From: Escherichia phage sortregn
Sequence record: MN850588.1
Strand: one strand, 5' to 3'
Length of the DNA: 38,200 nucleotides
In this document: piece after piece, positions 1 to 38,200 of the stretch
Numbering within the stretch: position 1 is the first letter of the stretch
Layout of the letters: every line of letters begins with the position of its first letter
Notes under the pieces: generated by a model
Databases searched by the model: none
Seen by the model: the letters and a program-made list of their open reading frames with translations, nothing else
What the model was told of the DNA's origin: nothing
Program-made: the position numbers and the translations under genes

Positions 1-1029
1 AAAATATTCTTTGTAACGTTGTTGTAAGTAGGTCGGAGTAGTCAGCGCGATCTCCTCCTGACCGTTTGCGTAGGCGGGCCACACGTCCGAGTCGCGGCAG
101 TGTTTGAACACCTGGAGCGCGGTCTTGTACTGCAAGCGCCCGATCATGATTTGCTCCGGCGTTAATCGGTTCATGAGCGCCAGCCACGGCTCGTCTTTTT
201 CCTGAACGAGGAGTTTAGTCCCCGCCGGATCCTGGTTATAGGCCAGCTTGAAACAGTCATGTTGTAAAGCCATCTTGCACCAGTAGCCCAGATCGTGAGC
301 CAGACGACCGAAGCGCTCCGGCTCCGCGCTTTGCGTGGTCTTGTAGTCGATGATCTCGCCGATGTCCGTCACGCGGTCCAGGCGGACCTTAACCGGGACG
401 CCATCGATCACGCAGAACAGCGACAACTCCGGGACGCCCGTCTCAATGATCCGGCGGTAGTTATGATTGACCAGCAACACGTCGCGCATTGAGTGAACGC
501 GGTCCCAGTCCTTCGCCGGGACGATCTCGCGACCGTTCGCCTCTTTGACGGCTTGCGCCTCGATCTCGTGCCAGATATTAAGCGTCTCGCCCGGCATTTG
601 TACGGCGCGACACATAGCGATCAATTCTTCGGCGGTTTTGTTGGAGTAGCCCTTCTGACCGCGTTCCTTTAGCCAGCTTTGCATCTTCGCTACTGACGTG
701 ATCAACTCCGGGAAGTCCTCCGGGTTAGGCAGACGGAAAAACTCGCGCTCGAAGCGTTCCGGCTCAAGTAACATCGTGTGGGAAGTGGTCCCGAATGTGA
801 GCGGCTTCTGGGCGGAGTTTAGTTTTTTGTTGGCGGCTTCCTGTGCTTTCTGGAAACGCCAGGCGGCGGGGCATTTGCTGTAAATGGTCCAGAGGCTCGA
901 CCCGGTAATGTAGATCTCGTCCTCGTGGTATTGCTCGTTTGTAAGCTGGTCGGCGCTCCGGGCGTCGATAAACATCGAAGCCGCGACGTCGTAGGACGGG
1001 AGCGCCGGGATCAATCCGTTCGTTTGCAT
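1..1029 (-). CDS. PD-(D/E)xK family exonuclease (RecB/YqaJ-like), truncated at window edge; start codon at 1029
   Basis: Own translation of minus strand from ATG 1027-1029, open to position 1 (not in ORF track because it has no stop in window); contains GEIIDYKTT motif typical of RecB-family nuclease motif III; downstream of helicase and VRR-NUC genes in same orientation. Confidence 0.55.
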   Translation of the reverse strand, partial: MQTNGLIPALPSYDVAASMFIDARSADQLTNEQYHEDEIYITGSSLWTIYSKCPAAWRFQKAQEAANKKLNSAQKPLTFGTTSHTMLLEPERFEREFFRLPNPEDFPELITSVAKMQSWLKERGQKGYSNKTAEELIAMCRAVQMPGETLNIWHEIEAQAVKEANGREIVPAKDWDRVHSMRDVLLVNHNYRRIIETGVPELSLFCVIDGVPVKVRLDRVTDIGEIIDYKTTQSAEPERFGRLAHDLGYWCKMALQHDCFKLAYNQDPAGTKLLVQEKDEPWLALMNRLTPEQIMIGRLQYKTALQVFKHCRDSDVWPAYANGQEEIALTTPTYLQQRYKEYF

Positions 1030-1068
1030 TGTTGGGACCTCTCACTGGTGAATGTGAGAGGCATTAAA

Positions 1069-1536
1069 TCATTCTTTCGTGATGTTTGCAACTGGTAAAT
1101 TGAGATAATACTCCAGCGCCGCCAGGCCAGCCTCCGCACCCCATGCGACAGCAGTCCAGCCACCACGCGCCCGCGCTCGTTCGAGGACGGTCTTTTGTTC
1201 CGGCTTTAACCGGGACTTTCCGCGATTGTTCCGCTTCAACTCGATCAGCGCGAAGCCATAGCCGCCGCGAGGCTCCAGGAAAACCCAGTCAGAGATCCCG
1301 GCGAGGCGTCCGAGCGCGTTTAACTTCGCCCCGTACCGGGGATCGCTGGAGCCGCCGCTCTCGTTTACTGGGTGGAACGCCAGAAGCGCGTCGGGATCAG
1401 TGTGGGGATCGCCGTAAATCTCCCGGATGTTACTCGCCATGTTTTGCTGTTCGACGTCCTCGTGTGGCGAGTAGGTCGGAATGTGGTCCAGGTAGAACTC
1501 GCGCCAGAACTCAGTCTTTTTGTTTAATACAGGCAT
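1069..1536 (-). CDS. VRR-NUC domain nuclease
   Basis: ORF 1069..1551, start moved to internal ATG 1536 preceded by GAGGG; GYGFALIELKR and KPEQK motifs resemble VRR-NUC; directly abuts helicase stop. Confidence 0.55.
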   Translation of the reverse strand: MPVLNKKTEFWREFYLDHIPTYSPHEDVEQQNMASNIREIYGDPHTDPDALLAFHPVNESGGSSDPRYGAKLNALGRLAGISDWVFLEPRGGYGFALIELKRNNRGKSRLKPEQKTVLERARARGGWTAVAWGAEAGLAALEYYLNLPVANITKE

Positions 1537-1537
1537 G

Positions 1538-3580
1538 TTAAAAACCCTCATTCATGAATACTTTGTTAGTGATAACGTCTTTACCCTTGCCGATCTTCCG
1601 GTGGGTAACTTTCAGTGGGGCCATGAAGTACGGCGCGAAGGCGAGGACCTCCTGGGGCGTCCGTAGCTTCTTGATGTCGGCCCGTTTCTTTCCGTCCAGT
1701 ACGTGCTTAAGGATCCCATTGTGGAGCCATTCCTTTTTCGCCTGTGGGCTATCGCTACCGGGCCAGAATACTTGCCACGCCACGAACTGATCGCCGTCCT
1801 TCTCCAACTCGTACCGGAAGGCGATCCCCCCAGTCCCTCGCGCCAATTCCAGACGGAAGCCCCTCACGTTGTAGTAGTCGTCCCTGCTGTACGTGGTCCG
1901 GCTTAAGTTCTTGTTCGGATCTACGAGCGAGTTCCCGCAGCAGCGGCAGATCCTGGCTACGATGTCGTTTTGTGCGCCGCATCCCTTCTGTACCACCTTC
2001 CGCCCGCTGGAGTCCTTCCAGTCGTCGCAGGTGATGAACTGGAAAAAGTGTTCGCAGCGTTCGCCAGTGTCGGGATCGACGTAGCGGCAGCGTCGGGCGT
2101 GTTTGCCGTTTAGCGTCGGGTGGCCCGCCTTGCGACACTTCGGACAGTCTAACTCTAATTCTCCTTTGCTCTCGTCTGCGCTGTGCTGGTATGCCTCCAG
2201 CAGCGGGGAGAAATACAGGGATCCGAGTTCGTCAAGCGTCCCGGCATAGTCGAGGACCAGGTGATCCTCCTTCGTCACCCCGGCGGCGATGTGGAACGGC
2301 TTAAGGATGCGCATACCACGGCCTAAAAGCTGGGTTAGGAGCGTGAGGGATCCGATCTTCCGCAGTATCACGGACGTGTCCCAGAACGGGACGTTAACGC
2401 CAGTCGTTAGGGCGTTAACCTGGAATATAAATTTGATCTCCCCGGTATTGGCGCGGCGCAAAATGTCCATGCGCTTCTTGCCCGTCGTGTCGTCCGTGAT
2501 GATGGCGTAAGGCGTACCAGGGGGAAGGGCCTCCGCCGCCTGTTTGCAGTGTCTCACGCCCGCACACGTCACTAACACGCCGTTCCTGTGCTGGGCGATG
2601 GCGTATACCTCCGCCATGATCTCATGCGTGAGCTTTTTGTCCTTAAGGATCGCCTTTTGCATGGCGTCCATTTCGGCGTCCGTGAACTCCTTAATGCCAT
2701 CCTCGCCGGACGATCGCCACTGGTCGAGGTTGTAGTGGAGATTGGAGATCCCGAAGTGAGTCGGAACAACCGCGCCGACGCTTACCAGGTATTCCGTCGA
2801 GATCTCGCATACCTTCTTACGCCAAAATCCGGGCTGTTCGAGGTCTGGCTGGATGATGGACTCCACGCCACGGTATGGCGTCCCGGTGTAGCCAATAATG
2901 CGGAGTTCCTTCCCGTAGACCTCGCGGGCGCGTTGCTGGAATGTGCGGATAATGATCGTATAGCTGGAGCGACCCGCCTCGATCATCTCCTCGTAAGTCT
3001 CGCCCTTGTGCTCGCCGATAATGGTCGGCTCGTCGAAGCCGTCCAGGATGATCTCCCCGGTTTTCTCGTCCCGCAGGTACTCCGGGACCACGCGCTCCTG
3101 TGAGCGGATCAGGTCCTCAATGTTGACGTGATGGCATTCATCGATCAGCAGGAACAGCGGCGCGTAATGGGCGAGTGCCTGACCTGGGCGGAGTCCTCCG
3201 ATCACTGTACCCTCGGAGCCGACCACGATCGGGAAGTGTGCAGACTTGCGGCCCAGGCTGGCGCAGTAGATCGAGGAGTTCACGCCGAAGTTTTTCAACT
3301 CCTCGAAGTCCTGATCGATGATCTCCCCCTGGCGGGACAGGATCATGGCAGGGAAACCCATATCCCTGATCCGGCGGGCCAGCATGGAGATCATGATGGT
3401 TTTACCCGCACTCACGGCGGCGTCCACAATGACCGGGCCAGGATAGCGACGGATGGCCTCCGCGCAAGCCTCATACGCGACGAACTGGTGATCGTATGGT
3501 GTAACGGGCATATCTCCCAGGGCGCGGAGAATCGCGTCCCGGTCGAGCGCTTCGATCTGTTTCTCCAATGTCATTAACAT
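1538..3580 (-). CDS. SF2 DEAH-box DNA helicase with C-terminal zinc-ribbon region
   Basis: 680 aa ORF; Walker A AAVSAGKT, motif II LLIDECHH, motif III YTGTP, motif VI QLLGRGMR; cysteine clusters CPKCRK, CRCCG. Confidence 0.8.
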   Translation of the reverse strand: MLMTLEKQIEALDRDAILRALGDMPVTPYDHQFVAYEACAEAIRRYPGPVIVDAAVSAGKTIMISMLARRIRDMGFPAMILSRQGEIIDQDFEELKNFGVNSSIYCASLGRKSAHFPIVVGSEGTVIGGLRPGQALAHYAPLFLLIDECHHVNIEDLIRSQERVVPEYLRDEKTGEIILDGFDEPTIIGEHKGETYEEMIEAGRSSYTIIIRTFQQRAREVYGKELRIIGYTGTPYRGVESIIQPDLEQPGFWRKKVCEISTEYLVSVGAVVPTHFGISNLHYNLDQWRSSGEDGIKEFTDAEMDAMQKAILKDKKLTHEIMAEVYAIAQHRNGVLVTCAGVRHCKQAAEALPPGTPYAIITDDTTGKKRMDILRRANTGEIKFIFQVNALTTGVNVPFWDTSVILRKIGSLTLLTQLLGRGMRILKPFHIAAGVTKEDHLVLDYAGTLDELGSLYFSPLLEAYQHSADESKGELELDCPKCRKAGHPTLNGKHARRCRYVDPDTGERCEHFFQFITCDDWKDSSGRKVVQKGCGAQNDIVARICRCCGNSLVDPNKNLSRTTYSRDDYYNVRGFRLELARGTGGIAFRYELEKDGDQFVAWQVFWPGSDSPQAKKEWLHNGILKHVLDGKKRADIKKLRTPQEVLAFAPYFMAPLKVTHRKIGKGKDVITNKVFMNEGF
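1823..1833 (-). repeat. CTGGGGGGATC 11-mer copy (sense strand of helicase gene)
   Basis: Exact match read on minus strand; frame-checked against helicase residues T583-G-G-I586. Confidence 0.85.
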
Positions 3581-3645
3581 TGTTTATCCCTTGTAATATC
3601 ACTAAAGCATGATTTATAGTAACCGGGAAATAACCGGAGGGCAAT
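3581..3645. promoter_or_regulatory. divergent promoter region between helicase and primase operons
   Basis: 65-bp AT-rich intergenic region between divergent genes; tandem GTAACCGG / ATAACCGG repeats just upstream of the primase SD. Confidence 0.4.
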
Positions 3646-4464
3646 ATGGCGATCTACAAAAAAGAGGACGTTCTCGCGGCGATGCCCGGCAAATGGGAAC
3701 AGGCGCTCCTCGATCTTTGTGGCTGGGACCGCAAGGCGTTTAACGGCAATCATCAACCTTGCCCGATCTGTGGCGGGACGGACCGCTTTCGCTGGGGCCA
3801 TAAGCAACAGACGAAGAAGGCGGAGGGCTTCGGCTACTGTTCCGGCTCCTGTGGCGGCGCTCGTGATGGCATGTTTTGGTTCATGACCAGCCGATCGCAG
3901 CCGTTCAACGAGGCGATCAACGACCTGGGCGACTGGATAGGCGGACTCACCCCGGAGAAGCGGGAAACCATCGTCAAGGAGGCGCGGAAGTATGCCCGCC
4001 AGCAGGATAAGCCCGCGCAGGACTGGGAACTCACCCCGGAGGACGTGGACAAGATCATGAGCAAAGGCACGATGCGCGACGGATTCCTGTATGTTCCATG
4101 CGCTCGTCCACTGGGGGGATCCCTGGGGCCGTGGTGCAACGTGGCGAAGATCGGCTCCGACAGGTCCGTGGTGTTTGCCGCTGGTGGCCCGACGTGGGGC
4201 GCGGTAGGTCTGATCCACCCAGTGCCAGACGCTCCGGTGTATCTGGTGGCGGATCCGGTCCATGCGGTGAACGTGGCGGCGCGAGGGGAGGCGGAGGTCT
4301 GGCTTACGTTCCGGCCTATGAACGCGGTCCAGGCGTCGGCGATATATGACGGCGATCGGGAGATCCGGTTCGTCTACACTGACCCGGACGAGGTTTTCCT
4401 GTACGGCTACGAGAGGACGGGGAGGCCATGCGTCGGCGGGCATCTTGCCGGGGCGTTCGGGTAA
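3646..4464 (+). CDS. DNA primase (zinc-ribbon plus TOPRIM-like region)
   Basis: HQPCPICGGTDRFRW and GYCSGSCGG match the primase zinc-binding ribbon of P4-alpha-like primases; later DGD acidic motif; GGAGGG SD upstream. Confidence 0.65.
   Translation: MAIYKKEDVLAAMPGKWEQALLDLCGWDRKAFNGNHQPCPICGGTDRFRWGHKQQTKKAEGFGYCSGSCGGARDGMFWFMTSRSQPFNEAINDLGDWIGGLTPEKRETIVKEARKYARQQDKPAQDWELTPEDVDKIMSKGTMRDGFLYVPCARPLGGSLGPWCNVAKIGSDRSVVFAAGGPTWGAVGLIHPVPDAPVYLVADPVHAVNVAARGEAEVWLTFRPMNAVQASAIYDGDREIRFVYTDPDEVFLYGYERTGRPCVGGHLAGAFG
4111..4121 (+). repeat. CTGGGGGGATC 11-mer copy
   Basis: Exact match; frame-checked against primase residues L156-G-G-S159. Confidence 0.85.
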
Positions 4465-4489
4465 AAAAAAAGGCCCCGCACGAGGGGCC
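4463..4489 (-). terminator. intrinsic terminator oriented for leftward transcription
   Basis: GGCCCC-GCACGA-GGGGCC hairpin 4472-4489 preceded on plus strand by A9, so U9 follows the hairpin on the minus transcript. Confidence 0.55.
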
Positions 4490-4542
4490 AGTGGGCGCGA
4501 CCGATACCAGCGGGCGCTAAAGCAATGGTGAACAGTCAACAA

Positions 4543-4564
4543 ATAGCACTTTTTGTTAAAACAC
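4543..4564 (+). promoter_or_regulatory. conserved promoter-like element copy 1 (ATAGCACTTTTTGTTAAAACAC)
   Basis: 22-mer shared with 6855-6876 (2 mismatches), each about 60-70 bp upstream of a rightward operon start. Confidence 0.35.
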
Positions 4565-4616
4565 AAAACAGTTAATCAATTATCGTTAGTCACCACCAAC
4601 CAAAGAAGGGCAGCAG

Positions 4617-5258
4617 ATGAAAGACGAGAAAGACACCACCACGATCGATCATGTGGACGGCATGACCGAGGCGGAACGCGCAGCGGCAGACGTGACCACT
4701 GTTAGCGGTCGCCGCTTCAACAAATCCAAGACGCCGGACGCTATCCGCCAGAAGTGGCAGACCCCGCGCTGGCTGTTCGACTGGGCCGTGAAGCGCTTCG
4801 GGCAATTCGGGATCGATGTGGCAGCAGAAAAGGCTAACGCCCTTTGTGATGTCTACCTGGACGAGAAAACGGACGCCCTCAAGGATGGCGTGGAGTGGGG
4901 AGCCGAGGGCGGGCTGGCGTGGTGTAACCCGCCATACGCGGAGCCGCTTCCGTGGATCGTGAAGGCCATCCAGCAAGCGAAGGATCGCGACGTTACGACC
5001 GTGTTTCTCCTGAACTCCGACGCGTCTACGGCGTGGTTTAAGAAGGCGCTGGACGCCGGGAGCCTGGTTATCCATATCACCAGCGACGGCGAGAACTCCG
5101 GGCGCGTGGCGTTCGTGAAGGCCGGGACCGAAGTCGCGGGCAAGAAGAACAGCAAGCCGTCCGTAATGTTCGTTATCAAGCCGAAGAAGCGCGGACCGAT
5201 CAAGACTGAATATCTGACCCAGGCGGAGATGATGTTCGAAGGCAAAACGATGATTTAA
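4617..5258 (+). CDS. DNA N6-adenine methyltransferase (phage Dam-like)
   Basis: 213 aa; WQTPRWLFDW N-terminal motif and NPPY catalytic motif (WCNPPYAEP) typical of the phage N6A methylase family. Confidence 0.8.
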   Translation: MKDEKDTTTIDHVDGMTEAERAAADVTTVSGRRFNKSKTPDAIRQKWQTPRWLFDWAVKRFGQFGIDVAAEKANALCDVYLDEKTDALKDGVEWGAEGGLAWCNPPYAEPLPWIVKAIQQAKDRDVTTVFLLNSDASTAWFKKALDAGSLVIHITSDGENSGRVAFVKAGTEVAGKKNSKPSVMFVIKPKKRGPIKTEYLTQAEMMFEGKTMI

Positions 5259-5274
5259 CCGAGAGGACCCAGAG

Positions 5275-5856
5275 ATGATTATTTATGCACCAGTAAGCGC
5301 CTTACGCGCTCACCAACTGACCAAAGGCCAGCAGGACGTCCGCTATTACCTGAACGCGATCCACTTCATCGGCAACCGGATCCGCACGTCTAACGGTCAT
5401 GTTTGCATGGAAAGCACCCATAAGCTCGTCAACGCGCCGGAGGAGGGGATCATCCTCTCAATCTCCACGCCACCGACTGGGCGGATCTTCTCCGCCGTGA
5501 TCGACACGGACGCCGGGATCGTGTACTGGCTGGACATTCCGGCAGATAAGCCGAAGGACCTCGAAGAAGTGGACCACAAAAAGGCCCGCGTCGCTGTGGG
5601 GACCGTGGACATTGTGGAGGCCAATTATCCGAACGTGGACGCACTCCTGAACAAGGCCCGCGAGAACTCGAAGGCCGTCCACGAGATCGGCGTGGCGACG
5701 CCTTACCTCGGAATGATCGAGAAGCTGGCGAAGAAGTTCGGGATCAAGATGCCTTTTGCGAAACTGAACTTTAACGGCGCAGCGGAGCCGATCCGCGTGA
5801 ACCTGACCACGCCGGACGGCGAGGCCACCCTGATCATTATGCCCGCGAGAGTGTAA
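5275..5856 (+). CDS. hypothetical protein
   Basis: 193 aa ORF in Dam operon, no recognised motif. Confidence 0.5.
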   Translation: MIIYAPVSALRAHQLTKGQQDVRYYLNAIHFIGNRIRTSNGHVCMESTHKLVNAPEEGIILSISTPPTGRIFSAVIDTDAGIVYWLDIPADKPKDLEEVDHKKARVAVGTVDIVEANYPNVDALLNKARENSKAVHEIGVATPYLGMIEKLAKKFGIKMPFAKLNFNGAAEPIRVNLTTPDGEATLIIMPARV

Positions 5857-5858
5857 GC

Positions 5859-6083
5859 ATGGGACCTTATCAGACCTACCGCTGGAAATATTTCGTCCGT
5901 TGCGTGGCGGACGAACTCATGGATCGTAAACTGGTGGCCTCCCGCGAGGAGGCCGAGCACTTCGCCGAAGATCTGGAGGATTCGTTCGCGGAGGACTACG
6001 ACCCGCGTCCGATCTCAGAATGGCGAGCTATCGCGAAGAAAGACGCAGACGACTACGAGAAGGATCTGAAACGTGAAGCATAA
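5859..6083 (+). CDS. hypothetical acidic protein
   Basis: 74 aa ORF, tightly packed after preceding gene. Confidence 0.4.
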   Translation: MGPYQTYRWKYFVRCVADELMDRKLVASREEAEHFAEDLEDSFAEDYDPRPISEWRAIAKKDADDYEKDLKREA

Positions 6084-6825
6084 GGCGATCTTTTTATTCA
6101 ACCTGACCCGGATCATGGTGGACAAGTGGCTGGACGCTGGCGTGGAATGCTGGATGTATGACGGGCAGCACGAGCCAGGGATCCACCCAGACGCCGACGA
6201 GCCGAACCTGATCCGAGTGGGCCGGATGTTCGACGCGGACAACTCAATCAGGGAAGCGGCTCGCATCGCCGAGGAAGTCGGCCCCGGCGTGATCTTCGTG
6301 GCGTCCTTCGCTGAATGCACCGATCTAACCTGTACCGGGGCGCGATGGTGGGAAGCGAAGCGCAAGAAGGATCCGCGCTTCCAGGAGAAGGCCGTGGCGC
6401 TGGCTAAGATGGTGAAGCACGTCGCGGAATTTTGCAGCGTGGAGAACGGCAGCTTTGAACCCGCTTCGACGGTCCCCTGGATGCTGGAGAATCCGAAGAT
6501 CTCCCGACTCTCCACGATGTGGCGACCTTGCGATCACTGGTTCCACCCCTACAACTTCGGCGGCTACTTGCCGGAGGATCACCAGCATAGCCTCTACCCG
6601 GAGATCTACCCGGCGCGGGACGCGTACCCGAAGCAGACGGGGATCTGGTGCGGTGGCGGCTTCAAGATGCCGGAACACAAGAACGTCCCGGCGGTTAAGG
6701 ATAATCCCGGATGGTCGAAGCTGGGCGGATCTTCGACCCGAACGAAGAACATCCGCAGCGCCACCCCCGAAGGCTTCGCCGTCGCCGTGTTTATCTACAA
6801 CGCCACCCCGATCGCTCCATTCTGA
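6073..6825 (+). CDS. hypothetical protein
   Basis: 250 aa ORF with GTG start overlapping previous stop, followed by intrinsic terminator; no confident domain call. Confidence 0.5.
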   Translation: MKHKAIFLFNLTRIMVDKWLDAGVECWMYDGQHEPGIHPDADEPNLIRVGRMFDADNSIREAARIAEEVGPGVIFVASFAECTDLTCTGARWWEAKRKKDPRFQEKAVALAKMVKHVAEFCSVENGSFEPASTVPWMLENPKISRLSTMWRPCDHWFHPYNFGGYLPEDHQHSLYPEIYPARDAYPKQTGIWCGGGFKMPEHKNVPAVKDNPGWSKLGGSSTRTKNIRSATPEGFAVAVFIYNATPIAPF

Positions 6826-6830
6826 CACAA

Positions 6831-6850
6831 GGCCCTCCGGGGCCTTTTTT
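6831..6850 (+). terminator. intrinsic terminator
   Basis: GGCCC-TCCG-GGGCC hairpin followed by TTTTTT. Confidence 0.65.
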
Positions 6851-6854
6851 GCGT

Positions 6855-6876
6855 ATAGCACTTTTTGCTAAAGCAC
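6855..6876 (+). promoter_or_regulatory. conserved promoter-like element copy 2 (ATAGCACTTTTTGCTAAAGCAC)
   Basis: See copy 1; both followed by CAATTATC and CACCAAC-like segments. Confidence 0.35.
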
Positions 6877-6927
6877 TTTCAATTATCCTTTGTTATTATT
6901 CTTTCACACCAACACGAGGACGACGAA

Positions 6928-7152
6928 ATGAAACAGACTTTACTCCCGACCAAAACAAACAAGGCTCAACTGGTTAACCCGCTGTTACTGAAACAGGCGC
7001 ACATCCTGATCGAGGTGGCGATGATTCTCCGTAATCGCCTGAAAATGTACGCCGCCGGGCCAGCAGCTACAGCAGCTTTAAAGCGCGAGGCTCGCCAGGC
7101 AGAGGACGACGCTCGCGAACTGATCCGAGGCGCTTATGGTTATCGCCCGTAA
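6928..7152 (+). CDS. hypothetical protein
   Basis: ORF 6865..7152 with start moved to ATG 6928 preceded by GAGGA. Confidence 0.45.
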   Translation: MKQTLLPTKTNKAQLVNPLLLKQAHILIEVAMILRNRLKMYAAGPAATAALKREARQAEDDARELIRGAYGYRP

Positions 7153-7411
7153 GACTTCGCGCCGGGAGTTATGGGAGGCGGCGCAAGCCGCCGAACTGGA
7201 CGGCATGATCAGCGCAGTCTCCCGCGTGTTCGGCAAGGAGGCGATCGCCGACATATCGATCGAGACGCCGGACGGCGAGATGTACCTGAACAACCCGGAC
7301 CCGCACCACTGGCGCGTCGTGCCTGGGACTAAAGGCGGAAAGAACGCTCTCAAAGACGCGATCGCCGACACCAAAAACCGGAAGCACCTCAAAGGGGGAT
7401 CTCGTGGGTAA
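7136..7411 (+). CDS. hypothetical protein
   Basis: 91 aa ORF overlapping neighbours. Confidence 0.4.
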   Translation: MVIARKTSRRELWEAAQAAELDGMISAVSRVFGKEAIADISIETPDGEMYLNNPDPHHWRVVPGTKGGKNALKDAIADTKNRKHLKGGSRG

Positions 7412-7796
7412 AGTAACAGCGAAGATTATCGGATGGACTGACGAGCAGGACGCGGAACTGGTTCGCCTGGCTGGAACCATGCCAGCGCCGGACCTGGCGA
7501 AGAAGATAAAACGCAACTTCCGCCAGATGCAGGTCCAGGCGTCGAAGCTGGGGATCTCCCTGGCGTACCGCAGGACGTACACGCAATGGACAGCGGAGGA
7601 GGACCGGAAGCTGGTCCGCTTCTGGGAGGATAAACTGACCCCGGAGGACGTGGTGGAGATCGCAGAGACTACGGGGATCTATGAAGTGACCCGCGACGAA
7701 CTGACACACGAGCACGTCGCGACCTGGCTCGACAAATCGCGCCCGGCAGTACGCGGACGCCTGGCAAAATTCAAGAAAGAGGGGAAAATAGCATGA
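7404..7796 (+). CDS. putative DNA-binding protein with two W-x-x-E-(E/Q)-D helix motifs (GcrA/Myb-like)
   Basis: GTG start after GGGGG SD; GWTDEQDAELVRLAG and QWTAEEDRKLVRFW resemble GcrA N-terminal / Myb-SANT DNA-binding repeats. Confidence 0.45.
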   Translation: MGKVTAKIIGWTDEQDAELVRLAGTMPAPDLAKKIKRNFRQMQVQASKLGISLAYRRTYTQWTAEEDRKLVRFWEDKLTPEDVVEIAETTGIYEVTRDELTHEHVATWLDKSRPAVRGRLAKFKKEGKIA

Positions 7797-7895
7797 CTGA
7801 CTTACGCGGAAGTAAATACGTTATATGGGGCGTAATCGCAGCCAGCGCCGCGCTGTGGGCTTTAATCGGTTTTGGCGTGTCGATGGTACTCTAAA
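7793..7895 (+). CDS. possible small membrane protein (33 aa)
   Basis: ATGA overlap with preceding gene, hydrophobic sequence, terminator follows; below ORF-track size cutoff. Confidence 0.25.
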
Positions 7896-7930
7896 AAAAA
7901 GGGCCGCTTAAAAAGCGGCTCCTTTCGTTT
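7894..7930. terminator. bidirectional intrinsic terminator
   Basis: A8, GCCGCTT-AAA-AAGCGGC hairpin, then T-rich tract. Confidence 0.6.
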
Positions 7931-7990
7931 AAACGCCAGAGATGATCTACAATGCCCCGGCAGTATAACCAAACAAGAGAGGACCCGACA

Positions 7991-8788
7991 ATGGGGAATT
8001 TTTGGACCTACCACGAGAACACCCAGCGCGGCGGGATCGAACTGGGCCGAGTAATCGACCCGGCGAAAGCCTCGCGCCCGGTGATCTACCTAGAATCAGA
8101 TCCGCCAGGTCTGGACGCGGCGAAGGTTTCCGCCTTCATGCCGTACTACGTTTACACTCCGATGTCCTTCACTCAGGACTTGCCGGGAGTGGCTGGTGGC
8201 GATGCCGCCGCGACCTTCGTCCCTGGGGGGAGCACGTTCTCCGCGACGGTCGAAGTCGCCGGAGGTCAAGCGCCGTTTACTTATCAGTGGTACAAGTTTA
8301 GCGGCGGAGTCGGAACGGCGATCACGCTGGCGCAGAACGCCACGGCCCAGTCGAAGGTATTCCAGATCACCAACTACACCGCAGCGGCTCAACCCGGATC
8401 CGGTAACGGTGATTGGTATGTTGTCGTAACCGACGCGACCGGGGCCACGCTCCAGTCTCAGCGCATCCGCACGAAACAGGCGATCGCCTACTCCGTCAAC
8501 CTACCGACGACCGACACCTGGACCGTCGGGACCGCCGACGCCTTAACCGTCACCGTGAACGCGGCTACGGGCCTTGCGCCGTATACTCATGAATGGTTTA
8601 AGGATGGCGTTTCTCAGGGGCCGGGGACGTCGAGCGGGACGGGGAACGCGACCTCCACGCTATCGAAGGCAAGCCCGGCAGCGGGCGACGCTGGCGTGTA
8701 TTATTGCATTTCCACCAGCGCCAACACGAACCCGCCGAAAACCATCCAGAGCATTTCTTGCACTGTAACCGTTAACCCGGCAGCATAA
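7991..8788 (+). CDS. Ig-like domain protein (two Ig-like repeats)
   Basis: ORF 7952..8788, start moved to ATG 7991 after AGAGAGGA; repeats FTYQWYKF...DWYVVVTD and YTHEWFKDG...GVYYCIS resemble Ig I-set strands. Confidence 0.6.
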   Translation: MGNFWTYHENTQRGGIELGRVIDPAKASRPVIYLESDPPGLDAAKVSAFMPYYVYTPMSFTQDLPGVAGGDAAATFVPGGSTFSATVEVAGGQAPFTYQWYKFSGGVGTAITLAQNATAQSKVFQITNYTAAAQPGSGNGDWYVVVTDATGATLQSQRIRTKQAIAYSVNLPTTDTWTVGTADALTVTVNAATGLAPYTHEWFKDGVSQGPGTSSGTGNATSTLSKASPAAGDAGVYYCISTSANTNPPKTIQSISCTVTVNPAA

Positions 8789-8798
8789 GGAGCCGACT

Positions 8799-9011
8799 AT
8801 GTTTTATCACTCGCAGGACCTACCGGAGCGCGGCGGCGTTCTACTGACGAAGATCGCGGATCCTGGTTCGGCCCAGGTACAAGCGCGGGATCTGGTCTGG
8901 CTGGATGCTGACCCGACGGGCGGATCGTGGGAGCCACTCCCGGCAGTGTTCGACAAGGTGGACGCCTCCGGGCTGGAGAATCACCTCTCCTACTTCATCC
9001 CATACGCATAA
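8799..9011 (+). CDS. hypothetical protein
   Basis: 70 aa ORF with AGGAG SD, same operon as Ig-like gene. Confidence 0.45.
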   Translation: MFYHSQDLPERGGVLLTKIADPGSAQVQARDLVWLDADPTGGSWEPLPAVFDKVDASGLENHLSYFIPYA

Positions 9012-9040
9012 AAAAGGGGGCCAATCGGCCCCCTGTTTAC
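9010..9040. terminator. bidirectional terminator between convergent genes
   Basis: A6, GGGGGCC-AATC-GGCCCCC hairpin, then TGTTTAC. Confidence 0.65.
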
Positions 9041-9558
9041 TGCTGACGCTCCACGGCGTCGTAATTCACTTCGCAGACCTCCCCGGCGGTGATCGCCTTC
9101 TCCGCTATATCAGCATACCGTCGAGCAGCTTCTCCAGTCCCTCGGAGCAAGTCGGAATACATTCGGGCGGTCTTTTCCCCTGACGCCCTTCCGAGGGCAG
9201 CGGTCTGATCAGCGGCTTCGCGTCTGGCGTTCTCTTTGGCGGCTCGTTCGAGCAACCGATCAAGGGCAGCACCAGCAGCAGCAGAAGCGGCGCGAGCTTT
9301 TGCGGCCTGTTCGTTCGCATATTTTACGGACTCCTCGCGGGCAATGGCCCGGCCTTGTTCAATGATACGGGCGGCGGCTTGTGCGTTCGCTTCCTGGGTG
9401 GATTCCTTCGCGATCCGAGCATTGTCGCGAGCGGTCCAGCCCCGGTCCGTCCAGGCCGAGCCAGCCCAGAAAGATCCCCCCAGCGCCAGCAGCACGACAA
9501 CGACGAGCAGCAGCGATCGCCAGTGAGTCGAAAGGAACACGCGGAGGGCGGCGATCAT
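9037..9558 (-). CDS. Rz-like i-spanin
   Basis: N-terminal TM segment LLLVVVVLLALGG, coiled-coil rich; start overlaps endolysin stop (ATGA); embedded lipoprotein ORF. Confidence 0.6.
   Translation of the reverse strand: MIAALRVFLSTHWRSLLLVVVVLLALGGSFWAGSAWTDRGWTARDNARIAKESTQEANAQAAARIIEQGRAIAREESVKYANEQAAKARAASAAAGAALDRLLERAAKENARREAADQTAALGRASGEKTARMYSDLLRGTGEAARRYADIAEKAITAGEVCEVNYDAVERQQ
9105..9320 (-). CDS. Rz1-like o-spanin lipoprotein, embedded out of frame within Rz
   Basis: Signal peptide with lipobox LIGC, proline-rich mature part, fully nested in Rz gene. Confidence 0.55.
   Translation of the reverse strand: MRTNRPQKLAPLLLLLVLPLIGCSNEPPKRTPDAKPLIRPLPSEGRQGKRPPECIPTCSEGLEKLLDGMLI
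9473..9483 (-). repeat. CTGGGGGGATC 11-mer copy (sense strand of Rz gene)
   Basis: Exact match on minus strand; frame-checked against Rz residues L26-G-G-S29. Confidence 0.85.
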
Positions 9559-10034
9559 TCGTCTGCAACCTTACCGCCAGCGGCGCGGAAGTAGCCCAGG
9601 AAGTCCTCGAAAGTCTCCGTTCGCTGACCGTATGGGGAGCCAGGCAGGGAGGCCCAGATGGTCCGGCATTTCTTCACGGCGTCCTTGATCCGGCCCGCGT
9701 CGATGTCGTCCAGCGCTTTACGCTCGCTGATCTGCTGGAGGGCGATCTGGTCCTGTGATGCCGGAGAGAAGTCCGGGAGTCCAAGCTGTTTTTTGTACAC
9801 GTCATAATAGCGGCTTAACAACTGGTAGCGCCCGGCGGCGGTTGAATTGATCCCCAGCTTCGGCAGCTTTACGAGGCGGTTCGGATGCTTCGAGTAGTCG
9901 CTGAACAGGGAGCCGCCCACGATCACGTCGTAGCCGTGATTGCGCGTCTGCTGGCGTCCGTTGTCTGTTCCCTCGCCTACCGCGATCGCGTCCAGGAATG
10001 CCTTACGCTGGGGCGTGACTTCAAATTTTGCCAT
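9555..10034 (-). CDS. endolysin, phage lambda R-like lytic transglycosylase
   Basis: 159 aa; QRKAFLDAIAVGEGTDNGRQQTRNHGYDVIVGG and GRYQLLSRYYD closely resemble lambda R. Confidence 0.9.
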   Translation of the reverse strand: MAKFEVTPQRKAFLDAIAVGEGTDNGRQQTRNHGYDVIVGGSLFSDYSKHPNRLVKLPKLGINSTAAGRYQLLSRYYDVYKKQLGLPDFSPASQDQIALQQISERKALDDIDAGRIKDAVKKCRTIWASLPGSPYGQRTETFEDFLGYFRAAGGKVADE

Positions 10035-10374
10035 CGGTCTGATCCTCGTGGTTAGTGTGCGCCGGAGTAGCGCGGATTTTTTTCAGGAATGGGATCTTTT
10101 CGCTGGCCCAGTCGAGCGCCGTCTCTACGCCCACGTAGCCCAGGAACACCGAAGCCAGATAGCCCCAGGTGCCATGATCGACCCCGAAGAATGATAAAAT
10201 ATTATTCATACCGAAAGCGACAGCAGCGCAGATCGCCCCGCCGCTGACAATATCGCGGAACGGGTGGCGCAATTGCCAGTGACGGAACACAGCCACCGAT
10301 GCCGCGATGAACGAATAACCTAACTCAACGCGGTATAGCTGGAACAATTGCCATAGCGTCGTATGCTCAGACAT
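10021..10374 (-). CDS. holin, lambda S-like
   Basis: ORF 10021..10440 (TTG) with start moved to ATG 10374; TM helices and ASVFLGYVGVE resemble lambda S; overlaps endolysin start. Confidence 0.7.
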   Translation of the reverse strand: MSEHTTLWQLFQLYRVELGYSFIAASVAVFRHWQLRHPFRDIVSGGAICAAVAFGMNNILSFFGVDHGTWGYLASVFLGYVGVETALDWASEKIPFLKKIRATPAHTNHEDQTDGKI

Positions 10375-10472
10375 TGGAGGGATCCCTTTTAACAAGTGAG
10401 TGAACGCTAAAAGGGTAGCATGTGGAATCAAGGGCCGCAAAGCCCCTTTTCAGATGAAAGGTTAAGTAATTG

Positions 10473-10784
10473 TTATTTGCCGGAAAGAAGGCGCAAGGCG
10501 TCCATAGGAGACTCCGCCCCGGCTAACTGTTTAGCGAAGCCCTCCGCCGCCTGGCGCAGCTTGTCCACGTCCTCGAAGCCGCGATCGCGAGCCGCTTCCG
10601 CTTCGGTGTAGGCCGCTTCCCCGTCCATCGCCTGATCGTCCGGGTGGAACACCAGGTTAAACGACAATTCCGCGCCCTGGATCTCAGTGACCAGGCAGAT
10701 CGCCGGATTGTCGTCCGAGTCCTCGCCTTTGCGGACCAGAACCTGGCGATCGTGTGCTTCAAATAAGTGTGCGAAACGTTCCAT
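10473..10784 (-). CDS. hypothetical acidic protein
   Basis: ORF 10473..10889 with start moved to ATG 10784 after AAGAGG. Confidence 0.45.
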   Translation of the reverse strand: MERFAHLFEAHDRQVLVRKGEDSDDNPAICLVTEIQGAELSFNLVFHPDDQAMDGEAAYTEAEAARDRGFEDVDKLRQAAEGFAKQLAGAESPMDALRLLSGK

Positions 10785-10789
10785 AATAT

Positions 10790-11026
10790 TTACCTCTTGC
10801 CTTTGACCTGGAGCCGCTGACGACGGCCCCGCGTTTTGTTGTTGTACTCCTCGTGGGACAGTAGATCCCACGTTTCCCCCTCGTCCCACGTCACGAGCCG
10901 CCAGCTATAGCCCACGTTGAACGCTAACACCTTGCCGAAACCCCGGAGGCGCTTCGGTGACAACTCCCGCGCATAGTACCGCGCCAGAATGTCGTCGGCC
11001 TTCCGCTGGACCTTCTCCGGGATCAT
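10790..11026 (-). CDS. hypothetical basic protein
   Basis: 78 aa ORF, ATG start, overlaps next gene. Confidence 0.45.
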   Translation of the reverse strand: MIPEKVQRKADDILARYYARELSPKRLRGFGKVLAFNVGYSWRLVTWDEGETWDLLSHEEYNNKTRGRRQRLQVKGKR

Positions 11027-11400
11027 CCCGCAGGACCGGACAGGACAGCCAGCGCGAGGCGGGCGTGTTTGATCCGGCCTTCCAGAAATTCCCGCATCTC
11101 CTCGATCGCAGCCTCAGCCGTGACCGCTTCGAACTCGTCGCGATGGTTCCCGCGAGGGCCTTCCGGCAGCGAATAACAAGCCGTGTAACGCGTGATGCTA
11201 CGGCAGACGATCGAGACTGGTCCGCATGTGAGAATGTACCCGAACCCGCCGCCCAGCTTCTCCTCGCGCTCGTATGTCTGAACGCGGATCGGCATGGACT
11301 GGACGCTGGACTGGTGGCGAATGAGCGAGGCCACGCGCTCCGCGTCCTGCTGTGCGTCGGAGGCAGTGGGCCAGCGTGTTACTACTGTTACTTTCGACAT
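11023..11400 (-). CDS. hypothetical protein
   Basis: 125 aa ORF, AGGAG SD upstream. Confidence 0.45.
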   Translation of the reverse strand: MSKVTVVTRWPTASDAQQDAERVASLIRHQSSVQSMPIRVQTYEREEKLGGGFGYILTCGPVSIVCRSITRYTACYSLPEGPRGNHRDEFEAVTAEAAIEEMREFLEGRIKHARLALAVLSGPAG

Positions 11401-11441
11401 CTTCGACTCCTGGGTGGATGGCCCCCGAAGGGGCCGGGTGA

Positions 11442-11693
11442 TTAATAATATTCGTCGGCGCGGATCTTGTTACGATGGATAATGCGACGTGCTTCGAGTT
11501 CGCCGCGTGTGGTGTACTCGTCCACGTACTCCTCGATCTCCGGCTCCTCGCCTGTGAGTTCCGGCGCTTTCCATGAGAGATAACGCTTAACTGTGCCAGT
11601 TTTAACGAACGCCGGGAGCAGGTTTTTAAAGTTACGTGACCAGTGACGCCCGCGCTCTTGATCGCCTTTTACCATGATTGTTAAGTTTGCCAT
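11442..11693 (-). CDS. hypothetical protein
   Basis: 83 aa ORF. Confidence 0.45.
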   Translation of the reverse strand: MANLTIMVKGDQERGRHWSRNFKNLLPAFVKTGTVKRYLSWKAPELTGEEPEIEEYVDEYTTRGELEARRIIHRNKIRADEYY

Positions 11694-11766
11694 CGTTATC
11701 TCTCCGGTAGTGGGCGACCCATTGCCGCCCGGTGAAAGAACTATAACAACATTTGATAAATCGCTT

Positions 11767-12420
11767 TTAGCAATTCGTGCTATTCGGATAAAGATACTCG
11801 CTCAACCGGGCCACCAGCGGCTCGTCTGGACCGAACTCAAACAGCCCGCCGTCGTTCTTGATCGAGTGGTGGATCTCCGCCAGTAACGTCTCCGCCCGCT
11901 GGAGCCTGGACGCCGCCGCGTTATCATGCCCGATCAGCTTCGTGATCTCCTCCTCCAGATCAGCGCCGAGCGCCGACGTCGCCCAGTGTTCGGCATACTC
12001 GCGATCCTTCAACAACCGGATCAGGGCCAACACGTCCGACTCGATACCGACAGTCGGGCCAGGCTGGAGCCGTGGCTGGATCTCGTCGAGCGTCTGCTGG
12101 GTAGCGTTCAACGTCCGGCGGATCTTGTCCTGTTCGGCCTTGCTCAGGTCCAGGATCAGCGGCGAAGCCGGGAGGCCATTTAACCAGGCGATCAGGTCGT
12201 CGTAAGGCATGACGGAATAAGCCTTCTCCGACGCGTACCCGGTGATCCGCCAGTCAGTGGTCGAACTGTACGCCTCGGAAATATCATCCTCCCGCAATTC
12301 GCGATAGACGATCTCAGCGCGACCGTTGTCGATCTTGCTCAGGCTCTCGATCAGCGTCTCCGGGATGTGGATCACTTCTTCGCCATTCTTAACGGCGGTT
12401 ACTGCGACATATCTGATCAT
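11767..12420 (-). CDS. hypothetical protein
   Basis: ORF 11767..12447 with start moved to ATG 12420 (GAGGAAAGAGAG upstream, ATGA overlap with upstream gene). Confidence 0.5.
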   Translation of the reverse strand: MIRYVAVTAVKNGEEVIHIPETLIESLSKIDNGRAEIVYRELREDDISEAYSSTTDWRITGYASEKAYSVMPYDDLIAWLNGLPASPLILDLSKAEQDKIRRTLNATQQTLDEIQPRLQPGPTVGIESDVLALIRLLKDREYAEHWATSALGADLEEEITKLIGHDNAAASRLQRAETLLAEIHHSIKNDGGLFEFGPDEPLVARLSEYLYPNSTNC

Positions 12421-12851
12421 CTCTCTTTCCTCATGGCTTGTTTGCATTGTAAAGCGGCGAGGGCCATCTCCGGGCCAATCTCGACGCCTGGGGGGAACCC
12501 TGTTTCCGTGGTCGCCAGCTTCGAACGATCCACCTTAAGGTCCCGTAATTGTCCGGCCCGTTCCATTTGTCCGGCGTGTCGGCAGAGATCCAGCAGCTTC
12601 TTACGATCGACGCCGGGGCAGTCCCAGAACGCCGCGAATATTTGCTCCGATGGTCGCAGGGCGCAAAAAGCATTGCGCGTTTCAACCGTCGGCAGATAAG
12701 GATCCATTCTCCCCTGTTCTATCGCCTCAATGATCGAGGGATCGGTGGAGCGGATCTTCTCCAGAATCTCCAGGCGGCGCTCCATTGCCGTCTTGCGTTT
12801 AACCGTGGCCCGAAGTGGGGCGGCAGGTTTTGAATCATCAAACAGTGACAT
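12417..12851 (-). CDS. hypothetical protein, first gene of leftward operon
   Basis: ORF 12417..12977 with start moved to ATG 12851 after GGAGGG. Confidence 0.5.
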   Translation of the reverse strand: MSLFDDSKPAAPLRATVKRKTAMERRLEILEKIRSTDPSIIEAIEQGRMDPYLPTVETRNAFCALRPSEQIFAAFWDCPGVDRKKLLDLCRHAGQMERAGQLRDLKVDRSKLATTETGFPPGVEIGPEMALAALQCKQAMRKER

Positions 12852-12991
12852 ATTGCCCTCCGTTGTGTGGAAATCAATATTACATAACGTTACCATGATG
12901 TAAAGCCCAACCGTGATAATAATTGACTTTACAGTGGTAACAAGGGCGGGTAACATTGCGACCAGTAACGCAACCATGAGGTGATTAAACA
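12852..12991. promoter_or_regulatory. divergent promoter/operator region with GGTAAC repeats
   Basis: 140-bp intergenic region between divergent operons; GGTAAC at 12936-41 and 12949-54, AGTAAC at 12964-69, GTTACC at 12888-93; sigma70-like hexamers TTGACT 12923-28 and GATAAT 12914-19. Confidence 0.45.
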
Positions 12992-14656
12992 GTGATTGAC
13001 TACGACGACGACAACCAGCCAGATCGCAGCGAGCAGGAGATCAGGGAGATGATCCGCCCAGAGCCGACGCCTCTCGAACCCGTCCCGGACTGGATGGGCC
13101 AGACCCCGGAGCCGACGGACGAGGAGGTGGCCCGGCAGATGGCGATCGAGGCTGAACGCGAAGCGGCAGAGCTGGAGTATTACCGATTCAACGACGACAA
13201 CCCGGACGATCACGCCTACGAGGTCGCGGTGAAGGATAACGAGGTGACGCTGGTCAAGCGCTCCGAAATGACCGAGGAGGAGCGGGCGGAGGCTTACCTG
13301 GCGAAGCAGCGCGAGAAGGACCGCAAGGCGATCGCCGACCTGCTGGCAGACGAGCCGGACCCCCTGCTGGAGGAACTGAACAAGGGCAACGAGATCAAGC
13401 CCGTTAATTACGTGATCCAGAACCTGATCCCGGAGCGCTCCGTGGGCTTCCTGGTCGGCGAGTCCGGCGCTAAGAAAACCTTTGCGGCCCTCCATATGGC
13501 CCTGTGCGTGGCGCGTGGCGTTCACTTCGGCGGCTTGCCAGTACGACAGGGATCCGTGATGTACTTCGCGCCGGAGGATGCGAACGGCGTCCGTGAGCGT
13601 TACGCGGGCTGGAAGTACACTCAGAACAAGAACGAGAACTTGCCTAATTTTTGGGTACTGGGCCAACAGGTCCCACTCCACCGCGAGGATCTTCTCCGCA
13701 AGTTCGGCGCGAGGATCAAGGACTCCGCATTTTTCCAGGCGAACCCCCTCTCCCTGATCGTGATCGATACCTACAGCGCCAACTCCGCCGGGCAGAAGGT
13801 CGGACAGACGCCAGTCAAGAAGGACGGGAAGATCGCGGAATGGGTAGGCGGGCGCGACTTCGACGAGAACGACAATAACGTGGCGGCGATCCTCATGAAG
13901 AACGCGGCAGACCTGGCGGACATGCTGGAGTGTGCCGTGATGATCATCCACCACACCGGGAAGGACACGGAGCGCGGCGGGCGCGGCGCGTCGGCTCTCA
14001 AGGCTAACGCAGGTTTTGAGGTCCTCGTGAAGAAATGCGCGAAGGACCGGGAGCTTTTCATCATTGAGCACTCGAAGGCGAAAGGCTGTGCGCTGTTACC
14101 GCCGCGAGCCATGCGCACGAAGGCGGCGAAACTCCCGCCGGACCTGGTGAAGATGAAGCGCGACGCGCTGGCCCGCATGACCGGACTCGACAACGAGGCG
14201 AAGAACAACCCGGCAGCGTGGGAGATCGGCGACAACCTGGGGACGCTGGTCGTCGTGAACAAGGTCGAGCCAGTCCCGACCGATAAGGCCGAGGAGAAGG
14301 ACGCGGGCGAGGAGAAAGGTCGCACCAAGCAGGAGGAACACGCGCTCCAGCTTTTGGCCTACGTGGTCGAGTACAACCACGATCGCGCCAGCAAGAACTA
14401 CAGGACGCCGAAACTCACAAAGGCGGCGCTCCGTGAGTGGGCGAAGAACTTCGCGGACCCGTCGCTGGATAAGCATCAATTCGCCCGCGCGTTCAAGTAC
14501 GCCACCGAAAAAGCGATGGTGATCAAAATGGCCGGGGATCAGACGCTAACCGCATCAACGGAAGCGCCCGCACTCCTGGGAGGGATCCGCGAACAGCAGC
14601 CACGATCCACGGACTGGAAACCAACCTCCGGCGGAGGTGATCTTGATGACTTTTGA
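12992..14656 (+). CDS. RecA-like replicative ATPase/helicase (AAA_25-type, RepA/DnaB-like)
   Basis: 554 aa; Walker A GESGAKKT, Walker B IVIDTYS, IIHHTGK motif; GTG start with GAGGTGA SD. Confidence 0.65.
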   Translation: MIDYDDDNQPDRSEQEIREMIRPEPTPLEPVPDWMGQTPEPTDEEVARQMAIEAEREAAELEYYRFNDDNPDDHAYEVAVKDNEVTLVKRSEMTEEERAEAYLAKQREKDRKAIADLLADEPDPLLEELNKGNEIKPVNYVIQNLIPERSVGFLVGESGAKKTFAALHMALCVARGVHFGGLPVRQGSVMYFAPEDANGVRERYAGWKYTQNKNENLPNFWVLGQQVPLHREDLLRKFGARIKDSAFFQANPLSLIVIDTYSANSAGQKVGQTPVKKDGKIAEWVGGRDFDENDNNVAAILMKNAADLADMLECAVMIIHHTGKDTERGGRGASALKANAGFEVLVKKCAKDRELFIIEHSKAKGCALLPPRAMRTKAAKLPPDLVKMKRDALARMTGLDNEAKNNPAAWEIGDNLGTLVVVNKVEPVPTDKAEEKDAGEEKGRTKQEEHALQLLAYVVEYNHDRASKNYRTPKLTKAALREWAKNFADPSLDKHQFARAFKYATEKAMVIKMAGDQTLTASTEAPALLGGIREQQPRSTDWKPTSGGGDLDDF

Positions 14657-14911
14657 CCGGGGCGTGTGTTGGTAACGAGTAACACCCCCCCTTATAGGGG
14701 GGGATGTAACGTGTTACCGCAACCCACAAGGCCGAAAACATAGTTTTTTATGTGTACTGTTACCGACAAGCGACCGTAATCAAATCAATCATTTATGTGT
14801 GATTCGGTAACGGGGAAAGTAGCGAATCGGTCGCGGGGAAATCGGGGGGTAAAAATCGGGGGTGACCCCCGACAAAATCCCCGCCAAATAATCATTGATA
14901 AGTGATGCGAA
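14657..14911. promoter_or_regulatory. repeat-rich non-coding region, candidate replication origin/regulatory region
   Basis: 255 bp non-coding after replicative ATPase gene: C7-TTATA-G7 hairpin 14685-14703, six (G/A/T)GTAAC sites, TTATGTGT twice, three AAATCGGGG-like repeats, GGGGG-TGA-CCCCC palindrome. Confidence 0.4.
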
Positions 14912-15100
14912 ATGAGCGACGATAACAACGTTATTTTATTCCCCAGACGGACACCGATCGGAGAGGTTCAACCAGTACGATCGAACGTCTGGATCGAGCG
15001 CTTCGGAATGTGGAATTACTTCCTGATGGTAGCGACAACCATCGGCGCGATCGTGGTCGGACTGGCGGCGATCGTGTTTAACATGCTGGGCCTGATGTGA
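14912..15100 (+). CDS. small membrane protein
   Basis: 62 aa ORF with one C-terminal hydrophobic helix. Confidence 0.4.
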   Translation: MSDDNNVILFPRRTPIGEVQPVRSNVWIERFGMWNYFLMVATTIGAIVVGLAAIVFNMLGLM

Positions 15101-15328
15101 GGCCCGTCACGACGACGAGGAAACGAGGAGATGATGATGAATGACGAACACGGCAAGAAATCCAACGTAGCGGACGTCTCGCATATGTATGTAGGCCCGA
15201 ACCAACGCGCCTCACTGCTGGAGAAGGCGTTCGAGATGTTCAGAGCGGCGGCGTCGTGATCCTGGACTCGTCCGTGGTCGAATGGTCCGAAGTGGAGGCA
15301 TACCGCCCGGCAAAGTGAGGGCCGGGAC

Positions 15329-15339
15329 CTGGGGGGATC
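15329..15339 (+). repeat. CTGGGGGGATC 11-mer copy
   Basis: Exact match, third reading frame relative to codons (T-W-G-D-R in track ORF). Confidence 0.8.
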
Positions 15340-15425
15340 GCCAGGCGGAGCGGCCTCCCTACTACGTGCAGATCAATAACCGCGTAGTGACCCCGGCGGA
15401 GTTCCACCGCCAGAAGCAGGAATTT

Positions 15426-15554
15426 ATGAGGGGCGCGGTGATTGTAGTCCCACCGGACGAACCAACGTTCCCGATCGGCGAGATATGTCGCGGGATCCTG
15501 ATGATGTTCGGGCTATTCGCCCTGCTGTGGTTCGTGCTTACCTTCTTAAGATAA
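15426..15554 (+). CDS. possible small membrane protein (42 aa)
   Basis: Internal ATG of ORF 15282..15554 preceded by AGGA; hydrophobic C-terminus; start uncertain. Confidence 0.3.
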   Translation: MRGAVIVVPPDEPTFPIGEICRGILMMFGLFALLWFVLTFLR

Positions 15555-15619
15555 CGCTTGCATGATGTACGCCCCGGCGATATGCTGGGGCCGTTTCCAC
15601 CCACGAGAGAGATCGAACA

Positions 15620-16258
15620 ATGTCAATATTCACTTTCATTAATCGCAAACTGGGCCGTTTCAAGACGTGCCGGACCTGCAAGGATAAGCACCCTTGCGGC
15701 TTCGGGGAATGGCCTTCGATGTTCTTCATGTGCGACAAGTGCCAGAACAAGACGCTGGAGGAGCTATTCGAACCGGGACGCCTTAACCGCCTGACGATGG
15801 TCCACCAGACGGAGGAACAGATGGCAGAGTCCCGCCGCCGTCTGGGGCCGTTGATCGACAGCCTGGTGAGCCAGCAGCGCCAGAGCAAACAAACCGCAGC
15901 CCAGACCCAGGCAGCGAAGGCCGCGCAGTATCGCGACCCGCGATCGGTGGCAATGGCCCGCCAGATGGCGCACGACCCACGCCCGGCGGCTCGTGGTACG
16001 CAGCAGGATCCGATCTCGGACCCGATGCACCTCCTCAACCCGTTAAACCCGCTCTCCCCAGTGTCTCCGCTCAACCCGCTGAACGACTGGGACGACAGCA
16101 GCCACCGCCACCACGTCGCGCCAGCCATGAGCGAGCCGACGGAATGCCACACCACCAGCCACTCCTCCGGCTATGAGTCCAGCAGCAGCGACTACAGCAG
16201 CAGCAGCTACGACAGCGGGAGCGACTCCTCCAGCTACTCGTCCGGGGGCTGTGACTGA
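15620..16258 (+). CDS. zinc-ribbon protein with Pro/Leu repeats and Ser/Tyr/Asp-rich C-terminal tail
   Basis: CRTCKDK...CDKCQNK four-cysteine ribbon; LNPLNPLSPVSPLNPLN; tail SSSSDYSSSSYDSGSDSSSYSS encoded by short AGC repeats. Confidence 0.55.
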   Translation: MSIFTFINRKLGRFKTCRTCKDKHPCGFGEWPSMFFMCDKCQNKTLEELFEPGRLNRLTMVHQTEEQMAESRRRLGPLIDSLVSQQRQSKQTAAQTQAAKAAQYRDPRSVAMARQMAHDPRPAARGTQQDPISDPMHLLNPLNPLSPVSPLNPLNDWDDSSHRHHVAPAMSEPTECHTTSHSSGYESSSSDYSSSSYDSGSDSSSYSSGGCD

Positions 16259-16554
16259 TGGCGATGGACAAGGACCGCAGGGTGGGCCGCACGAAGGCGG
16301 AAGCGCAACTCCTGAAACTCAAGCTGTACAAGGGGCCGGAGTGCAAGGTCCACGGCGGGAACTTCACCCGGTACACGTCAAACGGCGCTTGTGTGCTGTG
16401 CCGTAAGCTGGAGGCCGACACGACGAAGGGCAAGAGCCGGGGCTATATCGCCAAGAAGCGCGACACGCTGGCGTTTAATCACCCGGTTTCACCCTGGCCC
16501 ATAACCGCCGAGAATATGCACCTGTGCCCGGATCTCTCGTTCAAGCGAACTTGA
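16258..16554 (+). CDS. zinc-ribbon protein
   Basis: 98 aa; CKVHGG...CVLCRK four-cysteine motif; ATG overlaps previous stop. Confidence 0.5.
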   Translation: MAMDKDRRVGRTKAEAQLLKLKLYKGPECKVHGGNFTRYTSNGACVLCRKLEADTTKGKSRGYIAKKRDTLAFNHPVSPWPITAENMHLCPDLSFKRT

Positions 16555-16630
16555 TCACGCTTCCGTAACCGCCGATAATCCTCCGCGTAACCCTGTGACA
16601 CTCAGGCGATAAACGGAGGATTTTTTCATC
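16501..16630 (+). promoter_or_regulatory. candidate late-operon control region upstream of terS
   Basis: Direct repeat ATAACCGCCGAGAAT (16501) / GTAACCGCCGATAAT (16565), third CGTAACCC at 16586, GATAAT hexamer 16574-79. Confidence 0.35.
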
Positions 16631-17185
16631 ATGGCAAACGAACAGAACCTTAAGAAGGGGAACCGCTTCTCCAAAGAGAACCAGCCGGAGCGACGCGGCA
16701 GGGCGAAGCAGAACCGGACGTTACTCCTCGAAGCACTCCGCAAGGTTCGGATCAAGGAGGCCACCGGGCGCAAGGTCGAGGACATCGATCCAAACACTGG
16801 CGAGGTGAAGGTGAACAGCGAAACGGGCGAGCCGATCATGGTGGACGAGTTCGTGGAGGTCCCGCTCACGGAGGACATGTTCATCCAGCGAGCGATCCAG
16901 ATGGCCCTCGTAGACGGTTCCATGATGCGCGACATCATGAGCCGATTAATCCCCTACACCAAGCCGACCAGCCCGACCTATTGCTTTGAACTGACCGGAT
17001 CCACCCCGTCCGAGCGTATCACCGAGATCGAGGACCTGGTGGCAGCGGGAGAGCTTCCGTTCGACGCGGCGGAGTCTATGGTGAAGATGATCCGCCACGG
17101 CGCGGAAGTGTTCGAAATGTCCGAAATGGTCAAACGACTGGACGCACTGGAGGCCCGACTGAATGGCGAAGCCAAAGACGAATAA
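16631..17185 (+). CDS. terminase small subunit (P22 gp3-like)
   Basis: N-terminal KKGNRF motif as in P22 gp3; GGAGGA SD; upstream of TerL. Confidence 0.55.
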   Translation: MANEQNLKKGNRFSKENQPERRGRAKQNRTLLLEALRKVRIKEATGRKVEDIDPNTGEVKVNSETGEPIMVDEFVEVPLTEDMFIQRAIQMALVDGSMMRDIMSRLIPYTKPTSPTYCFELTGSTPSERITEIEDLVAAGELPFDAAESMVKMIRHGAEVFEMSEMVKRLDALEARLNGEAKDE

Positions 17186-17597
17186 ACTCCCGCCGGACAC
17201 TTACGGCAGACTGGAGGCGCTGGGCCTGAAATGGTTCACCGCCTCCCCTTACCCTTATTTCATCGTGTGCTTTGACCCGCAGGACGAGGAGATGGTGGCG
17301 AAGCTGGGCGAATGCTTCCCGGACTGGAACCGCGAGAAGCCGATCCAGCAAGGCGTCGCCATTGAGTACCACGCCGCCGACGTTAAGCTGGTGTTCGTAG
17401 GCGTCCGCCGGGGCCAATACTGGCGGACGACCATCGTCCACGAGATCGTCCACGTTAAGAACTACATCGGCGACACGCTGGGGATCGAGTGGGACGTGAA
17501 CAACGACGAGCCGGAGGCTTACTTCGTGGGCTGGCTGTTTAACATGATGGAGCAAACCTTCCAGGATCTGGGCTATGGCAAAAAATCGAAAGGATAA
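17163..17597 (+). CDS. hypothetical protein with HExxH motif (possible zincin-like)
   Basis: 144 aa ORF between TerS and TerL; HEIVH followed by acidic EPEAYF. Confidence 0.45.
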   Translation: MAKPKTNKLPPDTYGRLEALGLKWFTASPYPYFIVCFDPQDEEMVAKLGECFPDWNREKPIQQGVAIEYHAADVKLVFVGVRRGQYWRTTIVHEIVHVKNYIGDTLGIEWDVNNDEPEAYFVGWLFNMMEQTFQDLGYGKKSKG

Positions 17598-19197
17598 CCT
17601 CGCACGACTGGCCCGACTGGAGGGCCGGGCGTCTTACGTGGCCCGCGATGGTGGCCTGGTGTATGGCGTTTATGAGCCGGACGGGACCAGCGCCAAGCAC
17701 TGCTACAACATGAAGAAGGTTAACGGCGAATGGGTGTACACCTCCGAGCCGCACGACATCACGATCGCGGAGTGTCTGACCCCGATCCTCCTCCGTCCGA
17801 AGCGCTTTATTATCCTGGTCGGCGGGCGTGGCTCCGGGAAGTCGCTCACCGTCGGCGGGATCATCGACGCAGACGCCCACGACGAGGCGGCGAGCGCGAT
17901 GTGTCTCCGCGAATACCAGGCATCGATCAAGGATTCAGTCCACCCGCTCCTCGTCAACCGGATCGAGGAGTACGGTCTGGACGGCTTCGAGATCCTGGAG
18001 AAGGAGATCCGCCACACCAACGGCGCGATCATCCGTTTTAAGGGGATGGCGAGGGACCCAGCGGGCGTAAAATCCGCGTTCGGCTTCCGTCGCTTCTGGG
18101 GCGAGGAGGCGCAGACCTTTTCCGCCGAGTCTCTCCGCCAGTTAACGCCAACGATGCGCGAAACGGGCGGTATTATGCTGTTCACGGCGAACCCCGGCTC
18201 CAGTGAGGACGCATTCAGTCAGAGATTCCTGATCCCATTCTGGGAGGATCTCCAGCGGGACGGCATCTACGAGGACGATCTCCACCTGATAATCCGCGTC
18301 AACTGGTCGGATAACCCCTGGTTCCCCCCAGAGCTTCGATCGGAGATGGAGTTCGACCGCCAGACGCTTTCAAAGGCGCTATTCGATCACGTATGGGAAG
18401 GCCATTTTAATGACAGTGTGCCGGATGCCATTATCCCGGCGGAATGGTTCGACGCGGCGATCGACGCCCACAAGAAACTCGGATTCAAGCCGACCGGGAT
18501 CAGGATCGGCGCACTCGACCCGGCGGACGTCGGGGCGGATAACAAGGCTTACGGCGAGCGTTACGGCTCCGTGGTCACGCATATGGAGGAATGGTTCGAA
18601 GGTGACGCGAACGACTCCGTAGACAAGGCGATCAACACGGCGAAGGACCACGGGATCGAGGCGTTCGTGTGGGACCGCGCCGGACTGGGCGCTGGCTTGC
18701 GCCGCCAGGTCACGGAGGCTTACGCCGGGACGAAGGTCCTCGTAGACGGTTACAACGCCGGGGACGGCGTGAAGCACCCTGACAACCCTGTGGAGCTTGA
18801 TCACTGGCTGAACAACAAGGCCAGCGGGAACAATATCCAGAAGAACGCCGACGCGTTCGCGAACCGTGGCTCCCAGGACATCTACCTGTTACGGAAGCGC
18901 TTCGAAAGGACTTACGAGGCCGTGGTGAAGGGCGTATATCACAACCCGGACGAACTGATCGCGCTGGACAGCGAGGGGATCGGGGAGCATATGACCAAAC
19001 TCAGGGCGGAAGTGTGCCGTATTCCGCGCATTTACAACACCAACGGGAAATTTGCTAGGATGCCTAAGCCGCAGATGCGGACCAAACTCAAAATGAAGTC
19101 GCCGGGGATGGCTGACGTGCTTTGCATGTTGATGCAGCCGCCGGAGACGGTGAAAGACGAAGATTATTCCGGCTATAATGTGCCGAGCAACCGCTAA
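17575..19197 (+). CDS. terminase large subunit
   Basis: 540 aa; Walker A ILVGGRGSGKS, acidic nuclease-type C-terminal half; precedes portal. Confidence 0.85.
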   Translation: MAKNRKDNLARLARLEGRASYVARDGGLVYGVYEPDGTSAKHCYNMKKVNGEWVYTSEPHDITIAECLTPILLRPKRFIILVGGRGSGKSLTVGGIIDADAHDEAASAMCLREYQASIKDSVHPLLVNRIEEYGLDGFEILEKEIRHTNGAIIRFKGMARDPAGVKSAFGFRRFWGEEAQTFSAESLRQLTPTMRETGGIMLFTANPGSSEDAFSQRFLIPFWEDLQRDGIYEDDLHLIIRVNWSDNPWFPPELRSEMEFDRQTLSKALFDHVWEGHFNDSVPDAIIPAEWFDAAIDAHKKLGFKPTGIRIGALDPADVGADNKAYGERYGSVVTHMEEWFEGDANDSVDKAINTAKDHGIEAFVWDRAGLGAGLRRQVTEAYAGTKVLVDGYNAGDGVKHPDNPVELDHWLNNKASGNNIQKNADAFANRGSQDIYLLRKRFERTYEAVVKGVYHNPDELIALDSEGIGEHMTKLRAEVCRIPRIYNTNGKFARMPKPQMRTKLKMKSPGMADVLCMLMQPPETVKDEDYSGYNVPSNR

Positions 19198-19214
19198 ACC
19201 CCACGGAGAACATC

Positions 19215-21449
19215 ATGGCACGAGTTAAAAAATCGGTGCAGAACTGGCAGGAATGCGCCCGGAAGAAATTAAGCGCCGCGATCGGGGCGGAGGACACCAG
19301 CCGCAAGAAGATGATCGAAACGGCGCGATTTGTCCGCATTCCTGGCGCTCAGTGGGAAGGCTCCACGAACTCCGGCTTTGCGATGGATGATGAACGTTTC
19401 CAGAAATACCCGCGATTTGAGCTAAACAAGGTCGGGCGCGAGGTGGATCGCATCATTTCAGACTACCGCCTGAACCGCGTAAACGTCACGTTCCGCCCGA
19501 AGGACACCCAGGCCTCCGAAGAACTGGCGGACAAGCTGAACGGCAAGTTTCGCGCAGACTTCAACGAGTCGAACGGCTCCGAAGCCGTGGACAACACCTA
19601 CGAGGACGGCGTGACGGGCGGAATGGGCGCTTTCCGCATGGACACCGAACTGGAGGACGAGTTCGACCCGGACAACGAACAGCGTCACATTGTTTTTTAC
19701 CCGATCTATGATCCGGCCTCGTGCCTGTTTATCGATCAGGACTCCAAGATGTACGATCGCAGTGATGCTATGTGGATGGCGGAGCTATTCAGCATGACCC
19801 CGGACAAGTACGAGGAGCGCTATCCCGACGCCCTCGCCCCGGAGGACCTGATGGCGATCGATACCGGGAAACAATTCGACTGGGCCACGAAGGACGCGAT
19901 CTATCTGGCGCGTTACTACGAGGTGAAGATCGAGGACACCACCGTGATCTCCTACAAGAACCCGTTAACCGGGGAGGTGGAGGTCTACGACGAGGACGAG
20001 ATCGAGCAGATCGAGGACGAACTGGAGGCCGGAGGCTGGGAACGCCAGAAGGATCGCAAGGTCAAGCGCCGCAAGGTCTATTGCGGACTTATGACTGGTG
20101 GCGAATGGCTGGAGGAGCCGAAGCTGATCCCGTTCGAGTGGATCCCGATCTTCGTGTTCAACGCCCGCCGCTCGTTCATCGACAACATGGAACGCGTAAG
20201 CGGTCACGCGACCCAGGCCCTCGACGCGCAACGTCTGGAAAACCTGATCGTGTCCATGATGGCGGACCAGGCCGCGCAGTCTGGCGGCGATAACATCCCG
20301 ATCATGGACATTGATATGATTCCCGGAGCGCTGGCTGACGCCTGGGGGGAACGTAACACGAAGCGCCCGGCATACTTGCCCGCTAAATCGCTCCGTAACG
20401 CCGCTGGTGAGGTTGTGCAGCAAGCCGGGCCACTGGGTTACACGCCATCGACGCCGCTCTCTCCGGCGCTGGCAGCGGTCCTACAGTACACCGGGAGCAC
20501 TATCCAGCAGATCGTCGGCTCGTCCCAGGTGGAGGCGTTACCGTCGAACCTGGCGACCGAAACCGTGGAGGCCATTTTCGCCCGTATGGACGGACAGGGC
20601 GCTCTCTACATGGACAACCTGGGGAAAACGCTCCGCCACTGTGGGCGCGTGTACCTCAGCGCGGCCCGCAAGGTCTACGGCTCGGAGAATTACGTCCGCG
20701 TGAAGAACGAGGACGGGACCGACGATCTCGTGTTAATGACCGGGAAAGTGATCGATCGTGACACGGACGAGGCGATCGCGATTAACGACCTCAAGCGCGG
20801 GAAATATGAGGTCGAGGCCGACGTGGGCGAGTCCTCCCAGACGAAGCGCGTCGCAACCGTTCGCAGCCTGACGAATCTCCTCCAGTCCATGCAGCCTGGC
20901 GACCCGAACGCCGCCGTAGTGATGGGCCTGATCATCATGAACATGGACGGCGAAGGCTTGCAGGACTTCAAGGAATACAGCCGCCGCCAGCTTCTCCTGA
21001 ATGGCATCGTGAAGCCGCAGACGGACGAGGAGAAAGCGATGGTAGCCGAGGCCCAGCAAGCCGCCCAGCAGCAGCCGGACGCGCAGATGGTAGCCGCTCA
21101 GGGCGTAGCGCAGCAGGGACAGGCCGCAGTGATGGAGCAGGAGAACAAGCGTTTAGAACTGACGCTCAAGGCGCAGAGCACCGCGTCCGACGGTCAACTG
21201 AAAAACGCGCAGACGGTCAAGACGATGGCAGAGGCGGCGGCAATCCCGCAGGATCAGCTATTGAGCGCGATCGCCGTTCTCCAGAAGTACGTCTCCCAGC
21301 AGAACAGCGACGCCCACAAACAGGCGGATCTGTTCCTCAAGGCTCAGGGACAGGGCCACACCCAGCGCGAGGACCAGATGGCCCGCGAGATGGCAGAGCG
21401 CCAGGCATCGCAGAGCGCCGATCGTCAACTGGGATTAGCTGGCCTGTAA
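19215..21449 (+). CDS. portal protein (P22 gp1-like, Q/A-rich helical C-terminus)
   Basis: 744 aa, follows TerL, GGAGAA SD, intrinsic terminator after stop. Confidence 0.8.
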   Translation: MARVKKSVQNWQECARKKLSAAIGAEDTSRKKMIETARFVRIPGAQWEGSTNSGFAMDDERFQKYPRFELNKVGREVDRIISDYRLNRVNVTFRPKDTQASEELADKLNGKFRADFNESNGSEAVDNTYEDGVTGGMGAFRMDTELEDEFDPDNEQRHIVFYPIYDPASCLFIDQDSKMYDRSDAMWMAELFSMTPDKYEERYPDALAPEDLMAIDTGKQFDWATKDAIYLARYYEVKIEDTTVISYKNPLTGEVEVYDEDEIEQIEDELEAGGWERQKDRKVKRRKVYCGLMTGGEWLEEPKLIPFEWIPIFVFNARRSFIDNMERVSGHATQALDAQRLENLIVSMMADQAAQSGGDNIPIMDIDMIPGALADAWGERNTKRPAYLPAKSLRNAAGEVVQQAGPLGYTPSTPLSPALAAVLQYTGSTIQQIVGSSQVEALPSNLATETVEAIFARMDGQGALYMDNLGKTLRHCGRVYLSAARKVYGSENYVRVKNEDGTDDLVLMTGKVIDRDTDEAIAINDLKRGKYEVEADVGESSQTKRVATVRSLTNLLQSMQPGDPNAAVVMGLIIMNMDGEGLQDFKEYSRRQLLLNGIVKPQTDEEKAMVAEAQQAAQQQPDAQMVAAQGVAQQGQAAVMEQENKRLELTLKAQSTASDGQLKNAQTVKTMAEAAAIPQDQLLSAIAVLQKYVSQQNSDAHKQADLFLKAQGQGHTQREDQMAREMAERQASQSADRQLGLAGL

Positions 21450-21479
21450 CTGGTCGGACCGCACGAAAAGCTAAAGACA

Positions 21480-21505
21480 AGCCCGCTTCGGCGGGCTATT
21501 CTTTG
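21480..21505 (+). terminator. intrinsic terminator after portal gene
   Basis: AGCCCGC-TTCG-GCGGGCT hairpin followed by ATTCTTTG. Confidence 0.6.
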
Positions 21506-21508
21506 CCT

Positions 21509-21519
21509 CGACACATCAC
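21509..21519 (+). repeat. CGACACATCAC element copy 1 (after portal terminator)
   Basis: 11-mer identical to 25041-25051; 25 nt upstream of ATG 21544. Confidence 0.7.
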
Positions 21520-21543
21520 TAAACCATTACAAAGGAGTTTTGA

Positions 21544-21765
21544 ATGGCCCGATCACTGATAGCAGTCAAAGACGCCGCCGGGGAAAAGTACCTCCTCCCG
21601 GTCCGTAACATCGTGAGCGTGACGGAGTTCCCGGACAACGAGCGCCGCGTGGAGGTCAAGGTCCGCGAGCCGATCAATGGCCCAGACGGGCGGATCTGTG
21701 GGTACGAGTTAAACCTGTATTACTCGCCAATGTCGATCGCACAATTCGAAGGGGCTTACGCGTGA
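21544..21765 (+). CDS. hypothetical protein
   Basis: 73 aa ORF, AAGGAG SD, first of four coupled small genes. Confidence 0.45.
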   Translation: MARSLIAVKDAAGEKYLLPVRNIVSVTEFPDNERRVEVKVREPINGPDGRICGYELNLYYSPMSIAQFEGAYA

Positions 21766-21932
21766 AACGCTACAAATGCACCGTAGGCGACAAGCGCGGG
21801 GCGTTCGGCGACTGTATGGAGCAGGACAAGGACGGGGACTGGATGCGCGTCTCCGACCATAATCGACACATTCAGGCACTGGAGCGCCAGATCGCGGCGC
21901 TAAAGGCCAAAACCAGAGAGACGAAACAATGA
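21762..21932 (+). CDS. possible small protein (56 aa, GTG start)
   Basis: Own reading; overlaps both neighbours (GTGA and ATGA); below ORF-track cutoff. Confidence 0.3.
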   Translation: MKRYKCTVGDKRGAFGDCMEQDKDGDWMRVSDHNRHIQALERQIAALKAKTRETKQ

Positions 21933-22297
21933 AAACGACCTACAACCTCGACCAGATGGCCCTCTTTTCTGCGATCGCCGCAGCGGTAGGAAAACAGGCG
22001 CCAGGGCTTCCGGCGGATAACCGCGCTAACGTGGTGATCGAGGCCGCAAACATGATCGTAGCGGCCTATGCGCTGACCGATGCCGAATACATGGCGAAGA
22101 AGGCAGAAGCGCCGATCGCCGTTGACCTCCAGCCGACGGCGGAACAGGTGGAGGCCGGGATCGCCTCGCTGTGGGACACCATCCCCGGCGCGATGGATCA
22201 GCTATGCCAGGACGTGGCAGAGGAGGAGCAGGGCGATCTATTCTCCGACGCTGTTACTTTCGTGTGGCAAGCCATGATCGGGAAGCGTCCACAATGA
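21929..22297 (+). CDS. hypothetical protein
   Basis: 122 aa ORF, ATGA coupling. Confidence 0.45.
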   Translation: MKTTYNLDQMALFSAIAAAVGKQAPGLPADNRANVVIEAANMIVAAYALTDAEYMAKKAEAPIAVDLQPTAEQVEAGIASLWDTIPGAMDQLCQDVAEEEQGDLFSDAVTFVWQAMIGKRPQ

Positions 22298-22563
22298 GCG
22301 TAATCCATCACTACCTCGCCTTTCCGGGCGGGGGAGTGTCCGCCCTCCGCAAGCTGGGCCAGACGCTCGAAGAACGCCACGACCTCGACGGCATACTGGA
22401 GGGGCCGGAGGAGGGGGAGCGCTGGCGCATCGTAGCCAGTGAGATGATCCACGCCGCAGAAGGGCCAGACGTCGCGCTCTACTACGTGATCCCCGCTTCG
22501 GTTCCACCGCACCACGAGGCGCTCTATCTCTCGCAAGCCCTCGTAAAAGCCGCCACGAAATAA
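22294..22563 (+). CDS. hypothetical protein
   Basis: Internal ATG 22294 of ORF 22171..22563 overlapping previous stop; 89 aa. Confidence 0.4.
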   Translation: MSVIHHYLAFPGGGVSALRKLGQTLEERHDLDGILEGPEEGERWRIVASEMIHAAEGPDVALYYVIPASVPPHHEALYLSQALVKAATK

Positions 22564-22572
22564 CCCGCCACC

Positions 22573-22583
22573 CTGGGGGGATC
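22573..22583 (+). repeat. CTGGGGGGATC 11-mer copy (intergenic, part of hairpin)
   Basis: Exact match 10 nt after stop of the 89-aa gene. Confidence 0.8.
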
Positions 22584-22612
22584 GTTAATCGCGATCTCCC
22601 CTATTTGCATTT
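22575..22612 (+). terminator. hairpin with T-rich tail (possible terminator/attenuator)
   Basis: GGGGGGATCG-TTAATCG-CGATCTCCCC 10-bp stem with one G-T pair, followed by TATTTGCATTTT. Confidence 0.4.
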
Positions 22613-22690
22613 TCCCGCCGCCCTCGCTTAAACTTACTCCCGCCACCGATGGGCGAATACATCGCGTATGCAACAAAACGAGGATCTACG

Positions 22691-23689
22691 ATGAAATTCC
22701 GTGAAATGTTTTTGAAATATTATGCACCGTACACCGAGAACGACGGCGGCGCGGCGGCATATGAAGCTATGCAGAACGGCAACTCTCAGGAAGCCACGGA
22801 CGACACCCCGGACACTGACCCGAACGAGCAGGACCACGACAACGACAACGACGTGGACACCGATCTGGACGAGCAGGATCTGGACGAGAACGGCAAGCCG
22901 AAGGCGAAGGAAGGCGGCGAGAACGCGGAAACCGAGGACGAGGAGGAGGAGTTCCTGTTCGACGGTCAACCAGTTACCGCAGCGCCTACGGACGAAGATG
23001 ATCAGGAAGGCGACAGCGACCTGGTGAAACATCTCCGCGCCCAACTCCGCGAGCAGAAAAAACAATTCAAGACCTCCACCCAGGCGGCGCAGGAGCGCAA
23101 AGAGATTCCCGCAGATATGCCCCGCAAGCCAGAGATGGGCGACGAGGGGATCGACTGGGACCCGGAGAAGTACGCCGAAGCGCTGGACAAGTGGACCGAG
23201 GACAAGGCCGCTTATCAGCAGCGCGAGCAGGAGATGGCAGCGAAGCGCGAAGCGTTCGGGAAGAAATTCTCCGAAGGCCAGCAGCGCTACCAGACCGAAC
23301 GCGCTAAGGCGATCAAGAAGTATGCGGGCTTTGAGAAGGCCGAAGCCGCGATCGCAGAACTGCCGGAGCCGTTACAGGCGGGCCTGATGATCAACAGTAA
23401 GAACCCGGCGGCGCTGGTCATGGTACTGGGACGTAACGCTGATTTGCGGAAGCAAGTCGAGGATGCCTATAATAGCGACCATATCGCGCTGGGCTACCTA
23501 ATCCGCGATATTGAGGCCCGCGCAGGTTCCAAGCCGAAGGCGAAACAGAATCTCAATTCTACGCCAGAAGTTAAGGGCCAGAACGGAGTCGCAAACGTCG
23601 GACAACTGGAAGCACTTCGCAAACGAGCGGAAGCGACCGGGGATTATACGGAATACTTCGCAGCCAAGAACAAACGGGCTGAAAAGTAA
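22691..23689 (+). CDS. scaffolding protein (P22 gp8-like)
   Basis: ORF 22649..23689 with start moved to ATG 22691 after ACGAGGA; highly acidic N-terminus, C-terminal helices resemble P22 gp8 coat-binding region; precedes coat gene. Confidence 0.7.
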   Translation: MKFREMFLKYYAPYTENDGGAAAYEAMQNGNSQEATDDTPDTDPNEQDHDNDNDVDTDLDEQDLDENGKPKAKEGGENAETEDEEEEFLFDGQPVTAAPTDEDDQEGDSDLVKHLRAQLREQKKQFKTSTQAAQERKEIPADMPRKPEMGDEGIDWDPEKYAEALDKWTEDKAAYQQREQEMAAKREAFGKKFSEGQQRYQTERAKAIKKYAGFEKAEAAIAELPEPLQAGLMINSKNPAALVMVLGRNADLRKQVEDAYNSDHIALGYLIRDIEARAGSKPKAKQNLNSTPEVKGQNGVANVGQLEALRKRAEATGDYTEYFAAKNKRAEK

Positions 23690-23719
23690 AACTAACACTC
23701 TATCGGTGGAGATGGATAA

Positions 23720-24976
23720 ATGGCTAACCAGTTAGCGAAGGATCTCGAAATTGCATTCGAGAATTATGTGGCAGGCTTTGACGCGTCTTGCGTAGTATCG
23801 CAGAACGCAGCCAAATTCCGCCCGGATGATACCGCGATGCAACGCGCCGGGGACGTGATCTATCGTCCGCAGCACTACCACGCGGATATTTTGGAAGGTC
23901 TGGATCTGACTGGCAAGGCCGGGACCGATATCGTCCAGCGCCTGGTCCCGTCGGCGTTCAAAGAACCTCAGAACGTGCTCTATAAGCTGGACGCTCGCGA
24001 AATGCGCGACCCAGAGCACAAGAAAGAAATGGGCCGAGCAGCGGGCCAACGTATCGCAGCGAAGATCGACTCCGATCTGATCAACGCCGCAGCACGTTAC
24101 GCGACGCACGTCGTCCCGGTAGGCACTAACACGACCGGAACCCTGGGCCGCGACCTGTGGAACGCAGCGGCGGGCGTGGATGCCGAAATGACCGCTATCG
24201 GGATCCCGGTAGGCGTGAACCGTCGTTCCTTCTGGAACCCCTTCTCCTACAAAGACCTTGCGGGCGAACTGGGCGGACGCCAGTACGTCGCGGGCGTGAC
24301 CCTCTCCGCATACGAGAAGGCGCAGATCCCGGATGTGGCGAGCTTCGACTCCTACAAGACGGACATCTCTCCGCGTCTGGGCGCTGGCCCGACTGGAGCG
24401 ATCACCCTGACCGCAGCCCCGGCGCACAAAGTCCAGTCTAAGAACGCGAACGACATCCCGGTGGATAACCGCGAAGGCGTGATCGATGTTTCTGCTGGTC
24501 ACGGTCTGAAGGCTGGCGACGCGTTCACTATCGCGGGCGTTCACTCCGTCCACATGATCAGCAAGGACACGACTGATCAGCTTCAAGTGTTCCGTGTGCT
24601 GGCAGTGTCCGACAACAACGTAACGATCACCCCGCAGATCCTCCCGCCGGATAACGCGGATCTGCCGTCTCGTCCTTACTCCAACGTGGACGCGAACGCA
24701 GCCTCCGGCGCTGAACTGACCGTTATCAACAAGAACGCGGCGAACGCTAACTTGCTGTGGGCGGACGGCTCCGTGGAGCTTATGCTGGGTAATCTGGCGT
24801 TCCCGACTGGTCAAGGCCCGCAGGTTATGCGCGCTACCGCGAAGAACGGCGCGACGCTGATCATGTCCTACAGCTTCGACCACATCGCGGGCGTCACCAC
24901 TTGCCGCTTTACCACGCTTTACGGCGTTTCCGTCCTCGTGCCGGAATATGTCGGCCTGGTACTGCCGAACCAGTAA
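23720..24976 (+). CDS. major capsid (coat) protein, P22 gp5-like
   Basis: 418 aa; several collinear matches to P22 coat protein (MQRAGDVIYRP, LLWADGSVELM, C-terminal YGVSVLVPEYVGLVLP); strong terminator after stop. Confidence 0.85.
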   Translation: MANQLAKDLEIAFENYVAGFDASCVVSQNAAKFRPDDTAMQRAGDVIYRPQHYHADILEGLDLTGKAGTDIVQRLVPSAFKEPQNVLYKLDAREMRDPEHKKEMGRAAGQRIAAKIDSDLINAAARYATHVVPVGTNTTGTLGRDLWNAAAGVDAEMTAIGIPVGVNRRSFWNPFSYKDLAGELGGRQYVAGVTLSAYEKAQIPDVASFDSYKTDISPRLGAGPTGAITLTAAPAHKVQSKNANDIPVDNREGVIDVSAGHGLKAGDAFTIAGVHSVHMISKDTTDQLQVFRVLAVSDNNVTITPQILPPDNADLPSRPYSNVDANAASGAELTVINKNAANANLLWADGSVELMLGNLAFPTGQGPQVMRATAKNGATLIMSYSFDHIAGVTTCRFTTLYGVSVLVPEYVGLVLPNQ

Positions 24977-24996
24977 GACGCGACGCGCAGCACAAA

Positions 24997-25022
24997 GGGG
25001 AGCCATTGGCTCCTCTTTTTTT
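24997..25022 (+). terminator. strong intrinsic terminator after coat gene
   Basis: GGAGCC-ATTG-GCTCC hairpin followed by T-rich run. Confidence 0.75.
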
Positions 25023-25040
25023 ATGGCTTATACTGTTCCC

Positions 25041-25051
25041 CGACACATCAC
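25041..25051 (+). repeat. CGACACATCAC element copy 2 (after coat terminator)
   Basis: 11-mer identical to 21509-21519; 20 nt upstream of ATG 25071. Confidence 0.7.
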
Positions 25052-25070
25052 CCTATCAAGAGGATCTACC

Positions 25071-25589
25071 ATGTCACGCAATAAGACCGCGATCGCCGTA
25101 GCTATGACCATGATTTACACCCGCCCCGCTATCATCGCCGGGGAAAATATCAAAGGTCTGGAAGTCCTGACCCGCGACCACACGGACGGCCCCTACGCCC
25201 GCGCCTCGTTCCCGGATGAAGAAGCCGCCGAGCGTCTGGAGTCTGGCTTCTGGGTGGATCATCCGGTCAAACTCTCCACGCTGGACAAGGCGATCGCCGA
25301 AGCCGCTCAGAAGGAAGCGGAGCAGGACAAAAAGGACGCCGACAACCAGAAAGCCGAGCAGGTGAAGAAGGAGCAGGACGAGAAGGTGGAAGATAAGGCC
25401 CCAGAATCGACCGCTACGGCCTCCGAGCAGAAAGACGACCCGAAGGCCACCGAAGCGGAAAAAGCCGCAGAGAGCGGCGCAGAGGCTCAGGAATCCACCC
25501 AGGAAGCGAAGGCCGACGAATCCAAGCCGAAAGACGGCGAGAAGGTAGACGGCGCGAAAGTTCCGACTGATAAGAAGGCGAAGAAATAA
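25071..25589 (+). CDS. hypothetical protein with Lys/Glu/Ala/Asp-rich disordered tail
   Basis: Internal ATG 25071 of ORF 24948..25589 after AAGAGGA; roughly 75 aa ordered N-terminus then charged low-complexity tail. Confidence 0.5.
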   Translation: MSRNKTAIAVAMTMIYTRPAIIAGENIKGLEVLTRDHTDGPYARASFPDEEAAERLESGFWVDHPVKLSTLDKAIAEAAQKEAEQDKKDADNQKAEQVKKEQDEKVEDKAPESTATASEQKDDPKATEAEKAAESGAEAQESTQEAKADESKPKDGEKVDGAKVPTDKKAKK

Positions 25590-25591
25590 TT

Positions 25592-26047
25592 ATGGCGACC
25601 ATGCAGAAGATCCAGATCGTGAACCTGGCGTTACGCCGGGGCGGGATCGCGTCGTCTGCTGTTCTCATGCAACCAGATCCCCAGCAGTTAGCCGACGCGC
25701 TGGGCGATCTGGAGTCCCTTATGGCTTCGGTGATCAAGGACGGCGTGGATCTGCCGTACAACTTCACCACCAACCCGGACGGCATTCCCGACGGGAACGA
25801 GGACTCCGGTCTGGAACTTTGGACGCTGGAGGCGCTGGGCCTCAAGCTGGCACAAAGGATCCTGATCGATATGCAGCGCGACCTAACGCCGCAACAAAAC
25901 GCGGTCTTGCGCGAACAGTGGGACGTGGTGAAAGTGGCATTCTACAAAGTGCCATCACTCAAACAGCGTAACGATATGCCAACCGGGGAAGGAAATAATC
26001 CTTTCTGGGCTGACGATCGTTTCTACTATGACGGGACGGCGAAATGA
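25592..26047 (+). CDS. head-tail adaptor (P22 gp4-like)
   Basis: 151 aa; IVNLALRRGGIAS and DMPTGEGNNPF resemble P22 gp4; position after coat. Confidence 0.55.
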   Translation: MATMQKIQIVNLALRRGGIASSAVLMQPDPQQLADALGDLESLMASVIKDGVDLPYNFTTNPDGIPDGNEDSGLELWTLEALGLKLAQRILIDMQRDLTPQQNAVLREQWDVVKVAFYKVPSLKQRNDMPTGEGNNPFWADDRFYYDGTAK

Positions 26048-27480
26048 GGAACCCAGAGCGCGGGCAGGAGATTAACATCCCGTTACTGTACGGTGACGGG
26101 CGCAGTAATAAGACGCTGGACTGGACGACGCGACTCCCGGAGAACATGCTGGCGGTCGCCCGACAGGTCAAAGGCGGCAACGGCTACATGCGGATCATGC
26201 CGGGGATCGATAAGGTCGCCGACGTGGACGGGATCAGCCGTGGCTCGGAATGGAACACGGTCAAAATGGGACCTTCCCGCGTAATGGGTGGCAAGCTGTA
26301 CCTCTTAGGCTCGCCGCTGGCGGACGTGTCCGGCGTGGACCGTACTCCTATGGCGCATAGCCGCGACAGGATCGGCATTGTGACCGATAACCGCCTGTTA
26401 ATGGTCGGCTATGACGGGACTGTGACGAACTTTTCCAACTGGACGGGGGAGGACGCTCCGATCTACTCGTGGGGCGACATTAACGACGTTTGCCACCTCC
26501 GCCAGCGCTTCATCTTCTCCACGAAGGGGACGGACACCTTTTGGATCTCCGACCTGGAGGACGAGACGAAGCCGGACAAGATCGCCCCGGCGTATCGCGC
26601 TGAATCCATGCCGGACGGCATCGTGGCGATCCGCTCGTGGCATGACTATGTTGTGTGCTTCGGTAGCGCCTCGATCGAGTTCTTCGGCCTGACCGGGGAC
26701 GACCAGAACGTCTACGCGAACCAGCCCTCCTACACCGTCCAGGCCGGAACGCTGGGACGTGAAACCGTTTGCGCCTATCTGGACACGTTCGCGTTTATTA
26801 CGTCCCAATTCTCCGGGGAGTACACGATCGCCATCATGCAGCCCGGCGCGGCTCCGACGGAGATCGCCAGCGCGGAAGTTAAGAAGATGCTCGCCGGGTA
26901 CACCGTGGAGCAGCTACAGGCGGCGCGACTGGAGTCACTCAGCTATGAAACGCATAAATTGCTTATTGTCCACCTACCGGACAAAACGCTGGTTTACGAT
27001 CACCCCGTTAGCCAGGCCCAGGGCGTCCCGGTCTGGTCATTCCTCAAGACGGGGATCCTCTCGCTTAAGCCGTGGCGGGCGATTGACGTCATGAACGAGG
27101 GCAACCGGATCACCGTCGGCGACAAGACGGGGAAATGGCTCGGAGCGCTGAACAATACCCACTCCGCGCAGTACGGCGAGGACCAGGAGATCGTCCTGTA
27201 CACGCCGATCCTGTGGGCTGAAAATGCGATCCTCGCTGACTTTAGGATCGACGCTTCGACCGGGGGCGGCTCTACCACTTCCCGGATCTGGCTCTCCGCC
27301 ACCGAGGACGGGATCAACTACGGGCAGGAGCGAACGATCGCTTATAACACGCCTTACCGCTGGCTACAGAACGTTATCTTGCCCGTTGTGGGCCGCGTCC
27401 GTTCCGCCATCGGCTTTAAACTTCGCACCGTTGGCGCGACCCCGGCGACTCTCTCGCGGGCGCGTGTCCGTGTGACCTGA
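26044..27480 (+). CDS. tail hub protein (P22 gp10-like)
   Basis: 478 aa, ATGA overlap with gp4-like gene, size and position as P22 gp10. Confidence 0.55.
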   Translation: MRNPERGQEINIPLLYGDGRSNKTLDWTTRLPENMLAVARQVKGGNGYMRIMPGIDKVADVDGISRGSEWNTVKMGPSRVMGGKLYLLGSPLADVSGVDRTPMAHSRDRIGIVTDNRLLMVGYDGTVTNFSNWTGEDAPIYSWGDINDVCHLRQRFIFSTKGTDTFWISDLEDETKPDKIAPAYRAESMPDGIVAIRSWHDYVVCFGSASIEFFGLTGDDQNVYANQPSYTVQAGTLGRETVCAYLDTFAFITSQFSGEYTIAIMQPGAAPTEIASAEVKKMLAGYTVEQLQAARLESLSYETHKLLIVHLPDKTLVYDHPVSQAQGVPVWSFLKTGILSLKPWRAIDVMNEGNRITVGDKTGKWLGALNNTHSAQYGEDQEIVLYTPILWAENAILADFRIDASTGGGSTTSRIWLSATEDGINYGQERTIAYNTPYRWLQNVILPVVGRVRSAIGFKLRTVGATPATLSRARVRVT

Positions 27481-27484
27481 TGCA

Positions 27485-27495
27485 CTGGGGGGATC
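27485..27495 (+). repeat. CTGGGGGGATC 11-mer copy (immediately 5-prime of gp26-like ATG)
   Basis: Exact match ending one base before ATG 27496. Confidence 0.85.
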
Positions 27496-28092
27496 ATGGC
27501 AGTCGTTAACACTCTACAGCAGCTTAATACGGGCATTTTGCCACCCGGTACTTCTCAGGCGTTCCGGGATTATCTGGTCCGCCTGGGATCCTTCACGCAG
27601 GAAGCCGGGGACACCGCGAACAACGCCGAGGGATCGGCGTCTGACGCCTTCACGATCGCGGAACAGCAGAGGATCCGAAACGACCAGCAGGACAACGAGA
27701 TCGACAACCTGGAGGGGCAAGTCTCCAGCCTGGCGACCCGCGTCACCGAAGCGGAGAACCAGGTGGACACGCTGGCCCAGCAGGTCGAAGCGTTCGACAG
27801 TATCGTGATCAAGAACAACGTGGACACCCTCCAGATCATGGACGGGCCTCTCTCCATCGGGACGGAGATCCGCGTGAACAACGTCAAGGTAATGGGCGGA
27901 CGTCAAACTGGCTGGACCGCGCAGACCGGGACCACGAAGAAGGGCGGGATCGACGGTTCGGCGGCGTATGCCGTCGGCGGCGCATACAGCCAGGCAGAGG
28001 TCCAGGCACTGGCGGACGGCCTGGTGGAAGCCCGGCAGGTGATCGCCGCGCTGGTGGCGCTGGCGCTCTCTCACGGCTACGCGGGGACCTGA
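27496..28092 (+). CDS. tail needle protein (P22 gp26-like coiled coil)
   Basis: 198 aa with heptad-like segment NLEGQVSSLATRVTEAENQVDTLAQQVEAF; position as gp26. Confidence 0.5.
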   Translation: MAVVNTLQQLNTGILPPGTSQAFRDYLVRLGSFTQEAGDTANNAEGSASDAFTIAEQQRIRNDQQDNEIDNLEGQVSSLATRVTEAENQVDTLAQQVEAFDSIVIKNNVDTLQIMDGPLSIGTEIRVNNVKVMGGRQTGWTAQTGTTKKGGIDGSAAYAVGGAYSQAEVQALADGLVEARQVIAALVALALSHGYAGT

Positions 28093-28094
28093 TC

Positions 28095-28496
28095 GTGGAT
28101 TATGGCGAGATGATCGAACTTGTCCCGGACTCCGGCGTGGACCTCCTCCACGCCTGGGGCCTCCCGGAGTGGCCCCGCCACGTCGAGGCAAAGTATTTTC
28201 TGTGGGAAAGATGTTGCGTGTTCGCGATCATGGCGAACGACGAAGGCGGGATCGATGGACATATGGCAATGGATCCACCCATGCGCAGACGGTCCCGCGA
28301 GGCTTGCCAGGCGTTCCTCGCACACTGGGGCCACTATGCGATCCGCGTCCCGGTATTGATGGACCACCGTCACGCCCGGAACGTCGTCCGCAAAGTCGGA
28401 TTTGTTGAAAGTCCGCCCCAGCTTGTACAATTGGCGGACGGCAGAGAGGCGGAAATTATTTTCATGAGGAGAGGACCAAATGGGCGGAGCAATTAG
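28095..28496 (+). CDS. hypothetical protein (gp14 position)
   Basis: 133 aa ORF, GTG start at 28095 or ATG at 28110. Confidence 0.4.
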   Translation: MDYGEMIELVPDSGVDLLHAWGLPEWPRHVEAKYFLWERCCVFAIMANDEGGIDGHMAMDPPMRRRSREACQAFLAHWGHYAIRVPVLMDHRHARNVVRKVGFVESPPQLVQLADGREAEIIFMRRGPNGRSN

Positions 28497-29142
28497 CGGG
28501 ATCGGTGGAGCCGTCTCGTCCGTTTTAGGCGGTATCGGGACGAATAAGGCCCTTAAGCAGCAGCAGAAGGCCACCGACAAACAAATGGACTACCAGCGCG
28601 AGCTACAGGCGCAACAGGCCGAGTGGTTAAGTCCTTTCCGTGAGGCAGGGACGAACGCTATCCCCGGCCTGACTGCGATCGCGGGCCAGCCGATTGACCG
28701 GGAGGCGTTACTCTCGGACTACTACGGCGGGAACGAGTTCAAGATGGCGGAAGAACAGGCCCGACGCTCTCAGCTTGCCAGCGCGGAAGCGACCGGGGGC
28801 CTCGGATCCACGGCGACCGGGAACAGCCTCGCAGCCATCGCGCCGACGCTGGGCCAGAACTACCTGAACGCGCAGCAAGCGCAGCAGCAGGATATGTATA
28901 ACCAGCTTTTAGGCCTGGTTAACGTGGGCTTGTCCGGCGCTGGCGCTCAGTCCGCAGCGGCTACCGGGACCACTAACGCACTGACGGCGCTCGCCGGGCA
29001 GAAAGGCCAAATTCTGGGCCAGAAAGCGGCCTTGCCGTGGAATACCGCAGCAACGGCTAACAATCAGATGGCGCAGGGCGCGGCGCAGGATATGAACACG
29101 TTTACTAACATGTTCGGCGGCATGTTCGGAGGGATGATCTAA
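28480..29142 (+). CDS. ejection protein (P22 gp7-like)
   Basis: 220 aa Gly/Ala/Gln-rich, GGAISGIGGAVSS N-terminus, GAGGA SD, position as gp7. Confidence 0.55.
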   Translation: MGGAISGIGGAVSSVLGGIGTNKALKQQQKATDKQMDYQRELQAQQAEWLSPFREAGTNAIPGLTAIAGQPIDREALLSDYYGGNEFKMAEEQARRSQLASAEATGGLGSTATGNSLAAIAPTLGQNYLNAQQAQQQDMYNQLLGLVNVGLSGAGAQSAAATGTTNALTALAGQKGQILGQKAALPWNTAATANNQMAQGAAQDMNTFTNMFGGMFGGMI

Positions 29143-30464
29143 TGGCTCAATTATTAGGCGGCGGCGGTTCGGATCCGGGCGATCTGTGGAATAACCTCCA
29201 GAACATCCAGGCCGCAGGGACTAACACGCTCCAGAACATCGGGCAGATTCAGGCTAACACGGCGCAGCAGATCCAGAACCGACAGCAGGGGATGGCGATG
29301 CAAGCCGCAGCAGCCCAGCGCGACCAGATGGCGGCGTTTAATCAGGACTGGCAAGCAGCCCAGGGCGACCCGTCCAAGATTTCGGAACTGGCCTACAAAT
29401 ACCCGACCCAGATCGAAGCGCTCCAGAAGCGTCTCGGACTGGTGGATGATATTCGCCGCCAGCAGGGATCCCAGCTTGCAAGCCAGGCCGACGTCGCGAT
29501 CTCGCAGGGGCCGCAGATGGCCCAGCAATTCGTCCAGCAGAACGCCCCGGCGCTCCAGGCGCTGGGAATTGATCCGCAGGTGGCCTACCAGACGGCGGCG
29601 CAGGACCCGGAGGCGTTTAAACGCTCCGTTCAAGCGCTCCACCTGGCGAGCAATACCAGCAAGGATCAACTGGACTACTCGAAAGAGATCATGAAGAACC
29701 AGACCACGATCAGGGGCCAGGACCTCGACGCGGCGGCGAAGGCGGCAGACCGTAACCTCCGTTACATCGGGCTACAGAATGACCGCCTGAACACGCAGAT
29801 CGCGCAGGAAGGGAACGACATCAAACGCGCCCAGATGCAGCAGACGCTACAGAAGGCGCAACAGGACAGCCTGAACACGAAACGCGATTTTCTCCAGACC
29901 TACGACAAGACGGTGGCCCCGATCGACACGTCGCTGGAACTGGCGAAACAGCTATTAAACCGTAAGGATCTGGGCTTCGTGACCGGGATTAACGGCTACG
30001 GAAACCGCTTCTGGTCGGCGGCTACTGGCGGCGGCGATAACACGGCGGAGATCATGCAGACCCTGGATCAGCTTAAGAGCCAGGCGCGACTCGCCGGGAT
30101 GGAGTCCTTGCGCGGGACTGGCTCCGTCACCGAGAAGGAAGGCGAGGCGGCGGCTAATGCCCTGCTGAACGCTAACCCCGGACAAATGAGCGAGGATCAG
30201 CTTAAGGCGGTGATCCAGCGTTATGTCTCCAGCCTGGAGAAGGGCAAGGCAGCGCTGGAGAAGAACCAGGGCGGGCGAGTCCAGGCCTACCGCCAGGAGA
30301 TCGCACGAGACGACGCCAAACAGGAAGCAGTCGGGCAATTGACCGCTGGGGGGATCCCCGCGCAGAACGCGCAAGCGGCTATTAATTACCTGATGCAGAA
30401 CCCTACCCCTAGCGTTAAGGCGCAATTTAAGGAAAAATACGGTTTCTTACCGGAGGGGCTTTAA
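29142..30464 (+). CDS. ejection protein (P22 gp20-like)
   Basis: 440 aa Q-rich, overlapping stop/start with gp7-like gene. Confidence 0.55.
   Translation: MAQLLGGGGSDPGDLWNNLQNIQAAGTNTLQNIGQIQANTAQQIQNRQQGMAMQAAAAQRDQMAAFNQDWQAAQGDPSKISELAYKYPTQIEALQKRLGLVDDIRRQQGSQLASQADVAISQGPQMAQQFVQQNAPALQALGIDPQVAYQTAAQDPEAFKRSVQALHLASNTSKDQLDYSKEIMKNQTTIRGQDLDAAAKAADRNLRYIGLQNDRLNTQIAQEGNDIKRAQMQQTLQKAQQDSLNTKRDFLQTYDKTVAPIDTSLELAKQLLNRKDLGFVTGINGYGNRFWSAATGGGDNTAEIMQTLDQLKSQARLAGMESLRGTGSVTEKEGEAAANALLNANPGQMSEDQLKAVIQRYVSSLEKGKAALEKNQGGRVQAYRQEIARDDAKQEAVGQLTAGGIPAQNAQAAINYLMQNPTPSVKAQFKEKYGFLPEGL
30346..30356 (+). repeat. CTGGGGGGATC 11-mer copy
   Basis: Exact match; frame-checked against gp20-like residues A402-G-G-I405. 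Confidence 0.85.
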
Positions 30465-33400
30465 ATGGCGAACATCTTCGACCAATTTGATCAGAACATG
30501 CCGAAAAATGCGACGGCGCTCCCTAATCAGATTCCAAACCAACCCGGATCCACTGGATCCGGTTATGCTGATCTGGTGGAGAGTGCCGGGGCGAAGTGGG
30601 GGATCCCTGCTGGCCTCATGACCCAATTAGTGGGGAAAGAGTCCAGCGGCAACCCGTCCGCCGTCTCCTCGAAAGGCGCAACCGGGCTAACTCAGGTTAT
30701 GCGCGGGACCGCCGAGGATATGGGCTACAACTGGGACGCGCTGAAAAACGATCCAGCATTACAGGCAGACGCGGGGGCGCAGTACCTTTCCCGCATGTAT
30801 CAGAGGTATGGAGACTGGGGGACCGCTCTCCAGGCTTACCATGACGGCCCCGGCAACGTAGACAAACAACTGGCGGGACAGGCAGAACCTGGCCCGGAGG
30901 GGCGTCAATATGTGGATGATCGGTTTAATCAATGGACTGGGCGAGGCGCTGGCGACAATGGCAGCGGCGAACCTACTCAATACGCAACCAGCGCACGATC
31001 TCCGAGTGCTGGCGGTAATGTTTTCGACCAATTCGGGGACTACCAACCCCCAGCAGCAGCCGCAGCCGACGGAGCCGGACCAACCGGAGCCGATCAACAA
31101 GTCGCAGCCGTCGCCGCTGGCAATGCACCTAATCAAGCGGGATCTGATGGCGCACAAGGGGCGGCAGCGCCGAACGGTAACGGAGTCCAGAGCGGAGCTA
31201 ATCAGCCCGGACAAACCGATCCAAACGAAGAAGCCGCCCGAAACTGGGAACAGTTAGGCCAGACCGTTCTCCATTCGCTGGATCAGGGCGCTCGCGGCGT
31301 GGCTCAGACGGGGATCGACCTGCTGAACACGCCGATCTCGCTGGCGAACATGATCTCCAATGCCGTGACCGATGCGGGCAAATGGGCCGGAGTCGTGGAC
31401 CAGGACACCCAAGCGCCGACCATCACGCCTGGGGGGATCCCTGGTCTCGCGCCTACCGACAAATACGCGCAGATCGGGACCGTGATCGGGGATATGCTCG
31501 CGCCACTGCCTGGCCCTCGTAAGGCTCAGGCGGCGACCGAACTCCTCGGACTGGTCCGTGAATCGCCGGACGTGGCTACCTTCTCGACTCGCCTCGCTGA
31601 TGCCGTGCAGAACTGGATCGCGGCTCCGGCGGCTCGTGCCGTTCCCGGCGCGGTGGCCGCTGGACGTGGGGACCCGGAGGAGACGCTGACGAACATCGCG
31701 TTAGCTCCCGCTGGCGAGGCTGTGGGCCGCGCTGTTATCGGTGGCGCTGGTAGGCTGTGGAACGCTCTCCGGGGCGAAGCTGGGGCCGCTGGTGGCGCTG
31801 GTGCAGATGCAGCGGCAGACGCCGCAAGATCCACCCAGGCGTCCGAGGCGGGCATTTCCGACGCGGTGGCTCGTGACGCGAGCAAGTTCCGACTGACGCC
31901 GGATCGCACTGTGCAGGGCGCGAACGGTGAAACCCTCCGCGCTTCTGACGATGCGATCGATCTGGCGAACATGGCGGACGTGGACAAGAAGGTCCTCAAG
32001 ACGGCCCGCGATCTGGGACTGGAGGACCAACTGACCCCGGCGGCTTATGCGCGTGACACCAATTTCCGCAGCACGATCCAGCAGCTTGTAAGCCGTAAAG
32101 GTTCCAACCTGGAGACGCAGCAGCTAAACGGGATCGCCCGCTTAGGCGAGAAAGCCGACGAGCTGATCGACAGCATGAGCAGCATGAACGCGCAGACCAT
32201 TGATCAGGCGTTTACCGCCCGCACTCGTGCAGTGATCGACGGACTGGGCGACGAGGCGGAGAAGGCTTATAACGCGATCGCGGCGAAGATCCCGCGTAAC
32301 GCCGAAGTAAGGCCGGACAGTACCGTGGACTATCTGACGGCGAAAGCCGACGAGTTAGGCGGCGACGCGTACCTGTCAACGGCAGAGCGTAAGGCGCTGG
32401 ACTGGATGGCTCCGAAGCCTGGCAAGGTGGACCCTGTGACGGGCCTCCCGGATCAGGACGTGGCGACGATCCCGACTTACTCCCGACTGGACACGCTTCG
32501 TAAGCAGGTAGGCCAGGCGCTCAATAAAAAATCCGGCCCGTTCAAGGACGAGGAGACGGGAGCGCTTAAACAGCTTTACGCCCGCCTGACGGACGACCAG
32601 GAGAAAGTCGCGGCCCAGTACGGCGCGGCGGACGACTGGAACGTGGCTAAACAGCTTGTTAAACGCCGTAAGGACCTGGAGACGATCGCCCAGGACGCGC
32701 TCGGAAAGAACCTTACCGACTCGATCACCGGGAAAGTGCAGAACGCGATCCTGAATCTGGGTAAAAAGGGCGGCAGCGCGAAGGACTGGGACCGTCTGAT
32801 GGCTGCAACCCCGGAGAGCCTGAAACAGGACGTAGTGGCTAACGCGCTGGAGCGTACCCTGGGCGCACGTAGCGCCCGCGATACCTTCGCGATCCCCGGC
32901 TTCGTGGACTGGTACAAGACCGCCCAGGCAAACGGGACGTTAGGCAACGTCATGAAGCATTTACCCCGCGATCAGCGTGTGCGCCTGATGCAGGTTTACC
33001 GCGTGGCGAACGCCATCGACCGGGCGAAACGCTTTACCACGACGACGGGATCGATCTCCGACTTCGTGAAGCGCTTCGACGATCCTAGCGCTGGCGGCGT
33101 CTTGTCCAAGCTGTACGGCGCGGCGGGCTGGCTGGGTAAACATGCGGCGGCGTTCTATGCAGCAGGTCCGGCGGGTAATGCGGCCCTCTCAGCGGCTCAG
33201 GCAGCGCGGGGCGCTCGCGTCCCTCGTTCGGTGCTGGCGGACAATTTGCTTTCGTCCACGAACTTCTCCAAACTTATGCAAGCCGCAGCCGCGCAGAGTT
33301 CCGGGAAGCTAACCCCAGCGGGCCGGACGTTCGTCCGCGAGGCCGAGGAAGCGGCGGCAAACTCCCCAGAGTGGCGGGCCTTGTATGAGGCATTCACCCC

Positions 33401-33491
33401 GGAGGAGAAAGCCGCAGTAAACCGGGCCGGGATCGTCGGATTCTTCTCCGGCGCTGGCGGCAGGGCAGCAGCGAACGAGCAGCAGCAATAA
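30465..33491 (+). CDS. ejection protein with N-terminal lytic transglycosylase (SLT) domain (gp16 position)
   Basis: 1008 aa; GKESSGNPSAVSSKGATGLTQVM with catalytic ES and downstream AYHDGPGN typical of SLT domain; Ala/Gly-rich linkers. Confidence 0.7.
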   Translation: MANIFDQFDQNMPKNATALPNQIPNQPGSTGSGYADLVESAGAKWGIPAGLMTQLVGKESSGNPSAVSSKGATGLTQVMRGTAEDMGYNWDALKNDPALQADAGAQYLSRMYQRYGDWGTALQAYHDGPGNVDKQLAGQAEPGPEGRQYVDDRFNQWTGRGAGDNGSGEPTQYATSARSPSAGGNVFDQFGDYQPPAAAAADGAGPTGADQQVAAVAAGNAPNQAGSDGAQGAAAPNGNGVQSGANQPGQTDPNEEAARNWEQLGQTVLHSLDQGARGVAQTGIDLLNTPISLANMISNAVTDAGKWAGVVDQDTQAPTITPGGIPGLAPTDKYAQIGTVIGDMLAPLPGPRKAQAATELLGLVRESPDVATFSTRLADAVQNWIAAPAARAVPGAVAAGRGDPEETLTNIALAPAGEAVGRAVIGGAGRLWNALRGEAGAAGGAGADAAADAARSTQASEAGISDAVARDASKFRLTPDRTVQGANGETLRASDDAIDLANMADVDKKVLKTARDLGLEDQLTPAAYARDTNFRSTIQQLVSRKGSNLETQQLNGIARLGEKADELIDSMSSMNAQTIDQAFTARTRAVIDGLGDEAEKAYNAIAAKIPRNAEVRPDSTVDYLTAKADELGGDAYLSTAERKALDWMAPKPGKVDPVTGLPDQDVATIPTYSRLDTLRKQVGQALNKKSGPFKDEETGALKQLYARLTDDQEKVAAQYGAADDWNVAKQLVKRRKDLETIAQDALGKNLTDSITGKVQNAILNLGKKGGSAKDWDRLMAATPESLKQDVVANALERTLGARSARDTFAIPGFVDWYKTAQANGTLGNVMKHLPRDQRVRLMQVYRVANAIDRAKRFTTTTGSISDFVKRFDDPSAGGVLSKLYGAAGWLGKHAAAFYAAGPAGNAALSAAQAARGARVPRSVLADNLLSSTNFSKLMQAAAAQSSGKLTPAGRTFVREAEEAAANSPEWRALYEAFTPEEKAAVNRAGIVGFFSGAGGRAAANEQQQ
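31429..31439 (+). repeat. CTGGGGGGATC 11-mer copy
   Basis: Exact match; frame-checked against SLT ejection protein residues P322-G-G-I325. Confidence 0.85.
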
Positions 33492-33496
33492 CAAAC

Positions 33497-33519
33497 GGGG
33501 GCCAGGTGGCCCCCTTCTC
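33497..33519 (+). terminator. hairpin (weak terminator/attenuator) before tailspike
   Basis: GGGGGCC-AGGT-GGCCCCC followed by TTCTC, short U-tract. Confidence 0.4.
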
Positions 33520-33531
33520 ATGGAGCGCATT

Positions 33532-35925
33532 ATGTCCGACTTAGACACGCTTTCGGCGGTTTCTATGCCGTCCGTCCCATTCCTCCGCATCGATCGCTTT
33601 GCGGCGGTGGCGGACGGTGGGCTTTACGTGGGCCAACCCGACACGGACCCGACGCAGCCGGAGAACCAGGTCCCGGTCTACATCCTGAACGAGGACGGAA
33701 CCCTGACCCAGATCGAGCAGCCTGTGAAGATCGGGATCGCGGGCTATCCGGTTTATAACGGGCAAGTCGTCAAGGTCCTGACGCAGCCGGGGACCTCTCT
33801 CGACGTCCGCGACCGGAACAACGTCCAGATGTTCTACTTCGACAACCTGACGAAGTACGACCCGGAACAGATGTGGAAACTACTCCAGAGTTCGACGGGC
33901 TGGGAGTTCGTGGGGACCACTTACGGCAACGTGAAACAGGCCATTCAGGGCTATATCACGCCGTGGAACTTCGTCGGCAAGCCGGAATATGCGACCGAGA
34001 CGGAAGCGATTCAGGCCATGTTTGACTATGCGAAGGCGAATAACCTCCCGATCCGCGCTTTCAACTGGGAAGGCACGACCGCCGGGATCGTCACCGCAGA
34101 GAACATCACGATCGTCGGCGGGATCTGGAACCTGGTCGGCAATAACGCAAAGTTCACTAATTGCGTGGTTTTTGATGGGATCTGGCGTCGCCGCTCTATC
34201 TGGTCAAAAGGGACTTACTTCGAGCGTTGCCGCTTCGAACAATGCCGCATCCTTCACGCGTCGGACGACGTGCTGATCCTTAACTCCAAGTTCTCCGGCA
34301 AGGTAGGCAGGAACGTGGCCTCCATCGTCATGCAGGGGAACCAGGTCGAAGGCGACAACAACAAGGACTATTTCGGGCGTTTACGCGTCGAGAACTGCGA
34401 GTTTAATGATATTTCTGGGGGGATCTTCCAGCAGGGCGGGCACTTCAAAATCACCCGCATGATCTTGCGTAACCTGACGTTTACGAACCTGGACTCCGAC
34501 GCGATCGAGCTTAACGTGGTGAATGATGGCTCCTTTACCGAAGGATGCACGATCGAGAACATCGAGATCTATAACTCTAACGCCACGCTTGCGAACTCCA
34601 ACTTAGGGATCGGGATCGGTGTGGCTGGTGCTGGCCCGTACTCGTGGGACGCGCCGGAAACCAACTACGCGAAAAACTTCGTGATCCGCAACGTGACCGC
34701 CGTCGGCGTTCGCCAGTGTGTCCACGTCGAGGTCGGATCCGACTTCGTGATCGAGAACGTGAACGTAAACCCGGACGCCAACAAGTCGATCGGGACTGGC
34801 CTGATCGTCTCCGGCGTTTATATCGCTGGTTCGAAGAACTTCACGATCAACGGCGTAAGCGGAACCCCTGTTCCGTCCGCGACTGTGCCGATCACGGACA
34901 TTCGTATGATCTGCCTGGTGCCGGGACCTACTGACCAATCCGCCCAGCAGTACAATACGCTTTGCCGTGACTACACGATCCGAAACGTGGACGCAAAGGG
35001 CGCATGGGTGCAACTGTGGGTAGACGCTTACCCCGGCTATGGTTCGATCCAGCCACACAGCAACCACGCGACGATCGAAAACGTGGACTGTTATCGCTTC
35101 TCGTGCTTCGGCGTGGGGACCGTGACGACGCTCCGAAACATCACTTGCACCACGTCCGACTGTTTAGGCGATACCTCCACCGGGGGCGGCTATAAAAACC
35201 AGGCGGGATCCGGTACGCTGTTATATATCTTCACTAAATCGGTGCTGAATATTGACGGCTTCTACTCGGAGACTCCGGGCGAGATCTACCGCAAGCCGCG
35301 CTACATGTACACCAATGTGAAGAACTGCAACATTCAGGTAGATCAGGGCGCTAACTTCGACGGACGCGTGGGCGCTCAACTGACGCCGATCACGAAGGCT
35401 TACGCGCCGCAGATCACGGCCCACGGTGGATATGGGAACTTCTTCCCGCGTGGTCGGGAGTTCGACGTGGGCGATCAGGTCTTTGTCTACGACTACGGCA
35501 GCAACGACCCGGCTAATGGTCCTGGGGGGATTGTGGCGCTCAAGGCTTACGTGGTGACGGGCTTCGGCGCGTACTACCCGGCGAACACTGGCGCGTCCAC
35601 CCTCCGCGCAGCAGCAGCGGGCGCTAAACGCGTTTACTGTGCGCTGACGCCGACCGGGACCAGTACCGGATCGCCGTGGCTGTACACTGACACGCTGACC
35701 GCCGGGACGCGTATCAAGATCACGACCAGCGTCGGACAGGAAACCGTGACGATCACCCGCGCACCGTTCCAGCCGCTGAACGATAACGACAACACGGACA
35801 ACCCGGCGAACACGTCGTTACCTATCGCGATCGAGTTCACCCCGGCGCTACAGGGTAGCGTGGCGGCGAACGCTCGCTTTACGATGGCTTACCCCATCAC
35901 CACGCGACCGCCGATCTCCGCATAA
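33532..35925 (+). CDS. tailspike protein, P22-type head-binding N-domain plus beta-helix receptor-binding domain
   Basis: ORF 33520..35925, second ATG 33532 preferred (GGAG SD); YVGQPDTDPTQPENQVPVYILNEDG resembles P22 gp9 head-binding domain; Asn/Gly/Val-rich body. Confidence 0.8.
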   Translation: MSDLDTLSAVSMPSVPFLRIDRFAAVADGGLYVGQPDTDPTQPENQVPVYILNEDGTLTQIEQPVKIGIAGYPVYNGQVVKVLTQPGTSLDVRDRNNVQMFYFDNLTKYDPEQMWKLLQSSTGWEFVGTTYGNVKQAIQGYITPWNFVGKPEYATETEAIQAMFDYAKANNLPIRAFNWEGTTAGIVTAENITIVGGIWNLVGNNAKFTNCVVFDGIWRRRSIWSKGTYFERCRFEQCRILHASDDVLILNSKFSGKVGRNVASIVMQGNQVEGDNNKDYFGRLRVENCEFNDISGGIFQQGGHFKITRMILRNLTFTNLDSDAIELNVVNDGSFTEGCTIENIEIYNSNATLANSNLGIGIGVAGAGPYSWDAPETNYAKNFVIRNVTAVGVRQCVHVEVGSDFVIENVNVNPDANKSIGTGLIVSGVYIAGSKNFTINGVSGTPVPSATVPITDIRMICLVPGPTDQSAQQYNTLCRDYTIRNVDAKGAWVQLWVDAYPGYGSIQPHSNHATIENVDCYRFSCFGVGTVTTLRNITCTTSDCLGDTSTGGGYKNQAGSGTLLYIFTKSVLNIDGFYSETPGEIYRKPRYMYTNVKNCNIQVDQGANFDGRVGAQLTPITKAYAPQITAHGGYGNFFPRGREFDVGDQVFVYDYGSNDPANGPGGIVALKAYVVTGFGAYYPANTGASTLRAAAAGAKRVYCALTPTGTSTGSPWLYTDTLTAGTRIKITTSVGQETVTITRAPFQPLNDNDNTDNPANTSLPIAIEFTPALQGSVAANARFTMAYPITTRPPISA
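34415..34425 (+). repeat. CTGGGGGGATC 11-mer copy
   Basis: Exact match; frame-checked against tailspike residues S299-G-G-I302. Confidence 0.85.
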
Positions 35926-35930
35926 AGCAA

Positions 35931-35957
35931 AGGGGCCAATTAAGGCCCCTTTTTTTG
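35931..35957. terminator. bidirectional intrinsic terminator between tailspike and leftward operon
   Basis: AGGGGCC-AATTA-GGCCCCT hairpin followed by T7; T-rich on the other strand too. Confidence 0.7.
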
Positions 35958-35979
35958 TCTCTCGATTCGAACTTAACAT

Positions 35980-36177
35980 TTAGCGCGGCAGGTCGAGCCG
36001 AGCCTGTAAAACGCCCGCGTAAGCCTTCATCACGTCCAACTGTACGACGAGGAGACGCTGTTCCGTAGGGTTAACTTTCGCGAACCCCGGCGAGTTAAAA
36101 ATGAATTGCGACAGTGCCGTGATCTTGCCTTCGAGATCGGCCTTTTCGATGCGGACGCGTTCTAAAAAGTCAGTCAT
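35980..36177 (-). CDS. hypothetical protein, downstream partner of HTH gene
   Basis: ORF 35980..36195 (TTG) with start moved to ATG 36177 after AGGAG; 8-nt overlap with HTH gene. Confidence 0.4.
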   Translation of the reverse strand: MTDFLERVRIEKADLEGKITALSQFIFNSPGFAKVNPTEQRLLVVQLDVMKAYAGVLQARLDLPR

Positions 36178-36388
36178 GGTTAACTCCTGTTTCAATCAGA
36201 TCCGCGATCGAGACGTCGAGCGCCTTCGCGATGCGGCATAGGTTAGTAACAGATGGCAATTCATGCCCGTTTTCGTAGCGGCTCAACTGATGCGGGATCA
36301 TGCCGATTCGCTCCGCTAATTCTTTTTGCTGGATGCCTTTCGCTTCGCGGACTTGCTTCACGAGGCAAACGGCTTTTAATTCCGCCAT
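36170..36388 (-). CDS. XRE/Cro-family helix-turn-helix transcriptional regulator
   Basis: ORF 36170..36403 with start moved to ATG 36388 after AAGGAG; QQKELAERIGMIPHQLSRYENG HTH signature. Confidence 0.7.
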   Translation of the reverse strand: MAELKAVCLVKQVREAKGIQQKELAERIGMIPHQLSRYENGHELPSVTNLCRIAKALDVSIADLIETGVNHD

Positions 36389-36451
36389 GTTCGGCTCCTT
36401 CATTGGTTAACGTCTCCGTGATTATTCATTAAAGCGTTATGCAAATCAAAA
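36389..36451 (-). promoter_or_regulatory. candidate sigma70 promoter for HTH cassette
   Basis: On minus strand TTGATT, 17-bp spacer, AATAAT upstream of the HTH gene. Confidence 0.4.
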
Positions 36452-36892
36452 TTATTCTGGGTTAAGCCCTTCACCGTTAACCAGATGCCACTCTTTATGA
36501 TGCTTCTCGCAGAGCCAGCGCACATCTAACGGGCGATCGTAGTCGTCATGATGTCCCACTACCTTCTCCGCCCCGCAGACCTCACACGGCCCCCTGTGGA
36601 GTTCTCCAGTCTTTAGCGCGTAATAGACCATGCTATGAGCGCGGCGCTTCTTTGGATGCCTGGCATGATAGGCTGATTTTGTAGCGTTCGATCGCTCCCG
36701 GCCTTCTCCATGCTGATATTTTTTAGCGTGACAGATGATCCTCTCTTTTCTTTCTGGATCGCTGTGGTAATAACTCCGGTAATTCTTGTTCTTGCACTGG
36801 CGACAGCGTGGATCCCTTCCGTCCTTCCGGCGCTTGTCCTTGTGGAACTCCTCCGGCGGCTTTGATTCGTGGCAAATTGTGCATTGTTTCAT
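36452..36892 (-). CDS. HNH endonuclease
   Basis: 146 aa; CEVCGAEKVVGHHDDYDRPLDVRWLCEKHH HNH motif with flanking cysteines. Confidence 0.75.
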   Translation of the reverse strand: MKQCTICHESKPPEEFHKDKRRKDGRDPRCRQCKNKNYRSYYHSDPERKERIICHAKKYQHGEGRERSNATKSAYHARHPKKRRAHSMVYYALKTGELHRGPCEVCGAEKVVGHHDDYDRPLDVRWLCEKHHKEWHLVNGEGLNPE

Positions 36893-36935
36893 CTCGTCGT
36901 CTCCTGGGAGGATCGGCCCCGAAGGGCCTCACCCG

Positions 36936-37481
36936 TTAAAACGGAATATCATCGTCGAAATCTTGAGGCGGCTCGTTAGACGCTCCAGAAGCGCCACCAC
37001 GAGGCGCAGACCCAGACCCGCTACCCTTGCCAGGATTTTGCGAGTTCGTCGCGCCACGGCCCGGAGAATTGCGAGAATTGCCACCGCCGCCGGAGTGGGT
37101 AGGTCCACTCCCCCCAGACTGACCGCCTTCACGCTTCCCGCCTAACATTTGCATCGTGCCGCCGACGTTCACGACGACCTCCGTCGTGTACTTCTCGACG
37201 CCTTGCTGGTCCGTCCATTTGCGCGTCTGGAGCTTGCCTTCGATGTAGACCTGGGACCCCTTGCGGAGATACTCTCCGGCGACCTCCGCCAGCTTGCCCC
37301 ACAAAACGACGCGATGCCATTCCGTGATCTCCTTCATCTCGCCCGTTTGCTTATCGCGCCAGGACTCGGAGGTGGCTACGGTGATATTTGCCACCGCGCC
37401 GCCGTTCGGCATGTATTTTACTTCGGGATCCTGGCCCAGATTGCCGACCAGAATCACCTTATTAACGCCGCGTGATGCCAT
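36936..37481 (-). CDS. ssb: single-stranded DNA-binding protein
   Basis: 181 aa; N-terminal OB-fold region near-identical to E. coli SSB as recalled ([21 protein letters not shown]...), Gly-rich linker, acidic tail DFDDDIPF. Confidence 0.9.
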
Positions 37482-37483
37482 GC

Positions 37484-38164
37484 TTAGAAGTCCTCAATAT
37501 TCGGTTTATCTTCCGCCGCTGGTGCTTCCTGCTGTGGCTCTACCGGGGCGGCGGGCTGTGCTTTCGCCGTGGCATTATCGGCGGTCTTTTTCTGCTTAAC
37601 AACCGAAGCCGGGTTAAACCCTTTCGACTCGCTGGCGCGGAGTGCCGCCTTGCGGGTAATGTGCCAATCGCGGACGACCTTCACGCTCGCCGAGTCGTCC
37701 GCCAGCATGTGGACCACTTTCCCCACGGCTTCGTCCAGTTTTTCCACGTCGTCGATCGATTCGAGATCCGCGATCCACTGGCGGGCGGTTTTCTTCGTCG
37801 CGTTGCCGTCGTCGTCTGCCTGGGTGATGCCGAACAGCGCCGCCAGGTGATAGCGTCGGGCATAGGTGATCGCCGAGCCGACAGAGTGAGCCGCCGCGCC
37901 CTTACCGAAGGAGAGAGGCATCTCCATAACCGCCGTCATGAACTCGCCGGACTCGTGGAGGACCATCGTCTCCAGCGGTAACACGAGCATGTTATTTTTT
38001 TCGGTGCAGGGCATAGGCGTTTGAACGACGATCAAGCCGTTCGACTCCAGCGCCGGGCGGATCGTGGCGATGAAGGATCCCAAGTCCGCATACCAGTTAT
38101 GCAGGTGATTATTTTCCGTGTTCTTTTTGGCCTCGGACATCATAGCGATGCGGGCCTTAACCAT
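37484..38164 (-). CDS. erf: ERF-family single-strand annealing protein
   Basis: 226 aa; [20 protein letters not shown] resembles conserved P22 Erf segment; adjacent to ssb; start codon choice uncertain. Confidence 0.7.
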
Positions 38165-38200
38165 TGCCGGGACAATCGCGGCGCGTGATTCAGAAAATAA

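Follow-up and report, generated by a model that had tools for sequence, protein, structure and literature searches.

The first 3,580 nucleotides of the DNA analysed here (the window, 38,200 nucleotides of Escherichia phage sortregn) encode the upstream half of a single six-gene, minus-strand operon for a RadD-like ATPase, a VRR-NUC nuclease, a RecE-like exonuclease, an Erf annealing protein, SSB and an HNH protein. We propose, with a probability of roughly 60%, that this operon provides self-contained homologous recombination, serving recombination-dependent replication and the debranching of concatemers before packaging. The operon is of an ordinary, already annotated recombination type that is common to T1-like phages, and its arrangement is known.

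Organization of the operon

All open reading frames listed by an earlier note on this DNA were found at their coordinates, with homologies far beyond chance. The features are as follows.

1..1029, minus strand: RecE/exonuclease VIII-like PD-(D/E)xK exonuclease (DUF3799; Pfam, PHROG 412, RecE structure)
1038..1061, minus strand: stem-loop CCTCTCAC-N8-GTGAGAGG, between the VRR-NUC and exonuclease genes
1069..1536 (alternative ATG 1551), minus strand: stand-alone VRR-NUC nuclease, 155 aa (Pfam VRR_NUC, psNUC profile match, PHROG)
1538..3580, minus strand: RadD-family SF2 ATPase/helicase, 680 aa (PDB, BLASTP, NCBIfam and Foldseek matches to RadD)
3646..4464, plus strand: zinc-ribbon (T7 gp4-type) DNA primase (Pfam Zn_Ribbon_Prim, 28.7 bits; PHROG 510)
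12992-14656, plus strand: AAA_25 protein, RecA-fold, DnaB/RepA-like (Pfam)
36452..36892, minus strand: HNH-type endonuclease, 146 aa (PHROG 2340, 1.7e-39)
36936..37481, minus strand: SSB, 181 aa, C-terminus DFDDDIPF (Pfam SSB, 139.5 bits)
37484..38200, minus strand: Erf-family single-strand annealing protein (Pfam ERF, 70.9 bits, cut-off 25; PHROG 155)

The helicase, VRR-NUC and PD-(D/E)xK exonuclease trio that the earlier note had recognized within positions 1-3580 is present on the minus strand (Pfam, PHROG and PDB matches). The same note had placed ERF, SSB and HNH genes at the far end of the phage. Their identities hold (Pfam ERF and SSB; PHROG 2340), but their remote position is a product of circular permutation. 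The window is a circular permutation of Salmonella phage Lumpael (NC_048113, Murrayvirus), which shares 98.9% nucleotide identity with its first 8 kb, and 17 nt are absent between window end and window start. In Lumpael this gap is only 17 nt, which puts the Erf, SSB and HNH genes next in line after the exonuclease, in the same orientation, so that all six make up one leftward operon. The window holds 343 exonuclease codons; by comparison with Lumpael, the final 3 codons and the stop lie beyond position 1, and the Erf start codon lies 3 nt past the window end. Erf begins 2 nt after the exonuclease stop in Lumpael (junction AAGGAGATTTGATCATG), with its Shine-Dalgarno sequence supplied by the last exonuclease codons (AAGGAG).

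Gene order is the same in Lumpael gp35-gp39 (relatives IME_EC2, Sortsne and ST231), whose annotation already reads DEAD/DEAH helicase, VRR-NUC nuclease, exonuclease VIII, Erf-like annealing protein and SSB. The two genomes differ in that Lumpael has an additional ~3.3 kb of small hypothetical genes, and in the HNH gene 3' of SSB, which carries no annotation in Lumpael.

A RadD-family motor

The first operon gene encodes a full-length homologue of Escherichia coli RadD, as judged from sequence, NCBIfam and fold matches, eight conserved cysteines of a zinc ribbon and two conserved arginines at positions of the RadD pocket for the SSB tail. The protein matches RadD at 5.2e-38 in the PDB search and E. 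coli RadD at 3e-44 in BLASTP, with Pfam scores of 31.2 bits for ResIII and 39.9 bits for Helicase_C. The NCBIfam model heli_RadD_YejH matches at 192.2 bits and up to profile position 571/573; this does not reach the equivalog cut-off of 720 bits, so the protein is a same-family homologue and not an equivalog of RadD. With an AF2 model (pLDDT 84.7), the best eight Foldseek matches are all RadD (E 1.9e-34 to 2e-29), and alignments of ~685 columns occur with RadD chains only. Second-tier matches at ~1e-13 include restriction-type SF2 motors (SauUSI, HsdR) and XPB-Bax1.

By sequence, SF2 motifs I, II (DExH), III and VI fall in two RecA-like domains. Motif I is GK60T, motif II D147-E-C-H150 and motif VI Q417xxGRGxR424; the earlier assignment to 'DEAH SF2' helicases is thus correct for SF2 and wrong for DEAH, motif II being DECH. 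G59-K60, D147-E148-x-H150, R421 and R424 are invariant in a 31-sequence alignment, and T232 is invariant in a five-sequence alignment and nearly so in the 31 sequences. Residues 479-548 form a double zinc ribbon with eight cysteines, followed by a C-terminal beta-rich domain. These cysteines correspond to RadD C384, C387, C411, C425, C434, C437, C448 and C451, each present in 30-31 of the 31 sequences. In a pairwise alignment, the arginines framing the RadD pocket for the SSB C-terminal tail, Arg21, Arg49 and Arg145, correspond to R44, R72 and R227. Across the 31 sequences, R or K stands at the Arg21 site in 26 and R at the Arg145 site in 25, both being Arg in the window protein; the Arg49 equivalence comes from the pairwise alignment only, this site lying in a variable loop of the larger alignment.

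The phage protein thus shares with E. coli RadD (YejH; PDB 6JDE/7R7J) the two RecA-like domains, the SF2 motifs, the eight-Cys zinc ribbon and the C-terminal domain, but is just 25% identical to it and has ~20 additional N-terminal residues and a clade-specific insert, ~50-65 aa long, that follows motif II at about residues 157-222. Given this insert and the low equivalog score, its function may have diverged from that of RadD. The genomic setting also differs: E. coli radD has no adjoining nuclease gene, whereas the phage copies almost always have one.

In E. coli, RadD speeds up RecA strand exchange and can partially stand in for RecG, and the SSB tail stimulates its ATPase (PMC8887467, PMC7470958, PMC10238739), which is DNA-independent (PMC8887467, PMC10238739). 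RadD binds the SSB C-terminal tail (PMC10238739). On its own it shows no detectable helicase activity, and it stimulates strand exchange in a strictly RecA-dependent way (PMC8887467). Since the phage has Erf and not a RecA-like recombinase, its motor would need host RecA or another mode of action.

A VRR-NUC partner of the resolvase type

The likelier start of the VRR-NUC gene is the ATG at 1536, 1 nt past the helicase TAA (junction TAACATG). The window protein scores 21.7 bits against Pfam VRR_NUC (PF08774), slightly below the gathering threshold (23.8). Of 19 family representatives, 13 match this model with E<=0.01 (best 1.5e-12). A profile of the helicase-linked VRR-NUC family matches psNUC (4qbl) at 6.6e-16 and 4qbn (stNUC) and 4qbo at 1e-3, and the protein itself matches PHROG 824 and PHROG 5702 'Holliday junction resolvase'. 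Its catalytic residues are E26, D83, E99-x-K101 and Q114; among 19 diverse members, E26, D83, K101 and Q114 do not vary and at least 90% retain E99.

In common with psNUC, stNUC and saNUC (PDB 4QBL, 4QBN, 4QBO), stand-alone resolvases of ~90-145 aa, the phage protein consists of a single domain with the E-(P)D-ExK motif and a conserved Gln. Its beta1-beta2 linker is comparable in length to that of psNUC, and the psNUC alignment showed no FAN1-type long insertion between these strands. It differs in ~25 additional N-terminal residues and in the context of the catalytic Asp, which is 'SD' in the phage protein and 'PD' in the psNUC-type resolvases. From these features we assign it to the psNUC subfamily, whose Holliday-junction resolvase activity is proven: psNUC, stNUC and saNUC are dimers that cut four-way junctions (PMC4103454).

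Conservation of the pair

The suggestion that helicase plus VRR-NUC is a recurring phage pairing is borne out: of 75 informative loci from related phages, 73 carry a VRR-NUC gene together with the helicase. In 66 of those the two genes are co-oriented, with VRR-NUC adjoining or overlapping the stop of the helicase, and helicase identity across the VRR-NUC-bearing loci ranges from 24% to 96%. Drexlerviridae that are closely related to one another make up most of the full set of 79 loci, in which VRR-NUC forms just 18 clusters at a 70% identity level. Starting from VRR-NUC instead, we found RadD-like helicases immediately upstream in unrelated contigs, matching E. coli RadD at 1e-92 to 1e-105.

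The recombinase partners of the pair are interchangeable. A RecE-like exonuclease and Erf accompany it in this phage and in Drexlerviridae, Bet and an exonuclease in a Yersinia phage, and AAA_24 (Sak4-type) and YqaJ in environmental contigs. The role of the pair had been called unclear, which holds in part; for phage T1 the linkage is on record as that of the T1p21 VRR-Nuc subfamily, in the passage of PMC9635880 that cites Iyer 2006, and depositors have labelled such genes 'Holliday junction branch migration helicase', 'radD' and 'Holiday junction recombinase'. A search of the literature returned no relevant paper joining RadD and VRR-NUC.

T1-like phages (Drexlerviridae) offer a further comparison. 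Their helicase shows 44-49% full-length identity to that of the window, the VRR-NUC gene and the helicase stop overlap, the primase is divergent, and exonuclease VIII, Erf and SSB belong to the same families; the T1-like set also includes Dam. In Drexlerviridae, however, the exonuclease-Erf-SSB genes form a separate unit, across the primase or elsewhere, whereas the window phage has all six genes in one operon.

Exonuclease, annealing protein, SSB and HNH protein

The exonuclease scores 68.2 bits against DUF3799 (cut-off 26) and 33.9 bits against PDDEXK_1, and matches PHROG 412 'exonuclease VIII' at 6.8e-87 and the RecE structure 3h4r at 2e-3. It carries the motifs GTTSH (80-84), RLD218RV and IID228-Y-K230, of which RLD218 and D228-Y-K230 align with RPD and D-V-K of RecE (3h4r). 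Previously described as RecB-like, it is indeed a PD-(D/E)xK exonuclease, but the DUF3799, PHROG 412 and 3h4r matches show it to be RecE-like and not, strictly speaking, RecB-like. Its NCBIfam score (39 versus 1269 bits) does not make it a full-length RecE equivalog. Within the 3' arm of the stem-loop at 1038..1061 lies the exonuclease Shine-Dalgarno sequence, GAGG, 8 nt before the ATG; a stem of different sequence occurs at the equivalent site in three related Murrayvirus contigs.

As in RecE/RecT, lambda Exo/Beta and P22 Erf systems, the 5'-3' exonuclease gene is translationally coupled to that of an annealase and followed by SSB, with the difference that this phage pairs a RecE-type exonuclease with an Erf-type annealase and not RecT. 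P22 Erf is not known to rely on a dedicated exonuclease of its own. The DFDDDIPF end of the phage SSB is a protein-interaction tail of the type bound by E. coli RadD.

The HNH-type gene is the final gene of the operon. Its product carries a CxxC...CxxC ribbon at the N-terminus and, at the C-terminus, the segment GHHDDY...CEKHHKEWH, whose HH...H motif supports the HNH assignment together with PHROG 2340, and also matches 'endonuclease VII' and HNH families of PHROG more weakly; the Pfam search gave no above-threshold match and the PDB search no relative. It may be a homing or accessory nuclease.

A proposed recombination pathway

The single operon, the RadD-family helicase and the resolvase-type VRR-NUC lend good support to the earlier suggestion of a module for recombination-dependent replication or repair. 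In the pathway we favour, the RecE-like exonuclease would resect DNA ends in the 5'->3' direction. SSB would coat the exposed 3' strand, and Erf would anneal this strand to its complement or to a replication fork, thereby priming recombination-dependent replication and building concatemers. The DFDDDIPF tail of SSB would then recruit, and perhaps activate, the RadD-like motor, which could drive strand exchange or branch migration at three- and four-way joints. A VRR-NUC dimer, co-produced with the motor through translational coupling, would cut the junctions, so that the branched concatemer becomes packageable by a headful terminase.

A stronger version of this proposal, which we offer tentatively and regard as somewhat doubtful, is that the RadD-like ATPase and its translationally coupled VRR-NUC bind each other in a dedicated machine, tethered to SSB, that migrates branches and resolves junctions. 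If true, it would be a third bacterial or phage solution beside RuvAB-RuvC and RecG-RusA. These two systems, T4 UvsW-endonuclease VII and archaeal XPB-Bax1 likewise combine a DNA motor with a structure-specific nuclease for branched DNA. The resemblance is a functional analogy only; there is no specific sequence relationship, and the motor is distant SF2 kin. Since phage RadD homologues, some matching E. coli RadD at 1e-100, nearly always accompany a Holliday-junction resolvase, the enigmatic cellular RadD may itself act by nature on four-way or three-strand junctions.

Alternative roles and neighbouring genes

The zinc-ribbon primase and the AAA_25-type ATPase, noted earlier as a primase and a second helicase-class ATPase, are both confirmed (Pfam Zn_Ribbon_Prim and PHROG 510; Pfam). 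The primase gene diverges from the helicase gene across a 65-nt spacer (3581-3645), in which a promoter scan found a sigma-70-like match at 3591-3620 on the plus strand. This neighbourhood bears on an alternative in which the RadD-like protein is a replication-fork or initiation helicase forming a primosome with the primase, while VRR-NUC would trim forks that stall or regress. In its favour, 63 of 79 related loci have a primase homologue no more than 5 kb from the helicase, T1 and TLS encode no other helicase and no DNA polymerase and are assumed by their authors to start replication with this helicase (PMC11447400), and psNUC shows intermediate cutting of replication-fork substrates (PMC4103454). 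Against this, the AAA_25 protein, present in the window phage and missing from Drexlerviridae, is the likelier replicative helicase here, RadD does not unwind DNA independently (PMC8887467), and distant phages carry the pair beside Sak4/YqaJ or Bet/exonuclease, with priming there by an unrelated PrimPol. We consider a fork or initiation helicase unlikely. The primase linkage is nearly as tight as that of the recombinase genes; this, and the T1-like phages with no other helicase, are compatible with a replisome role.

That the two nucleases chiefly break down host DNA for nucleotides, with the helicase feeding them substrate, seems very improbable. Host DNA breakdown is listed as an open question for T1-like phages (PMC11447400) and the operon encodes three nucleases, but VRR-NUC relatives are structure-selective and leave linear duplex DNA uncut (PMC4103454), and translational coupling of exonuclease to annealase is the signature of a two-component recombinase.

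A role in exclusion, defence or counter-defence against competing phages or host immunity, of which the earlier note raised exclusion and defence, is unsupported and deserves hardly any credence. In its favour stand just a superficial likeness to helicase-plus-nuclease defence systems and the second-tier Foldseek matches to restriction-type motors and XPB-Bax1. PADLOC (PADLOC-DB models) gives the helicase only weak, generic Helicase_C-region matches (68-93 residues, 8e-7 to 6e-4) and neither VRR-NUC nor the exonuclease a match to any defence model, RadD structures lead all restriction motors by ~20 orders of magnitude in Foldseek, the genes lie inside a core phage replication/recombination operon whose helicase is a reported Tunavirinae core gene (PMC12845203), and a literature search found no paper tying the VRR-NUC and helicase pair to defence.

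No second junction resolvase was identified among the genes examined. The gene at 5275-5856 is labelled 'RusA-like', an assignment we reject; its product matches no RusA in Pfam, NCBIfam or PDB sequence searches. Its profile matches the beta clamp DnaN at 5e-6, and the best 50 Foldseek matches of its AF2 model (pLDDT 82) are all beta clamps.

Organization of the recombination operon

The trio at 1–3580, which the earlier note had described as a helicase, a VRR-NUC nuclease and an exonuclease, corresponds to three minus-strand open reading frames with matching Pfam domains. The primase, AAA_25 protein, ERF, SSB and HNH-type endonuclease named alongside them are likewise real, the last by PHROG similarity and sequence and the others by Pfam. 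The genes considered here are as follows.

1538–3580, minus: SF2 ATPase/helicase, 680 aa (Pfam ResIII, Helicase_C and DEAD)
1069–1536/1551, minus: VRR-NUC nuclease, 155–160 aa (Pfam VRR_NUC, 21.7 bits, narrowly under the 23.8-bit gathering score)
from 1029 past the window start, minus: exonuclease, 343 codons (Pfam DUF3799, 68 bits; PDDEXK_1, 34 bits)
37484–38200, minus: Erf (Pfam ERF)
36936–37481, minus: SSB (Pfam SSB)
36452–36892, minus: HNH-type endonuclease, 146 aa, with an N-terminal CxxC...CxxC ribbon (PHROG-level similarity)
3646–4464, plus: zinc-ribbon primase (Pfam)
5275–5856, plus: beta-clamp-like protein, 193 aa, labelled 'RusA-like Holliday junction resolvase' (profile and fold)
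12992–14656, plus: AAA_25 protein, 554 aa (Pfam)

The placing of ERF, SSB and HNH at the far end did not hold, as the window is a circular permutation. In Salmonella phage Lumpael (NC_048113, Murrayvirus), the closest annotated relative, only 17 nt (CATGATCAAATCTCCTT) separate the last window base from the first, so that Erf, SSB and HNH directly continue the trio downstream. On the coding strand this junction reads AAG GAG ATT TGA TC ATG, which covers the final three exonuclease codons with their stop and, 2 nt further on, the Erf start codon; the window cut removes all of these. The AAGGAG at the exonuclease end is the predicted Shine-Dalgarno sequence for Erf. At the upstream end, the VRR-NUC start follows the helicase stop after a single nucleotide (TAACATG). 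Judged from the sequence, helicase, VRR-NUC, exonuclease, Erf, SSB and HNH form one leftward operon of six genes, which a 65-nt spacer separates from the divergent primase–Dam operon.

Promoter and terminator scans of 1–4700 gave matches at or below shuffle expectation. At 4472–4489, just past the plus-strand primase gene, lies a strong hairpin resembling a terminator (GGCCCCTCGTGCGGGGCC, then T9); its minus-strand orientation means that it would end leftward transcription coming from the Dam side and not transcription of the primase. A second stem-loop (CCTCTCAC-N8-GTGAGAGG, 1038–1061, minus) lies between VRR-NUC and the exonuclease, and the GAGG Shine-Dalgarno sequence of the exonuclease gene, placed 8 nt before its ATG, is part of the 3′ arm. 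A stem of different sequence occupies the same place in three Murrayvirus contigs (L006, L007 and L009), and none is found in a fourth (L008), where the genes overlap. This stem-loop may control exonuclease translation or act as an RNA-processing site. The HNH gene, the last of the operon, is kept after SSB in all four of these contigs.

The helicase is a RadD-like protein

By sequence, the only solved relative of the helicase is Escherichia coli RadD/YejH (5.2e-38), in an alignment that extends through the zinc-ribbon region; BLASTP against E. coli K-12 RadD gave 25% identity (3e-44). The best NCBIfam model was heli_RadD_YejH, matched to profile position 571 of 573 at 192 bits, far under the 720-bit equivalog cut-off. 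An AlphaFold2 model built on 31 homologues (pLDDT 84.7) retrieved only RadD chains as its top eight Foldseek matches (1.9e-34 to 2e-29, ~685 aligned columns), followed by a tier of SauUSI, XPB and HsdR near 1e-13. Motif I (GK60), DECH (147–150) and QxxGRGxR (417–424) are conserved. In 31 phage and bacterial sequences, cysteine is always or almost always found at the eight positions equivalent to RadD C384, C387, C411, C425, C434, C437, C448 and C451. On this sequence and modelling evidence, we consider the helicase a RadD homologue that should be named RadD-like, evidently diverged from RadD itself. Our literature search for 'RadD-like' phage proteins found none, the name RadD occurring solely in automated labels.

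[quoted passage not shown] The phage SSB ends in DFDDDIPF, the same as the E. coli SSB tail, and helicase residues R44, R72 and R227 align pairwise to the three arginines. Across the 31-sequence alignment, a basic residue occupies the Arg21 equivalent in 26 sequences and the Arg145 equivalent in 25, while Arg49 falls in a variable loop.

The phage helicase also carries an insert after motif II (2915–3112, minus; residues about 157–222), parts of which have pLDDT <50. Only Murrayvirus and Drexlerviridae homologues carry this insert; in the alignment, E. coli RadD and the homologues of Vibrio, Yersinia and environmental phages all lack it.

Conserved pairing of the helicase with VRR-NUC

Helicase homologues occur in 1,913 phage records (tblastn), mostly from Drexlerviridae (T1-like), and some depositors label them 'radD' or 'Holliday junction branch migration helicase'. 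We compared 79 related loci, taken from annotated phages and from IMG/VR and spanning helicase identities of 24% to 96%; close relatives dominate this set (18 VRR-NUC clusters at 70% identity). Of these loci, 75 continue downstream of the helicase for 450 nt or more, and a VRR-NUC homologue is present in 73 of the 75. In 66 loci it lies on the same strand and abuts or overlaps the helicase stop, most commonly with a 4-nt overlap.

The pairing also emerges when the nuclease is the starting point. A VRR-NUC profile search returned 1,079 stand-alone homologues. All three distant environmental contigs examined carry an SF2 helicase just upstream of VRR-NUC, matching E. coli RadD at 1e-92 to 1e-105; it is directly adjacent in two, and a homing-endonuclease gene intervenes in the third. 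Fusions of VRR-NUC to a helicase were also sought, and the best 120 of the 1,079 homologues are all stand-alone proteins of 125–180 aa.

The neighbours of the pair are a RecE-like exonuclease, Erf and SSB in the window phage and Drexlerviridae, Bet and an exonuclease in a Yersinia phage, and AAA_24 (Sak4-type), YqaJ and PrimPol in the environmental contigs. As these neighbours vary while the pair stays fixed, they provide strong guilt-by-association evidence for a recombination role. A paper on Sak and Sak4 (PMC5499656) contains nothing on VRR-NUC.

The helicase/VRR-NUC junction is split by ~0.5 kb in some distant phages (L085/L086, at 5282–6004; L066, L068 and L074). In L085/L086 the intervening gene has a NUMOD3 homing-endonuclease motif, which suggests the junction as an insertion site for mobile endonucleases.

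VRR-NUC as the candidate junction resolvase

Stand-alone VRR-Nuc proteins were shown by Pennell et al. to be dimers that cleave four-way junctions symmetrically, and one of them, psNUC, binds these junctions with an affinity in the sub-nanomolar range (PMC4103454). When 19 diverse helicase-linked homologues, 13 of them matching Pfam VRR_NUC, were combined into a profile, it matched psNUC (4qbl) at 6.6e-16 and a second solved protein, stNUC (4qbn, 4qbo), at 1e-3. Residues E26, D83, K101 and Q114 are invariant among the 19 and E99 is nearly so, corresponding to the E-(P)D-ExK plus Gln set of psNUC.

Both RefSeq (Lumpael gp32) and PHROG 3007 label the protein at 5275–5856 a 'RusA-like Holliday junction resolvase'. 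We found no RusA match in Pfam, NCBIfam or PDB sequences. Its family profile matches the beta sliding clamp DnaN (5e-6), and the best 50 Foldseek PDB matches of its AF2 model (pLDDT 82) are all DnaN clamps. With 193 aa, the protein is roughly half as long as the matched 366-aa DnaN. It sits in the primase/Dam operon. Profile and predicted fold indicate that the RusA-like label is probably a propagated mis-annotation. The HNH protein was considered as an endonuclease VII-type resolvase; its PHROG similarity is weak, with no Pfam Endonuclease_7 match and no PDB relative. Since 5275–5856 is beta-clamp-like and not RusA, VRR-NUC is the only resolvase-type candidate among the genes examined, which leaves it as the candidate debranching enzyme.

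The exonuclease matches PHROG 412 'exonuclease VIII' at 6.8e-87, and in its alignment to the RecE catalytic domain the GTxxH, RLD and D-x-K motifs line up. Its coupling to Erf and SSB points to a classical two-component recombinase.

A model for the module and alternative roles

We propose that the exonuclease would resect DNA ends, after which SSB and Erf would anneal the 3′ strand to a partner, priming recombination-dependent replication and building concatemers. The RadD-like motor, recruited through the SSB tail, would then extend or migrate the joints, and the co-translated VRR-NUC dimer would resolve branches ahead of packaging by a headful terminase. We infer all four steps with support from the known biology of E. 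coli RadD, which speeds up strand exchange and partly replaces RecG (PMC8887467, PMC7470958). The weak points of the model are that RadD activity is RecA-dependent, with no helicase activity of RadD alone, and that the phage protein is diverged.

A replisome role of the helicase with the adjacent primase is plausible: T1-like phages encode no helicase besides this one (PMC11447400), and the related loci often include a linked primase. It is less likely here, however, as this phage has the AAA_25 RecA-fold helicase. The AAA_25 protein best matches PHROG 2850 (1e-125; function unassigned there) and primase-helicase families weakly. Two neighbouring genes divergent from it (226 and 186 aa, 11767–12977, minus) have no Pfam match, and an AAA_25 homologue lies directly upstream of the RadD-like helicase in the Yersinia phage and in contig L069. 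Degradation of host DNA by the nucleases is not supported, VRR-NUC relatives being structure-selective. The resemblance to defence systems raised in the earlier note, and with it a role in defence or exclusion, found no support and was rejected: a PADLOC scan of the trio, primase and AAA_25 protein returned nothing specific, and a literature search combining VRR-NUC, helicase and anti-phage gave only unrelated mentions.

Rather than any of these roles, we favour recombination, with the trio as a standard, ordinary T1-type recombination module. Its near-obligate pairing of helicase and resolvase-type VRR-NUC in distant phages is comparative evidence for branched recombination intermediates as substrates of the RadD family, and this would be easy to test with the phage proteins. 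As a modest hypothesis, the substrate of cellular RadD might be learned from the RadD and VRR-NUC pairs of phages.

Relation to existing annotation

Public annotation already covers the genes and their order and gives broad functional labels. A VRR-Nuc–helicase linkage has been described for T1 (T1p21 subfamily), according to a citation in PMC9635880, and TLS gp59 has been called a 'Holiday junction recombinase' (PMC11447400); our literature search found no paper joining RadD and VRR-NUC. Added here are the RadD-family placement of the helicase, the count of pair frequency and the correction of the RusA label.

Little is gained for genome annotation, as an annotated genome of 98.9% identity is already deposited: this is the identity of the first 8 kb of the window to Lumpael, compared with 78–92% to ST231, IME_EC2, sortsyn, Sortsne and related Klebsiella and Kosakonia phages. 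RefSeq labels the Lumpael genes DEAD/DEAH box helicase, nuclease (VRR_NUC), exonuclease VIII (DUF3799), Erf-like annealing protein and SSB. The HNH gene is unannotated in Lumpael, where the stretch from SSB to the next gene is left empty. The window is otherwise collinear with Lumpael except for a ~3.3-kb deletion (Lumpael 1932–5235) of small hypothetical genes, and ~400 nt of the window (17175–17571) have no alignment to Lumpael.

Follow-up and report, generated by a model that had tools for sequence, protein, structure and literature searches.

Genes of the Window

The window, i.e., the whole 38,200-nt stretch of Escherichia phage sortregn analyzed here (MN850588.1), begins within a gene for a RecE/ExoVIII-like PD-(D/E)XK exonuclease (1..1029, minus strand, cut by the window start), followed by genes encoding a VRR-NUC nuclease (1069..1551, minus strand) and an adjoining RadD-like SF2 helicase with a Cys-rich C-terminal region (1538..3580, minus strand). 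The former two are common to T1 and the latter to T1-like phages. The plus-strand gene at 3646..4464 encodes a T7/DnaG-type primase with a zinc ribbon and a TOPRIM-like core; the predicted model of its product finds its closest counterparts in the T7 primase, Twinkle and DnaG, and the primase zinc ribbon is present. A RepA/DnaB-like AAA_25 helicase, presumably the replicative one, is encoded at 12992..14656 (plus strand) and is without a T1 counterpart. The phage also encodes an XRE-family HTH protein, a “D5-like” regulator and an endonuclease VII/HNH-like protein.

A Degenerate Word Repeated Throughout the Genome

The genome contains around 35 copies of the word CTGGGNGGAT, which are evenly spaced, occupy both strands and include facing pairs. 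The preliminary description had reported nine copies of the exact 11-mer CTGGGGGGATC, and all nine lie in the window where, and on the strand on which, it had placed them; its chance expectation of 0.02 copies agrees with dinucleotide-preserving shuffles (mean 0.02, maximum 1). In codon-shuffled genomes, which keep the protein sequences and codon usage, CTGGGGGGATC appears 2.2 +/- 0.5 times (maximum 5), mostly as intergenic copies left unshuffled, vs. nine observed; the corresponding figure for the 9-mer core is 10.1 +/- 2.1 vs. 35 observed. Since the sixth base is degenerate, the true motif is CTGGGNGGA(T)(C). Its 9-mer core is found 35 times, the 10-mer 24 times and the 11-mer 18 times, where approximately 0.1 to 2 would be expected; CTGGGGGGATC is the N=G subset of this family and its commonest spelling. 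The variants noted earlier at 8223, 12488, 20342, and 35522 are present, but minus-strand copies of CTGGGGGGA at 18323 and 37109 had been overlooked.

The CTG at the 5' start of the word is invariant, while T at position 10 is missing in 11 of the 35 copies. A Dam-site ending, proposed earlier as a property of the motif, is retained by only 18 of the 35 copies (GATC) and is a soft feature, since GATC is itself 3.6-fold enriched genome-wide; CTGG is enriched 1.65-fold. In the window's family, the word has a weak A-poor signature in its 5' flank, with A depleted at positions -9 to -5 and -2 to -1 (p down to 3e-7).

Arrangement of the Sites

All 12 minus-strand copies sit 79–703 bp downstream of a plus-strand copy, thus forming convergent pairs (p<5e-5, label shuffling). 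From left to right, these pairs consist of CTGGGTGGAAC (1368..1378) and the exact 11-mer (1823..1833), 455 bp apart; the exact 11-mer inside the primase gene (4111..4121), kept in 10/10 close genomes, and CTGGGTGGATC (4212..4222; 101 bp); CTGGGCGGATC (5477..5487) and CTGGGTGGATC (6180..6190; 703 bp); CTGGGTGGATT inside the spanin gene (9394..9404) and the exact 11-mer (9473..9483; 79 bp), a pair kept in 10/10 close genomes; CTGGGGGGAAC, antisense to its gene and likewise kept in 10/10 (12488..12498), and CTGGGCGGATC (13051..13061; 563 bp), positioned across a divergent promoter region; CTGGGAGGATC inside the large terminase gene (18240..18250) and an antisense CTGGGGGGAAC (18321..18331; 81 bp); CTGGGGGGAAC inside the portal gene (20342..20352), kept in 10/10 close genomes, and CTGGGAGGACT (20830..20840; 488 bp); the exact 11-mer in the intergenic position 10 nt past a stop codon (22573..22583) and CTGGGTGGAGG (23073..23083; 500 bp); CTGGGTGGATC (25250..25260) and CTGGGTGGATT (25492..25502; 242 bp); the exact 11-mer (31429..31439) and CTGGGTGGATC (31828..31838; 399 bp); the exact 11-mer (34415..34425) and CTGGGCGGATT (34937..34947; 522 bp); and intergenic CTGGGAGGATC (36904..36914) with CTGGGGGGAGT inside the SSB gene (37107..37117; 203 bp), the latter kept in 10/10 close genomes. 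In each pair the left member is on the plus and the right member on the minus strand.

Unpaired plus-strand copies are CTGGGCGGAGT (808..818 and 3184..3194), CTGGGCGGATC (6721..6731), CTGGGAGGATA (7622..7632), CTGGGGGGAGC (8223..8233), CTGGGCGGACG (24269..24279), CTGGGGGGATT (35522..35532) and two exact 11-mers, one located 15 nt past a GTG start codon (15329..15339) and one kept in 10/10 close genomes (30346..30356). The complement of the intergenic plus-strand copy CTGGGTGGATG (11410..11420) overlaps a minus-strand gene's ribosome-binding site, and the exact 11-mer at 27485..27495 (plus strand) directly precedes the ATG of the tail-needle gene (27496) and serves as its ribosome-binding site. 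The minus-strand copy at 28272..28282 has decayed to ATGGGTGGATC, but Lumpael, ST231, and sortsyn have it as an intact minus-strand partner.

The strand bias in the window is about 2:1. Same-strand copies are evenly spaced (CV about 0.45, p<=0.002). Gaps average 1.6 kb on the plus strand (560–2986 bp, CV 0.46) and 3.2 kb on the minus, which is the scale of Okazaki fragments; even same-strand spacing also holds in five further genomes. The pairing architecture persists in 13 genomes from at least four genera, even though individual sites come and go. In C130_2 and Skarpretter the minus-strand copies are 6–8 kb apart. The counts in host and related phage DNA suggested by the preliminary description revealed the motif in these 13 phage genomes and none in a 50-kb Escherichia coli sample; the word is confined to phages with this replication module. 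No association of its copies with promoter-like sites was found.

A Strand-Specific Signal in DNA

It had been claimed that every copy is in the sense orientation. This stands for the N=G spelling only: counting every variant of the sixth base, there are 17 sense, 14 antisense (e.g., 12488 and 18321) and four intergenic copies (binomial p=0.72). The choice of the sixth base tracks gene orientation, G being used where the copy is sense and T or C where it is antisense (Fisher p=0.003), as coding constraints predict: GGGGGG encodes Gly-Gly, whereas CCCCCC would encode Pro-Pro, which is avoided. Co-orientation with transcription is therefore a codon artifact, and the RNA-level readings fall.

In turn, the view of the word as a signal at the nucleic-acid level, not a protein motif, is borne out. 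The three codon phases recognized earlier are confirmed (4111 and 9473 read L-G-G-S; 1823, 30346, 31429, and 34415 x-G-G-I; 15329 W-G-D), as are the two intergenic CTGGGGGGATC copies (22573 and 27485). Of the 35 sites, 31 are within genes. Ten consecutive bases are kept across wobble positions at 75–90% genome identity, and a comparison of Sortsne (A-S-G-G-M) with IME279 (A-L-G-G-S) shows the word displaced by one base within the same four codons of the primase gene. The antisense copies at 12488 and 18321 are conserved across genera. The signal is strand-specific, non-palindromic and independent of the direction of transcription; it is a lineage-specific DNA signal, probably read on one DNA strand and not in mRNA.

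A Sister Word in T1-Like Phages

T1-like phages have virions unrelated to those of the window's family and the replication-recombination module in common with it, including the primase (29% identity), RadD-like helicase, VRR-NUC, Dam, exonuclease, and Erf. Their genomes contain a sister motif, CTGANTGGT, present in 30 copies in T1 vs. 1.4 expected and at 10–15 per 22 kb in most T1-like loci, with close pairs mostly convergent (38 vs. 8 divergent) and an A-depleted 5' flank at -5 to -1 (p down to 5e-6). Both words thus begin with CTG, have one free inner base and an A-poor 5' flank, use both strands, tend to convergent pairs and accompany the same module; yet, the T1-like word differs in its other inner bases, lower density and lack of strand bias (16 plus, 14 minus). 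No mention of it was found in the searchable papers.

Discussion

The motif, its degeneracy, architecture and conservation, the T1-like sister motif and the primase fold are established; the identity of the reader and all consequences are what we infer. The best explanation, which we consider tentative and rate at roughly 35%, is that the phage's own T7/DnaG-type zinc-ribbon primase may use the word as a preferred signal for priming. The invariant 5'-CTG-3' would be the initiation triplet, the primer beginning with pppAG opposite T and C; E. coli DnaG initiates at the same triplet. The zinc-ribbon domain would hold the 3' part (GGNGGAT), and the A-poor 5–9 upstream bases could be the template of a stable, U-poor primer. 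Even per-strand intervals would be maintained so that DNA chains can start anywhere, and a convergent pair might start chains on both strands, growing apart, by analogy with the oppositely oriented ssiA and ssiB of RSF1010. A priming role is supported by the strand-specific signal, even spacing, pairing, module-confined spread, the sister word, and the CTG and A-poor flank shared by both words. This domain class confers template sequence specificity in T7 and Twinkle (PMC2910064, PMC5737085, PMC10557236), and RSF1010 provides a precedent of long specific priming signals forming an inverted pair on complementary strands (PMC8567376).

Several observations count against priming, e.g., the copies without T at position 10 (11/35) and the absence of an ssiA-like hairpin at the motif copies. 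To our knowledge, known TOPRIM primases recognize 3–5 bases, not 9–10. The minus-strand copies of C130_2 and Skarpretter, being 6–8 kb apart, are too widely separated to account for all lagging-strand starts. Convergent pairing is not demanded by ordinary fork priming; its sole rationale would be the ssiA/ssiB analogy, with the relative orientation of these sites assumed. As all shared proteins co-diverge, no covariation picks out the primase as the reader, and the RadD-like helicase is an alternative candidate.

The phage word resembles the ssiA/ssiB sites in that long specific single-strand signals are needed by the element's own primase (RepB' in RSF1010/IncQ, presumptively so here) and in the inverted pair on complementary strands accompanied by a RepA-type (AAA_25) helicase, a protein of this type being found here too (PMC8567376). 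However, ssiA and ssiB are 40 nt long, form a hairpin and are each present as a single copy within one origin, whereas the phage word has 9–10 nt, no hairpin and about 35 genome-wide copies, many of them unpaired; moreover, RepB' is of the archaeo-eukaryotic type and the phage enzyme of the TOPRIM/T7 type. With T7 gp4, DnaG and Twinkle the likeness lies in the fold class, the template-reading zinc-binding domain and G/T-rich sites. The recognition sites are GGGTC, TGGTC, and GTGTC for T7, CTG for DnaG and (G/C)GGA for Twinkle; at 3–5 nt they differ in being too frequent to need maintenance, and we know of no even spacing or pairing described for them.

The main alternative, though less likely, is a Chi-like control site, at which a recombination helicase or nuclease (putatively the phage's RecE-like exonuclease, its RadD-like helicase together with VRR-NUC, or a host RecBCD that a phage factor retargets) would read the word in one orientation and stop or switch DNA degradation. 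Phage DNA would then be marked as “self,” resection limited, and Erf-dependent recombination and replication fed. Like Chi (GCTGGTGG) for RecBCD, the word is G-rich, asymmetric, orientation-dependent and over-represented in the protected genome, and by inspection both phage words resemble Chi plus one base (CTGG-GN-GG and CTG-AN-TGG). Copies are dense and evenly distributed over both strands, and the host sample has none; recombination proteins make up most of the module that T1 shares; true Chi is also 3- to 7-fold enriched in the window's phage family; and the lower density in C130_2 and T1 (1 per 1.6–2.6 kb overall, 3–8 kb single-strand) is still compatible. In T1 and TLS infections, a nuclease breaks down host DNA while phage DNA is spared (PMC11447400). 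The Chi-like hotspot envisaged earlier thus survives only in modified form, as the sequence is not that of E. coli Chi and the word is phage-lineage-specific. Furthermore, no sequence-reading nuclease is known in the module and RadD is without known sequence specificity; Chi has no convergent-pair arrangement, which with E. coli-type polarity would be less economical, and the A-poor flank and invariant CTG would have no obvious role. Improbable, in our view, are double-stranded binding sites for a phage regulator or architectural protein, stoperator-like or bridged by looping. Mycobacteriophage L5 has approximately 30 such asymmetric sites across its genome (PMC11447400), the variable pair spacing (79–970 bp) suits looping, and the XRE-family and “D5-like” proteins might be the binders; but stoperators are intergenic and oriented with transcription, whereas the phage word is mostly intragenic, shows no such orientation or association with promoter-like sites, and has a per-strand even spacing and strand-specific A-poor flank not expected of a regulator.

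Considerably less probable are programmed nicks, in which a putative phage endonuclease, e.g., the endonuclease VII/HNH-like protein, would cut one strand at the word. Single-strand nick sites occur in T5, phiKMV-like and tf-like phages, and a strand-specific consensus dispersed genome-wide would fit; however, the known nick consensus sequences differ and lie mostly on one strand, and neither even spacing nor pairing characterizes those systems. A target of defense or DNA modification, as also proposed earlier, is unlikely: instead of being avoided, the word is enriched, and its spacing is even. The reading of the word in sense transcripts, as an internal Shine-Dalgarno-like pause, a processing site or a binding site, is largely refuted. 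It would account for the sense or co-oriented position of 9/9 exact copies, for the real ribosome-binding site directly before ATG at 27485 and for the ability of GGGGGGAUC, by inspection, to pair with the 16S rRNA 3' end, but the sixth base is free, 14 of the 31 genic copies are antisense, those at 12488 and 18321 being conserved across genera, and codons explain the N=G sense bias. Also refuted is a compositional by-product of codon usage and the CTGG and GATC sub-words: both are enriched genome-wide, but together they give about 6-fold and not over 100-fold, codon shuffling leaves fewer than a third of the core copies, and positional conservation, even spacing and pairing cannot arise from composition.

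The uptake sequences of Haemophilus and Neisseria (USS/DUS), reportedly described by Karlin and colleagues in 1996, are said to be 9–10-mers that recur about once every kb, on either strand and with even spacing, many of them as inverted pairs. The phage word is similar in length, density, use of both strands, even spacing and inverted pairing; the USS/DUS differ in belonging to bacterial chromosomes and being read by a competence receptor, and in having inverted pairs whose members lie side by side and function as terminators.

Spelling and abundance of the repeated word

The preliminary description had reported nine exact copies of the 11-mer CTGGGGGGATC, spread over all three codon phases with two of them intergenic, and we found all of this to be so; shuffled sequences hold 0.02 copies on average and codon-shuffled genomes 2.2 ± 0.5. 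Its list of variants was sound but incomplete, as CTGGGGGGA occurs 15 times (0.46 expected) and two minus-strand copies had been overlooked. Listing the most repeated 10-mers (among them CTGGGTGGAT, with seven copies) and substituting every position of the word in turn to find free bases, we determined that the sixth base alone is free, and that the remaining core positions tolerate no substitution; the exact 11-mer is the spelling with G at this position. The 9-mer core CTGGGNGGA is present in 35 copies (about 2 expected), the 10-mer CTGGGNGGAT in 24 (0.25–0.44 expected) and the 11-mer CTGGGNGGATC in 18 (about 0.1 expected). In the 10-mer, the sixth base is A three times, C four, G ten and T seven times. 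Since two thirds of the non-redundant sites have T at position 10, and half have C at position 11, the Dam site in which the motif was said to end is only a soft tail, standing in a genome where GATC itself is 3.6-fold enriched. A longer element common to the copies was sought and none was found; their flanks differ apart from a weak A-poor 5′ context.

Runs of six G or C number 20 in the window (33 ± 6 after codon shuffling); 15 of the 20 lie inside the word, apart from which such runs are scarce. Chance or base composition as the source of the word, ruled out by dinucleotide shuffles, codon shuffles and conservation, carries next to no weight. The word is absent from both strands of a small sample (50 kb) of E. 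coli K-12, in which Chi (7/3) and KOPS (4/0) are found as expected, and on this small sample a motif of the host genome at large was rejected. A scan of IMG/VR viral contigs for the convergent pair described below retrieved the window's family alone, along with about five unrelated chance matches. Literature searches with motif strings hit only primers and sequences that have no relation to the word, and full-text searches gave no description of the word.

Orientation relative to genes

All copies had been described as sense-oriented, which does not hold over the 35 copies: 17 are sense, 14 antisense and four intergenic (binomial p = 0.72). Thus, 31 of the 35 are intragenic, and the non-palindromic copies are oriented independently of the gene strand. 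The sense to antisense ratio is 11:2 for copies with G at the sixth base and 4:11 for those with T or C (Fisher p = 0.003); a sense GGGGGG encodes Gly-Gly, and G in antisense would force CCCCCC, i.e., Pro-Pro. The sense bias is a property of one spelling, not of the signal. Because it is confined to one spelling, interpretations at the RNA level are removed, and a sense-strand or mRNA signal was dismissed once the sixth base proved free. The internal SD-like element suggested earlier is contradicted by antisense copies, which exist and are conserved, and pairing of the two members of a pair into an RNA stem by free bases that, on inspection, are non-complementary in 11 of 12 pairs. Copy 27485 does function as a ribosome-binding site, and the AGGAG of a minus-strand gene overlaps the complement of each of the antisense intergenic copies 11410 and 36904; the word is accommodated in whichever sequence is at hand. 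Reading at the RNA level is therefore very improbable. No link with sigma-70-like promoters or terminators was seen in the half of the window scanned (1–20000).

Strand architecture

The plus strand carries 23 copies and the minus strand 12, the latter never adjacent to each other. Each of the 12 minus copies lies 79–703 bp downstream of a plus copy, forming a convergent pair with it, and the next plus copy follows at 541–2587 bp. There are 12 convergent pairs whose members are less than 1 kb apart, compared with 4.4 expected from label shuffling (p < 5e-5), and two divergent close pairs; a convergent excess is likewise observed in sortsyn, Sortsne, IME279 and Kc237. Same-strand spacing is even, with plus gaps of 560–2986 bp (CV 0.46) and a CV of 0.42 for minus copies (both p ≤ 0.002). 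Plus copies are 1.6 kb apart on average and minus copies 3.2 kb. The other genomes show a similar pattern, with sparser spacing in C130_2 and Skarpretter. Within the pairs, GC and GATC contents are ordinary and folding is unremarkable; neither a hairpin nor an AT-rich unwinding element was found there. No inverted repeat is conserved at the sites, and the folding energy nearby is just slightly below random, as expected from their G-richness.

Conservation and turnover of sites

We found 31–37 core copies in every one of nine close relatives (75–99% identity). At orthologous sites, positions 1–10 are conserved at 89–97%, compared with about 82% on average in the flanks, where wobble positions dip to 54–75%. 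In the primase gene, the word reads gcg tCT GGG GGG ATG (A-S-G-G-M) in Sortsne and gcg CTG GGG GGA TCg (A-L-G-G-S) in IME279, being one base further 3′ in Sortsne. Judging from these alignments, the word appears to be under selection at the DNA level. Individual sites turn over among relatives while totals stay constant; for instance, Sortsnevirus lacks copy 1823 and bears one on the opposite strand about 90 bp off. The word also occurs 16–18 times, with the same strand alternation, in C130_2 (Hungariovirus), in Skarpretter and in the Stutzerimonas phage record STP9, which share next to no nucleotide similarity with the window. Mosaic or recombination breakpoints are not enriched at the sites (6 HSP ends within 15 bp, 8.2 expected).

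A sister word in T1-like phages

The gene at 1538–3580 (minus strand), annotated as 'DEAD/DEAH helicase', encodes a 680-aa homologue of RadD (PDB 6jde, E = 8e-48) with a conserved Cys-rich C-terminal region. It is followed by a VRR-NUC nuclease gene, and the pair is kept in T1-like phages. RadD itself is a recombination accessory protein of E. coli. Homologues of the phage helicase (42–49% identity) are found in T1-like siphoviruses, whose corresponding loci lack CTGGGNGGA. A blind search of these loci for enriched gapped words ranked CTGANTGGT top. Complete T1 contains 30 copies (1.4 expected), of which 16 are on the plus and 14 on the minus strand; close pairs are convergent in 5–6 cases and divergent in two (p 0.001–0.005). 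Sixteen T1-like loci pooled give 38 convergent versus 8 divergent pairs, counts that are not independent because the loci are related. Most T1-like loci have 10–15 copies of CTGANTGGT per 22 kb, and some lineages (seen in loci L111 and L121) carry CTGANCGGT in its place.

Aligned without gaps, the two words agree as CTG-xxx-GG-x-T. In non-redundant site sets, the 5′ flank of both is depleted of A: at −9 to −5 and −2 to −1 in the window's family (p down to 3e-7 versus CTGG controls) and at −5 to −1 in T1-like phages (p down to 5e-6), the latter also favouring T at −5/−4 and C at −1. The notion that T1 and window sites correspond in position within the spanin gene was discarded, as the proteins are not homologous. 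Both phage groups share a replication-recombination module comprising a zinc-ribbon primase (29% identity over the full length), the RadD-like helicase, VRR-NUC, a Dam-family methyltransferase, a RecE-like exonuclease and Erf. The window phage and T1 differ in their presumed replicative helicases (AAA_25 and DUF3987, respectively). A 2024 paper on phage TLS describes only another, 21-nt intergenic repeat and does not mention the word (PMC11447400).

A more distant relative (locus L056/L045, IMG/VR contig 3300029257_000010; primase 39% identical) has few copies of CTGGGNGGA. At this locus, CTGGCG[AT]A[GA] occurs about 21 times per 21 kb on both strands; it is enriched, and its alternation is not clear. 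Tentatively, it may be a third private word, or just a codon effect.

Possible readers of the word

Strand specificity, independence of transcription and even spacing per strand, together with lineage-specific words, the invariant CTG start and the one-sided flank preference, point to a reader that is encoded in the shared module and reads one DNA strand. We favour the primase (3646–4464, plus strand; T7/DnaG type), with the word as a priming signal, at a probability of about 0.35. The encoded protein has a T7-type zinc ribbon, the class of domain that reads the template, and, as would suit chain initiation, the signal is strand specific, present on both template strands and evenly spaced. CTG is the initiation triplet of DnaG. 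With few A residues 5′ of this triplet, the template would give a stable, U-poor primer of about normal length, and from the geometry of the sites, chains begun at a plus copy and at its right-hand minus neighbour would diverge. In RSF1010, the element's own primase can need long specific signals, arranged as an inverted pair on complementary strands (PMC8567376). Yet, the specificity of the word is far longer than that of any known TOPRIM primase, the convergent pairing is accounted for by analogy alone, and in C130_2 and Skarpretter the copies lie too far apart on the minus strand to be obligatory Okazaki starts. Nor is a hairpin of the ssiA/ssiB or G4 type present at the word.

The main rival, in which a recombination nuclease or helicase would read the word in the manner of Chi, is possible but doubtful. 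The G-rich, Chi-resembling look of the word, a module rich in recombination genes and the enrichment of true Chi speak for it, and it suits the problem of host degradation; however, it leaves the CTG start and the 5′ flank unaccounted for. Sites bound by a protein on duplex DNA are a rather unlikely explanation, and nick sites of the T5/phiKMV/tf kind an improbable one. As a broader and speculative proposal, phages with a T1-type module might each possess a private 'self word' of 9–10 bases (CTGGGNGGAT here, CTGANTGGT in T1-like phages), spaced evenly along both strands, paired convergently and recognised by a protein of the module; this word would set the phage's chain starts or nuclease stops. 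Such a word could be the means by which T1-like phages copy their DNA and keep it intact while the host chromosome is broken down.

Comparison with known systems

The nearest known systems are ssiA/ssiB, the primase sites of T7, DnaG and Twinkle, Chi, stoperators and uptake sequences; the word shares some features with each and misses a defining one of most. The Chi-like hotspot of the preliminary description does not apply in the sense of E. coli Chi, as 5′-GCTGGTGG-3′ differs from CTGGGNGGA(T), and Chi, unlike the word, is over-represented and strand-skewed in the host chromosome (no copy of the word in the small 50-kb K-12 sample). Like L5-type stoperators, the word has many asymmetric copies across a phage genome (35 here), but stoperators are intergenic and oriented with transcription, whereas the word is mostly intragenic and independent of orientation. 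Head-to-head pairs of an asymmetric site (12 of 12 here) recall the targets of Type III and Type ISP restriction; these, in contrast, are 5–7 bp long, depend on a Mod/Res enzyme and are avoided by phages as inverted pairs, and the word is 9–10 bp long and enriched. In the window, the ResIII-domain protein is the RadD homologue and the methyltransferase belongs to the Dam family. KOPS, read by FtsK (GGGNAGGG), is skewed towards dif; the word differs in sequence, alternates between strands and is not polarised.

We regard the word as a putative genome-wide, strand-specific protein-recognition word of undescribed architecture. As a priming signal, it would represent the first TOPRIM/T7-type primase with 9–10-base specificity and the first phage genome known to be built around fixed chain-start sites. 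If it serves instead to control nucleases, the phage would encode its own analogue of Chi, which would give a handle on how T1-like phages degrade the host genome and not their own, a point that the TLS paper lists as unexplained (PMC11447400). In either reading, an under-studied podovirus family has a conserved, testable code that spans the genome, and classical phage T1 carries a sister form of it. It is also relevant to phage engineering, as the sites could be lost through synonymous recoding.

True Chi occurs seven times in the window (about 2.2 expected), at 4180, 8192, 28050 and 31788 on the plus and 8712, 11811 and 16152 on the minus strand; three of the seven are within about 70 bp of a word copy. 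Sortsnevirus has 16–17 copies with a plus-strand bias and T1 none.

Other features of the genome

The window phage is a P22-like podovirus of the genus Murrayvirus, 98.5–99.3% identical to Salmonella phage Lumpael in reverse orientation. Recombination genes occupy the minus strand at both ends; the early region is mixed, and the late genes form a long operon on the plus strand. The whole window contains 494 GATC sites, 3.6 times as many as its composition predicts (codon-shuffled genomes hold 285 ± 10), and four CTAG sites against 139 expected. CGATCG (63 copies) and GCGATCGC (15 copies, 1.1 expected) are raised together with GATC. The GATC/CTAG pattern is common to all relatives, all of which encode a Dam-family methyltransferase; in T1-like loci, GATC is merely 1.1- to 1.7-fold enriched. 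The paper by Olsen et al. on this phage group does not mention GATC.

Restriction-type palindromes are extremely avoided: 28 of the 64 six-base palindromes are wholly missing from the window, e.g., CCCGGG, CCGCGG, GCCGGC and CGGCCG (26 expected of each), and those without GATC total 221 against 626 expected. Avoidance is alike in Sortsne and C130_2, and just two types are missing from the E. coli sample. A 250-aa protein (6073–6825, plus strand), annotated in relatives as a Dcm/C5 methyltransferase, matches no Pfam family at E ≤ 0.001, and CCWGG is not notably enriched in the window (161, compared with 152 after codon shuffling). Rfam and tRNA scans of the window gave no matches.

A small ORF in the early/lysis region of this lytic phage (10790–11026, minus strand) has a clear ParE-like toxin domain (E = 1e-18). 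A 53-nt stretch 3′ of the portal gene (21470–21522), with a terminator-like hairpin agcccgcttcggcgggct and a T-rich tail, is 94% identical in C130_2 and STP9, two genomes in which nucleotide similarity to the window is otherwise undetectable. A 21-nt repeat of the T1/TLS type, ATAGCACnnnTTGnTAAAA, occurs three times (4543–4563 and 6855–6875, plus strand; 11763–11783, minus strand), always upstream of genes in the direction of transcription. Since AGCACTTTTTG is also repeated 5–6 times in C130_2, STP9 and Skarpretter, the T1-like regulatory repeat is common to the window's podovirus family.

Follow-up and report, generated by a model that had tools for sequence, protein, structure and literature searches.

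The gap between the primase and Dam genes of Escherichia phage sortregn opens with a hairpin that looks like a strong transcription terminator directed against both neighbouring genes, and this raises the question of what transcription such a signal could be stopping. Sortregn is a Murrayvirus, 98.6% identical to Salmonella phage Lumpael, and the stretch analysed here (the window) comprises 38,200 nucleotides of record MN850588.1. Within it the hairpin sits inside a series of rightward genes 5.4 kb long (3646-9011), and the minus strand within 4490-5300 carries no gene and only weak promoter candidates. The features discussed below are collected in Table 1.

Table 1. Genes, predicted signals and conserved elements at the primase-dam junction of phage sortregn (positions in the window).
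Feature	Position	Strand	Remarks
Primase gene	3646..4464	+	Pfam Zn_Ribbon_Prim, E 1.7e-6; annotated as DNA primase in Lumpael, IME_EC2 and others
Predicted terminator, U-tract	4463..4471	-	T9 on minus strand, A9 on plus strand; adjoins stem
Predicted terminator, stem-loop GGCCCC-ucgugc-GGGGCC	4472..4489	-	6 perfect G:C pairs, 6-nt loop
Second conserved element, GCGC...GATACCAGCGGGCGC-TAA	4495..4520	.	adjoins terminator; could fold as hairpin on either strand
Core of second element, GATACCAGCGG	4503-4513
CCGCTGGTATC			stretch distinct from terminator hairpin
Candidate leftward extended -10, TGCTATTTG	4540..4548	-	RNA ~68 nt; degenerate, last base G not T
Upstream motif of predicted rightward promoter module, ATAGCACTTTTTGTTAAA	4543..4560	+	three copies in window vs 0.00 expected
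Candidate leftward -10, GATAAT	4579..4584	-	5/6 matches; poor -35 TTCTTT; PWM 7.1-7.8 bits; RNA ~107 nt
-10-like hexamer TATCGT of predicted dam promoter	4581..4586	+	22 nt after TTGTTA; predicted start ~4593; PWM 8.7-8.8
Dam gene	4617..5258	+	PF05869, E 5.7e-44

On the plus strand, positions 4463-4489 read AAAAAAAAA GGCCCC gcacga GGGGCC. The run of A's begins inside the primase TAA stop codon (4462-4464), which supplies its first two bases (4463-4464), so that the tail of the terminator overlaps the end of the gene. Read on the minus strand this becomes GGCCCCUCGUGCGGGGCC followed without a gap by U9, that is, a hairpin rich in G+C, with a stem above the 5-bp minimum and a loop within 3-8 nt, and an adjoining U-tract, as expected of a Rho-independent terminator. 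The 6-bp G+C stem, the 6-nt loop, the U9 and an energy near -13 kcal/mol (-12.6 to -13.8 kcal/mol) liken it to enterobacterial and phage intrinsic terminators, and a comparable signal in the same genome (9016-9033, minus strand) closes the leftward lysis cluster. It differs from the usual examples in having no detectable gene and no convincing promoter upstream on its own strand. After the hairpin the plus strand continues with AGTGGGCGCG, with one T in ten nucleotides and no T-run, and the signal is therefore predicted to work leftward only; a single hairpin flanked by both an A-tract and a T-tract, as in bidirectional terminators, is not what is found at 4463-4489. The first-pass annotation had described a strong intrinsic terminator opposing both flanking genes, leftward in direction because A9 precedes the hairpin on the plus strand, and both points are borne out by the six G:C pairs, the minus-strand T9 and the plus-strand orientation of the two genes.

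A loose terminator pattern was found 10 times in the window against 8.9 expected, which is no enrichment, and the hairpin energy alone is ordinary for the local G+C-rich context (z of about -1). Strict criteria (a perfect stem of 6 bp or more in which five or more pairs are G:C, a loop of 3-8 nt, and seven or more T among the 8 nt that follow) gave a different picture: the window has five such sites, 4463-4489 among them, whereas 200 dinucleotide shuffles averaged 0.015. Of the remaining four, three (24999+, 35932+ and 9016-) lie downstream of an ORF on the same strand, and the fourth (7903-) is bidirectional (7893-7929) and lies within the same rightward block as the site studied here. Runs of at least eight A or T occur at two places in the whole 38.2 kb, and both adjoin G+C hairpins.

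The arrangement is also conserved. The order of primase stop, A6-9 and G+C hairpin, with no plus-strand T-run directly after it, was found in 18 of 18 relatives from seven lineages, phages that are mutually related and hence not independent observations, with primase identities down to about 31-35%. Two contigs of this sample were added by a primase-based scan of IMG/VR; of the 19 stretches picked up by a DNA-pattern scan, the genuine ones all came from five phages already known, and the phage group has been reported to be absent from viromes. The window-type hairpin is kept in 11 Murrayvirus, Sortsnevirus and Kc237 sequences, while Skarpretter, C130_2/STP9, Kc166B and the Serratia phages have other G+C hairpins at the same position, and between lineages the stems are unrelated (GGCCCC, AGCCCC, GCCGC, GCCAGGC, ACCCGGC). 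In 5 of the 11 sequences the outer stem pair has changed from G:C to A:U on both sides, a compensatory change, so that structure has been kept while sequence drifted, with position and orientation the same in seven lineages. The C130_2/STP9 hairpin is more stable on the minus strand than on the plus strand (-11.5 vs -8.5 kcal/mol), a G-U pair of the former being an A-C mismatch in the latter.

The A-run, 6-9 nt long in all 18 relatives and 0-1 nt from the hairpin, is a homopolymer and as such mutable, with A8 in Lumpael and A9 in sortregn, and yet never falls below six, for which the need for a U-tract on the minus-strand RNA is the only explanation we can offer. Differing hairpins within one layout, together with the compensatory pair, lead us to predict that a leftward terminator at the primase stop is under selection. 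Two phages are without the element, Pectobacterium phage Taid, in which the next gene directly follows primase, and Klebsiella phage KLB16, in which the gap is 66 nt; the element therefore goes with a large regulatory gap. Taken together, its anatomy, rarity and conservation predict that 4463-4489 is a genuine Rho-independent terminator acting on leftward transcription, and primase would be the gene shielded from that transcription.

Several ORFs cross the element, and each was considered as a possible gene and rejected. That no leftward gene is evident here, as had been stated earlier, holds on closer inspection: a minus-strand ORF of 330 aa (3574-4566) does span the T-run, but a one-nucleotide difference in run length (A8 vs A9) breaks it into two ORFs in Lumpael. 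The same difference between near-identical genomes shifts the frame of the plus-strand ORFs 4346-4531 and 4428-4520, in which, moreover, the frame of the conserved motif in the window is not that seen in IME_EC2; an equivalent of 4428-4520 is annotated in phage ST231. Transcriptional slippage or frameshifting on the A-run was likewise discarded, since the TAA precedes and uses the run and the gain or loss of an A keeps the stop.

What lies to the right of the hairpin is of two kinds. The AT-rich part, 4540-4616, contains the module ATAGCACTTTTTGYTAAA, a 21-22 nt interval and a -10, directed rightward, and is best explained as a predicted promoter for dam, which seems to rely on a special upstream motif and not on a consensus -35. 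Further copies with the same 21-22 nt geometry are found in the window at 6855 (+) and 11783 (-), and about 15 copies, again of the same geometry, occur in the T1-like phage aalborv; in both genomes every copy is co-oriented with the downstream genes. A search matched 903 phage records, mostly through short matches over the promoter-motif part of the query, and the motif string was found in no relevant paper; the motif is widely shared and apparently undescribed. It also stands at a nearly constant distance from the terminator: across six lineages the interval between the start of the A-run and the motif is 80-86 nt (sd 1.75), a longer hairpin being compensated by a shorter spacer, while the distance from the motif to the next ATG is more variable (74-90 nt, sd 7.1).

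The other kind is the second conserved element (4495-4520), an invariant alignment block across Murrayvirus, Sortsnevirus and Kc237, which is non-coding because its frames differ between phages. It folds as a predicted hairpin for which the aligned sequences give no clear covariation support, one arm and the loop being sequence-specific and the other arm variable, and distant lineages have a TTAGC-N2/6-GCTAA dyad at its place. In the window the plus strand after this second hairpin reads TAAAGCAATG, without a T-run, whereas in IME279, sortkaff, Kc237 and a related IMG/VR contig it is followed by TAA(A)TTTTT(T). A sigma-54 promoter reading of TAGCAC-N5-TGCTA was rejected by eye because the spacing is 2 nt short and AG stands where the consensus has GG. 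Within the conserved block the Chi-like match is imperfect (GCTGGTAT vs GCTGGTGG), and T7-type primase sites are imperfect or at variable positions, GGTC falling in the variable part. That TAGCA-N5-TGCTA might be a symmetric operator shared with the second element was down-weighted, as T1-like phages show an asymmetric, directional motif.

If the terminator is used, leftward transcription has to begin somewhere, and the window offers no convincing leftward sigma-70 promoter, the best candidates being without a -35 or the key T at -7. Those within 4490-4616 reach 7-8 bits, against 12-14 for the best promoters of the genome. The candidate GATAAT is kept in 7 of 7 Murrayviruses, and CATAAT replaces it in the IME279/Kc237 group, but not in Sortsne itself. 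The extended -10 has better versions in the Serratia phages (TGCTATAGT), in C130_2/STP9/Kc166B (TGCTATTCT) and in Skarpretter (TGCTATTTT); its conservation may be incidental, because its TGCTAT core, read on the other strand, belongs to the rightward promoter motif. In Sortsne a leftward candidate TTTATT-17-TAAATT scores 13.2 bits, equal to the rightward promoter of that phage. No leftward candidate is conserved across lineages. Predicted RNAs of 70 nt and 109 nt fold no better than shuffled controls (z -0.9 and -1.0, with -0.9 to -1.2 for all the folds examined), Rfam returned nothing at gathering score (searched up to E 10; three irrelevant matches at E 1.3-3.6, far below threshold), and a literature search found no transcriptome, promoter or terminator analysis of these genera.

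The first-pass annotation had proposed a leftward promoter or a small antisense RNA within 4490-4616, or an insulator protecting primase. Of this proposal the leftward terminator, conserved in seven lineages, stands; the promoter part has lost ground, given that the AT-rich 4540-4616 is better read as the rightward dam promoter and that leftward sigma-70 candidates there are weak. Between a small antisense RNA and a plain insulator, sequence alone does not decide.

The most economical reading of the conserved anatomy, orientation and position is therefore that leftward transcription ends at the primase stop. We consider it about an even chance that the terminator marks where a short, oop-like leftward non-coding transcript ends and thereby also spares primase from antisense transcription. 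RNA polymerase would initiate within the AT-rich regulatory region, divergently from the rightward dam promoter, leave the primase-dam gap leftward, pass through the second conserved element, copy the hairpin (4489-4472) and then U9, and the RNA would be released at about 4465-4463, on the primase stop codon, without antisense entry into primase; the likely substrate would be a non-coding RNA of about 70-110 nt. The transcription itself, its start and any role of the RNA, whether as an antisense to primase-dam read-through mRNA or through transcriptional interference, are put forward here as predictions.

For such a unit phage lambda offers a precedent. The oop RNA of lambda is encoded between cII and O and overlaps the 3' end of cII substantially. 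Like the pO-oop unit, the one predicted here would be short, leftward and placed between two rightward genes beside replication genes, with a discrete 3' end set by an intrinsic terminator close to where the upstream gene ends. In lambda, pO activity interferes with rightward transcription and oop RNA is an antisense regulator (PMC3985674). The differences are considerable: the overlap with primase would be at most 2-3 nt, the stop codon only, and any further pairing would be with RNA outside the coding sequence (3' untranslated or read-through); neither sequence similarity nor an Rfam match links it to oop; the promoter is represented by 7-8-bit candidates only (GATAAT and TGCTATTTG); and sortregn is lytic, without a lysogeny decision to control.

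A start for the putative transcript could be provided by the dam promoter region itself. Divergent non-coding transcripts are known to arise from bidirectional promoters with a near-symmetric -10 (Warman et al. 2021, according to the summary given in PMC10268837), for which that summary gives an optimum start-site spacing of 18 bp. Here GATAAT (4584-4579) overlaps the rightward -10 and the predicted starts are 18-21 bp apart, with the difference that both starts are predictions and the leftward candidate is without a -35.

Extended to the whole clade, the short-transcript reading becomes more tentative. We suggest, as a possibility less probable than the transcript as such, that lytic enterobacterial podophages (Murrayvirus, Sortsnevirus, Skarprettervirus, Hungariovirus, Kc166B-like and Serratia Smarc2-like phages) may share an unrecognised leftward small RNA of fixed length, about 70-110 nt, encoded in the gap that separates primase from the next operon, transcribed divergently from a T1-type middle promoter and having CCGCUGGUAUC as its functional core. 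It might act in the manner of lambda pO/oop, as an antisense on primase-dam read-through mRNA or by promoter interference, and so time the expression of replication genes.

The explanation that survives best beside a functional transcript, although we hold it to be rather unlikely, is a pure insulator, in which the terminator is functional and stops stray leftward transcription and the RNA product has no function. The stray transcription would come from spurious starts within the AT-rich promoter island, whose G+C content is by eye about 33% (59% for the genome), or from residual read-through of the leftward lysis operon, and its removal would avoid collisions with primase transcription and with the divergent early promoters at 3591-3644. 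Terminator anatomy and conservation fit an insulator equally well, and so do the failure to find a good, conserved leftward promoter and a putative RNA that shows no structural signal beyond the terminator; three strong leftward terminators in series (9016, 7903 and 4472), in or at the edge of the rightward block, likewise count in its favour. On the other hand, an insulator has no need of the conserved block 4495-4520, nor of a promoter motif kept at a fixed 80-86 nt. The identical module at 6855, moreover, is unguarded, an ordinary co-directional terminator preceding it and no leftward one adjoining it, and divergent transcription from such promoters is therefore not generally insulated, which tells against the short-transcript reading as well. 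Read-through from the copy at 11783 would have to pass two strong terminators and 3.4 kb as untranslated antisense RNA, the kind of long RNA on which Rho normally acts.

More doubtful is the proposal that the element mainly serves the rightward primase mRNA, either as a stabiliser of its 3' end or as a two-hairpin bidirectional terminator whose rightward half (second hairpin and T-run) has decayed in Murrayvirus; this we regard as improbable. It draws on IME279, sortkaff, Kc237 and the IMG/VR contig, in which the layout A-run, hairpin 1, hairpin 2, T-run would terminate both ways, on the co-directional terminator preceding the module at 6855, and on T1-like phage Phc, in which primase is followed by a normal plus-strand terminator. 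Bidirectional terminators (A-tract, hairpin, T-tract) do resemble the site in their upstream A-tract, as at the window's own 7893-7929, and the two-hairpin module of IME279/Kc237, flanked by A8 and T5-6, is the one place where their architecture is partly present. In the window neither hairpin has a plus-strand T-run after it (AGTGGGCGCG, TAAAGCAATG), so that rightward intrinsic termination is not expected and the leftward half alone is intact, while a merely stabilising hairpin leaves the A-run of 18 of 18 phages unexplained. A ribosome stopped at the TAA, 7 nt before the stem, would also be expected to cover the 5' arm; a position effect is discussed in PMC4824070.

Less probable still, and in our estimate very unlikely, is an element acting as DNA. 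The A-tract, hairpin and conserved block would then belong to an origin of replication or a priming site next to primase and helicase, or would be bound by a phage regulator. The appeal of this reading lies in the adjoining replication genes, in iteron-like repeats after primase in phage Phc, in dyad symmetry (TACCAGCGGGCGCTA being a two-mismatch form of TAGCA-N5-TGCTA, besides the TTAGC-N2/6-GCTAA of distant lineages) and in a block that is sequence-specific on one arm and the loop and varies on the other. Against this, the hairpin sequence is wholly replaced between lineages while stem, G+C content and homopolymer are kept, which is the signature of an RNA terminator and not of a protein-binding site; by eye no iterons or DnaA boxes are seen in 4465-4616, AT and GC skew follow gene orientation and give no independent origin signal, and the T7-type primase site GGTC falls in the variable part. 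Lastly, a functionless chance pairing of hairpin and homopolymer, which ordinary local energy and the shuffle-like frequency of loose patterns might have suggested, is effectively refuted by the five strict sites against 0.015 expected and by the seven-lineage layout with its compensatory change.

For the phages concerned, the annotations should carry a minus-strand terminator after primase and drop the short plus-strand ORF across the element, as called in ST231, and the promoter motif could be of use in delimiting transcription units across hundreds of T1-like and Murrayvirus-like genomes. A short leftward transcript unit is a familiar kind of phage feature. If the short-transcript reading is true, the design of lambda oop recurs beside the replication genes of strictly lytic phages, and a conserved regulatory RNA or interference unit would exist in poorly studied lytic coliphages, some of which are candidates for therapy or biocontrol.

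The element between the 3' end of primase and dam in Escherichia phage sortregn is an orphan antisense-oriented intrinsic terminator, of a kind already known, and the best-supported statement about it is that it would function as a leftward intrinsic terminator. Its sequence agrees with the first-pass annotation: A9 at 4463-4471 is followed at 4472-4489 by GGCCCC gcacga GGGGCC. Read on the minus strand from 4489 to 4463, this gives six G:C pairs, a 6-nt loop and nine U without a gap, a textbook intrinsic terminator with a hairpin energy of -12.6 to -13.8 kcal/mol. The run shares its first two A's with the last two positions of the primase TAA codon. The plus-strand sequence after the hairpin is AGTGGGCGCG, which makes the signal one-directional.

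A loose terminator pattern was not enriched in the window (10 found vs 8.9 expected) and the folding energy alone was ordinary for the local composition (z about -1), therefore strict criteria were used: a perfect stem of 6 bp or more including five or more G:C pairs, a loop of 3-8 nt and a minimum of seven T in the following 8 nt. Five sites in the window qualified, whereas 200 dinucleotide shuffles averaged 0.015. Three of the others (24999 and 35932 on the plus strand, 9016 on the minus strand) each lie just 3' of a same-strand ORF, and the remaining one (7903, minus strand) belongs to a bidirectional terminator within the same rightward block as the studied element. Runs of at least eight A or T occur at only two loci genome-wide, each adjoined by a G+C hairpin; the other locus, 7893-7929 (A8, GGGCCGCTTAAAAAGCGGCTC, CTTTCGTTT), is a second against-the-flow terminator in the rightward block, and is bidirectional.

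The window is a Murrayvirus genome of 38,200 bp. Over bases 3000-6000 it shares 98.6% identity with Salmonella phage Lumpael, and with IME_EC2, sortsyn, ST231 and KMB41 it shares 91-93%, in agreement with a survey paper where sortregn (MN850588) is a 38,200-bp Murrayvirus nearest to Lumpael. Genes are arranged in rightward blocks spanning 3646 to about 9011 and 12992-35925, and in leftward blocks spanning 9037 to about 12977 and about 36000 round to 3580. The helicase-primase interval (3591-3644) holds overlapping divergent sigma-70-like promoters, probably the early promoters.

Genes, promoters and conserved elements around the terminator and copies of the promoter module
Feature	Position	Strand	Details
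Helicase	1538-3580	-	gene order around terminator
Sigma-70-like promoter TTGTAA-18-TATAGT	3591	+	13.5 bits
Sigma-70-like promoter TTGCCC-17-TACTAT	3644	-	10.9 bits
Primase	3646-4464	+	gene order around terminator
Second conserved non-coding block GCGCGACCGATACCAGCGGGCGCTAA	4495-4520		right of terminator hairpin; core GATACCAGCGG(G)CGCTAA
Extended -10-like TGCTATTTG candidate	start near 4533	-	RNA about 68 nt
TTAACT-16-AAAAGT candidate	start near 4541	-	7.9-8.0 bits
Module upstream motif ATAGCACTTTTTGTTAAA	4543-4560	+	then 22 nt, TATCGT, CACCACCAAC leader, Shine-Dalgarno sequence
TTCTTT-17-GATAAT candidate	start near 4572	-	7.1-7.8 bits; RNA about 107 nt
Dam methylase	4617-5258	+	gene order around terminator
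Promoter module copy	6855-6872	+	just 3' of ordinary + terminator
Promoter module copy	11766-11783	-	at head of leftward lysis cluster

The post-primase gap was compared in 18 phages from seven lineages (Murrayvirus, Sortsnevirus, Kc237, Skarprettervirus, Hungariovirus C130_2 with STP9, Kc166B, and the Serratia phages Smarc2 and ChibiTotoro), whose primases range from 99% down to about 31-35% identity to that of the window. All 18 carry a run of 6-9 A beginning inside the primase stop codon or directly behind it (just before it in Kc166B) and, 0-1 nt beyond, a G+C hairpin of -9 to -13 kcal/mol, and in none does a plus-strand T-run directly follow the hairpin. The arms are unrelated between lineages (GGCCCC/GGGGCC, AGCCCC/GGGGCT, GCCGC.../...GCGGC, GCCAGGC/GCCTGGC, ACCCGGC/GCCGGGT), and in 5 of the 11 alignable sequences both partners of the outer stem pair have been replaced, G:C becoming A:U. 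In C130_2 and STP9 the stem contains a G-U pair on the minus strand, equivalent to an A-C mismatch on the plus strand, with hairpin energies of -11.5 vs -8.5 kcal/mol, respectively. A one-sided, mutation-prone homopolymer, a stem and a position kept despite sequence turnover are what selection on a minus-strand terminator would predict. The element is absent from Pectobacterium phage Taid, where the next gene directly follows primase, and from Klebsiella KLB16, which has a 66-nt gap with an ordinary promoter; the T1-like Enterobacter phage Phc has a normal co-directional terminator 3' of primase. Beyond that terminator, and before the next promoter module, about 500 bp of Phc (2460-2960) contain many (A/C)TCCTCCGCAAA-like repeats plus an AT-rich core, which looks like an iteron-type origin.

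The second block is invariant across Murrayvirus, Sortsnevirus and Kc237, while the promoter region beyond it differs among these groups; distant lineages have a different dyad at its position, TTAGC-N2/6-GCTAA. It is able to fold as a second hairpin on either strand, a covariation test of the block supported no particular fold, and it may be either a second hairpin or a protein site.

The annotated absence of a leftward gene was borne out: the sole long minus-strand ORF (3574-4566, 330 aa) crosses the T-run and its counterpart is split into two ORFs in Lumpael, which has A8 (7464-7471) where the window has A9, the genomes being 98.6% identical. This length difference, which could reflect genuine slippage or an error in sequencing, makes or breaks the long spurious antisense ORF. 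Short plus-strand ORFs crossing the element were rejected as genes, their frame not being conserved: the invariant motif GATACCAGCGG reads GAT-ACC-AGC in the window vs (C)GA-TAC-CAG in IME_EC2. Extension of primase by A-run slippage was ruled out, because the stop codon comes first and itself takes in the start of the run. In ST231 an annotated 39-aa 'hypothetical protein' (2932-3051) spans the A-run, hairpin and conserved block, and is probably a mis-call, since its frame is not conserved in relatives.

The first-pass interpretation holds in part: the leftward terminator stands on its anatomy and conservation, while the AT-rich stretch 4540-4616, inside the interval (4490-4616) where a leftward promoter or small antisense RNA was proposed, is better explained as the rightward dam promoter than as a leftward one, because a directional module recurs there, elsewhere in the window and, co-oriented with genes, in phage aalborv. 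In general form the module comprises ATAGCACTTTTTGYTAAA, 21-22 nt, a -10-like hexamer, a CA-rich leader and a Shine-Dalgarno sequence, with three copies in the window vs 0.00 expected, and is found in T1-like Drexlerviridae as well as in Murrayvirus-like podophages. Used as a blastn query, the 166-nt gap matched 903 phage records; among the matches listed, those beyond 13 close relatives were short, fell in the module part of the query, occurred several per genome and came mostly from T1-like phages. In aalborv about 15 copies stand upstream of genes, every one pointing the same way as its gene; 21-22 nt separate the motif from a -10 (TATAAT or CATAAT, for example). The TTGTTA of the module lies 4-5 nt farther upstream than a normal -35 would, a hint that a phage factor is required; a literature search for the motif string found it in no relevant paper. 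One aalborv copy (about 20087-20170) points against the leftward tail gene block, with the A7-hairpin terminator belonging to the major tail gene some 50 nt ahead of it; this arrangement resembles that in the window and might give rise to a short antisense RNA in T1-like phages.

A separate block at 7940-7993 (AGATGATCTACAATGCC..GG.A.TATAAC), kept between Murrayvirus and Sortsne upstream of a Hoc-like or tail gene, contains TACAAT, and an ATG at 7952 falls inside it. The in-frame ATG at 7991, with its strong Shine-Dalgarno sequence (GAGAGGA), corresponds to the annotated Sortsne start and so may be the real one. The block also holds a promoter-like minus-strand TTGTCG-18-TATACT (12.2 bits) facing the 7903 terminator.

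A position-weight scan of the window minus strand gave weak leftward candidates only; good promoters of this genome, the divergent early pair counted among them, score 12-14 bits. The GATAAT of one candidate is kept in all Murrayviruses, is CATAAT in the IME279/Kc237 group and is absent from Sortsne itself. This hexamer and the rightward -10 overlap, and their predicted starts are 18-21 bp apart, close to known bidirectional promoter geometry (PMC10268837). Better candidates occur in Sortsne (TTTATT-17-TAAATT, 13.2 bits), in the Serratia phages (TGCTATAGT) and in C130_2, STP9 and Kc166B (TGCTATTCT). Read on the other strand, the TGCTAT core is simply a piece of the rightward motif, and in aalborv the critical -7 position is free to vary, so these candidates are possibly incidental. 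Across six lineages the first A of the run lies 80-86 nt from the ATAGCA motif (sd 1.75), longer hairpins being compensated by shorter spacers; the distance from that motif to the next ATG is more variable (74-90 nt, sd 7.1). In this small, phylogenetically linked sample, the near-fixed spacing favours a discrete unit.

A small divergent RNA probably has its 3' end at the element, and the chances are about even that what the element terminates is a short non-coding transcript, which would begin within the regulatory gap and finish at the primase stop codon. The predicted leftward RNAs fold no better than shuffled controls, and an Rfam search gave no match for the element. The nearest rival, a pure insulator, differs only in whether the RNA matters and is rather unlikely. 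Still less probable is that it acts mainly in the rightward direction, stabilising mRNA or representing a decayed bidirectional terminator: members of the IME279/Kc237 lineage (IME279, sortkaff, Kc237 and an IMG/VR contig) have T5-6 on the plus strand after the second hairpin, a layout of A-run, two hairpins and T-run that would stop transcription in both directions, and this rightward half is absent in the window, having, we infer, been lost there and in other Murrayviruses, but such a role leaves the invariant A-run unexplained. A role at the DNA level, as an origin or protein site, leaves the turnover of hairpin sequence unexplained and is very improbable. Chance juxtaposition of hairpin and homopolymer is excluded for practical purposes.

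The closest precedent for the proposed leftward RNA is the lambda pO-oop unit, where a short leftward RNA lies between two rightward genes, beside replication genes, promoter activity interferes with rightward transcription and the RNA is an antisense regulator (PMC3985674). The two elements share no homology, and unlike in lambda, the sortregn element overlaps the upstream coding sequence by at most 2-3 nt, its leftward promoter is represented by candidates only and the phage is lytic. An identical promoter module at 6855 is without a leftward guard, and what is special is therefore tied to the primase-dam site, not to the promoter class.

What the first reader, a model, noticed from the sequence alone, without database searches (positions are those of the whole stretch)
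4543..6876. Duplicated 22-bp element ATAGCACTTTTTGYTAAARCAC upstream of two rightward operons
Copies at 4543-4564 and 6855-6876 are each followed by CAATTATC and a CACCAAC-like segment, then the SD of the next gene (Dam at 4617; 74-aa gene at 6928). The second copy directly follows an intrinsic terminator. This looks like a reused promoter or 5-prime-leader cassette, possibly recognised by a phage or host factor. It does not fit a standard sigma70 spacing cleanly.
Basis: seen in the sequence. Interest (0 to 1): 0.45.

Follow-up and report, generated by a model that had tools for sequence, protein, structure and literature searches.

The report
Marbox-like promoter box shared with T1 phages
The duplicated 22-bp element is the upstream half of a promoter used four times in this coliphage genome and hundreds of times in T1-like phages, and it reads as a perfect binding site for the host's MarA/SoxS/Rob stress regulators, which suggests, but does not prove, that these phages wire their transcription to those regulators.

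Summary
In detail: exact copies lie at 4543-4564 and 6855-6876, and none of 100 shuffles gave a match.

**What the window is.** It is the complete 38,200-bp genome of Escherichia phage sortregn (genus Murrayvirus).

**What the element is.** It is the first 20 bp of a sigma-70 promoter cassette: box, an 18-19 bp gap, (TGn)TAnnnT -10, a start about 7 nt later, then a short CA-rich leader and SD. Two more copies exist, at 11783-11764 (minus strand, lysis operon) and 21458-21477 (head genes).

**Comparative evidence.** Orthologous promoters in Sortsnevirus keep the same -10 and leader but carry a true -35 in place of the box.

**What is already published.** The box is the "21-nt direct repeat aaATAGCACnnnTTGnTAAAA" of phage TLS, also reported in T1 and Rtp. 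Its function was left open. I found it in 1,109 phage records, almost all from Enterobacterales hosts.

**New reading.**
- The box matches the marbox AYnGCACnnWnnRYYAAA at every specified position.
- It is in forward orientation, in the same base-pair register as the class II micF-Rob complex.
- No AraC-type gene exists in Murrayvirus or T1, and no DNA-binding protein is shared by all box-bearing lineages.
- A host activator (Rob, MarA or SoxS) is therefore the most economical candidate. This is inferred, not shown.

**A lead.** A small acidic protein family (window 5859-6083, T1 gp19) co-occurs with the box.

The parts
4543..4562 (+). P1 box (ATAGCACTTTTTGTTAAAAC), upstream of the Dam / gp32 / gp31 / second-methyltransferase operon. 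Predicted to span -50 to -31.
   Evidence: Exact match to AYNGCACNNWNNRYYAAA and to gcannwwntgnnaaa. Conserved in Lumpael, IME_EC2 and KMB41.
4581..4586 (+). P1 -10 hexamer TATCGT (box positions 39-44). Predicted start at A4592 or C4593. The unstructured CA-rich leader runs 4592-4616, and ATG is at 4617.
   Evidence: Read from the sequence. The same offset holds in 287 instances. KMB41 has TATCTT here. Leader dG is -1 kcal/mol.
6829..6852 (+). Intrinsic terminator ending the Dam operon, immediately before P2.
   Evidence: 7-bp stem, T-run. (dG -15.5 kcal/mol, z -3.05).
6855..6874 (+). P2 box (ATAGCACTTTTTGCTAAAGC), upstream of the operon of the 74-aa gene through the Hoc-like gene.
   Evidence: Alignment with relatives, and with Sortsnevirus where a UP-like A-tract plus a -35 replaces it.
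6891..6899 (+). P2 extended -10 TGtTATTAT (hexamer 6894-6899, box positions 40-45). Predicted start at A6906. The leader runs 6906-6927, and ATG is at 6928.
   Evidence: Sequence. Conserved CCTTTGTTAT(T/A)AT in seven genomes. Leader dG is 0 kcal/mol.
11764..11783 (-). P3 box (ATAGCACGAATTGCTAAAAG on the minus strand). It overlaps the last codons of the 217-aa gene, upstream of the gp17 homologue and the lysis cassette.
   Evidence: Orthologous copies occur in Lumpael (ATCGCAC...), IME_EC2 and KMB41.
11740..11748 (-). P3 extended -10 TGtTATAGT (hexamer 11745-11740). Predicted start at A11733.
   Evidence: at box positions 36-44.
11712..11730 (-). 5'-terminal leader hairpin GGGCGGCaatggGUCGCCC of the P3 transcript.
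   Evidence: dG -13.6 kcal/mol, but z only -1.26. Stems differ between paralogous and orthologous cassettes while the loop aAUGG stays.
21458..21477 (+). P4 box (ACCGCACGAAAAGCTAAAGA), just after the portal gene and upstream of the head-gene block.
   Evidence: 0 mismatches. In a more distant relative (UViG 2974611538) the same position carries the canonical ATAGCACTTTTTGCTAAA. In Sortsne it carries a TTTACA -35.
21481..21502 (+). Terminator hairpin GCCCGCttcgGCGGGC (21481-21496) inside the P4 spacer, followed by TATTCT (21497-21502). TATTCT would be both the -10 of P4 and the start of the terminator's U-tract. Predicted start at 21509-21511.
   Evidence: dG -20.4 kcal/mol, z -4.56. T1's annotated terminators 39998-40024 and 41980-42007 lie inside box promoters in the same way.
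5859..6083 (+). gp31-family gene (74 aa, acidic, predicted four-helix bundle). It is a possible accessory factor of the promoter system. The association is by co-occurrence only.
   Evidence: The family is present in every box-bearing lineage checked and absent from three box-less Sortsnevirus genomes. AF2 pLDDT 90.8. There is no convincing structural match.

Best explanation
The element is the activator-binding box of a sigma-70 promoter cassette that lacks a usable -35. The layout is:

- a 20-bp asymmetric box (ATAGCACnnnTTGYTAAAr) at about -50 to -31;
- an 18-19 bp gap;
- a (TGn)TAnnnT -10;
- a start about 7 nt later;
- a 22-40 nt leader and SD.

The window has four such promoters. They drive the methyltransferase operon, the next rightward operon, the leftward operon that ends in the lysis genes, and the head genes. 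Replication genes use ordinary -35/-10 promoters.

The box is a marbox, the site of the monomeric dual-HTH AraC-type activators MarA, SoxS, Rob and RamA. It is in the forward orientation, at the class II position (centre -40.5 or -41.5).

The proposed mechanism: one activator molecule inserts its two recognition helices at GCAC (-47 to -44) and at GYTAAA (-38 to -33). It then contacts sigma-70 region 4 and alpha-CTD, and so replaces -35 recognition. The phage has no such protein, so the activator is most likely the host's. Rob is present constitutively; MarA and SoxS are stress-induced; RamA occurs in Salmonella and Klebsiella.

- Shown: the repeats, their geometry, their conservation and the -35 replacement.
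- Inferred: the transcription starts, activator dependence and the identity of the activator.
For: **Promoter architecture**
- There are four perfect matches to AYNGCACNNWNNRYYAAA in the window and none with exactly one mismatch. Expected is 0.54 at up to 1 mismatch.
- Three of the four also match gcannwwntgnnaaa perfectly, the definition used in PMC12052159.
- All four are intergenic or at a gene end, and all are co-oriented with the downstream genes.
- The -10 lies at a fixed offset. Over 287 distinct instances the logo is tGnTATAAT at box positions 36-44, with CA at 50-51.

**Register with a solved class II complex**
- If the start is box position 51, then G4, A6, G13, Y14, A16 and A17 fall at -47, -45, -38, -37, -35 and -34.
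- These are the bases contacted by Rob in the micF class II complex (PMC9178005).
- Class II sites are defined as forward sites near -41 that overlap a poor -35 (PMC12052159, PMC10268841, PMC9638938).

**Similarity to host marboxes**
- The host's own sites are close: mar CCACGTTTTGCTAAA and mdaB GCACATTTTGCTAAT.

**Comparative evidence**
- Sortsnevirus orthologues have a real -35 in place of the box.
- No AraC-type ORF exists in four Murrayvirus genomes, in T1, or in any held T1-like locus.
- The identical box and geometry occur in T1-like siphoviruses, in Murrayvirus podoviruses and in Dibbivirus myoviruses, whose recognisable DNA-binding proteins are unrelated: T1 ST23 is Cro-like; Murrayvirus has an XRE protein and a dual-Myb-like gp27.
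- The box is found in 1,109 phage records, almost all from Enterobacterales hosts.
- The only box-bearing lineage I found outside Enterobacteriaceae (Dibbivirus, from Pantoea and reportedly Xanthomonas) carries its own MarA-sized AraC-family gene. Its best PDB match is MarA 1BL0.
Against: - No binding or transcription data exist. The starts are inferred from the -10.
- The box is more conserved than a marbox needs: A3, T11, T12 and A19 are nearly fixed. Position 19 is A where the consensus has Y.
- Of 192 substitutions in diverged copies, 79 break the marbox IUPAC classes. Among these, GCAT (14 cases) is tolerated in soxboxes, from my own knowledge.
- The box also contains a 5+5 bp inverted repeat, TAGCA-N5-TGCTA, centred near -42. 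This could suit a dimeric phage HTH protein.
- The pattern is all-or-none: 4-7 boxes in Murrayvirus, none in Sortsnevirus, although phages of both genera were isolated on E. coli MG1655. It also co-occurs with the gp31 family. Both suggest that a phage-specific factor is needed as well.
- Under standard growth Rob is largely sequestered, and MarA and SoxS are scarce (PMC10268841, PMC9178005). A lytic phage relying on them needs explaining.
- The MarA helix-3 contact residues are not conserved in the Dibbivirus AraC-like protein.
Confidence: 0.5

Rival explanations
1. The box is bound by a phage-encoded factor and its marbox resemblance is coincidental. One candidate is the early XRE/Cro-type protein (window 36170-36403, minus strand). 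It would bind as a dimer to the TAGCA-N5-TGCTA inverted repeat centred near -42 and activate as lambda cI does at PRM. Another candidate is the dual-Myb-like gp27 (7404-7796).
For: - The 5+5 bp inverted repeat is perfect in three of four window copies, and it explains the conserved A3.
- The XRE recognition helix differs between Murrayvirus (IPHQLSR) and box-less Sortsnevirus (LQQRLSC).
- gp27 has two W-x-x-E-(E/Q)-D Myb-like repeats and hits PHROG 323, 'transcriptional regulator'.
- A phage-made activator would give temporal control and would explain the all-or-none pattern between genera.
- The cI precedent (OR2 centred at -42) is from my own knowledge.
Against: - T1-like phages carry the identical box and geometry but have no detectable homologue of the XRE protein or of gp27. 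Murrayvirus has no homologue of T1's ST23. Two or three unrelated proteins would have to recognise the same 18 bp.
- The box is directional and asymmetric where it is most conserved: C7 against T11, A1 against A17, and the flanks.
- The P4 copy (ACCGCAC...AGCTAAA) breaks the dyad but keeps the marbox.
- gp27 is 65% identical in Sortsnevirus, which has no box.
- sortregn lacks eight small Lumpael genes yet keeps working boxes.
Confidence: 0.2
2. The box works without any DNA-binding activator, as an unusual UP-element-like or upstream contact for RNA polymerase itself (alpha-CTD). Together with the extended -10 this would make a strong factor-independent promoter. This is one of the ideas in the TLS paper.
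For: - The centre of the box is A/T-rich (TTTTT, GAATT, TAATT).
- It lies at -50 to -31, where UP subsites lie.
- Sortsnevirus orthologues have an A-tract (AAAAAACC) at the corresponding place.
- RNA polymerase is a factor common to all hosts.
- Many copies have TGn extended -10 elements, which lessen the need for a -35.
- PMC11447400 raises this idea.
Against: - The most invariant positions are G/C bases (GCAC, G13), which alpha-CTD minor-groove A-tract recognition does not explain.
- The variable part is exactly the A/T core.
- The UP consensus (AAAWWTWTTTTnnnAAA, from my own knowledge) does not match.
- Several copies lack TG (P1, P4) and have weak -10 hexamers (TATCGT, TATTCT).
Confidence: 0.12
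3. The box is a negative site, either a 'stoperator' or an operator. A repressor binds there to silence or time the adjacent promoter or to block read-through.
For: - This is suggested for the TLS repeats in PMC11447400.
- The copies are co-oriented with transcription and often sit next to terminators.
- Sortsnevirus has its own recurring motif (ATCACGAAAGCGTTAA) at variable positions, including a promoter spacer. That is operator-like.
Against: - The box occupies a fixed position exactly where the -35 is missing. The orthologous box-less promoters have a good -35 instead, which points to a positive role.
- Without the box these promoters would have no upstream recognition element at all.
Confidence: 0.06

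Closest known systems
21-nt intergenic direct repeats of T1-like phages (TLS: aaATAGCACnnnTTGnTAAAA; also T1, Rtp, Rogue1), PMC11447400
   Same: - Same sequence and the same T/G/A sub-types of the central triplet.
- Intergenic and co-oriented with transcription.
- About 75 nt upstream of start codons: 74, 73, 90 and 86 nt here.
- Many copies per genome: T1 has 15 perfect marbox-pattern hits.
- The same -10 offset applies.
   Different: - Here it occurs in a P22-like podovirus genus (Murrayvirus), where it has not been reported.
- There are fewer copies (4).
- It is confined to the non-replication operons.
- The published description leaves the function open and does not mention the marbox.
Class II marbox / soxbox / robbox promoters of E. 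coli and Salmonella (micF, fumC, lpxC P2, lpxL P1, rfaY)
   Same: - The 20-bp asymmetric site fits AYnGCACnnWnnRYYAAA.
- Forward orientation, centre about -41, overlapping a degenerate -35.
- Sigma-70 -10, often with TG.
- The base-pair register is identical to the Rob-micF complex.
   Different: - The site is in a phage genome and serves as the general promoter type for most operons, not as a stress-regulon member.
- It lies much closer to consensus, and is much more uniform, than host sites.
- Position 19 is A, not Y.
- Activator binding is untested.
Phage T4 middle promoters (MotA box at -30 plus AsiA remodelling of sigma-70 region 4)
   Same: - A phage-wide promoter class in which the -35 is replaced by an activator box while the sigma-70 -10 is kept.
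- A small helical acidic phage protein (the gp31 family here, AsiA in T4) accompanies the system.
   Different: - The box has a different sequence and position (-41 against -30).
- No MotA homologue is present.
- A role for gp31 is only a co-occurrence lead.
- T4 facts are from my own knowledge.
Lambda PRM activated by cI bound at OR2 (centre -42)
   Same: An activator site centred near -42 contacts sigma-70 region 4. The window encodes a small Cro/cI-type HTH protein, and the box contains a 5+5 inverted repeat.
   Different: The box is asymmetric and directional. The same box is used by phages that lack this HTH protein.

Membership tests
T1-type 21-nt intergenic direct repeat (TLS DR family) | Consensus aaATAGCACnnnTTGnTAAAA, with maximum conservation at ATAGCAC and TAAAA | tested here: met
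   P1, P2 and P3 match. P4 is a diverged copy (ACCGCACGAAAAGCTAAAG).
T1-type 21-nt intergenic direct repeat (TLS DR family) | Intergenic, in the direction of transcription, about 76 nt upstream of a start codon | tested here: met
   Distances are 74, 73, 90 and 86 nt. All four are co-oriented with the downstream genes.
T1-type 21-nt intergenic direct repeat (TLS DR family) | Sub-groups by central triplet (TTT, GAA, AAA) | tested here: met
   The window has TTT twice and GAA twice. T1, Rtp and TLS have the same types.
Class II marbox (MarA/SoxS/Rob/RamA) promoter | Match to AYnGCACnnWnnRYYAAAY / gcannwwntgnnaaa | tested here: met
   All 18 positions from A1 to A18 are met in all four copies. 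The 15-mer is perfect in three copies and has 1 mismatch in P4. Position 19 (Y) is not met: it is A or G.
Class II marbox (MarA/SoxS/Rob/RamA) promoter | Forward orientation, with the site overlapping the -35 and centred about -41 | tested here: met
   The position is relative to the predicted -10 and start, not to a mapped start. The centre is -40.5 (P1, P3) or -41.5 (P2, P4). The register equals the Rob-micF contacts.
Class II marbox (MarA/SoxS/Rob/RamA) promoter | Degenerate -35 hexamer with a canonical sigma-70 -10 | tested here: met
   The -35 position matches TTGACA at 3, 1, 1 and 4 of 6 bases. Class II promoters average 1.9 (PMC10268841). The -10 hexamers are TATCGT, TATTAT, TATAGT and TATTCT.
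Class II marbox (MarA/SoxS/Rob/RamA) promoter | Binding of MarA, SoxS or Rob, and activator-dependent transcription | not testable with these tools
   This needs EMSA or footprinting, in vitro transcription and host mutants.
Sigma-54 (-24/-12) promoter | TGGCAC-N5-TTGCW, with GG and GC 10 bp apart | tested here: not met
   The box reads TAGCAC-N3-TTGC. GG is AG, the spacing is 2 bp short, and a conserved sigma-70 -10 lies 25 bp further downstream.
UP element | A/T-only consensus at -59 to -38, recognised by alpha-CTD | tested here: not met
   The invariant positions are GCAC and G13. The A/T core is the variable part.
Dimeric HTH operator acting as a class II activator site (lambda cI type) | Dyad symmetry, and a cognate HTH protein present wherever the site is present | tested here: not met
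   The dyad is limited to 5+5 bp and is broken in P4. No HTH protein is shared between T1-like phages and Murrayvirus.

The most novel reading that the evidence does not exclude
Three morphologically different groups of Enterobacterales phages have replaced the -35 of most of their promoters with a near-consensus class II marbox. The groups are T1-like siphoviruses, Murrayvirus podoviruses and Dibbivirus myoviruses. They would therefore run their transcription through the host's Mar/Sox/Rob activators. A conserved small acidic phage protein (the gp31 / T1 gp19 family) would act as the switch. It might free or stabilise the host activator, or block -35-dependent transcription in the way AsiA does. 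This would be sigma appropriation using a borrowed host activator. It would tie T1-type phage development to the antibiotic and oxidative stress state of the cell.
Probability: 0.35. Interest if true: 0.85.

Novelty: new member of a known kind. Interest (0 to 1): 0.62.

Why it matters
T1 is one of the seven classical T phages, yet how T1-like phages direct host RNA polymerase is unknown. The 2024 TLS re-annotation found only three sigma-70-like promoters and 18 unexplained repeats.

If those repeats are class II marbox promoters, several consequences follow:
- The puzzle becomes directly testable with existing reagents: purified MarA, SoxS and Rob; marA soxS rob mutants; inducers such as salicylate, paraquat and dipyridyl.
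- More than a thousand sequenced phages of E. coli, Klebsiella, Salmonella and Shigella, many proposed for therapy, would depend on the same regulators that drive multidrug resistance. That would link antibiotic exposure to phage productivity.
- It would give a compact, portable promoter design: the terminator hairpin sits inside the promoter spacer.
- The contrast between Murrayvirus and Sortsnevirus gives a natural swap experiment.

Tried and rejected
- **TTGYTA as a -35.** It lies 22 bp from the conserved -10, which is too far. The sigma-70 scan found no promoter at either copy.
- **Sigma-54.** The GG is missing and the spacing is 2 bp short.
- **CAATTATC as part of the element.** It sits at different offsets, is not enriched and is not conserved.
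- **AGCACTTT direct repeat within copy 2.** It is not enriched and is absent from copy 1.
- **A phage-encoded MarA/SoxS/Rob homologue.**
  - phmmer --max on six-frame ORFs of six genomes gave a best E-value of 0.09.
  - Pfam on 28 window proteins found only one HTH_3 protein.
  - A repeat search with the Dibbivirus AraC-like protein against all held loci found nothing.
- **gp27 as a universal box binder.** The profile finds no T1-like homologue, and Sortsnevirus keeps the gene.
- **A shared regulator between T1 and Murrayvirus.** Only primase, helicase, VRR-NUC, Dam, exonuclease VIII, Erf and an endonuclease are shared, and all are also in Sortsnevirus.
- **Rfam.** No family matched in the window.
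- **Literature.**
  - No paper links the marbox or Mar/Sox/Rob with phage promoters.
  - A search for the string ATAGCAC returned only primer noise.
- **Deletion junction of sortregn relative to Lumpael.** No repeat lies at the junction.
Full report
**1. Observation**

They agree at 20 of 22 bases. The degenerate 22-mer has no other match at up to 3 mismatches and none in 100 shuffles.

- The terminator before copy 2 is real (dG -15.5 kcal/mol, z -3.05).
- Both copies lie 73-74 nt upstream of an ATG preceded by an SD.
- CAATTATC follows both, but at different offsets. It is not enriched and is not conserved in relatives.
- The CACCAAC-like stretch is the conserved start of the leader.

**2. 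Identity of the window**

- The region is 98.6% identical to Salmonella phage Lumpael, genus Murrayvirus.
- The window is 38,200 bp and closes on itself relative to Lumpael.
- Its 74-aa protein is named sortregn_7 in NCBI.
- PMC7552041 lists Escherichia phage sortregn (MN850588) at 38,200 bp, isolated on E. coli MG1655.
- The window is therefore the whole sortregn genome.
- It lacks 3.3 kb of Lumpael (gp05' to gp12).
- There is no phage RNA polymerase or sigma factor in the annotation.

**3. More copies, and a promoter geometry**

A palindrome search turned up a third site at 11768-11782. Read on the minus strand it is ATAGCACGAATTGCTAAAAG, upstream of the leftward operon that ends in holin, endolysin and spanin. 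All three fit the marbox consensus AYnGCACnnWnnRYYAAA. Searching that pattern gave four perfect matches and none with one mismatch, against 0.54 expected. The fourth is at 21458, just after the portal gene.

In every copy a -10-like hexamer starts at box position 39 or 40:

| Promoter | -10 element |
|---|---|
| P1 | TATCGT |
| P2 | TGtTATTAT |
| P3 | TGtTATAGT |
| P4 | TATTCT |

The TTGYTA inside the box is 22 bp from that hexamer, so it cannot be the -35. The real -35 position matches TTGACA at 3, 1, 1 and 4 of 6 bases.

**4. Comparative test**

- Box counts differ sharply between genera. Lumpael has 6 perfect boxes, IME_EC2 has 7 and KMB41 has 6. The three Sortsnevirus genomes (Sortsne, IME279, Kc237) have none.
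- Orthologous promoter regions align well from the -10 onward.
- Upstream of gp29, Murrayvirus has the box. Sortsnevirus has ATCACGAAATAATTAAAAAACC followed by TTGCGG, a 17-bp spacer, and then the same TGtTATATT.
- After the portal gene, Murrayvirus has ACCGCACGAAAAGCTAAAGACA. A more distant relative (UViG 2974611538) has the canonical ATAGCACTTTTTGCTAAAGACA. Sortsne has TTTACA, a 17-bp spacer, and the same TATTCT.
- This fixes the -10 assignments and shows that the box stands where a -35 would otherwise be.

**5. The box is the known T1-type repeat**

These include Rtp (46,219 bp) and TLS (49,902 bp).
- T1 itself has 15 perfect marbox-pattern hits.
- PMC11447400 (2024) describes 18 intergenic 21-nt repeats in TLS. 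Their consensus is aaATAGCACnnnTTGnTAAAA, they are co-oriented with transcription, and they lie about 76 nt upstream of start codons. The same repeats are reported in T1, Rtp and Rogue1. That paper found only three sigma-70-like promoters. Its suggestions were stoperators, enhancer sites or UP elements.
- Over 287 distinct instances the downstream logo is tGnTATAAT at positions 36-44 and CA at 50-51. That is an extended -10 and a start site at position 51.
- A 30-nt blastn query found the box in 1,109 of 50,697 phage records, at 7,286 places. By organism name: Klebsiella 521, Escherichia 330, Shigella 35, Salmonella 33, Citrobacter 30, Enterobacter 30, Cronobacter 19.

**6. Marbox reading**

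The literature defines class II promoters as having a forward marbox that overlaps a degenerate -35.
- The site centre lies between -36 and -55 (PMC12052159).
- Sites cluster near -41, with on average 1.9 matches to the -35 (PMC10268841).
- The micF soxbox is centred at -41.5, with A site GCAC and B site CAAA (PMC9638938).

In the Rob-micF transcription complex, Rob contacts -47G and -45A, then -38G, -37T, -35 and -34 (PMC9178005). With the start at box position 51, G4, A6, G13, Y14, A16 and A17 fall on exactly those positions.

Host marboxes are close relatives of the phage box: mar CCACGTTTTGCTAAA and mdaB GCACATTTTGCTAAT.

I found no paper that links marboxes or Mar/Sox/Rob to phage promoters.

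**7. Who binds?**

- No AraC-type protein is encoded by Murrayvirus, Sortsnevirus, T1 or the held T1-like loci.
- The recognisable DNA-binding proteins differ between lineages.
  - Murrayvirus has an XRE HTH_3 protein and a dual-Myb-like gp27.
  - T1-like phages have the Cro-like ST23.
  - None crosses between the groups.
- An identical 18-20 bp asymmetric site, at an identical position, in phages with unrelated regulators is most simply explained by a shared host protein.
- Rob is constitutive and binds marboxes with higher affinity than MarA or SoxS, though it is largely aggregated in standard conditions (PMC10268841).
- Dibbivirus supports an AraC-type reader. These Pantoea (and reportedly Xanthomonas) myoviruses have at least 5 perfect boxes with the -10 at position 39.
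  - They also carry their own 136-aa AraC-family gene: HTH_18 at 1.8e-14, with best PDB hits MarA 1BL0 and RamA 7BEF.
  - Among phage records this gene is confined to that genus.
  - However, its helix-3 residues differ from those of MarA.

**8. A co-occurring phage protein**

- Only one family is shared by the box-bearing lineages yet missing from Sortsnevirus: the 74-aa acidic protein at 5859-6083, which corresponds to T1 gp19.
- A local profile finds it in T1, TLS, Rtp, Shfl1, four Murrayviruses, UViG 2974611538 and Dibbivirus.
- Divergent members retrieved from metagenomes again sit next to boxes.
- The family has 57 representatives at 50% clustering, all 62-88 aa.
- The AF2 model is a confident four-helix bundle with pLDDT 90.8.
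- The contrast rests essentially on one loss, in Sortsnevirus, so this is a lead and not evidence of function.
- If it is real, it could supply the phage-specific switch that the all-or-none distribution suggests.

**9. Weaknesses**

- Nothing here shows binding or initiation.
- The box is more uniform than marbox recognition requires.
- It contains a partial dyad.
- In diverged copies, 79 of 192 substitutions violate the marbox classes.
- I therefore rate "promoter cassette with a -35-replacing box" as very likely, about 0.9.
- I rate [quoted passage not shown] at about 0.5.

**10. Verdict**

The element itself is a new member of a published but unexplained repeat family. The marbox class II reading appears to be new and is directly testable.

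Noticed in passing
window 1-38200: The window is the complete genome of Escherichia phage sortregn (MN850588). Relative to Lumpael it lacks 3.3 kb (Lumpael 1933-5234; junction at window 15241/15242, with no repeat at the junction). The missing stretch holds about eight small genes and two box promoters, so none of those genes is needed for the remaining boxes to work.
   Followed up: yes
window 6865-6927: RefSeq starts the Lumpael gp29 homologue at a TTG (window 6865) that lies inside the box and upstream of the predicted transcription start (6906). ATG 6928, behind GAGGA, is the likely start, giving 74 aa rather than 95. IME_EC2 is annotated with the short form.
   Followed up: partly
window 21481-21502; L128 (T1) 39976-40024 and 41956-42007: A terminator hairpin sits inside the 18-bp spacer between the box and the -10. 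The T-rich -10 region would double as the terminator's U-tract. This makes a very compact terminator-promoter junction. T1's annotated terminators lie inside box promoters in the same way.
   Followed up: partly
T1-like loci, e.g. L128 1450-1500, L038 407-460: Many T1-like box promoters have an inverted repeat that brackets the -10 (for example GGGGTA ... TATAGT TACCCC). It appears as a G-rich run at box positions 29-31 and a C-rich run at 47-50 in the 287-instance profile. It lies upstream of the predicted start, so it would be present only in read-through RNA or as DNA structure.
   Followed up: no
window 11712-11730 (-); L003 near 36170 and 28210; L004 upstream of gp53: GAATT-type box promoters, and their Sortsnevirus counterparts, start their transcripts with a hairpin. 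Its stem differs between copies (GGGCGGC/GUCGCCC, GGCGGG/CCCGCC, GGCGGGG/CCCCGCC) while the loop keeps AAUGG. This may be an RNA-stability element or a protein-binding element.
   Followed up: partly
L004 (Sortsne) upstream of gp15, gp44, gp19, gp53, gp20/21, gp27: Box-less Sortsnevirus has its own recurring motif (T)ATCACGAAAGCGTTAA at variable positions relative to ordinary -35/-10 promoters: upstream, in the spacer, and overlapping the -10. That is operator-like. A related ATATCACTAAAGCATGAT lies in the window's early divergent promoter region (3596-3613).
   Followed up: partly
window 12889-12954 and 14671-14811: Seven of the window's 15 GGTAAC/GTTACC hexamers cluster in the two intergenic regions that flank the 554-aa primase/helicase gene. 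They may be origin iterons or operators of the early promoters.
   Followed up: partly
window 4463-4489: The hairpin GGCCCCgcacgaGGGGCC after the primase gene has its T-run on the minus strand only (A9 on the plus strand). It therefore looks like a terminator for leftward transcription, although no annotated minus-strand gene lies to its right.
   Followed up: no
window 10790-11026 (-): The 78-aa protein in the P3 operon has a ParE-like toxin domain (Pfam PF24732, E 1.3e-18).
   Followed up: no
L002 (Lumpael) 4430-4708 and L052 1538-1858: Lumpael gp10, the first gene behind one box promoter, is 84% identical in protein to an ORF of a 49-kb T1-like genome (UViG 2595698707). Promoter-plus-gene cassettes appear to move between T1-like phages and Murrayvirus.
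   Followed up: no
window 7404-7796 (+): gp27 (130 aa) has two W-x-x-E-(E/Q)-D-x-x-L Myb/SANT-like repeats and hits PHROG 323 ('transcriptional regulator'). It looks like a monomeric dual-HTH DNA-binding protein of unknown target, encoded in the P2 operon. It is conserved in Sortsnevirus.
   Followed up: partly
L134 (Pantoea phage AAM37) 36758-37168 and 37165-37210: Dibbivirus encodes a MarA-sized AraC-family protein. The 3' end of its gene overlaps the start of a perfect box promoter by a few bases.
   Followed up: partly
window 17175-17437 vs L002: Lumpael's record lacks 263 bp that sortregn has inside the 144-aa ORF just upstream of the large terminase gene, near the ends of the Lumpael record. 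This could be an assembly or terminal artefact in Lumpael.
   Followed up: no

Follow-up and report, generated by a model that had tools for sequence, protein, structure and literature searches.

DNA N6-adenine methyltransferases of the T1 gp20/PF05869/TIGR01712 type are carried by T1-like Drexlerviridae, Stx phages, and HP1, and the T1, VT-2, and HP1 enzymes are GATC-specific (see also the references listed in PMC7556043). Host Dam leaves lambda approximately 50% methylated (PMC3299994). Restriction-avoiding phages usually shun GATC where it is relevant, and in the restriction-avoidance literature GATC is under-represented in 46/46 phages whose hosts encode GATC-recognising Type IIM enzymes. 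Lineage-specific, genome-wide over-representation has been described in mycobacteriophage subcluster B3, in which GATC and GGATCC are approximately fourfold over-represented, without explanation (Siranosian et al. 2015, PMC4841201); the reference list of that paper points to mycobacteria as being without Dam methylation. The dam and dcm genes of the Murrayvirus-type clade have been reported earlier, and a report of GATC saturation by synonymous codon choice in a phage with its own Dam was not found in the literature searched.

Escherichia phage sortregn (MN850588.1; the window is the whole stretch of 38,200 nucleotides) is a lytic P22-like podophage (Murrayvirus) with a T1-like replication module, and is 98.8% identical to Salmonella phage Lumpael across the 4 kb compared. 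The replication and recombination module that surrounds dam encodes a primase, a helicase, VRR-NUC, exonuclease VIII, Erf, and SSB; the primase, which carries a PF08273 zinc ribbon (Pfam), is encoded directly upstream of the Dam operon. A clamp loader is not annotated in the sortregn genome. As in T1-like phages, dam sits in a T1-like module; unlike its setting there, it heads a cassette with a beta-sliding-clamp homologue and a second methylase-like gene, and the genome is GATC-saturated, in contrast to the T1-like carriers. The excess resembles that of B3, except that in B3 the higher-order GGATCC stands out, whereas in sortregn every NGATCN context apart from AGATCT is raised, with no flank logo.

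The dam operon and the adjoining unit

Positions 4617-6825 form a single transcription unit with its own promoter-like motif and intrinsic terminator, encoding a T1-type Dam, a two-domain beta-clamp homologue, a 74-aa protein, and an enzyme predicted to have a C5-methyltransferase fold (Table 1). The gene layout is as the initial annotation gave it (an NPPY methyltransferase, then proteins of 193, 74, and 250 aa), the reading frames being separated by gaps of 16 nt and 2 nt followed by an 11-nt overlap. The motif TAGCACTTTTTGTTAAAACAC occurs exactly twice in the window and not once in 100 shuffles, and a TATNNT-like hexamer lies approximately 17 nt 3' of copy 1; the same motif is present in 12 copies in Sin4, a T1-like phage, and in six to seven in Skarpretter and STP9. 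The internal terminator claimed earlier is also present, as a G+C-rich hairpin (6829-6846) directly 3' of the stop codon of the 250-aa gene, followed by TTTTTT.

Table 1. Features of the sortregn dam region and the genome-wide GATC count (positions in the window)
Feature	Position	Strand	Remarks
Promoter-associated motif TAGCACTTTTTGTTAAAACAC, copy 1	4544..4564	+	Upstream of Dam gene
T1-type DNA N6-adenine methyltransferase (Dam), 213 aa	4617..5258	+	PF05869, TIGR01712, phrog_111
Two-domain beta-sliding-clamp homologue, 193 aa	5275..5856	+	Profile and Foldseek; RefSeq/PHROGs label 'RusA-like'
74-aa protein	5859..6083	+	phrog_2676; 3' end shares 11 nt with next gene
Predicted C5-cytosine-methyltransferase-fold enzyme ('Dcm-like'), 250 aa	6073..6825	+	GTG start
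Intrinsic-terminator-like hairpin AAGGCCCTCCGGGGCCTT, then TTTTTT	6829..6852	+	
Promoter-associated motif, copy 2 (TAGCACTTTTTGCTAAAGCAC)	6856..6876	+	Heads second unit
Small ORF, 74 aa from probable start ATG 6928	6928..7152	+	In Lumpael annotated from 6865, 95 aa
91-aa protein	7136..7411	+	phrog_2817; weak DUF7334 match
130-aa protein, two Myb/SANT-like HTH repeats	7404..7796	+	WTDEQD at residue 11, WTAEED at residue 62
Bidirectional terminator-like hairpin	7901..7921	.	Closes second unit
GATC sites, whole genome	1..38200	.	494, exact count

The Dam protein matches PF05869 over profile positions 1-168 of 169 (E 5.7e-44; 150.2 bits against a cut-off of 28.1) and TIGR01712 phage_N6A_met with 116.6 bits (cut-off 97.05), and thus belongs above curated thresholds to the same family as the T1 gp20-type enzymes, with which it shares NPPY as its catalytic (D/N)PPY motif (residues 104-107). 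It is 39% identical to a protein of Sin4 (Webervirus) annotated as a T1 gp20 homologue. By analogy with the characterised members, its target is probably the adenine of GATC; the exemption from avoidance of ATCGAT sites that Dam sites overlap is consistent with methylation at GATC. Methylation data for sortregn or its relatives were not found in the literature searched.

The 193-aa protein, for which a role in nucleotide metabolism had been suggested, is instead a homologue of the beta sliding clamp by sequence and predicted fold, although not an orthologue of DnaN. A profile built from 21 homologues matches E. coli DnaN residues ~139-367 (E 7e-6) in an alignment that takes in RYYLN and the C-terminal MPxR motif, and with the AF2 model (pLDDT 83) as a Foldseek query against the PDB the 50 best matches are beta clamps without exception (E 1.6e-6, TMq 0.59). 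Fold and profile correspond to domains II-III of DnaN. Because DnaN has three domains (~366 aa, head-to-tail dimeric ring) and the phage homologue two, the canonical head-to-tail dimer is impossible; T4 gp45 and PCNA are likewise two-domain clamps. A RusA Holliday-junction resolvase was considered and rejected, there being no RusA Pfam match and the top structural and profile matches all being sliding clamps, so that 'RusA-like' is a mislabel. The 74-aa protein encoded next has no Pfam or NCBIfam match and is unlike the small ORF preceding the Dcm-like gene in Sin4.

The initial annotation also allowed that the 250-aa protein might modify DNA. A C5-methyltransferase catalytic fold is indeed predicted by its model, the best structural matches being DNA cytosine-C5 methyltransferases (PF00145; M.HhaI, DNMT3) and phage CmoX (PMC12783734), but at the level of profiles the assignment does not hold: there is no Pfam match, PF00145 DNA_methylase included, at E <= 0.1, no NCBIfam match, and an hhalign probability of 0.1% against M.HhaI. 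Motifs assigned by pattern and model rather than from a validated alignment comprise GF(P/A)ECTDLTxxGA as the equivalent of motif IV, with C82 invariant across 47 homologues, E139-N140-P141 as the ENV equivalent (motif VI), invariant across the same number, an acidic residue after strand 2, and ATPxGFA in place of motif X. The motif I region, canonically FxGxG, reads FLFDxTGxM in the family and FLFNLTRIM, without glycine, in the sortregn clade. The differences from these known enzymes are that the protein is short (250 aa), EC replaces PC, the glycines of motif I are lost in the clade, the region at the position of the target-recognition domain is very small, and the family has an invariant Arg adjoining the position in motif X at which CmoX binds Cx-SAM. 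CCWGG is at expectation in sortregn (161 vs 150).

In the second unit, the first ORF more likely starts at ATG 6928 (after GAGGA), since motif copy 2 overlaps the annotated TTG 6865; its IME_EC2 counterpart is annotated as 75 aa, and it has no family match in Pfam or NCBIfam. The 130-aa protein matches phrog_323 (E 1.3e-18), scores 15.7 and 14.8 bits against Pfam Myb models (below the cut-offs of 22.9 and 24.4), and has 170 homologues, most of them long with 3-10 tandem repeats; homologues with E values as low as 4e-24 clear the thresholds of both Myb_DNA-bind_6 and Myb_DNA-binding. It had been called GcrA-like, after the Caulobacter methylation-reading transcription factor, with which it shares the W-T-x-E-x-D helix pattern. 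Of this label the generic Myb/SANT-type HTH repeat survives, but GcrA membership is not supported: the protein itself has no match to GcrA (PF07750) at E <= 0.1, and residues 59-130 are the second Myb-like repeat plus a tail, placing that repeat where GcrA has its C-terminal (sigma-70-binding) domain. One homologue passes GcrA over N-terminal profile positions 2-51 only, and none of the homologues scanned matches past position 74. Unlike GcrA, the protein is a two-repeat member of a multi-repeat HTH family, below both the Myb and the GcrA thresholds and without the GcrA C-terminal region.

GATC density, codon choice, and distribution

The abundance of GATC, initially judged by eye, is upheld by exact counting, at one site per 77 bp in the genome and one per 71 bp (45 sites) in 4617-7796. 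Base composition predicts 138 sites, a maximal-order Markov model 344, and within-gene permutation of synonymous codons 291 +/- 11 (z = 19-21). Since the observed count lies far above all three, the density is genuine and much higher than chance, base composition, or codon usage would give. The excess is 3.6x over base composition and 1.7x over the shuffle that keeps protein sequence and codon usage, and GATC is the most over-represented 4-mer of all (runner-up z ~10).

Coding regions hold 473 of the sites, of which xxG|ATC junctions account for 330 and GAT|C for 111, and G|ATC occupies 70% of the available X|Ile junctions in sortregn vs 17% in E. coli. Codon choice follows the neighbouring base accordingly: the Asp codon GAT is used in 53% of cases before C vs 13% before G or T, the Ile codon ATC in 91% after a G-ending codon vs 62-65% otherwise, and the Gly codon GGG in 86% before ATC vs 24% elsewhere, whereas G is not favoured before ATT, ATA, or ATG. 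GATC is thus pushed far above expectation through synonymous codon choice, in sortregn and in every other clade member examined. Non-coding DNA also has an excess (18 vs 8.5, P = 0.005), six of the non-coding sites falling in an unannotated HNH ORF. The pressure towards GATC is even across genes, strands, and non-coding DNA; the sites have random, Poisson-like spacing (CV 0.94) and no helical phasing or clusters in the spacing analysis, and the promoter regions 3581-3645 and 4465-4616 contain none. At long divergence GATC is not position-specific, 40-62% of non-GATC sites of the window being GATC in the most divergent orthologues. One-mismatch neighbours have ratios of 0.71 (CATC/GATG) and 0.69 (AATC/GATT).

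The excess is a clade trait. GATC ratios are 1.43-1.85x in eight genomes with the cassette, Skarpretter being the strongest (1.85x), and in an IMG/VR survey no entry lacking either Dam or a clamp homologue of >40% identity reached 1.47x; every tested relative with both has the excess, weakly in one short contig. In T1-like phages that encode homologues of both Dam and the Dcm-like enzyme, the ratio is 1.15x (Sin4), 0.92x (IMG/VR L019), and 1.13x (L050), and many phages with a Dcm-like gene in the survey avoid GATC altogether. With E. coli itself at a ratio of 1.03 and an occupancy of 0.17, and phiKMV at 0.92x despite 62% GC, the excess is not an effect of host translation or composition. J8-65 (55.6% GC) has 0 GATC vs 131 expected, and GATC in coliphages is clearly under strong selection both ways.

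Restriction signatures

Self-methylation for restriction evasion, one of the roles initially put forward, is supported by purged palindromes, spared GATC-core hexamers, and the overlap of ATCGAT with GATC. Hexamer palindromes are missing from sortregn in 28/64 cases and those without GATC total 221 vs 581 expected, while GATC-core hexamers exceed expectation (CGATCG 63 vs 30, GGATCC 38 vs 17, TGATCA 20 vs 13). All 20 ATCGAT sites in sortregn overlap GATC, and naked ATCGAT (without GATC overlap) accounts for 0/143 across nine clade genomes, as against 2/20 in Sin4 (51% expected) and 10/17 in E. coli; within any single genome the test reaches only P = 0.03-0.08 when the GATC-rich context is taken into account. 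Sortregn is like restriction-avoiding phages with orphan methylases (e.g., PMC6286503) in its near-complete hexamer purge and in having methylases without a partner nuclease, but in GATC content it is the opposite extreme to J8-65.

Restriction evasion explains only part of the benefit of packing GATC, and self-methylation accounts for tolerance of the site (a ratio near 1), not for the 1.5-1.9x excess. Dam m6A does not block enzymes of the BamHI, PvuI, and BglII types, so the exemption of their sites requires either a second modification or hosts in which these enzymes are rare.

Explanations for the GATC excess

The excess is best explained, with about an even chance of being right, by a reading that combines the phage Dam, the purge of other palindromes, and selected GATC saturation: dense self-methylation would have been selected because it shields the genome broadly. 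Phage Dam would methylate GATC on replicating phage DNA, independent of limiting host Dam, making GATC and any overlapping sequence restriction-safe; restriction pressure would have purged nearly all other palindromic hexamers while methylated GATC was tolerated, and DNA-level selection would then have driven its density towards saturation. The weakest step is the advantage of extra GATC beyond mere tolerance.

It is unlikely that dense GATC instead manages or recruits host readers (SeqA, MutH/MutL/MutS, others) on phage DNA replicated by Pol III, the clamp homologue coupling the process to the fork. Sites would be hemimethylated at first and then fully methylated by phage Dam, with nascent DNA organised or protected, mismatch repair controlled, or host factors titrated. 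The annotations of the clade genomes include no DNA polymerase, and the clamp homologue, encoded between the methylase genes, is the only gene found to be confined to the enriched clade (>40% identity); its MPxR corresponds in the alignment to the C-terminal end of E. coli beta, a region that forms part of the partner-protein-binding pocket, and the two-way selection seen in coliphages such as J8-65 fits as well. However, the clamp homologue is tied to the excess only by co-occurrence within one lineage, the Poisson-like spacing carries no signature, no SeqA- or MutH-like phage gene was found among the ~30/51 proteins scanned, and mismatch repair works at far sparser GATC. A mutational origin, in which lineage-specific biased correction turns near-GATC into GATC and the excess is a by-product, is distinctly improbable. 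Vsr very-short-patch repair inflates CCWGG in E. coli in an analogous manner, C5 methylases create T:G mismatches via deamination and a C5-methylase-like gene is present, and the pressure hits every potential site, as the divergent orthologues and the uniformity of the excess illustrate. Set against this are the lack of a Vsr-like gene among the sortregn proteins scanned, a neighbour depletion that is not specific to GATT/AATC, and an occupancy of 70%, far above the known effect size of this repair.

Methylation-dependent regulation, also raised by the initial annotation, is not favoured, and it is very unlikely that the 130-aa protein reads methylated GATC to control transcription. In favour are its pair of Myb-type HTH repeats, the match of some distant multi-repeat homologues to the DNA-binding N-terminal part of GcrA (positions 2-51), and the place of its gene beside the methylase operon, in a unit headed by another copy of the promoter-like motif. 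Against it, the second half of the protein is another Myb-like repeat in place of the GcrA C-terminal region, GATC is overwhelmingly intragenic, randomly spaced, not position-specific, and absent from the promoter regions, and Skarpretter, the most enriched genome, has no detectable homologue of the protein. Slighter still is the chance that GATC serves as a recognition or initiation site for a phage DNA-metabolism enzyme such as a T7-type zinc-ribbon primase, with frequent priming selected. Phage zinc-ribbon primases recognise short fixed template sequences, one is encoded beside the operon, and a palindromic site would be usable on both strands; yet T1-like phages with a homologous primase (e.g., Sin4) are not enriched, and the restriction-exemption signatures would be left unaccounted for. 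A passive by-product of high G+C and codon usage has next to no probability. Preference for ATC and G-ending codons together with base composition does lift GATC above 1/256, the synonymous-shuffle expectation being already 2.1x the mononucleotide one, but this explanation is refuted by the codon-preserving null, by the Pseudomonas phage phiKMV (62% GC, GATC ratio 0.92) and J8-65, and by codon choice that follows the neighbouring base only where GATC results.

Under the preferred reading of a dense methylation shield, the cytosine enzyme may help by acting on the same or overlapping sites. A further reading, itself improbable, is that the cassette is a replication-coupled hypermodification module in which the clamp homologue would tether Dam and the C5-enzyme, the latter modifying the cytosine of GATC or of GATC-core hexamers, so that GATC saturation would make modification near-global. 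The group added may not be methyl, because the AdoMet loop is degenerate and the invariant Arg lies near the CmoX carboxy-SAM position. If true, this would be hypermodification achieved by rewriting the genome instead of through the nucleotide pool. Were every GATC in sortregn methylated, approximately 6.4% of its adenines would be m6A, vs approximately 2% in the host sample.

GATC density and codon choice

An exact count gives 494 GATC sites in the window, or one per 77 bp (45 of them in 4617-7796), which bears out the initial annotation in its impression of a density beyond random. Base composition (59.3% GC) predicts 138 sites and a maximal-order Markov model 344. Under a null in which synonymous codons are permuted within each of the 51 genes, mapped via the proteins of Salmonella phage Lumpael, so that both the proteins and per-gene codon usage are preserved, 291 +/- 11 sites are expected, placing the observed number at z = 19-21. 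GATC tops the over-representation of all 4-mers (the runner-up reaches z ~10), and a composition artefact is excluded as the cause of the excess.

Coding sequence holds 473 of the sites, 330 of them at xxG|ATC codon junctions and 111 at GAT|C, and codon usage around them is strongly skewed. Aspartate is encoded by GAT in 53% of cases before C vs 13% before G or T, isoleucine by ATC in 91% after a G-ending codon vs 62-65% otherwise, glycine by GGG in 86% before ATC vs 24% elsewhere, and glutamate by GAG in 100% before ATC vs 63% elsewhere, with no preference for G before ATT, ATA, or ATG. The neighboring base steers codon choice exactly where GATC results, and 70% of the possible X|Ile junctions are occupied. 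Non-coding sequence carries 18 sites vs 8.5 expected (P = 0.005), six of these in an unannotated ORF with an HNH-type motif. The same analysis of a 50-kb segment of the E. coli K-12 genome, using its own annotation, gave a ratio of observed GATC to the codon-preserving null of 1.03 and an occupancy of 0.17, and the bias therefore does not stem from the host translation apparatus; GATC density in the phage is about three times that of the host.

Enrichment extends to nearly all genes and both strands, the exceptions, with small numbers, being the Dam gene (6 vs 5.8 expected) and SSB (2 vs 2.4). The sites are spaced in a Poisson-like manner (CV 0.94, with 519 bp as the largest gap), and no clusters, regular spacing, or helical phasing were found in the window apart from the 3-nt coding period. 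The flank logo is flat, with no extended motif around GATC; CGATCG and GGATCC rise only slightly above GATC itself, and the two intergenic promoter regions adjacent to the operon contain no GATC. In orthologous, amino-acid-conserved contexts, 75-91% of the window sites are retained as GATC in relatives. This high retention notwithstanding, site-specific conservation was rejected, as the pattern at long divergence can be accounted for by a general pressure wherever a site is possible: relative to Skarpretter and Stutzerimonas phage STP9, only 38-39% of four-fold sites are identical, and where the window has a potential site without GATC, those two phages have GATC in 40-62% of cases. The pressure thus bears on every potential site rather than on particular positions, which argues against a regulatory code and hence against the methylation-dependent regulation suggested initially.

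The methyltransferase operon and its products

An operon led by a methylase gene and containing three further genes had been proposed, followed by an internal terminator, and both are present as described: the ORFs are separated by 16 nt and 2 nt and then overlap by 11 nt, and a G+C-rich hairpin with a T-run directly follows the last stop codon (see table). The operon adds a member to known kinds and had in part been annotated before, the presence of dam and dcm genes in this phage group having already been stated in the preprint of Olsen et al. 2020 (PMC7552041). The first product, Dam, matches PF05869 (E 6e-44), also passes the NCBIfam equivalog TIGR01712, and carries NPPY at residues 104-107. 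Hia5-type non-specific adenine methylases were ruled out as a model, the Hia5 family being DPPY, Dam/MboIA-like, about 281 aa in length, and outside PF05869. Orphan Dam methylases are common in phages, and their role is still called poorly understood (PMC7556043).

Coordinates of features in the window
Feature	Position	Strand	Remark
Intergenic promoter region	3581-3645
Intergenic promoter region	4465-4616
21-nt motif, first copy	4544-4564		5' of Dam gene
Operon 1	4617-6825		begins with Dam
Clamp homologue	5275-5856		193 aa
Dcm-like protein	6073-6825		250 aa
Terminator	6829-6852
21-nt motif, second copy	6856-6876		just 3' of terminator
Annotated start of next ORF	6865		TTG
Likelier start of next ORF	6928		ATG
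Myb-like protein	7404-7796		130 aa, end of second unit
ParE-like toxin domain	10790-11026	-	78-aa ORF; PF24732, E 1e-18
Apparent gap relative to Lumpael	about 15241-15650		Lumpael 1932-5235
crAss001_48-related protein	35980-36177	-	65 aa; PF21825, E 3e-17
ORF with HNH-type motif	36452-36892	-	146 aa

The 193-aa product, also encoded by Lumpael (L001) and the related genomes L002-L004 and L006, is named a 'RusA-like Holliday junction resolvase' in RefSeq and PHROG (phrog_3007), an identity that was rejected as no RusA match was found. Nor is it the nucleotide-metabolism enzyme envisaged earlier: a profile built from 21 homologues aligns with E. coli DnaN over residues about 139-367 (E 7e-6), a match that takes in RYYLN and the MPxR at the C-terminus, and the AlphaFold model (pLDDT 83) retrieves only beta clamps from the PDB (E 1.6e-6, TMq 0.59). 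The propagated annotation as a resolvase is thus corrected to a sliding-clamp homologue, which is unable to form the canonical dimer because it comprises DnaN domains II-III only. The annotations of these phages list neither a polymerase nor a clamp loader. IME_EC2 and KMB41 already have this gene labeled a beta clamp in their original GenBank records.

PDB searches with single sequences of the Dam, clamp-like, Dcm-like, and 130-aa proteins gave no matches; among profile searches, real matches came from the clamp profile only, that of the Dcm-like protein returning chance matches to fluorescent proteins. The suggestion that the 250-aa protein is a DNA-modification enzyme gains from its C5-methylase motifs and fold and stands as a predicted activity. 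Invariant residues of the family reproduce an acidic residue after strand 2, F(P/A)ECT, ENP, and ATPxGFA, and the motif I glycine loop is absent in the clade formed by the window phage and relatives with Dam, clamp homologue, and Dcm-like genes. The motifs were matched by pattern and fold, since hhalign of the family alignment with M.HhaI gave no usable alignment. An invariant Arg (NIRSATP) adjoins the motif-X position, where CmoX, a phage enzyme, binds the carboxylate of carboxy-SAM via Arg; the motif-I glycines are missing as well, and the enzyme may transfer a group other than methyl. CCWGG occurs in the window at its expected frequency. A role for the 74-aa ORF as a partner conserved alongside the Dcm-like gene was rejected, since the small ORF that takes its place in Webervirus Sin4 is not similar to it.

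For the 130-aa protein, the earlier GcrA/Myb-like label holds in part. It has two W-T-x-E-x-D repeats. Most of its 170 homologues are long, contain 3-10 of these repeats, and pass Myb models; the protein itself falls below every threshold and has no PDB sequence match and no detectable homologue in Skarpretter. The GcrA model was passed by one homologue, over its N-terminal 50 profile positions only.

A 21-nt motif, TAGCACTTTTTGYTAAARCAC, occurs in exactly two copies in the window, one before each unit. Copies followed about 17 nt on by a TATNNT hexamer number 12 in Sin4 and 6-7 in Skarpretter and STP9. The consensus, TAGCAC(TTTTT/GAATT)GYTAAA with TATNNT about 17 nt on and then a CACACCAAC-like leader, is common to the clade and the T1-like Webervirus, and its spacing is unlike that of a standard -35/-10 pair. 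It is probably a promoter class common to both groups, in which case the two units would share a T1-like promoter class. As the annotated TTG start of the next ORF falls within the motif, the downstream ATG is the likelier start.

Distribution of the excess among phages

Lumpael (NC_048113, Murrayvirus) is 98.8% identical to a 4-kb query around the operon, and IME_EC2, sortsyn, and related coliphages are 85-92% identical to the same query. The window is a reverse complement and circular permutation of the Lumpael sequence, about 3.3 kb of which is absent. This apparent gap, a deletion or an assembly gap, covers several small hypothetical genes; the genes flanking it include a truncated one and another with an identity of only 62%. 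A ParE-like toxin domain and a crAss001_48-related protein are also encoded in the window. The HNH-type ORF, with CxxC pairs and the motif VVGHHDDY...CEKHHKEWH, lies in a stretch unannotated in Lumpael and positionally matches an 'endonuclease' gene annotated in IME_EC2 and Sortsne.

Dam, clamp-like, and Dcm-like genes occur together in Lumpael, IME_EC2, Sortsne, Kc237, IME279, Skarpretter, and STP9, and these seven relatives carry one GATC per 78-100 bp, 1.43-1.85 times the codon-preserving null (z = 10-23). Sin4, with Dam (39% identity) and Dcm-like (33%) proteins and without the clamp homologue, reaches 1.15x; Pseudomonas phage phiKMV, with 62% GC and none of the three genes, 0.92x; and Bonnellvirus J8-65, an Enterobacteria phage of 55.6% GC, has no GATC in 40 kb vs 131 expected. 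Among 77 IMG/VR loci encoding a Dcm-like homologue, ratios of at least 1.47 were found only with Dam and a clamp homologue of >40% identity (L021 among them); an 11.9-kb contig with both genes (L016) has a ratio of only 1.24, and the remaining loci range from 0.0 to 1.38. Four Dcm-like-bearing contigs (L074, L080, L082, and L089) hold 0-6 GATC in 20 kb. The excess is thus a single-lineage trait that is not due to GC content, Dam, or the Dcm-like gene as such. The clamp homologue may not be strictly limited to the enriched clade, given that two non-enriched contigs of about 50 kb and 50% GC (L019 and L050; ratios 0.92 and 1.13) encode Dam (37-38%), a Dcm-like protein, and a weak clamp-like match (26-31%). 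No mention of GATC density or frequency in Murrayvirus, Sortsnevirus, or Skarprettervirus was found in the searchable literature; the nearest precedent is an unexplained fourfold excess of GATC/GGATCC in subcluster B3 mycobacteriophages (PMC4841201).

Restriction-site signatures and possible causes of the excess

Palindromic hexamers are severely depleted in the window. Of 64 such hexamers, 28 do not occur at all, among them CGGCCG (29 expected), CCGCGG (28), GCCGGC (26), CAGCTG (20), and CTGCAG (16); GCGCGC and CGCGCG occur once each vs about 39 expected, and palindromes without GATC total 221 vs 581 expected. CTAG occurs just four times, and EcoKI and EcoBI sites are absent from the window. 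Left untouched are TCGCGA, AGCGCT, GACGTC, ACGCGT, TCATGA, and CTTAAG (11 vs 2.8 expected). The four GATC-core hexamers, in contrast, stand at 0.9-2.2x (CGATCG 63 vs 30 expected, GGATCC 38 vs 17), a difference from other palindromes found in each clade member.

A second signature involves the ClaI-type site ATCGAT, all 20 copies of which in the window overlap GATC (e.g., at 403, 3140, 4644, 20751, and 37755), where the codon null predicts 5.1 without such overlap. Non-overlapping copies number 0 of 143 in nine clade genomes, 2 of 20 in Sin4, which also has Dam (51% expected, P = 1e-4), and 10 of 17 in E. coli. Exemption by Dam overlap was considered for NruI, BspHI, BspEI, TaqI, and Hpy188I-type sites as well and found complete for ATCGAT only; TCGCGA and TCATGA show no avoidance in the first place, and TCCGGA does not occur at all. 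An overlapping Dam methyl group blocks ClaI-type cleavage, and these phages therefore evolve as if GATC were reliably methylated and protective. Dam methylation does not block BamHI-, PvuI-, and BglII-type enzymes, so that the exemption of GATC-core hexamers may point to an additional modification at GATC or close to it, which the C5-like enzyme would be a candidate to introduce. Lambda is only about half-methylated by host Dam alone (PMC3299994), which provides a reason for a phage-borne enzyme. As far as found in the searchable literature, codon-level GATC saturation and these exemption signatures are unreported.

Protection explains why GATC is tolerated; it does not explain a 1.5-1.9x excess and the occupancy reached. 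We favor selection for dense self-methylation, under which m6A would make up about 6.4% of adenines with every site modified, compared with about 2% for the host sample. A pressure felt wherever a site is possible is compatible with such selection for density and also with a mutational bias, and lineage-specific biased repair may likewise produce the excess. Alternatively, host GATC readers may be exploited in a manner coupled to the clamp homologue, or GATC may be a primase recognition site. A Pfam scan covering about 30 non-structural proteins out of the 51 in the window revealed no MutH-, SeqA-, Vsr-, or DpnI-like genes.

Apart from flagging an uncharacterized 250-aa family of C5-methyltransferase fold that is widespread in phages, the analysis reveals opposite outcomes in coliphages, the synonymous sites of the clade having been rewritten for GATC and GATC having been wholly deleted elsewhere. 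This contrast gives testable form to an old question, namely, what GATC costs or gains a phage in a Dam-positive host, in a system whose E. coli K-12 phages can be cultured and for which clear controls exist. The exemption of ATCGAT and of GATC-core hexamers makes methylation protection legible from sequence alone, and such signatures may help to predict methylase targets in other phages. Saturation and exemption together open the long-standing coliphage GATC question to experiment.

What the first reader, a model, noticed from the sequence alone, without database searches (positions are those of the whole stretch)
7894..9040. Terminator-flanked moron encoding an Ig-like domain protein plus a 70-aa ORF
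Two-gene unit (7991-8788, 8799-9011) bounded by bidirectional terminators, with a TACAAT-like hexamer upstream, lying between the early rightward operon and the convergent lysis cassette. The larger protein has two Ig-like repeats with Y-x-W-F/Y-K and G-V-Y-Y-C strand signatures and no evident signal peptide. Autonomous promoter-gene-terminator units in phages often carry host-interaction, exclusion or accessory virion functions. An Ig-like protein outside the structural operon is unusual for a P22-like phage.
Basis: partly seen in the sequence, partly recalled or inferred. Interest (0 to 1): 0.6.

Follow-up and report, generated by a model that had tools for sequence, protein, structure and literature searches.

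The report
Ig-like phage decoration gene pair
This is the variable, hairpin-bounded slot of a lytic coliphage with a P22-type virion; it holds a probable Hoc/pb10-like surface protein (a small anchor domain plus two Ig-like domains) and a 70-aa free-standing copy of that anchor, a known kind of accessory gene with a pairing not described before.

Summary
ORFs 7991-8788 (265 aa) and 8799-9011 (70 aa) lie between two stable hairpins, 7901-7921 and 9015-9034. The window is Escherichia phage sortregn (Murrayvirus), a lytic phage with a P22-type coat, portal and tailspike.

The large protein has a roughly 62-aa all-beta N-terminal domain and two I-set Ig domains (AlphaFold pLDDT 92.7). It matches PHROG "Hoc-like head decoration" at 7e-38. 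Its nearest solved relatives by sequence are N4 gp17 and T5 pb10.

It is not a presence/absence moron. An Ig gene fills this slot in all 15 related lineages examined, and its base composition matches the genome. The slot is a cassette-exchange site: nucleotide homology to congeners stops at 7967 and resumes at about 9006.

The new point is that the 70-aa ORF is a real gene (dN/dS about 0.2) and a stand-alone paralogue of the N-terminal domain (hhalign 97.6-99%). It occurs in 7 of 7 lineages whose large protein has a divergent N-domain, and in 0 of 8 lineages with the canonical one.

Most likely this is a two-part virion decoration: the N-domain anchors, the Ig domains project outward, and the small protein partners the anchor. 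Virion location and binding are inferred, not shown.

The parts
7893..7930 (.). Upstream hairpin (stem-loop 7901-7921), with A8 on its 5' side and CTTTCGTTT on its 3' side. It is the terminator of the rightward early/middle operon and possibly bidirectional.
   Evidence: (top-ranked site).: -18.1 kcal/mol on the plus strand and -20.4 on the minus strand, z about -4.7. The core GGGCCGC..GCGGCTCCTTTCGTTT is conserved in Murrayvirus, Sortsnevirus, Skarprettervirus and C130_2 despite low overall similarity.
7948..7953 (+). TACAAT, a -10-like hexamer. It is a candidate promoter element, not a demonstrated one.
   Evidence: Read from the sequence. Conserved in Murrayvirus and Sortsnevirus relatives, and replaced by TATCAT in Skarpretter and C130_2. 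There is no -35 match and the scan does not call it.
7968..9005 (+). Exchangeable cassette: the stretch without nucleotide homology to the other Murrayviruses (ST231, IME_EC2). It contains the ribosome-binding site, the Ig gene and the small gene.
   Evidence: In blastn, homology ends at 7967 and resumes at 9006-9008, with flanks 86-93% identical. Megablast covers only the first 168 nt of the query in IME_EC2, KMB41 and sortsyn, and the first 168 nt plus a short 3' piece (20% of the query) in ST231.
7977..7983 (+). Shine-Dalgarno GAGAGGA for the 7991 start codon.
   Evidence: Read from the sequence. A GAGGA is kept at the same distance in the close relatives, with GAGG in Kc166B, Skarpretter and C130_2.
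7991..8788 (+). sortregn_13, 265 aa. It comprises an N-terminal all-beta domain (aa 1-62, nt 7991-8176), Ig-like domain 1 (aa about 67-165, nt 8189-8485) and Ig-like domain 2 (aa 166-265, nt 8486-8785). It is a probable Hoc/pb10-like virion decoration protein.
   Evidence: Pfam Ig_3 and SprB. PHROG 2973 'Hoc-like head decoration' at 7.1e-38. AlphaFold pLDDT 92.7. Foldseek against PDB and BFVD. PDB sequence hits to N4 gp17 and T5 pb10. Domain mosaicism.
8787..8792 (+). Shine-Dalgarno AAGGAG for the small gene, overlapping the stop codon of the Ig gene. The intergenic gap is 10 nt.
   Evidence: Read from the sequence. Gaps of 10-15 nt occur in all seven pairs.
8799..9011 (+). sortregn_14, 70 aa. 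It is a stand-alone paralogue of the N-terminal domain, proposed here as the anchor partner.
   Evidence: blastp against the large protein: E 2e-6. hhalign of the small-protein family against the N-domain families: 97.6-99.0% probability. dN/dS of 0.18 and 0.22. AlphaFold gives the same strand order, pLDDT 72.9. Nine family members always sit directly downstream of the Ig gene wherever the upstream DNA is present.
9009..9040 (.). Downstream hairpin (stem-loop 9015-9034) shared with the convergent lysis cassette. It is a strong terminator for the minus strand (T6) and has a weaker tail on the plus strand.
   Evidence: (best-ranked site).: -22.6 and -24.0 kcal/mol, z -5.2 and -5.6. The Rz-like DUF2514 gene ends at 9037 on the minus strand.

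Best explanation
The unit is the accessory virion-decoration locus of a lytic phage with a P22-type capsid.

The 265-aa protein most likely works like T5 pb10, Sf14 gp20 or T4 Hoc. Its small N-terminal all-beta domain (aa 1-62) fastens it to the virion surface, most probably the capsid. Its two rapidly exchanged Ig-like domains project outward and make weak, low-specificity contacts with glycans on host cells or in the environment.

The gene sits in a recombination slot bounded by two conserved hairpins, so Ig domains and whole cassettes are swapped between related phages.

The 70-aa protein is a free-standing paralogue of the anchoring domain. It is co-transcribed with the large gene and translated from its own ribosome-binding site. 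It acts together with the large protein's divergent N-domain, most likely as a hetero-oligomeric partner or adaptor at the attachment site.

Shown here: the domain architecture, the Ig folds, homology of the small protein to the N-domain, purifying selection on the small gene, strict co-occurrence, cassette exchange and the P22-type virion module. Inferred: virion location, the capsid as the binding site, outward display, glycan binding, and the physical partnership of the two proteins.
For: (1) Ig architecture and family. Pfam Ig_3 scores above its cut-off and PHROG Hoc-like matches at 7e-38. AlphaFold gives pLDDT 92.7. Foldseek finds I-set Ig proteins, with the N4 capsid decoration gp17 at rank 3. 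PDB sequence hits are N4 gp17 (9e99) and T5 pb10 (5lxk, 8zvi).

(2) The layout matches solved decoration proteins. In Sf14 gp20, T5 pb10 and their relatives the capsid-binding domain is N-terminal and the Ig domains follow (PMC11821841). T4 Hoc combines a conserved capsid-binding domain with variable Ig domains (PMC10385173 abstract).

(3) The conservation pattern fits an anchor plus a display module. The canonical N-domain averages 68% identity across genera whose coat proteins are 61-84% identical to sortregn's coat. The Ig domains are mosaic: Ig1 is 74% identical to one set of relatives and Ig2 is 70-73% identical to a different set.

(4) GAP227-type Autographiviridae carry the same Ig modules on a different N-terminal region. 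This is as expected if the N-terminus is specific to the virion type.

(5) In Kc259-like phages the pair directly follows the tailspike gene, and in GAP227 the Ig gene follows the terminase gene. Both are late structural contexts.

(6) There is no export signal and no defence-family hit.

(7) The small protein is homologous to the N-domain families (hhalign 97.6-99%). Its dN/dS is 0.18-0.22.

(8) The small gene is present in 7 of 7 lineages with a divergent 'type-A' N-domain and absent in 8 of 8 lineages with the canonical N-domain.

(9) In one contig the small-type domain carries its own Ig domain and is the only gene in the slot (P0038/L017). The small type can therefore serve as an anchor by itself.
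Against: No proteomic, cryo-EM or genetic data were found for any Murrayvirus, Sortsnevirus or Skarprettervirus. Virion association is therefore only inferred.

In the Murrayvirus genome layout the gene lies about 9 kb from the terminase gene, at the end of a DNA-metabolism operon, so late expression is not evident.

Related proteins have been annotated as tail or neck-whisker proteins. One solved relative is named 'putative neck whiskers protein' (9occ).

The 7-versus-8 co-occurrence counts lineages that are not phylogenetically independent. No complex prediction could be run.
Confidence: 0.55

Rival explanations
1. The protein has the same architecture but sits on the neck or tail rather than the capsid. 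The N-domain would dock onto the portal, tail-adaptor or tailspike region as a collar or whisker, and the small protein would be a second collar subunit.
For: Homologues are annotated 'neck whiskers protein', 'tail protein' or 'major tail subunit'. PDB 9occ, a 'putative neck whiskers protein gp24' of 238 aa, aligns over the Ig region. In Kc259-like phages the pair directly follows the tailspike gene. Kc166B and Kc237 particles were described as having a collar (PMC8402661).
Against: These annotations are transferred by similarity of the promiscuous Ig domains alone. Sf14 gp20, deposited as a 'tail protein', proved to be a capsid decoration. The solved relatives with the best sequence E-values are capsid decorations: N4 gp17 and T5 pb10. 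A P22-type tail machine already looks like a collar in negative stain (my own knowledge).
Confidence: 0.2
2. The small protein is not a structural partner. It is either a chaperone or assembly factor for the Ig protein, as with the fibre-assembly genes found downstream of fibre genes. Or it is an Ig-less competitor that occupies the same virion sites and so sets how many Ig arms are displayed.
For: It sits immediately downstream with its own ribosome-binding site. It shares only the first 40 or so residues with the N-domain. The small-type domain can anchor an Ig domain on its own (P0038/L017), so it may bind the same kind of site.
Against: It matches no known chaperone family in Pfam, PHROGs or NCBIfam. 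A pure competitor would not explain why the large protein's N-domain is strongly divergent in every lineage that has the small gene.
Confidence: 0.17
3. One reading: this is a moron with its own promoter and terminator, whose products act inside or on the infected cell (exclusion, host interaction) and are not part of the virion.
For: Hairpins lie on both sides and a conserved TACAAT lies upstream. In Murrayvirus the unit is outside the structural operon. The sub-slot downstream of the Ig gene does take variable cargo, such as the unrelated 154-aa ORF in L015.
Against: The Ig gene is present in all 15 related lineages examined, and its composition matches the genome. It has no signal peptide, lipobox or membrane segment and no defence-family match. 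No promoter is called. In other genome layouts the gene lies inside the late structural block. As far as I know, Ig-like domains in phages have been found in structural proteins (Fraser et al. 2006, from memory).
Confidence: 0.06
4. The 70-aa ORF is a non-functional remnant: the 5' end of a former Ig gene left behind by cassette replacement.
For: It is homologous to the 5' part of Ig genes. It lies at a recombination hot spot.
Against: dN/dS is 0.18 and 0.22 in two independent pairs. There are nine intact members down to 40% identity, with invariant motifs (DPTG.W, C-terminal Y) and a conserved length of 70-73 aa. Each has its own Shine-Dalgarno sequence. No Ig-coding remnant follows the stop codon.
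Confidence: 0.02

Closest known systems
T5 pb10 and Sf14 gp20 (Hoc-like decoration proteins with an N-terminal capsid-binding domain followed by Ig-like domains)
   Same: The domain order is the same: a small non-Ig N-terminal domain followed by one to three Ig-like domains. Sequence similarity covers the Ig part (5lxk and 8zvi at E about 3e-5; 9c2d hit by close relatives). The number of Ig domains varies between relatives, as reported for the Sf14 gp20 family.
   Different: The N-terminal domain has no detectable sequence similarity to their capsid-binding domains, and a fold search with the 70-aa paralogue's model found nothing either. The capsid here is P22-type, not T5- or Moogle-type. A second gene encodes a free copy of the anchor. 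Capsid binding has not been demonstrated here.
T4 Hoc
   Same: It combines a conserved anchor with variable Ig-like domains and is a non-essential accessory surface protein. The protein falls in PHROG families named 'Hoc-like head decoration'.
   Different: Hoc carries its capsid-binding domain at the C-terminus and has three Ig domains. There is no homology outside the Ig fold.
Coliphage N4 gp17
   Same: It is the best PDB sequence hit (9e99_J, E 1.7e-5) and ranks third in Foldseek. It is an Ig-like decoration protein of a podophage.
   Different: [quoted passage not shown] It has no separate non-Ig anchor and no paired small protein.
Dec of phage L (the known decoration protein of P22-type capsids)
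   Same: It is an accessory protein added to a P22-type capsid.
   Different: From my own knowledge, Dec is an OB-fold trimer that binds quasi-3-fold sites. The present protein is predicted to be Ig-like, and Dec did not appear among the PDB sequence hits.
Morons of lambdoid phages (promoter-gene-terminator insertions)
   Same: The unit is bounded by hairpin terminators at the junction of two transcription units. The sub-slot after the Ig gene takes variable cargo.
   Different: The Ig gene is always present, its composition is native, and no promoter is demonstrated. It behaves as a conserved but hypervariable locus, not as an insertion.

Membership tests
Hoc/pb10-like Ig-domain virion decoration proteins | One or more Ig-like (I-set, Ig_3 or Big-type) domains | tested here: met
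   Pfam Ig_3 at 37.7 bits against a cut-off of 30, in two stretches. AlphaFold pLDDT 92.7. Foldseek finds I-set proteins at E about 1e-9.
Hoc/pb10-like Ig-domain virion decoration proteins | A separate terminal domain that binds the capsid | tested here: inconclusive
   A conserved non-Ig N-terminal domain exists (68% mean identity across genera; strands at 4-10, 15-20, 31-33, 47-51 and 59-62). It matches no known capsid-binding domain, and binding cannot be tested here.
Hoc/pb10-like Ig-domain virion decoration proteins | Physical presence on the capsid surface of purified virions | not testable with these tools
   No proteomics or cryo-EM was found for this phage group.
Hoc/pb10-like Ig-domain virion decoration proteins | Sequence membership of a curated Hoc-like family | tested here: met
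   PHROG 2973 at 7.1e-38 over residues 35-265, and PHROG 4069 at 3.9e-17. The name is an annotation, not a tested function.
Moron (autonomous promoter-gene-terminator insertion) | Present in some genomes and absent from closely related ones | tested here: not met
   The Ig gene occupies the slot in all 15 related lineages examined. Only the small second gene is variably present.
Moron (autonomous promoter-gene-terminator insertion) | Own promoter | tested here: inconclusive
   TACAAT at 7948-7953 is conserved, but there is no -35 hexamer and no plus-strand site is called. Transcript mapping is needed.
Moron (autonomous promoter-gene-terminator insertion) | Own terminator | tested here: met
   The hairpin at 9015-9034 has z -5.2 on the plus strand. 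It is shared with the convergent lysis cassette, and its plus-strand U-tail is weak.
Moron (autonomous promoter-gene-terminator insertion) | Base composition different from the surrounding genome | tested here: not met
   The unit has 61.3% GC and GC3 of 72-73%, against a genome GC of 59.3% and coat-gene GC3 of 73.0%.
Fibre-assembly chaperones encoded downstream of fibre genes (considered for the 70-aa ORF) | Homology to a known chaperone family | tested here: not met
   No Pfam, PHROG, NCBIfam or PDB match. The ORF is instead homologous to the N-domain of the upstream protein.
   Pfam P22_CoatProtein 6.2e-71, P22_portal 5.3e-158, Phage_stabilise 1.5e-135, Head_binding 5.1e-34. The coat is 71-74% identical to those of Sf101 and CUS-3.

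The most novel reading that the evidence does not exclude
This would be a two-component decoration system on P22-type capsids. A free-standing 70-aa anchor-domain paralogue (type B) is the obligatory adaptor or hetero-oligomeric partner for an Ig-bearing protein whose own anchor domain (type A) has diverged and can no longer attach alone. The anchor is a previously undescribed small all-beta fold confined to this phage group (12 hits at E <= 0.001, one of them a spurious repeat protein, among 1.84 billion cluster representatives).
Probability: 0.3. Interest if true: 0.55.

Novelty: new variant of a known kind. Interest (0 to 1): 0.4.

Why it matters
Ig-like decoration proteins are thought to tune where phages linger, for example on mucus, host surfaces or in aggregates. 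They are also used as display scaffolds.

If this reading is correct, it adds three things:
- The first Ig-type decoration for the well-studied P22-type capsid.
- A new and very small anchor domain.
- A natural split between an 'anchor-only' gene and an 'anchor plus display' gene.

The split would give a simple genetic handle on how decoration occupancy is set. It could also offer a compact tag for attaching cargo to P22-like particles.

The hairpin-bounded slot is a clean example of cassette and domain shuffling between otherwise collinear lytic phages. None of this changes basic phage biology, and the main gene is already labelled 'Hoc-like' in RefSeq.

Tried and rejected
- Rfam on 7300-9600 returned only sub-threshold noise. 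The conserved upstream hairpin is not a known RNA family.
- A shared late-promoter motif. The TACAAT context and the hairpin tail are not repeated elsewhere in the genome above chance.
- Defence or anti-defence function. There were no PADLOC or NCBIfam hits.
- Proteomic or structural literature on Murrayvirus, Sortsnevirus, Skarprettervirus or the Kosakonia phages. None was found. The IME_EC2 paper is not held.
- Identity of PDB 9occ ('neck whiskers gp24'). It could not be traced to a paper. P0039, which has the same length, is not that protein.
- Fusion of the two ORFs by frameshifting. They are in different frames, with a stop codon, a 10-nt gap and a separate Shine-Dalgarno sequence, so this was rejected.
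- Remnant or pseudogene status of the small ORF, rejected by dN/dS and conservation.
- The word-indexed search with the N-domain profile found only three small proteins. The exhaustive search was needed to see the whole family.
Full report
IDENTITY OF THE WINDOW. The region is 99.6% identical to Salmonella phage Lumpael, genus Murrayvirus. The two proteins are exactly sortregn_13 (265 aa) and sortregn_14 (70 aa) of Escherichia phage sortregn. That genome is listed as 38,200 bp, 59.3% GC, Murrayvirus (PMC7552041), which equals the window's length and GC. The phage is a lytic podovirus. Its virion module is nevertheless P22-type: Pfam P22_CoatProtein 6e-71, P22_portal 5e-158, Phage_stabilise (gp10-like) and a tailspike with the P22 head-binding domain. 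PHROGs adds scaffold and ejection proteins. The coat protein is 71-74% identical to those of the temperate P22-like phages Sf101, Kapi1 and CUS-3.

THE OBSERVATION. ORFs 7991-8788 and 8799-9011 exist as described. RefSeq starts the Lumpael homologue at the ATG inside TACAATG (window 7952). However, a GAGAGGA Shine-Dalgarno lies seven bases before 7991, the GenBank sortregn protein starts there, and homologues and the paralogue align from that methionine. The hairpins at 7901-7921 and 9015-9034 are the two best terminator-like sites in the first 19 kb. They fold far better than shuffled controls (z -4.6 to -5.6). Both carry their clean T-run on the minus strand, and the plus-strand tails are interrupted. 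The downstream hairpin is primarily the terminator of the convergent lysis cassette: DUF2514 Rz-like, endolysin and a holin of the Phage_holin_3_1 family. TACAAT at 7948-7953 is present and conserved in close relatives. It lacks a -35 hexamer, and the scan does not call a promoter there. The Ig signatures are confirmed. There is no hydrophobic N-terminus.

WHAT THE LARGE PROTEIN IS. Pfam finds Ig_3 twice, plus a SprB repeat. PHROGs places the protein in 'Hoc-like head decoration' families, with phrog_2973 at 7e-38. An AlphaFold model built on 34 homologues is confident (pLDDT 92.7). It shows a short all-beta N-terminal domain (strands 4-10, 15-20, 31-33, 47-51, 59-62) followed by two Ig sandwiches. 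Foldseek against PDB returns tandem I-set Ig proteins, with the N4 capsid decoration gp17 at rank 3. Against viral models it returns Sortsne, a Cronobacter phage and a T5-like 'decorating protein'. By sequence, the nearest solved chains are N4 gp17 (9e99) and T5 pb10 (5lxk, 8zvi). Close relatives also hit Sf14 gp20 (9c2d). Sf14 gp20 was deposited as a 'tail protein' and turned out to be a Hoc-like capsid decoration. That paper notes that in these proteins, except T4 Hoc, the capsid-binding domain is N-terminal (PMC11821841). The present architecture is the same.

NOT A PRESENCE/ABSENCE MORON BUT A CASSETTE SLOT. An Ig gene occupies the same position in every lineage examined. That position is at the end of the rightward operon, directly before the convergent lysis cassette.
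- Murrayvirus: ST231, IME_EC2.
- Sortsnevirus: Sortsne.
- Skarprettervirus: Skarpretter.
- Hungariovirus: C130_2.
- Kc166B.
- Several 40-42-kb metagenomic contigs.

In Kc259-like phages the gene directly follows the tailspike gene. In the autographivirus GAP227 it follows the terminase gene. Base composition is native.

What varies is the sequence. Nucleotide homology between sortregn and its congeners ST231 and IME_EC2 runs at 86-93% up to 7967. It then vanishes and resumes at 9006-9008. The cassette, from the ribosome-binding site to the stop codon of the small gene, has therefore been exchanged between conserved hairpins.

Within the protein the domains are mosaic. Ig1 is 74% identical to one set of relatives (P0006-P0010). 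Ig2 is 70-73% identical to a different set (P0011, P0018). The N-domain is at most 33% identical to all relatives except one.

The upstream hairpin core GGGCCGC..GCGGCTCCTTTCGTTT is conserved across four genera that otherwise share little nucleotide similarity. This fits a functional terminator or insulator that doubles as a recombination anchor.

THE SMALL ORF. It is a paralogue of the large protein's N-terminal domain. blastp gives 33% identity over 40 residues at E 2e-6, and the same holds within every other pair. Profile-profile comparison of the small-protein family gives 97.6% probability (E 3.5e-12) against the canonical N-domain and 99.0% (E 2.3e-18) against the divergent N-domains. 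The AlphaFold model (pLDDT 72.9) has the same strand order, with a low-confidence insertion at residues 42-61.

It is a real gene. dN/dS is 0.18 for sortregn against a 79%-identical metagenomic relative, and 0.22 for Kc259 against its relative. Nine members down to 40% identity keep their length, a DPTG.W motif and a C-terminal tyrosine. Each has its own Shine-Dalgarno sequence 10-15 nt after the Ig gene's stop codon.

An exhaustive profile search of 1.84 billion cluster representatives found only 12 hits at E <= 0.001, one of them a spurious repeat protein. The domain is therefore confined to this phage group. It has no Pfam, PHROG, NCBIfam or PDB counterpart.

THE PAIRING RULE. N-domains fall into three types.
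- Canonical (MGFWHRYYRPDLLGWKVTRI...): 68% mean identity across genera.
- Divergent 'type A': carried by the sortregn-like and Kc259-like large proteins, and only 25-44% identical to the canonical type and to each other.
- Small 'type B'.

Every one of seven lineages with a type-A large protein has a type-B small gene immediately downstream: sortregn/Lumpael, L010, Kc259, L011, L020/21, L022/23 and L024. None of eight lineages with the canonical N-domain has one. Taken at face value this is 1 in 6435 by my own arithmetic, although the lineages are not independent.

The divergence of type A does not track the capsid. The sortregn coat is 81-84% identical to those of IME_EC2 and ST231, which carry the canonical N-domain.

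In one contig (L017) a type-B domain is fused to a single Ig domain and is the only gene in the slot. Type B can therefore stand alone as an anchor, whereas type A was never seen without type B.

MECHANISM PROPOSED. The large protein is a pb10/gp20/Hoc-like accessory surface protein of a P22-type virion.
- The N-domain attaches it, most likely to the capsid.
- The Ig domains are displayed and exchanged freely. They probably give weak glycan adherence, as proposed for Hoc; this step rests on established knowledge of Hoc and was not tested here.
- The 70-aa protein works together with the type-A N-domain, most simply as an adaptor or hetero-oligomeric partner at the attachment site.

The architecture, homology, selection, co-occurrence and cassette exchange are shown. 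Virion location, binding site, display and partnership are inferred. I put 0.55 on this overall: about 0.7 on virion decoration and about 0.4 on the partnership.

RIVALS.
- Neck or tail whisker location (0.2). Similarity-derived annotations and 9occ support it, but these labels follow the promiscuous Ig domain.
- The small protein as a chaperone or an Ig-less competitor (0.17).
- A non-virion moron acting in the cell (0.06). This is disfavoured by ubiquity, native composition, the lack of an export signal and the late-operon position in other layouts.
- A dead remnant (0.02). This is rejected by selection and conservation.

NOVELTY AND SCORE. The main gene is already labelled 'Hoc-like head decoration' in RefSeq by family transfer, so the finding as submitted is largely ordinary. 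Three points appear to be new:
- An Ig-type decoration locus for P22-type capsids. As far as I know, Dec of phage L is the only characterised decoration for them.
- An undescribed anchor domain.
- The strict pairing of a divergent anchor with a free-standing anchor paralogue.

I rate it a new variant of a known kind, with interest 0.4. No experimental data exist for this group, and the decisive tests are virion mass spectrometry, cryo-EM of deletion mutants and binding assays.

Noticed in passing
window 7793-7894 (+): A 33-aa hydrophobic mini-ORF (MTDLRGSKYVIWGVIAASAALWALIGFGVSMVL) overlaps the stop codon of the upstream gene (ATGA) and ends just before the hairpin. It is annotated in Lumpael and ST231, and its 3' end is conserved in relatives. 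It has no Pfam hit.
   Followed up: partly
window 7991->7962 and 7919->7893 (minus strand): A sigma-70-like site (TTGTCG-18-TATACT) on the minus strand points at the minus-strand T8 terminator. It could yield an antisense RNA of about 50 nt over the Ig gene's leader. The -35 lies in the variable cassette and is not conserved in ST231 or IME_EC2, so this is probably chance.
   Followed up: partly
window 14660-14900: The non-coding stretch after the primase/helicase gene holds a C7-TTATA-G7 inverted repeat, several GTAAC/GTTACCG words and AAATCGGGGG direct repeats. It may be an origin or a regulatory region.
   Followed up: no
window 10790-11026 (-); L010 6958-7200; L015 5632-5834: Homologues of this 78-aa ORF, which lies just beyond the lysis cassette, carry a precomputed Pfam ParE_like hit. 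A toxin-like fold in a lytic phage is unexpected.
   Followed up: no
L015 3401-3865 (Enterobacter bugandensis assembly contig LEDQ01000026.1, 42.7 kb): A whole phage genome of this group sits as a contig in a bacterial assembly. It carries an unrelated 154-aa ORF between the Ig gene and the lysis-cassette terminator. That ORF has no significant NCBIfam hit (best E 0.037, far below the cut-off) and no PADLOC hit. The sub-slot therefore does take moron-like cargo.
   Followed up: partly
window 7952 vs 7991: There is a start-codon discrepancy between RefSeq Lumpael gp25 (278 aa, starting inside TACAATG) and GenBank sortregn_13 (265 aa). The apparent conserved 'MPGQY...HEDKIM' extension in relatives is explained by the conserved -10-like DNA and the GAGGA Shine-Dalgarno sequence.
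   Followed up: yes
P0024 and P0026 (sortkaff-type, 333 aa) in alignment A2: Some Sortsnevirus relatives carry a third Ig-like domain appended at the C-terminus, and P0041 carries an extra domain after the N-domain. The number of Ig domains therefore varies within the family.
   Followed up: partly
whole window (38,200 bp) vs Lumpael (41,126 bp): The sortregn record is about 3 kb shorter than its 97-99% identical relative, so it may be incomplete or carry a deletion.
   Followed up: no
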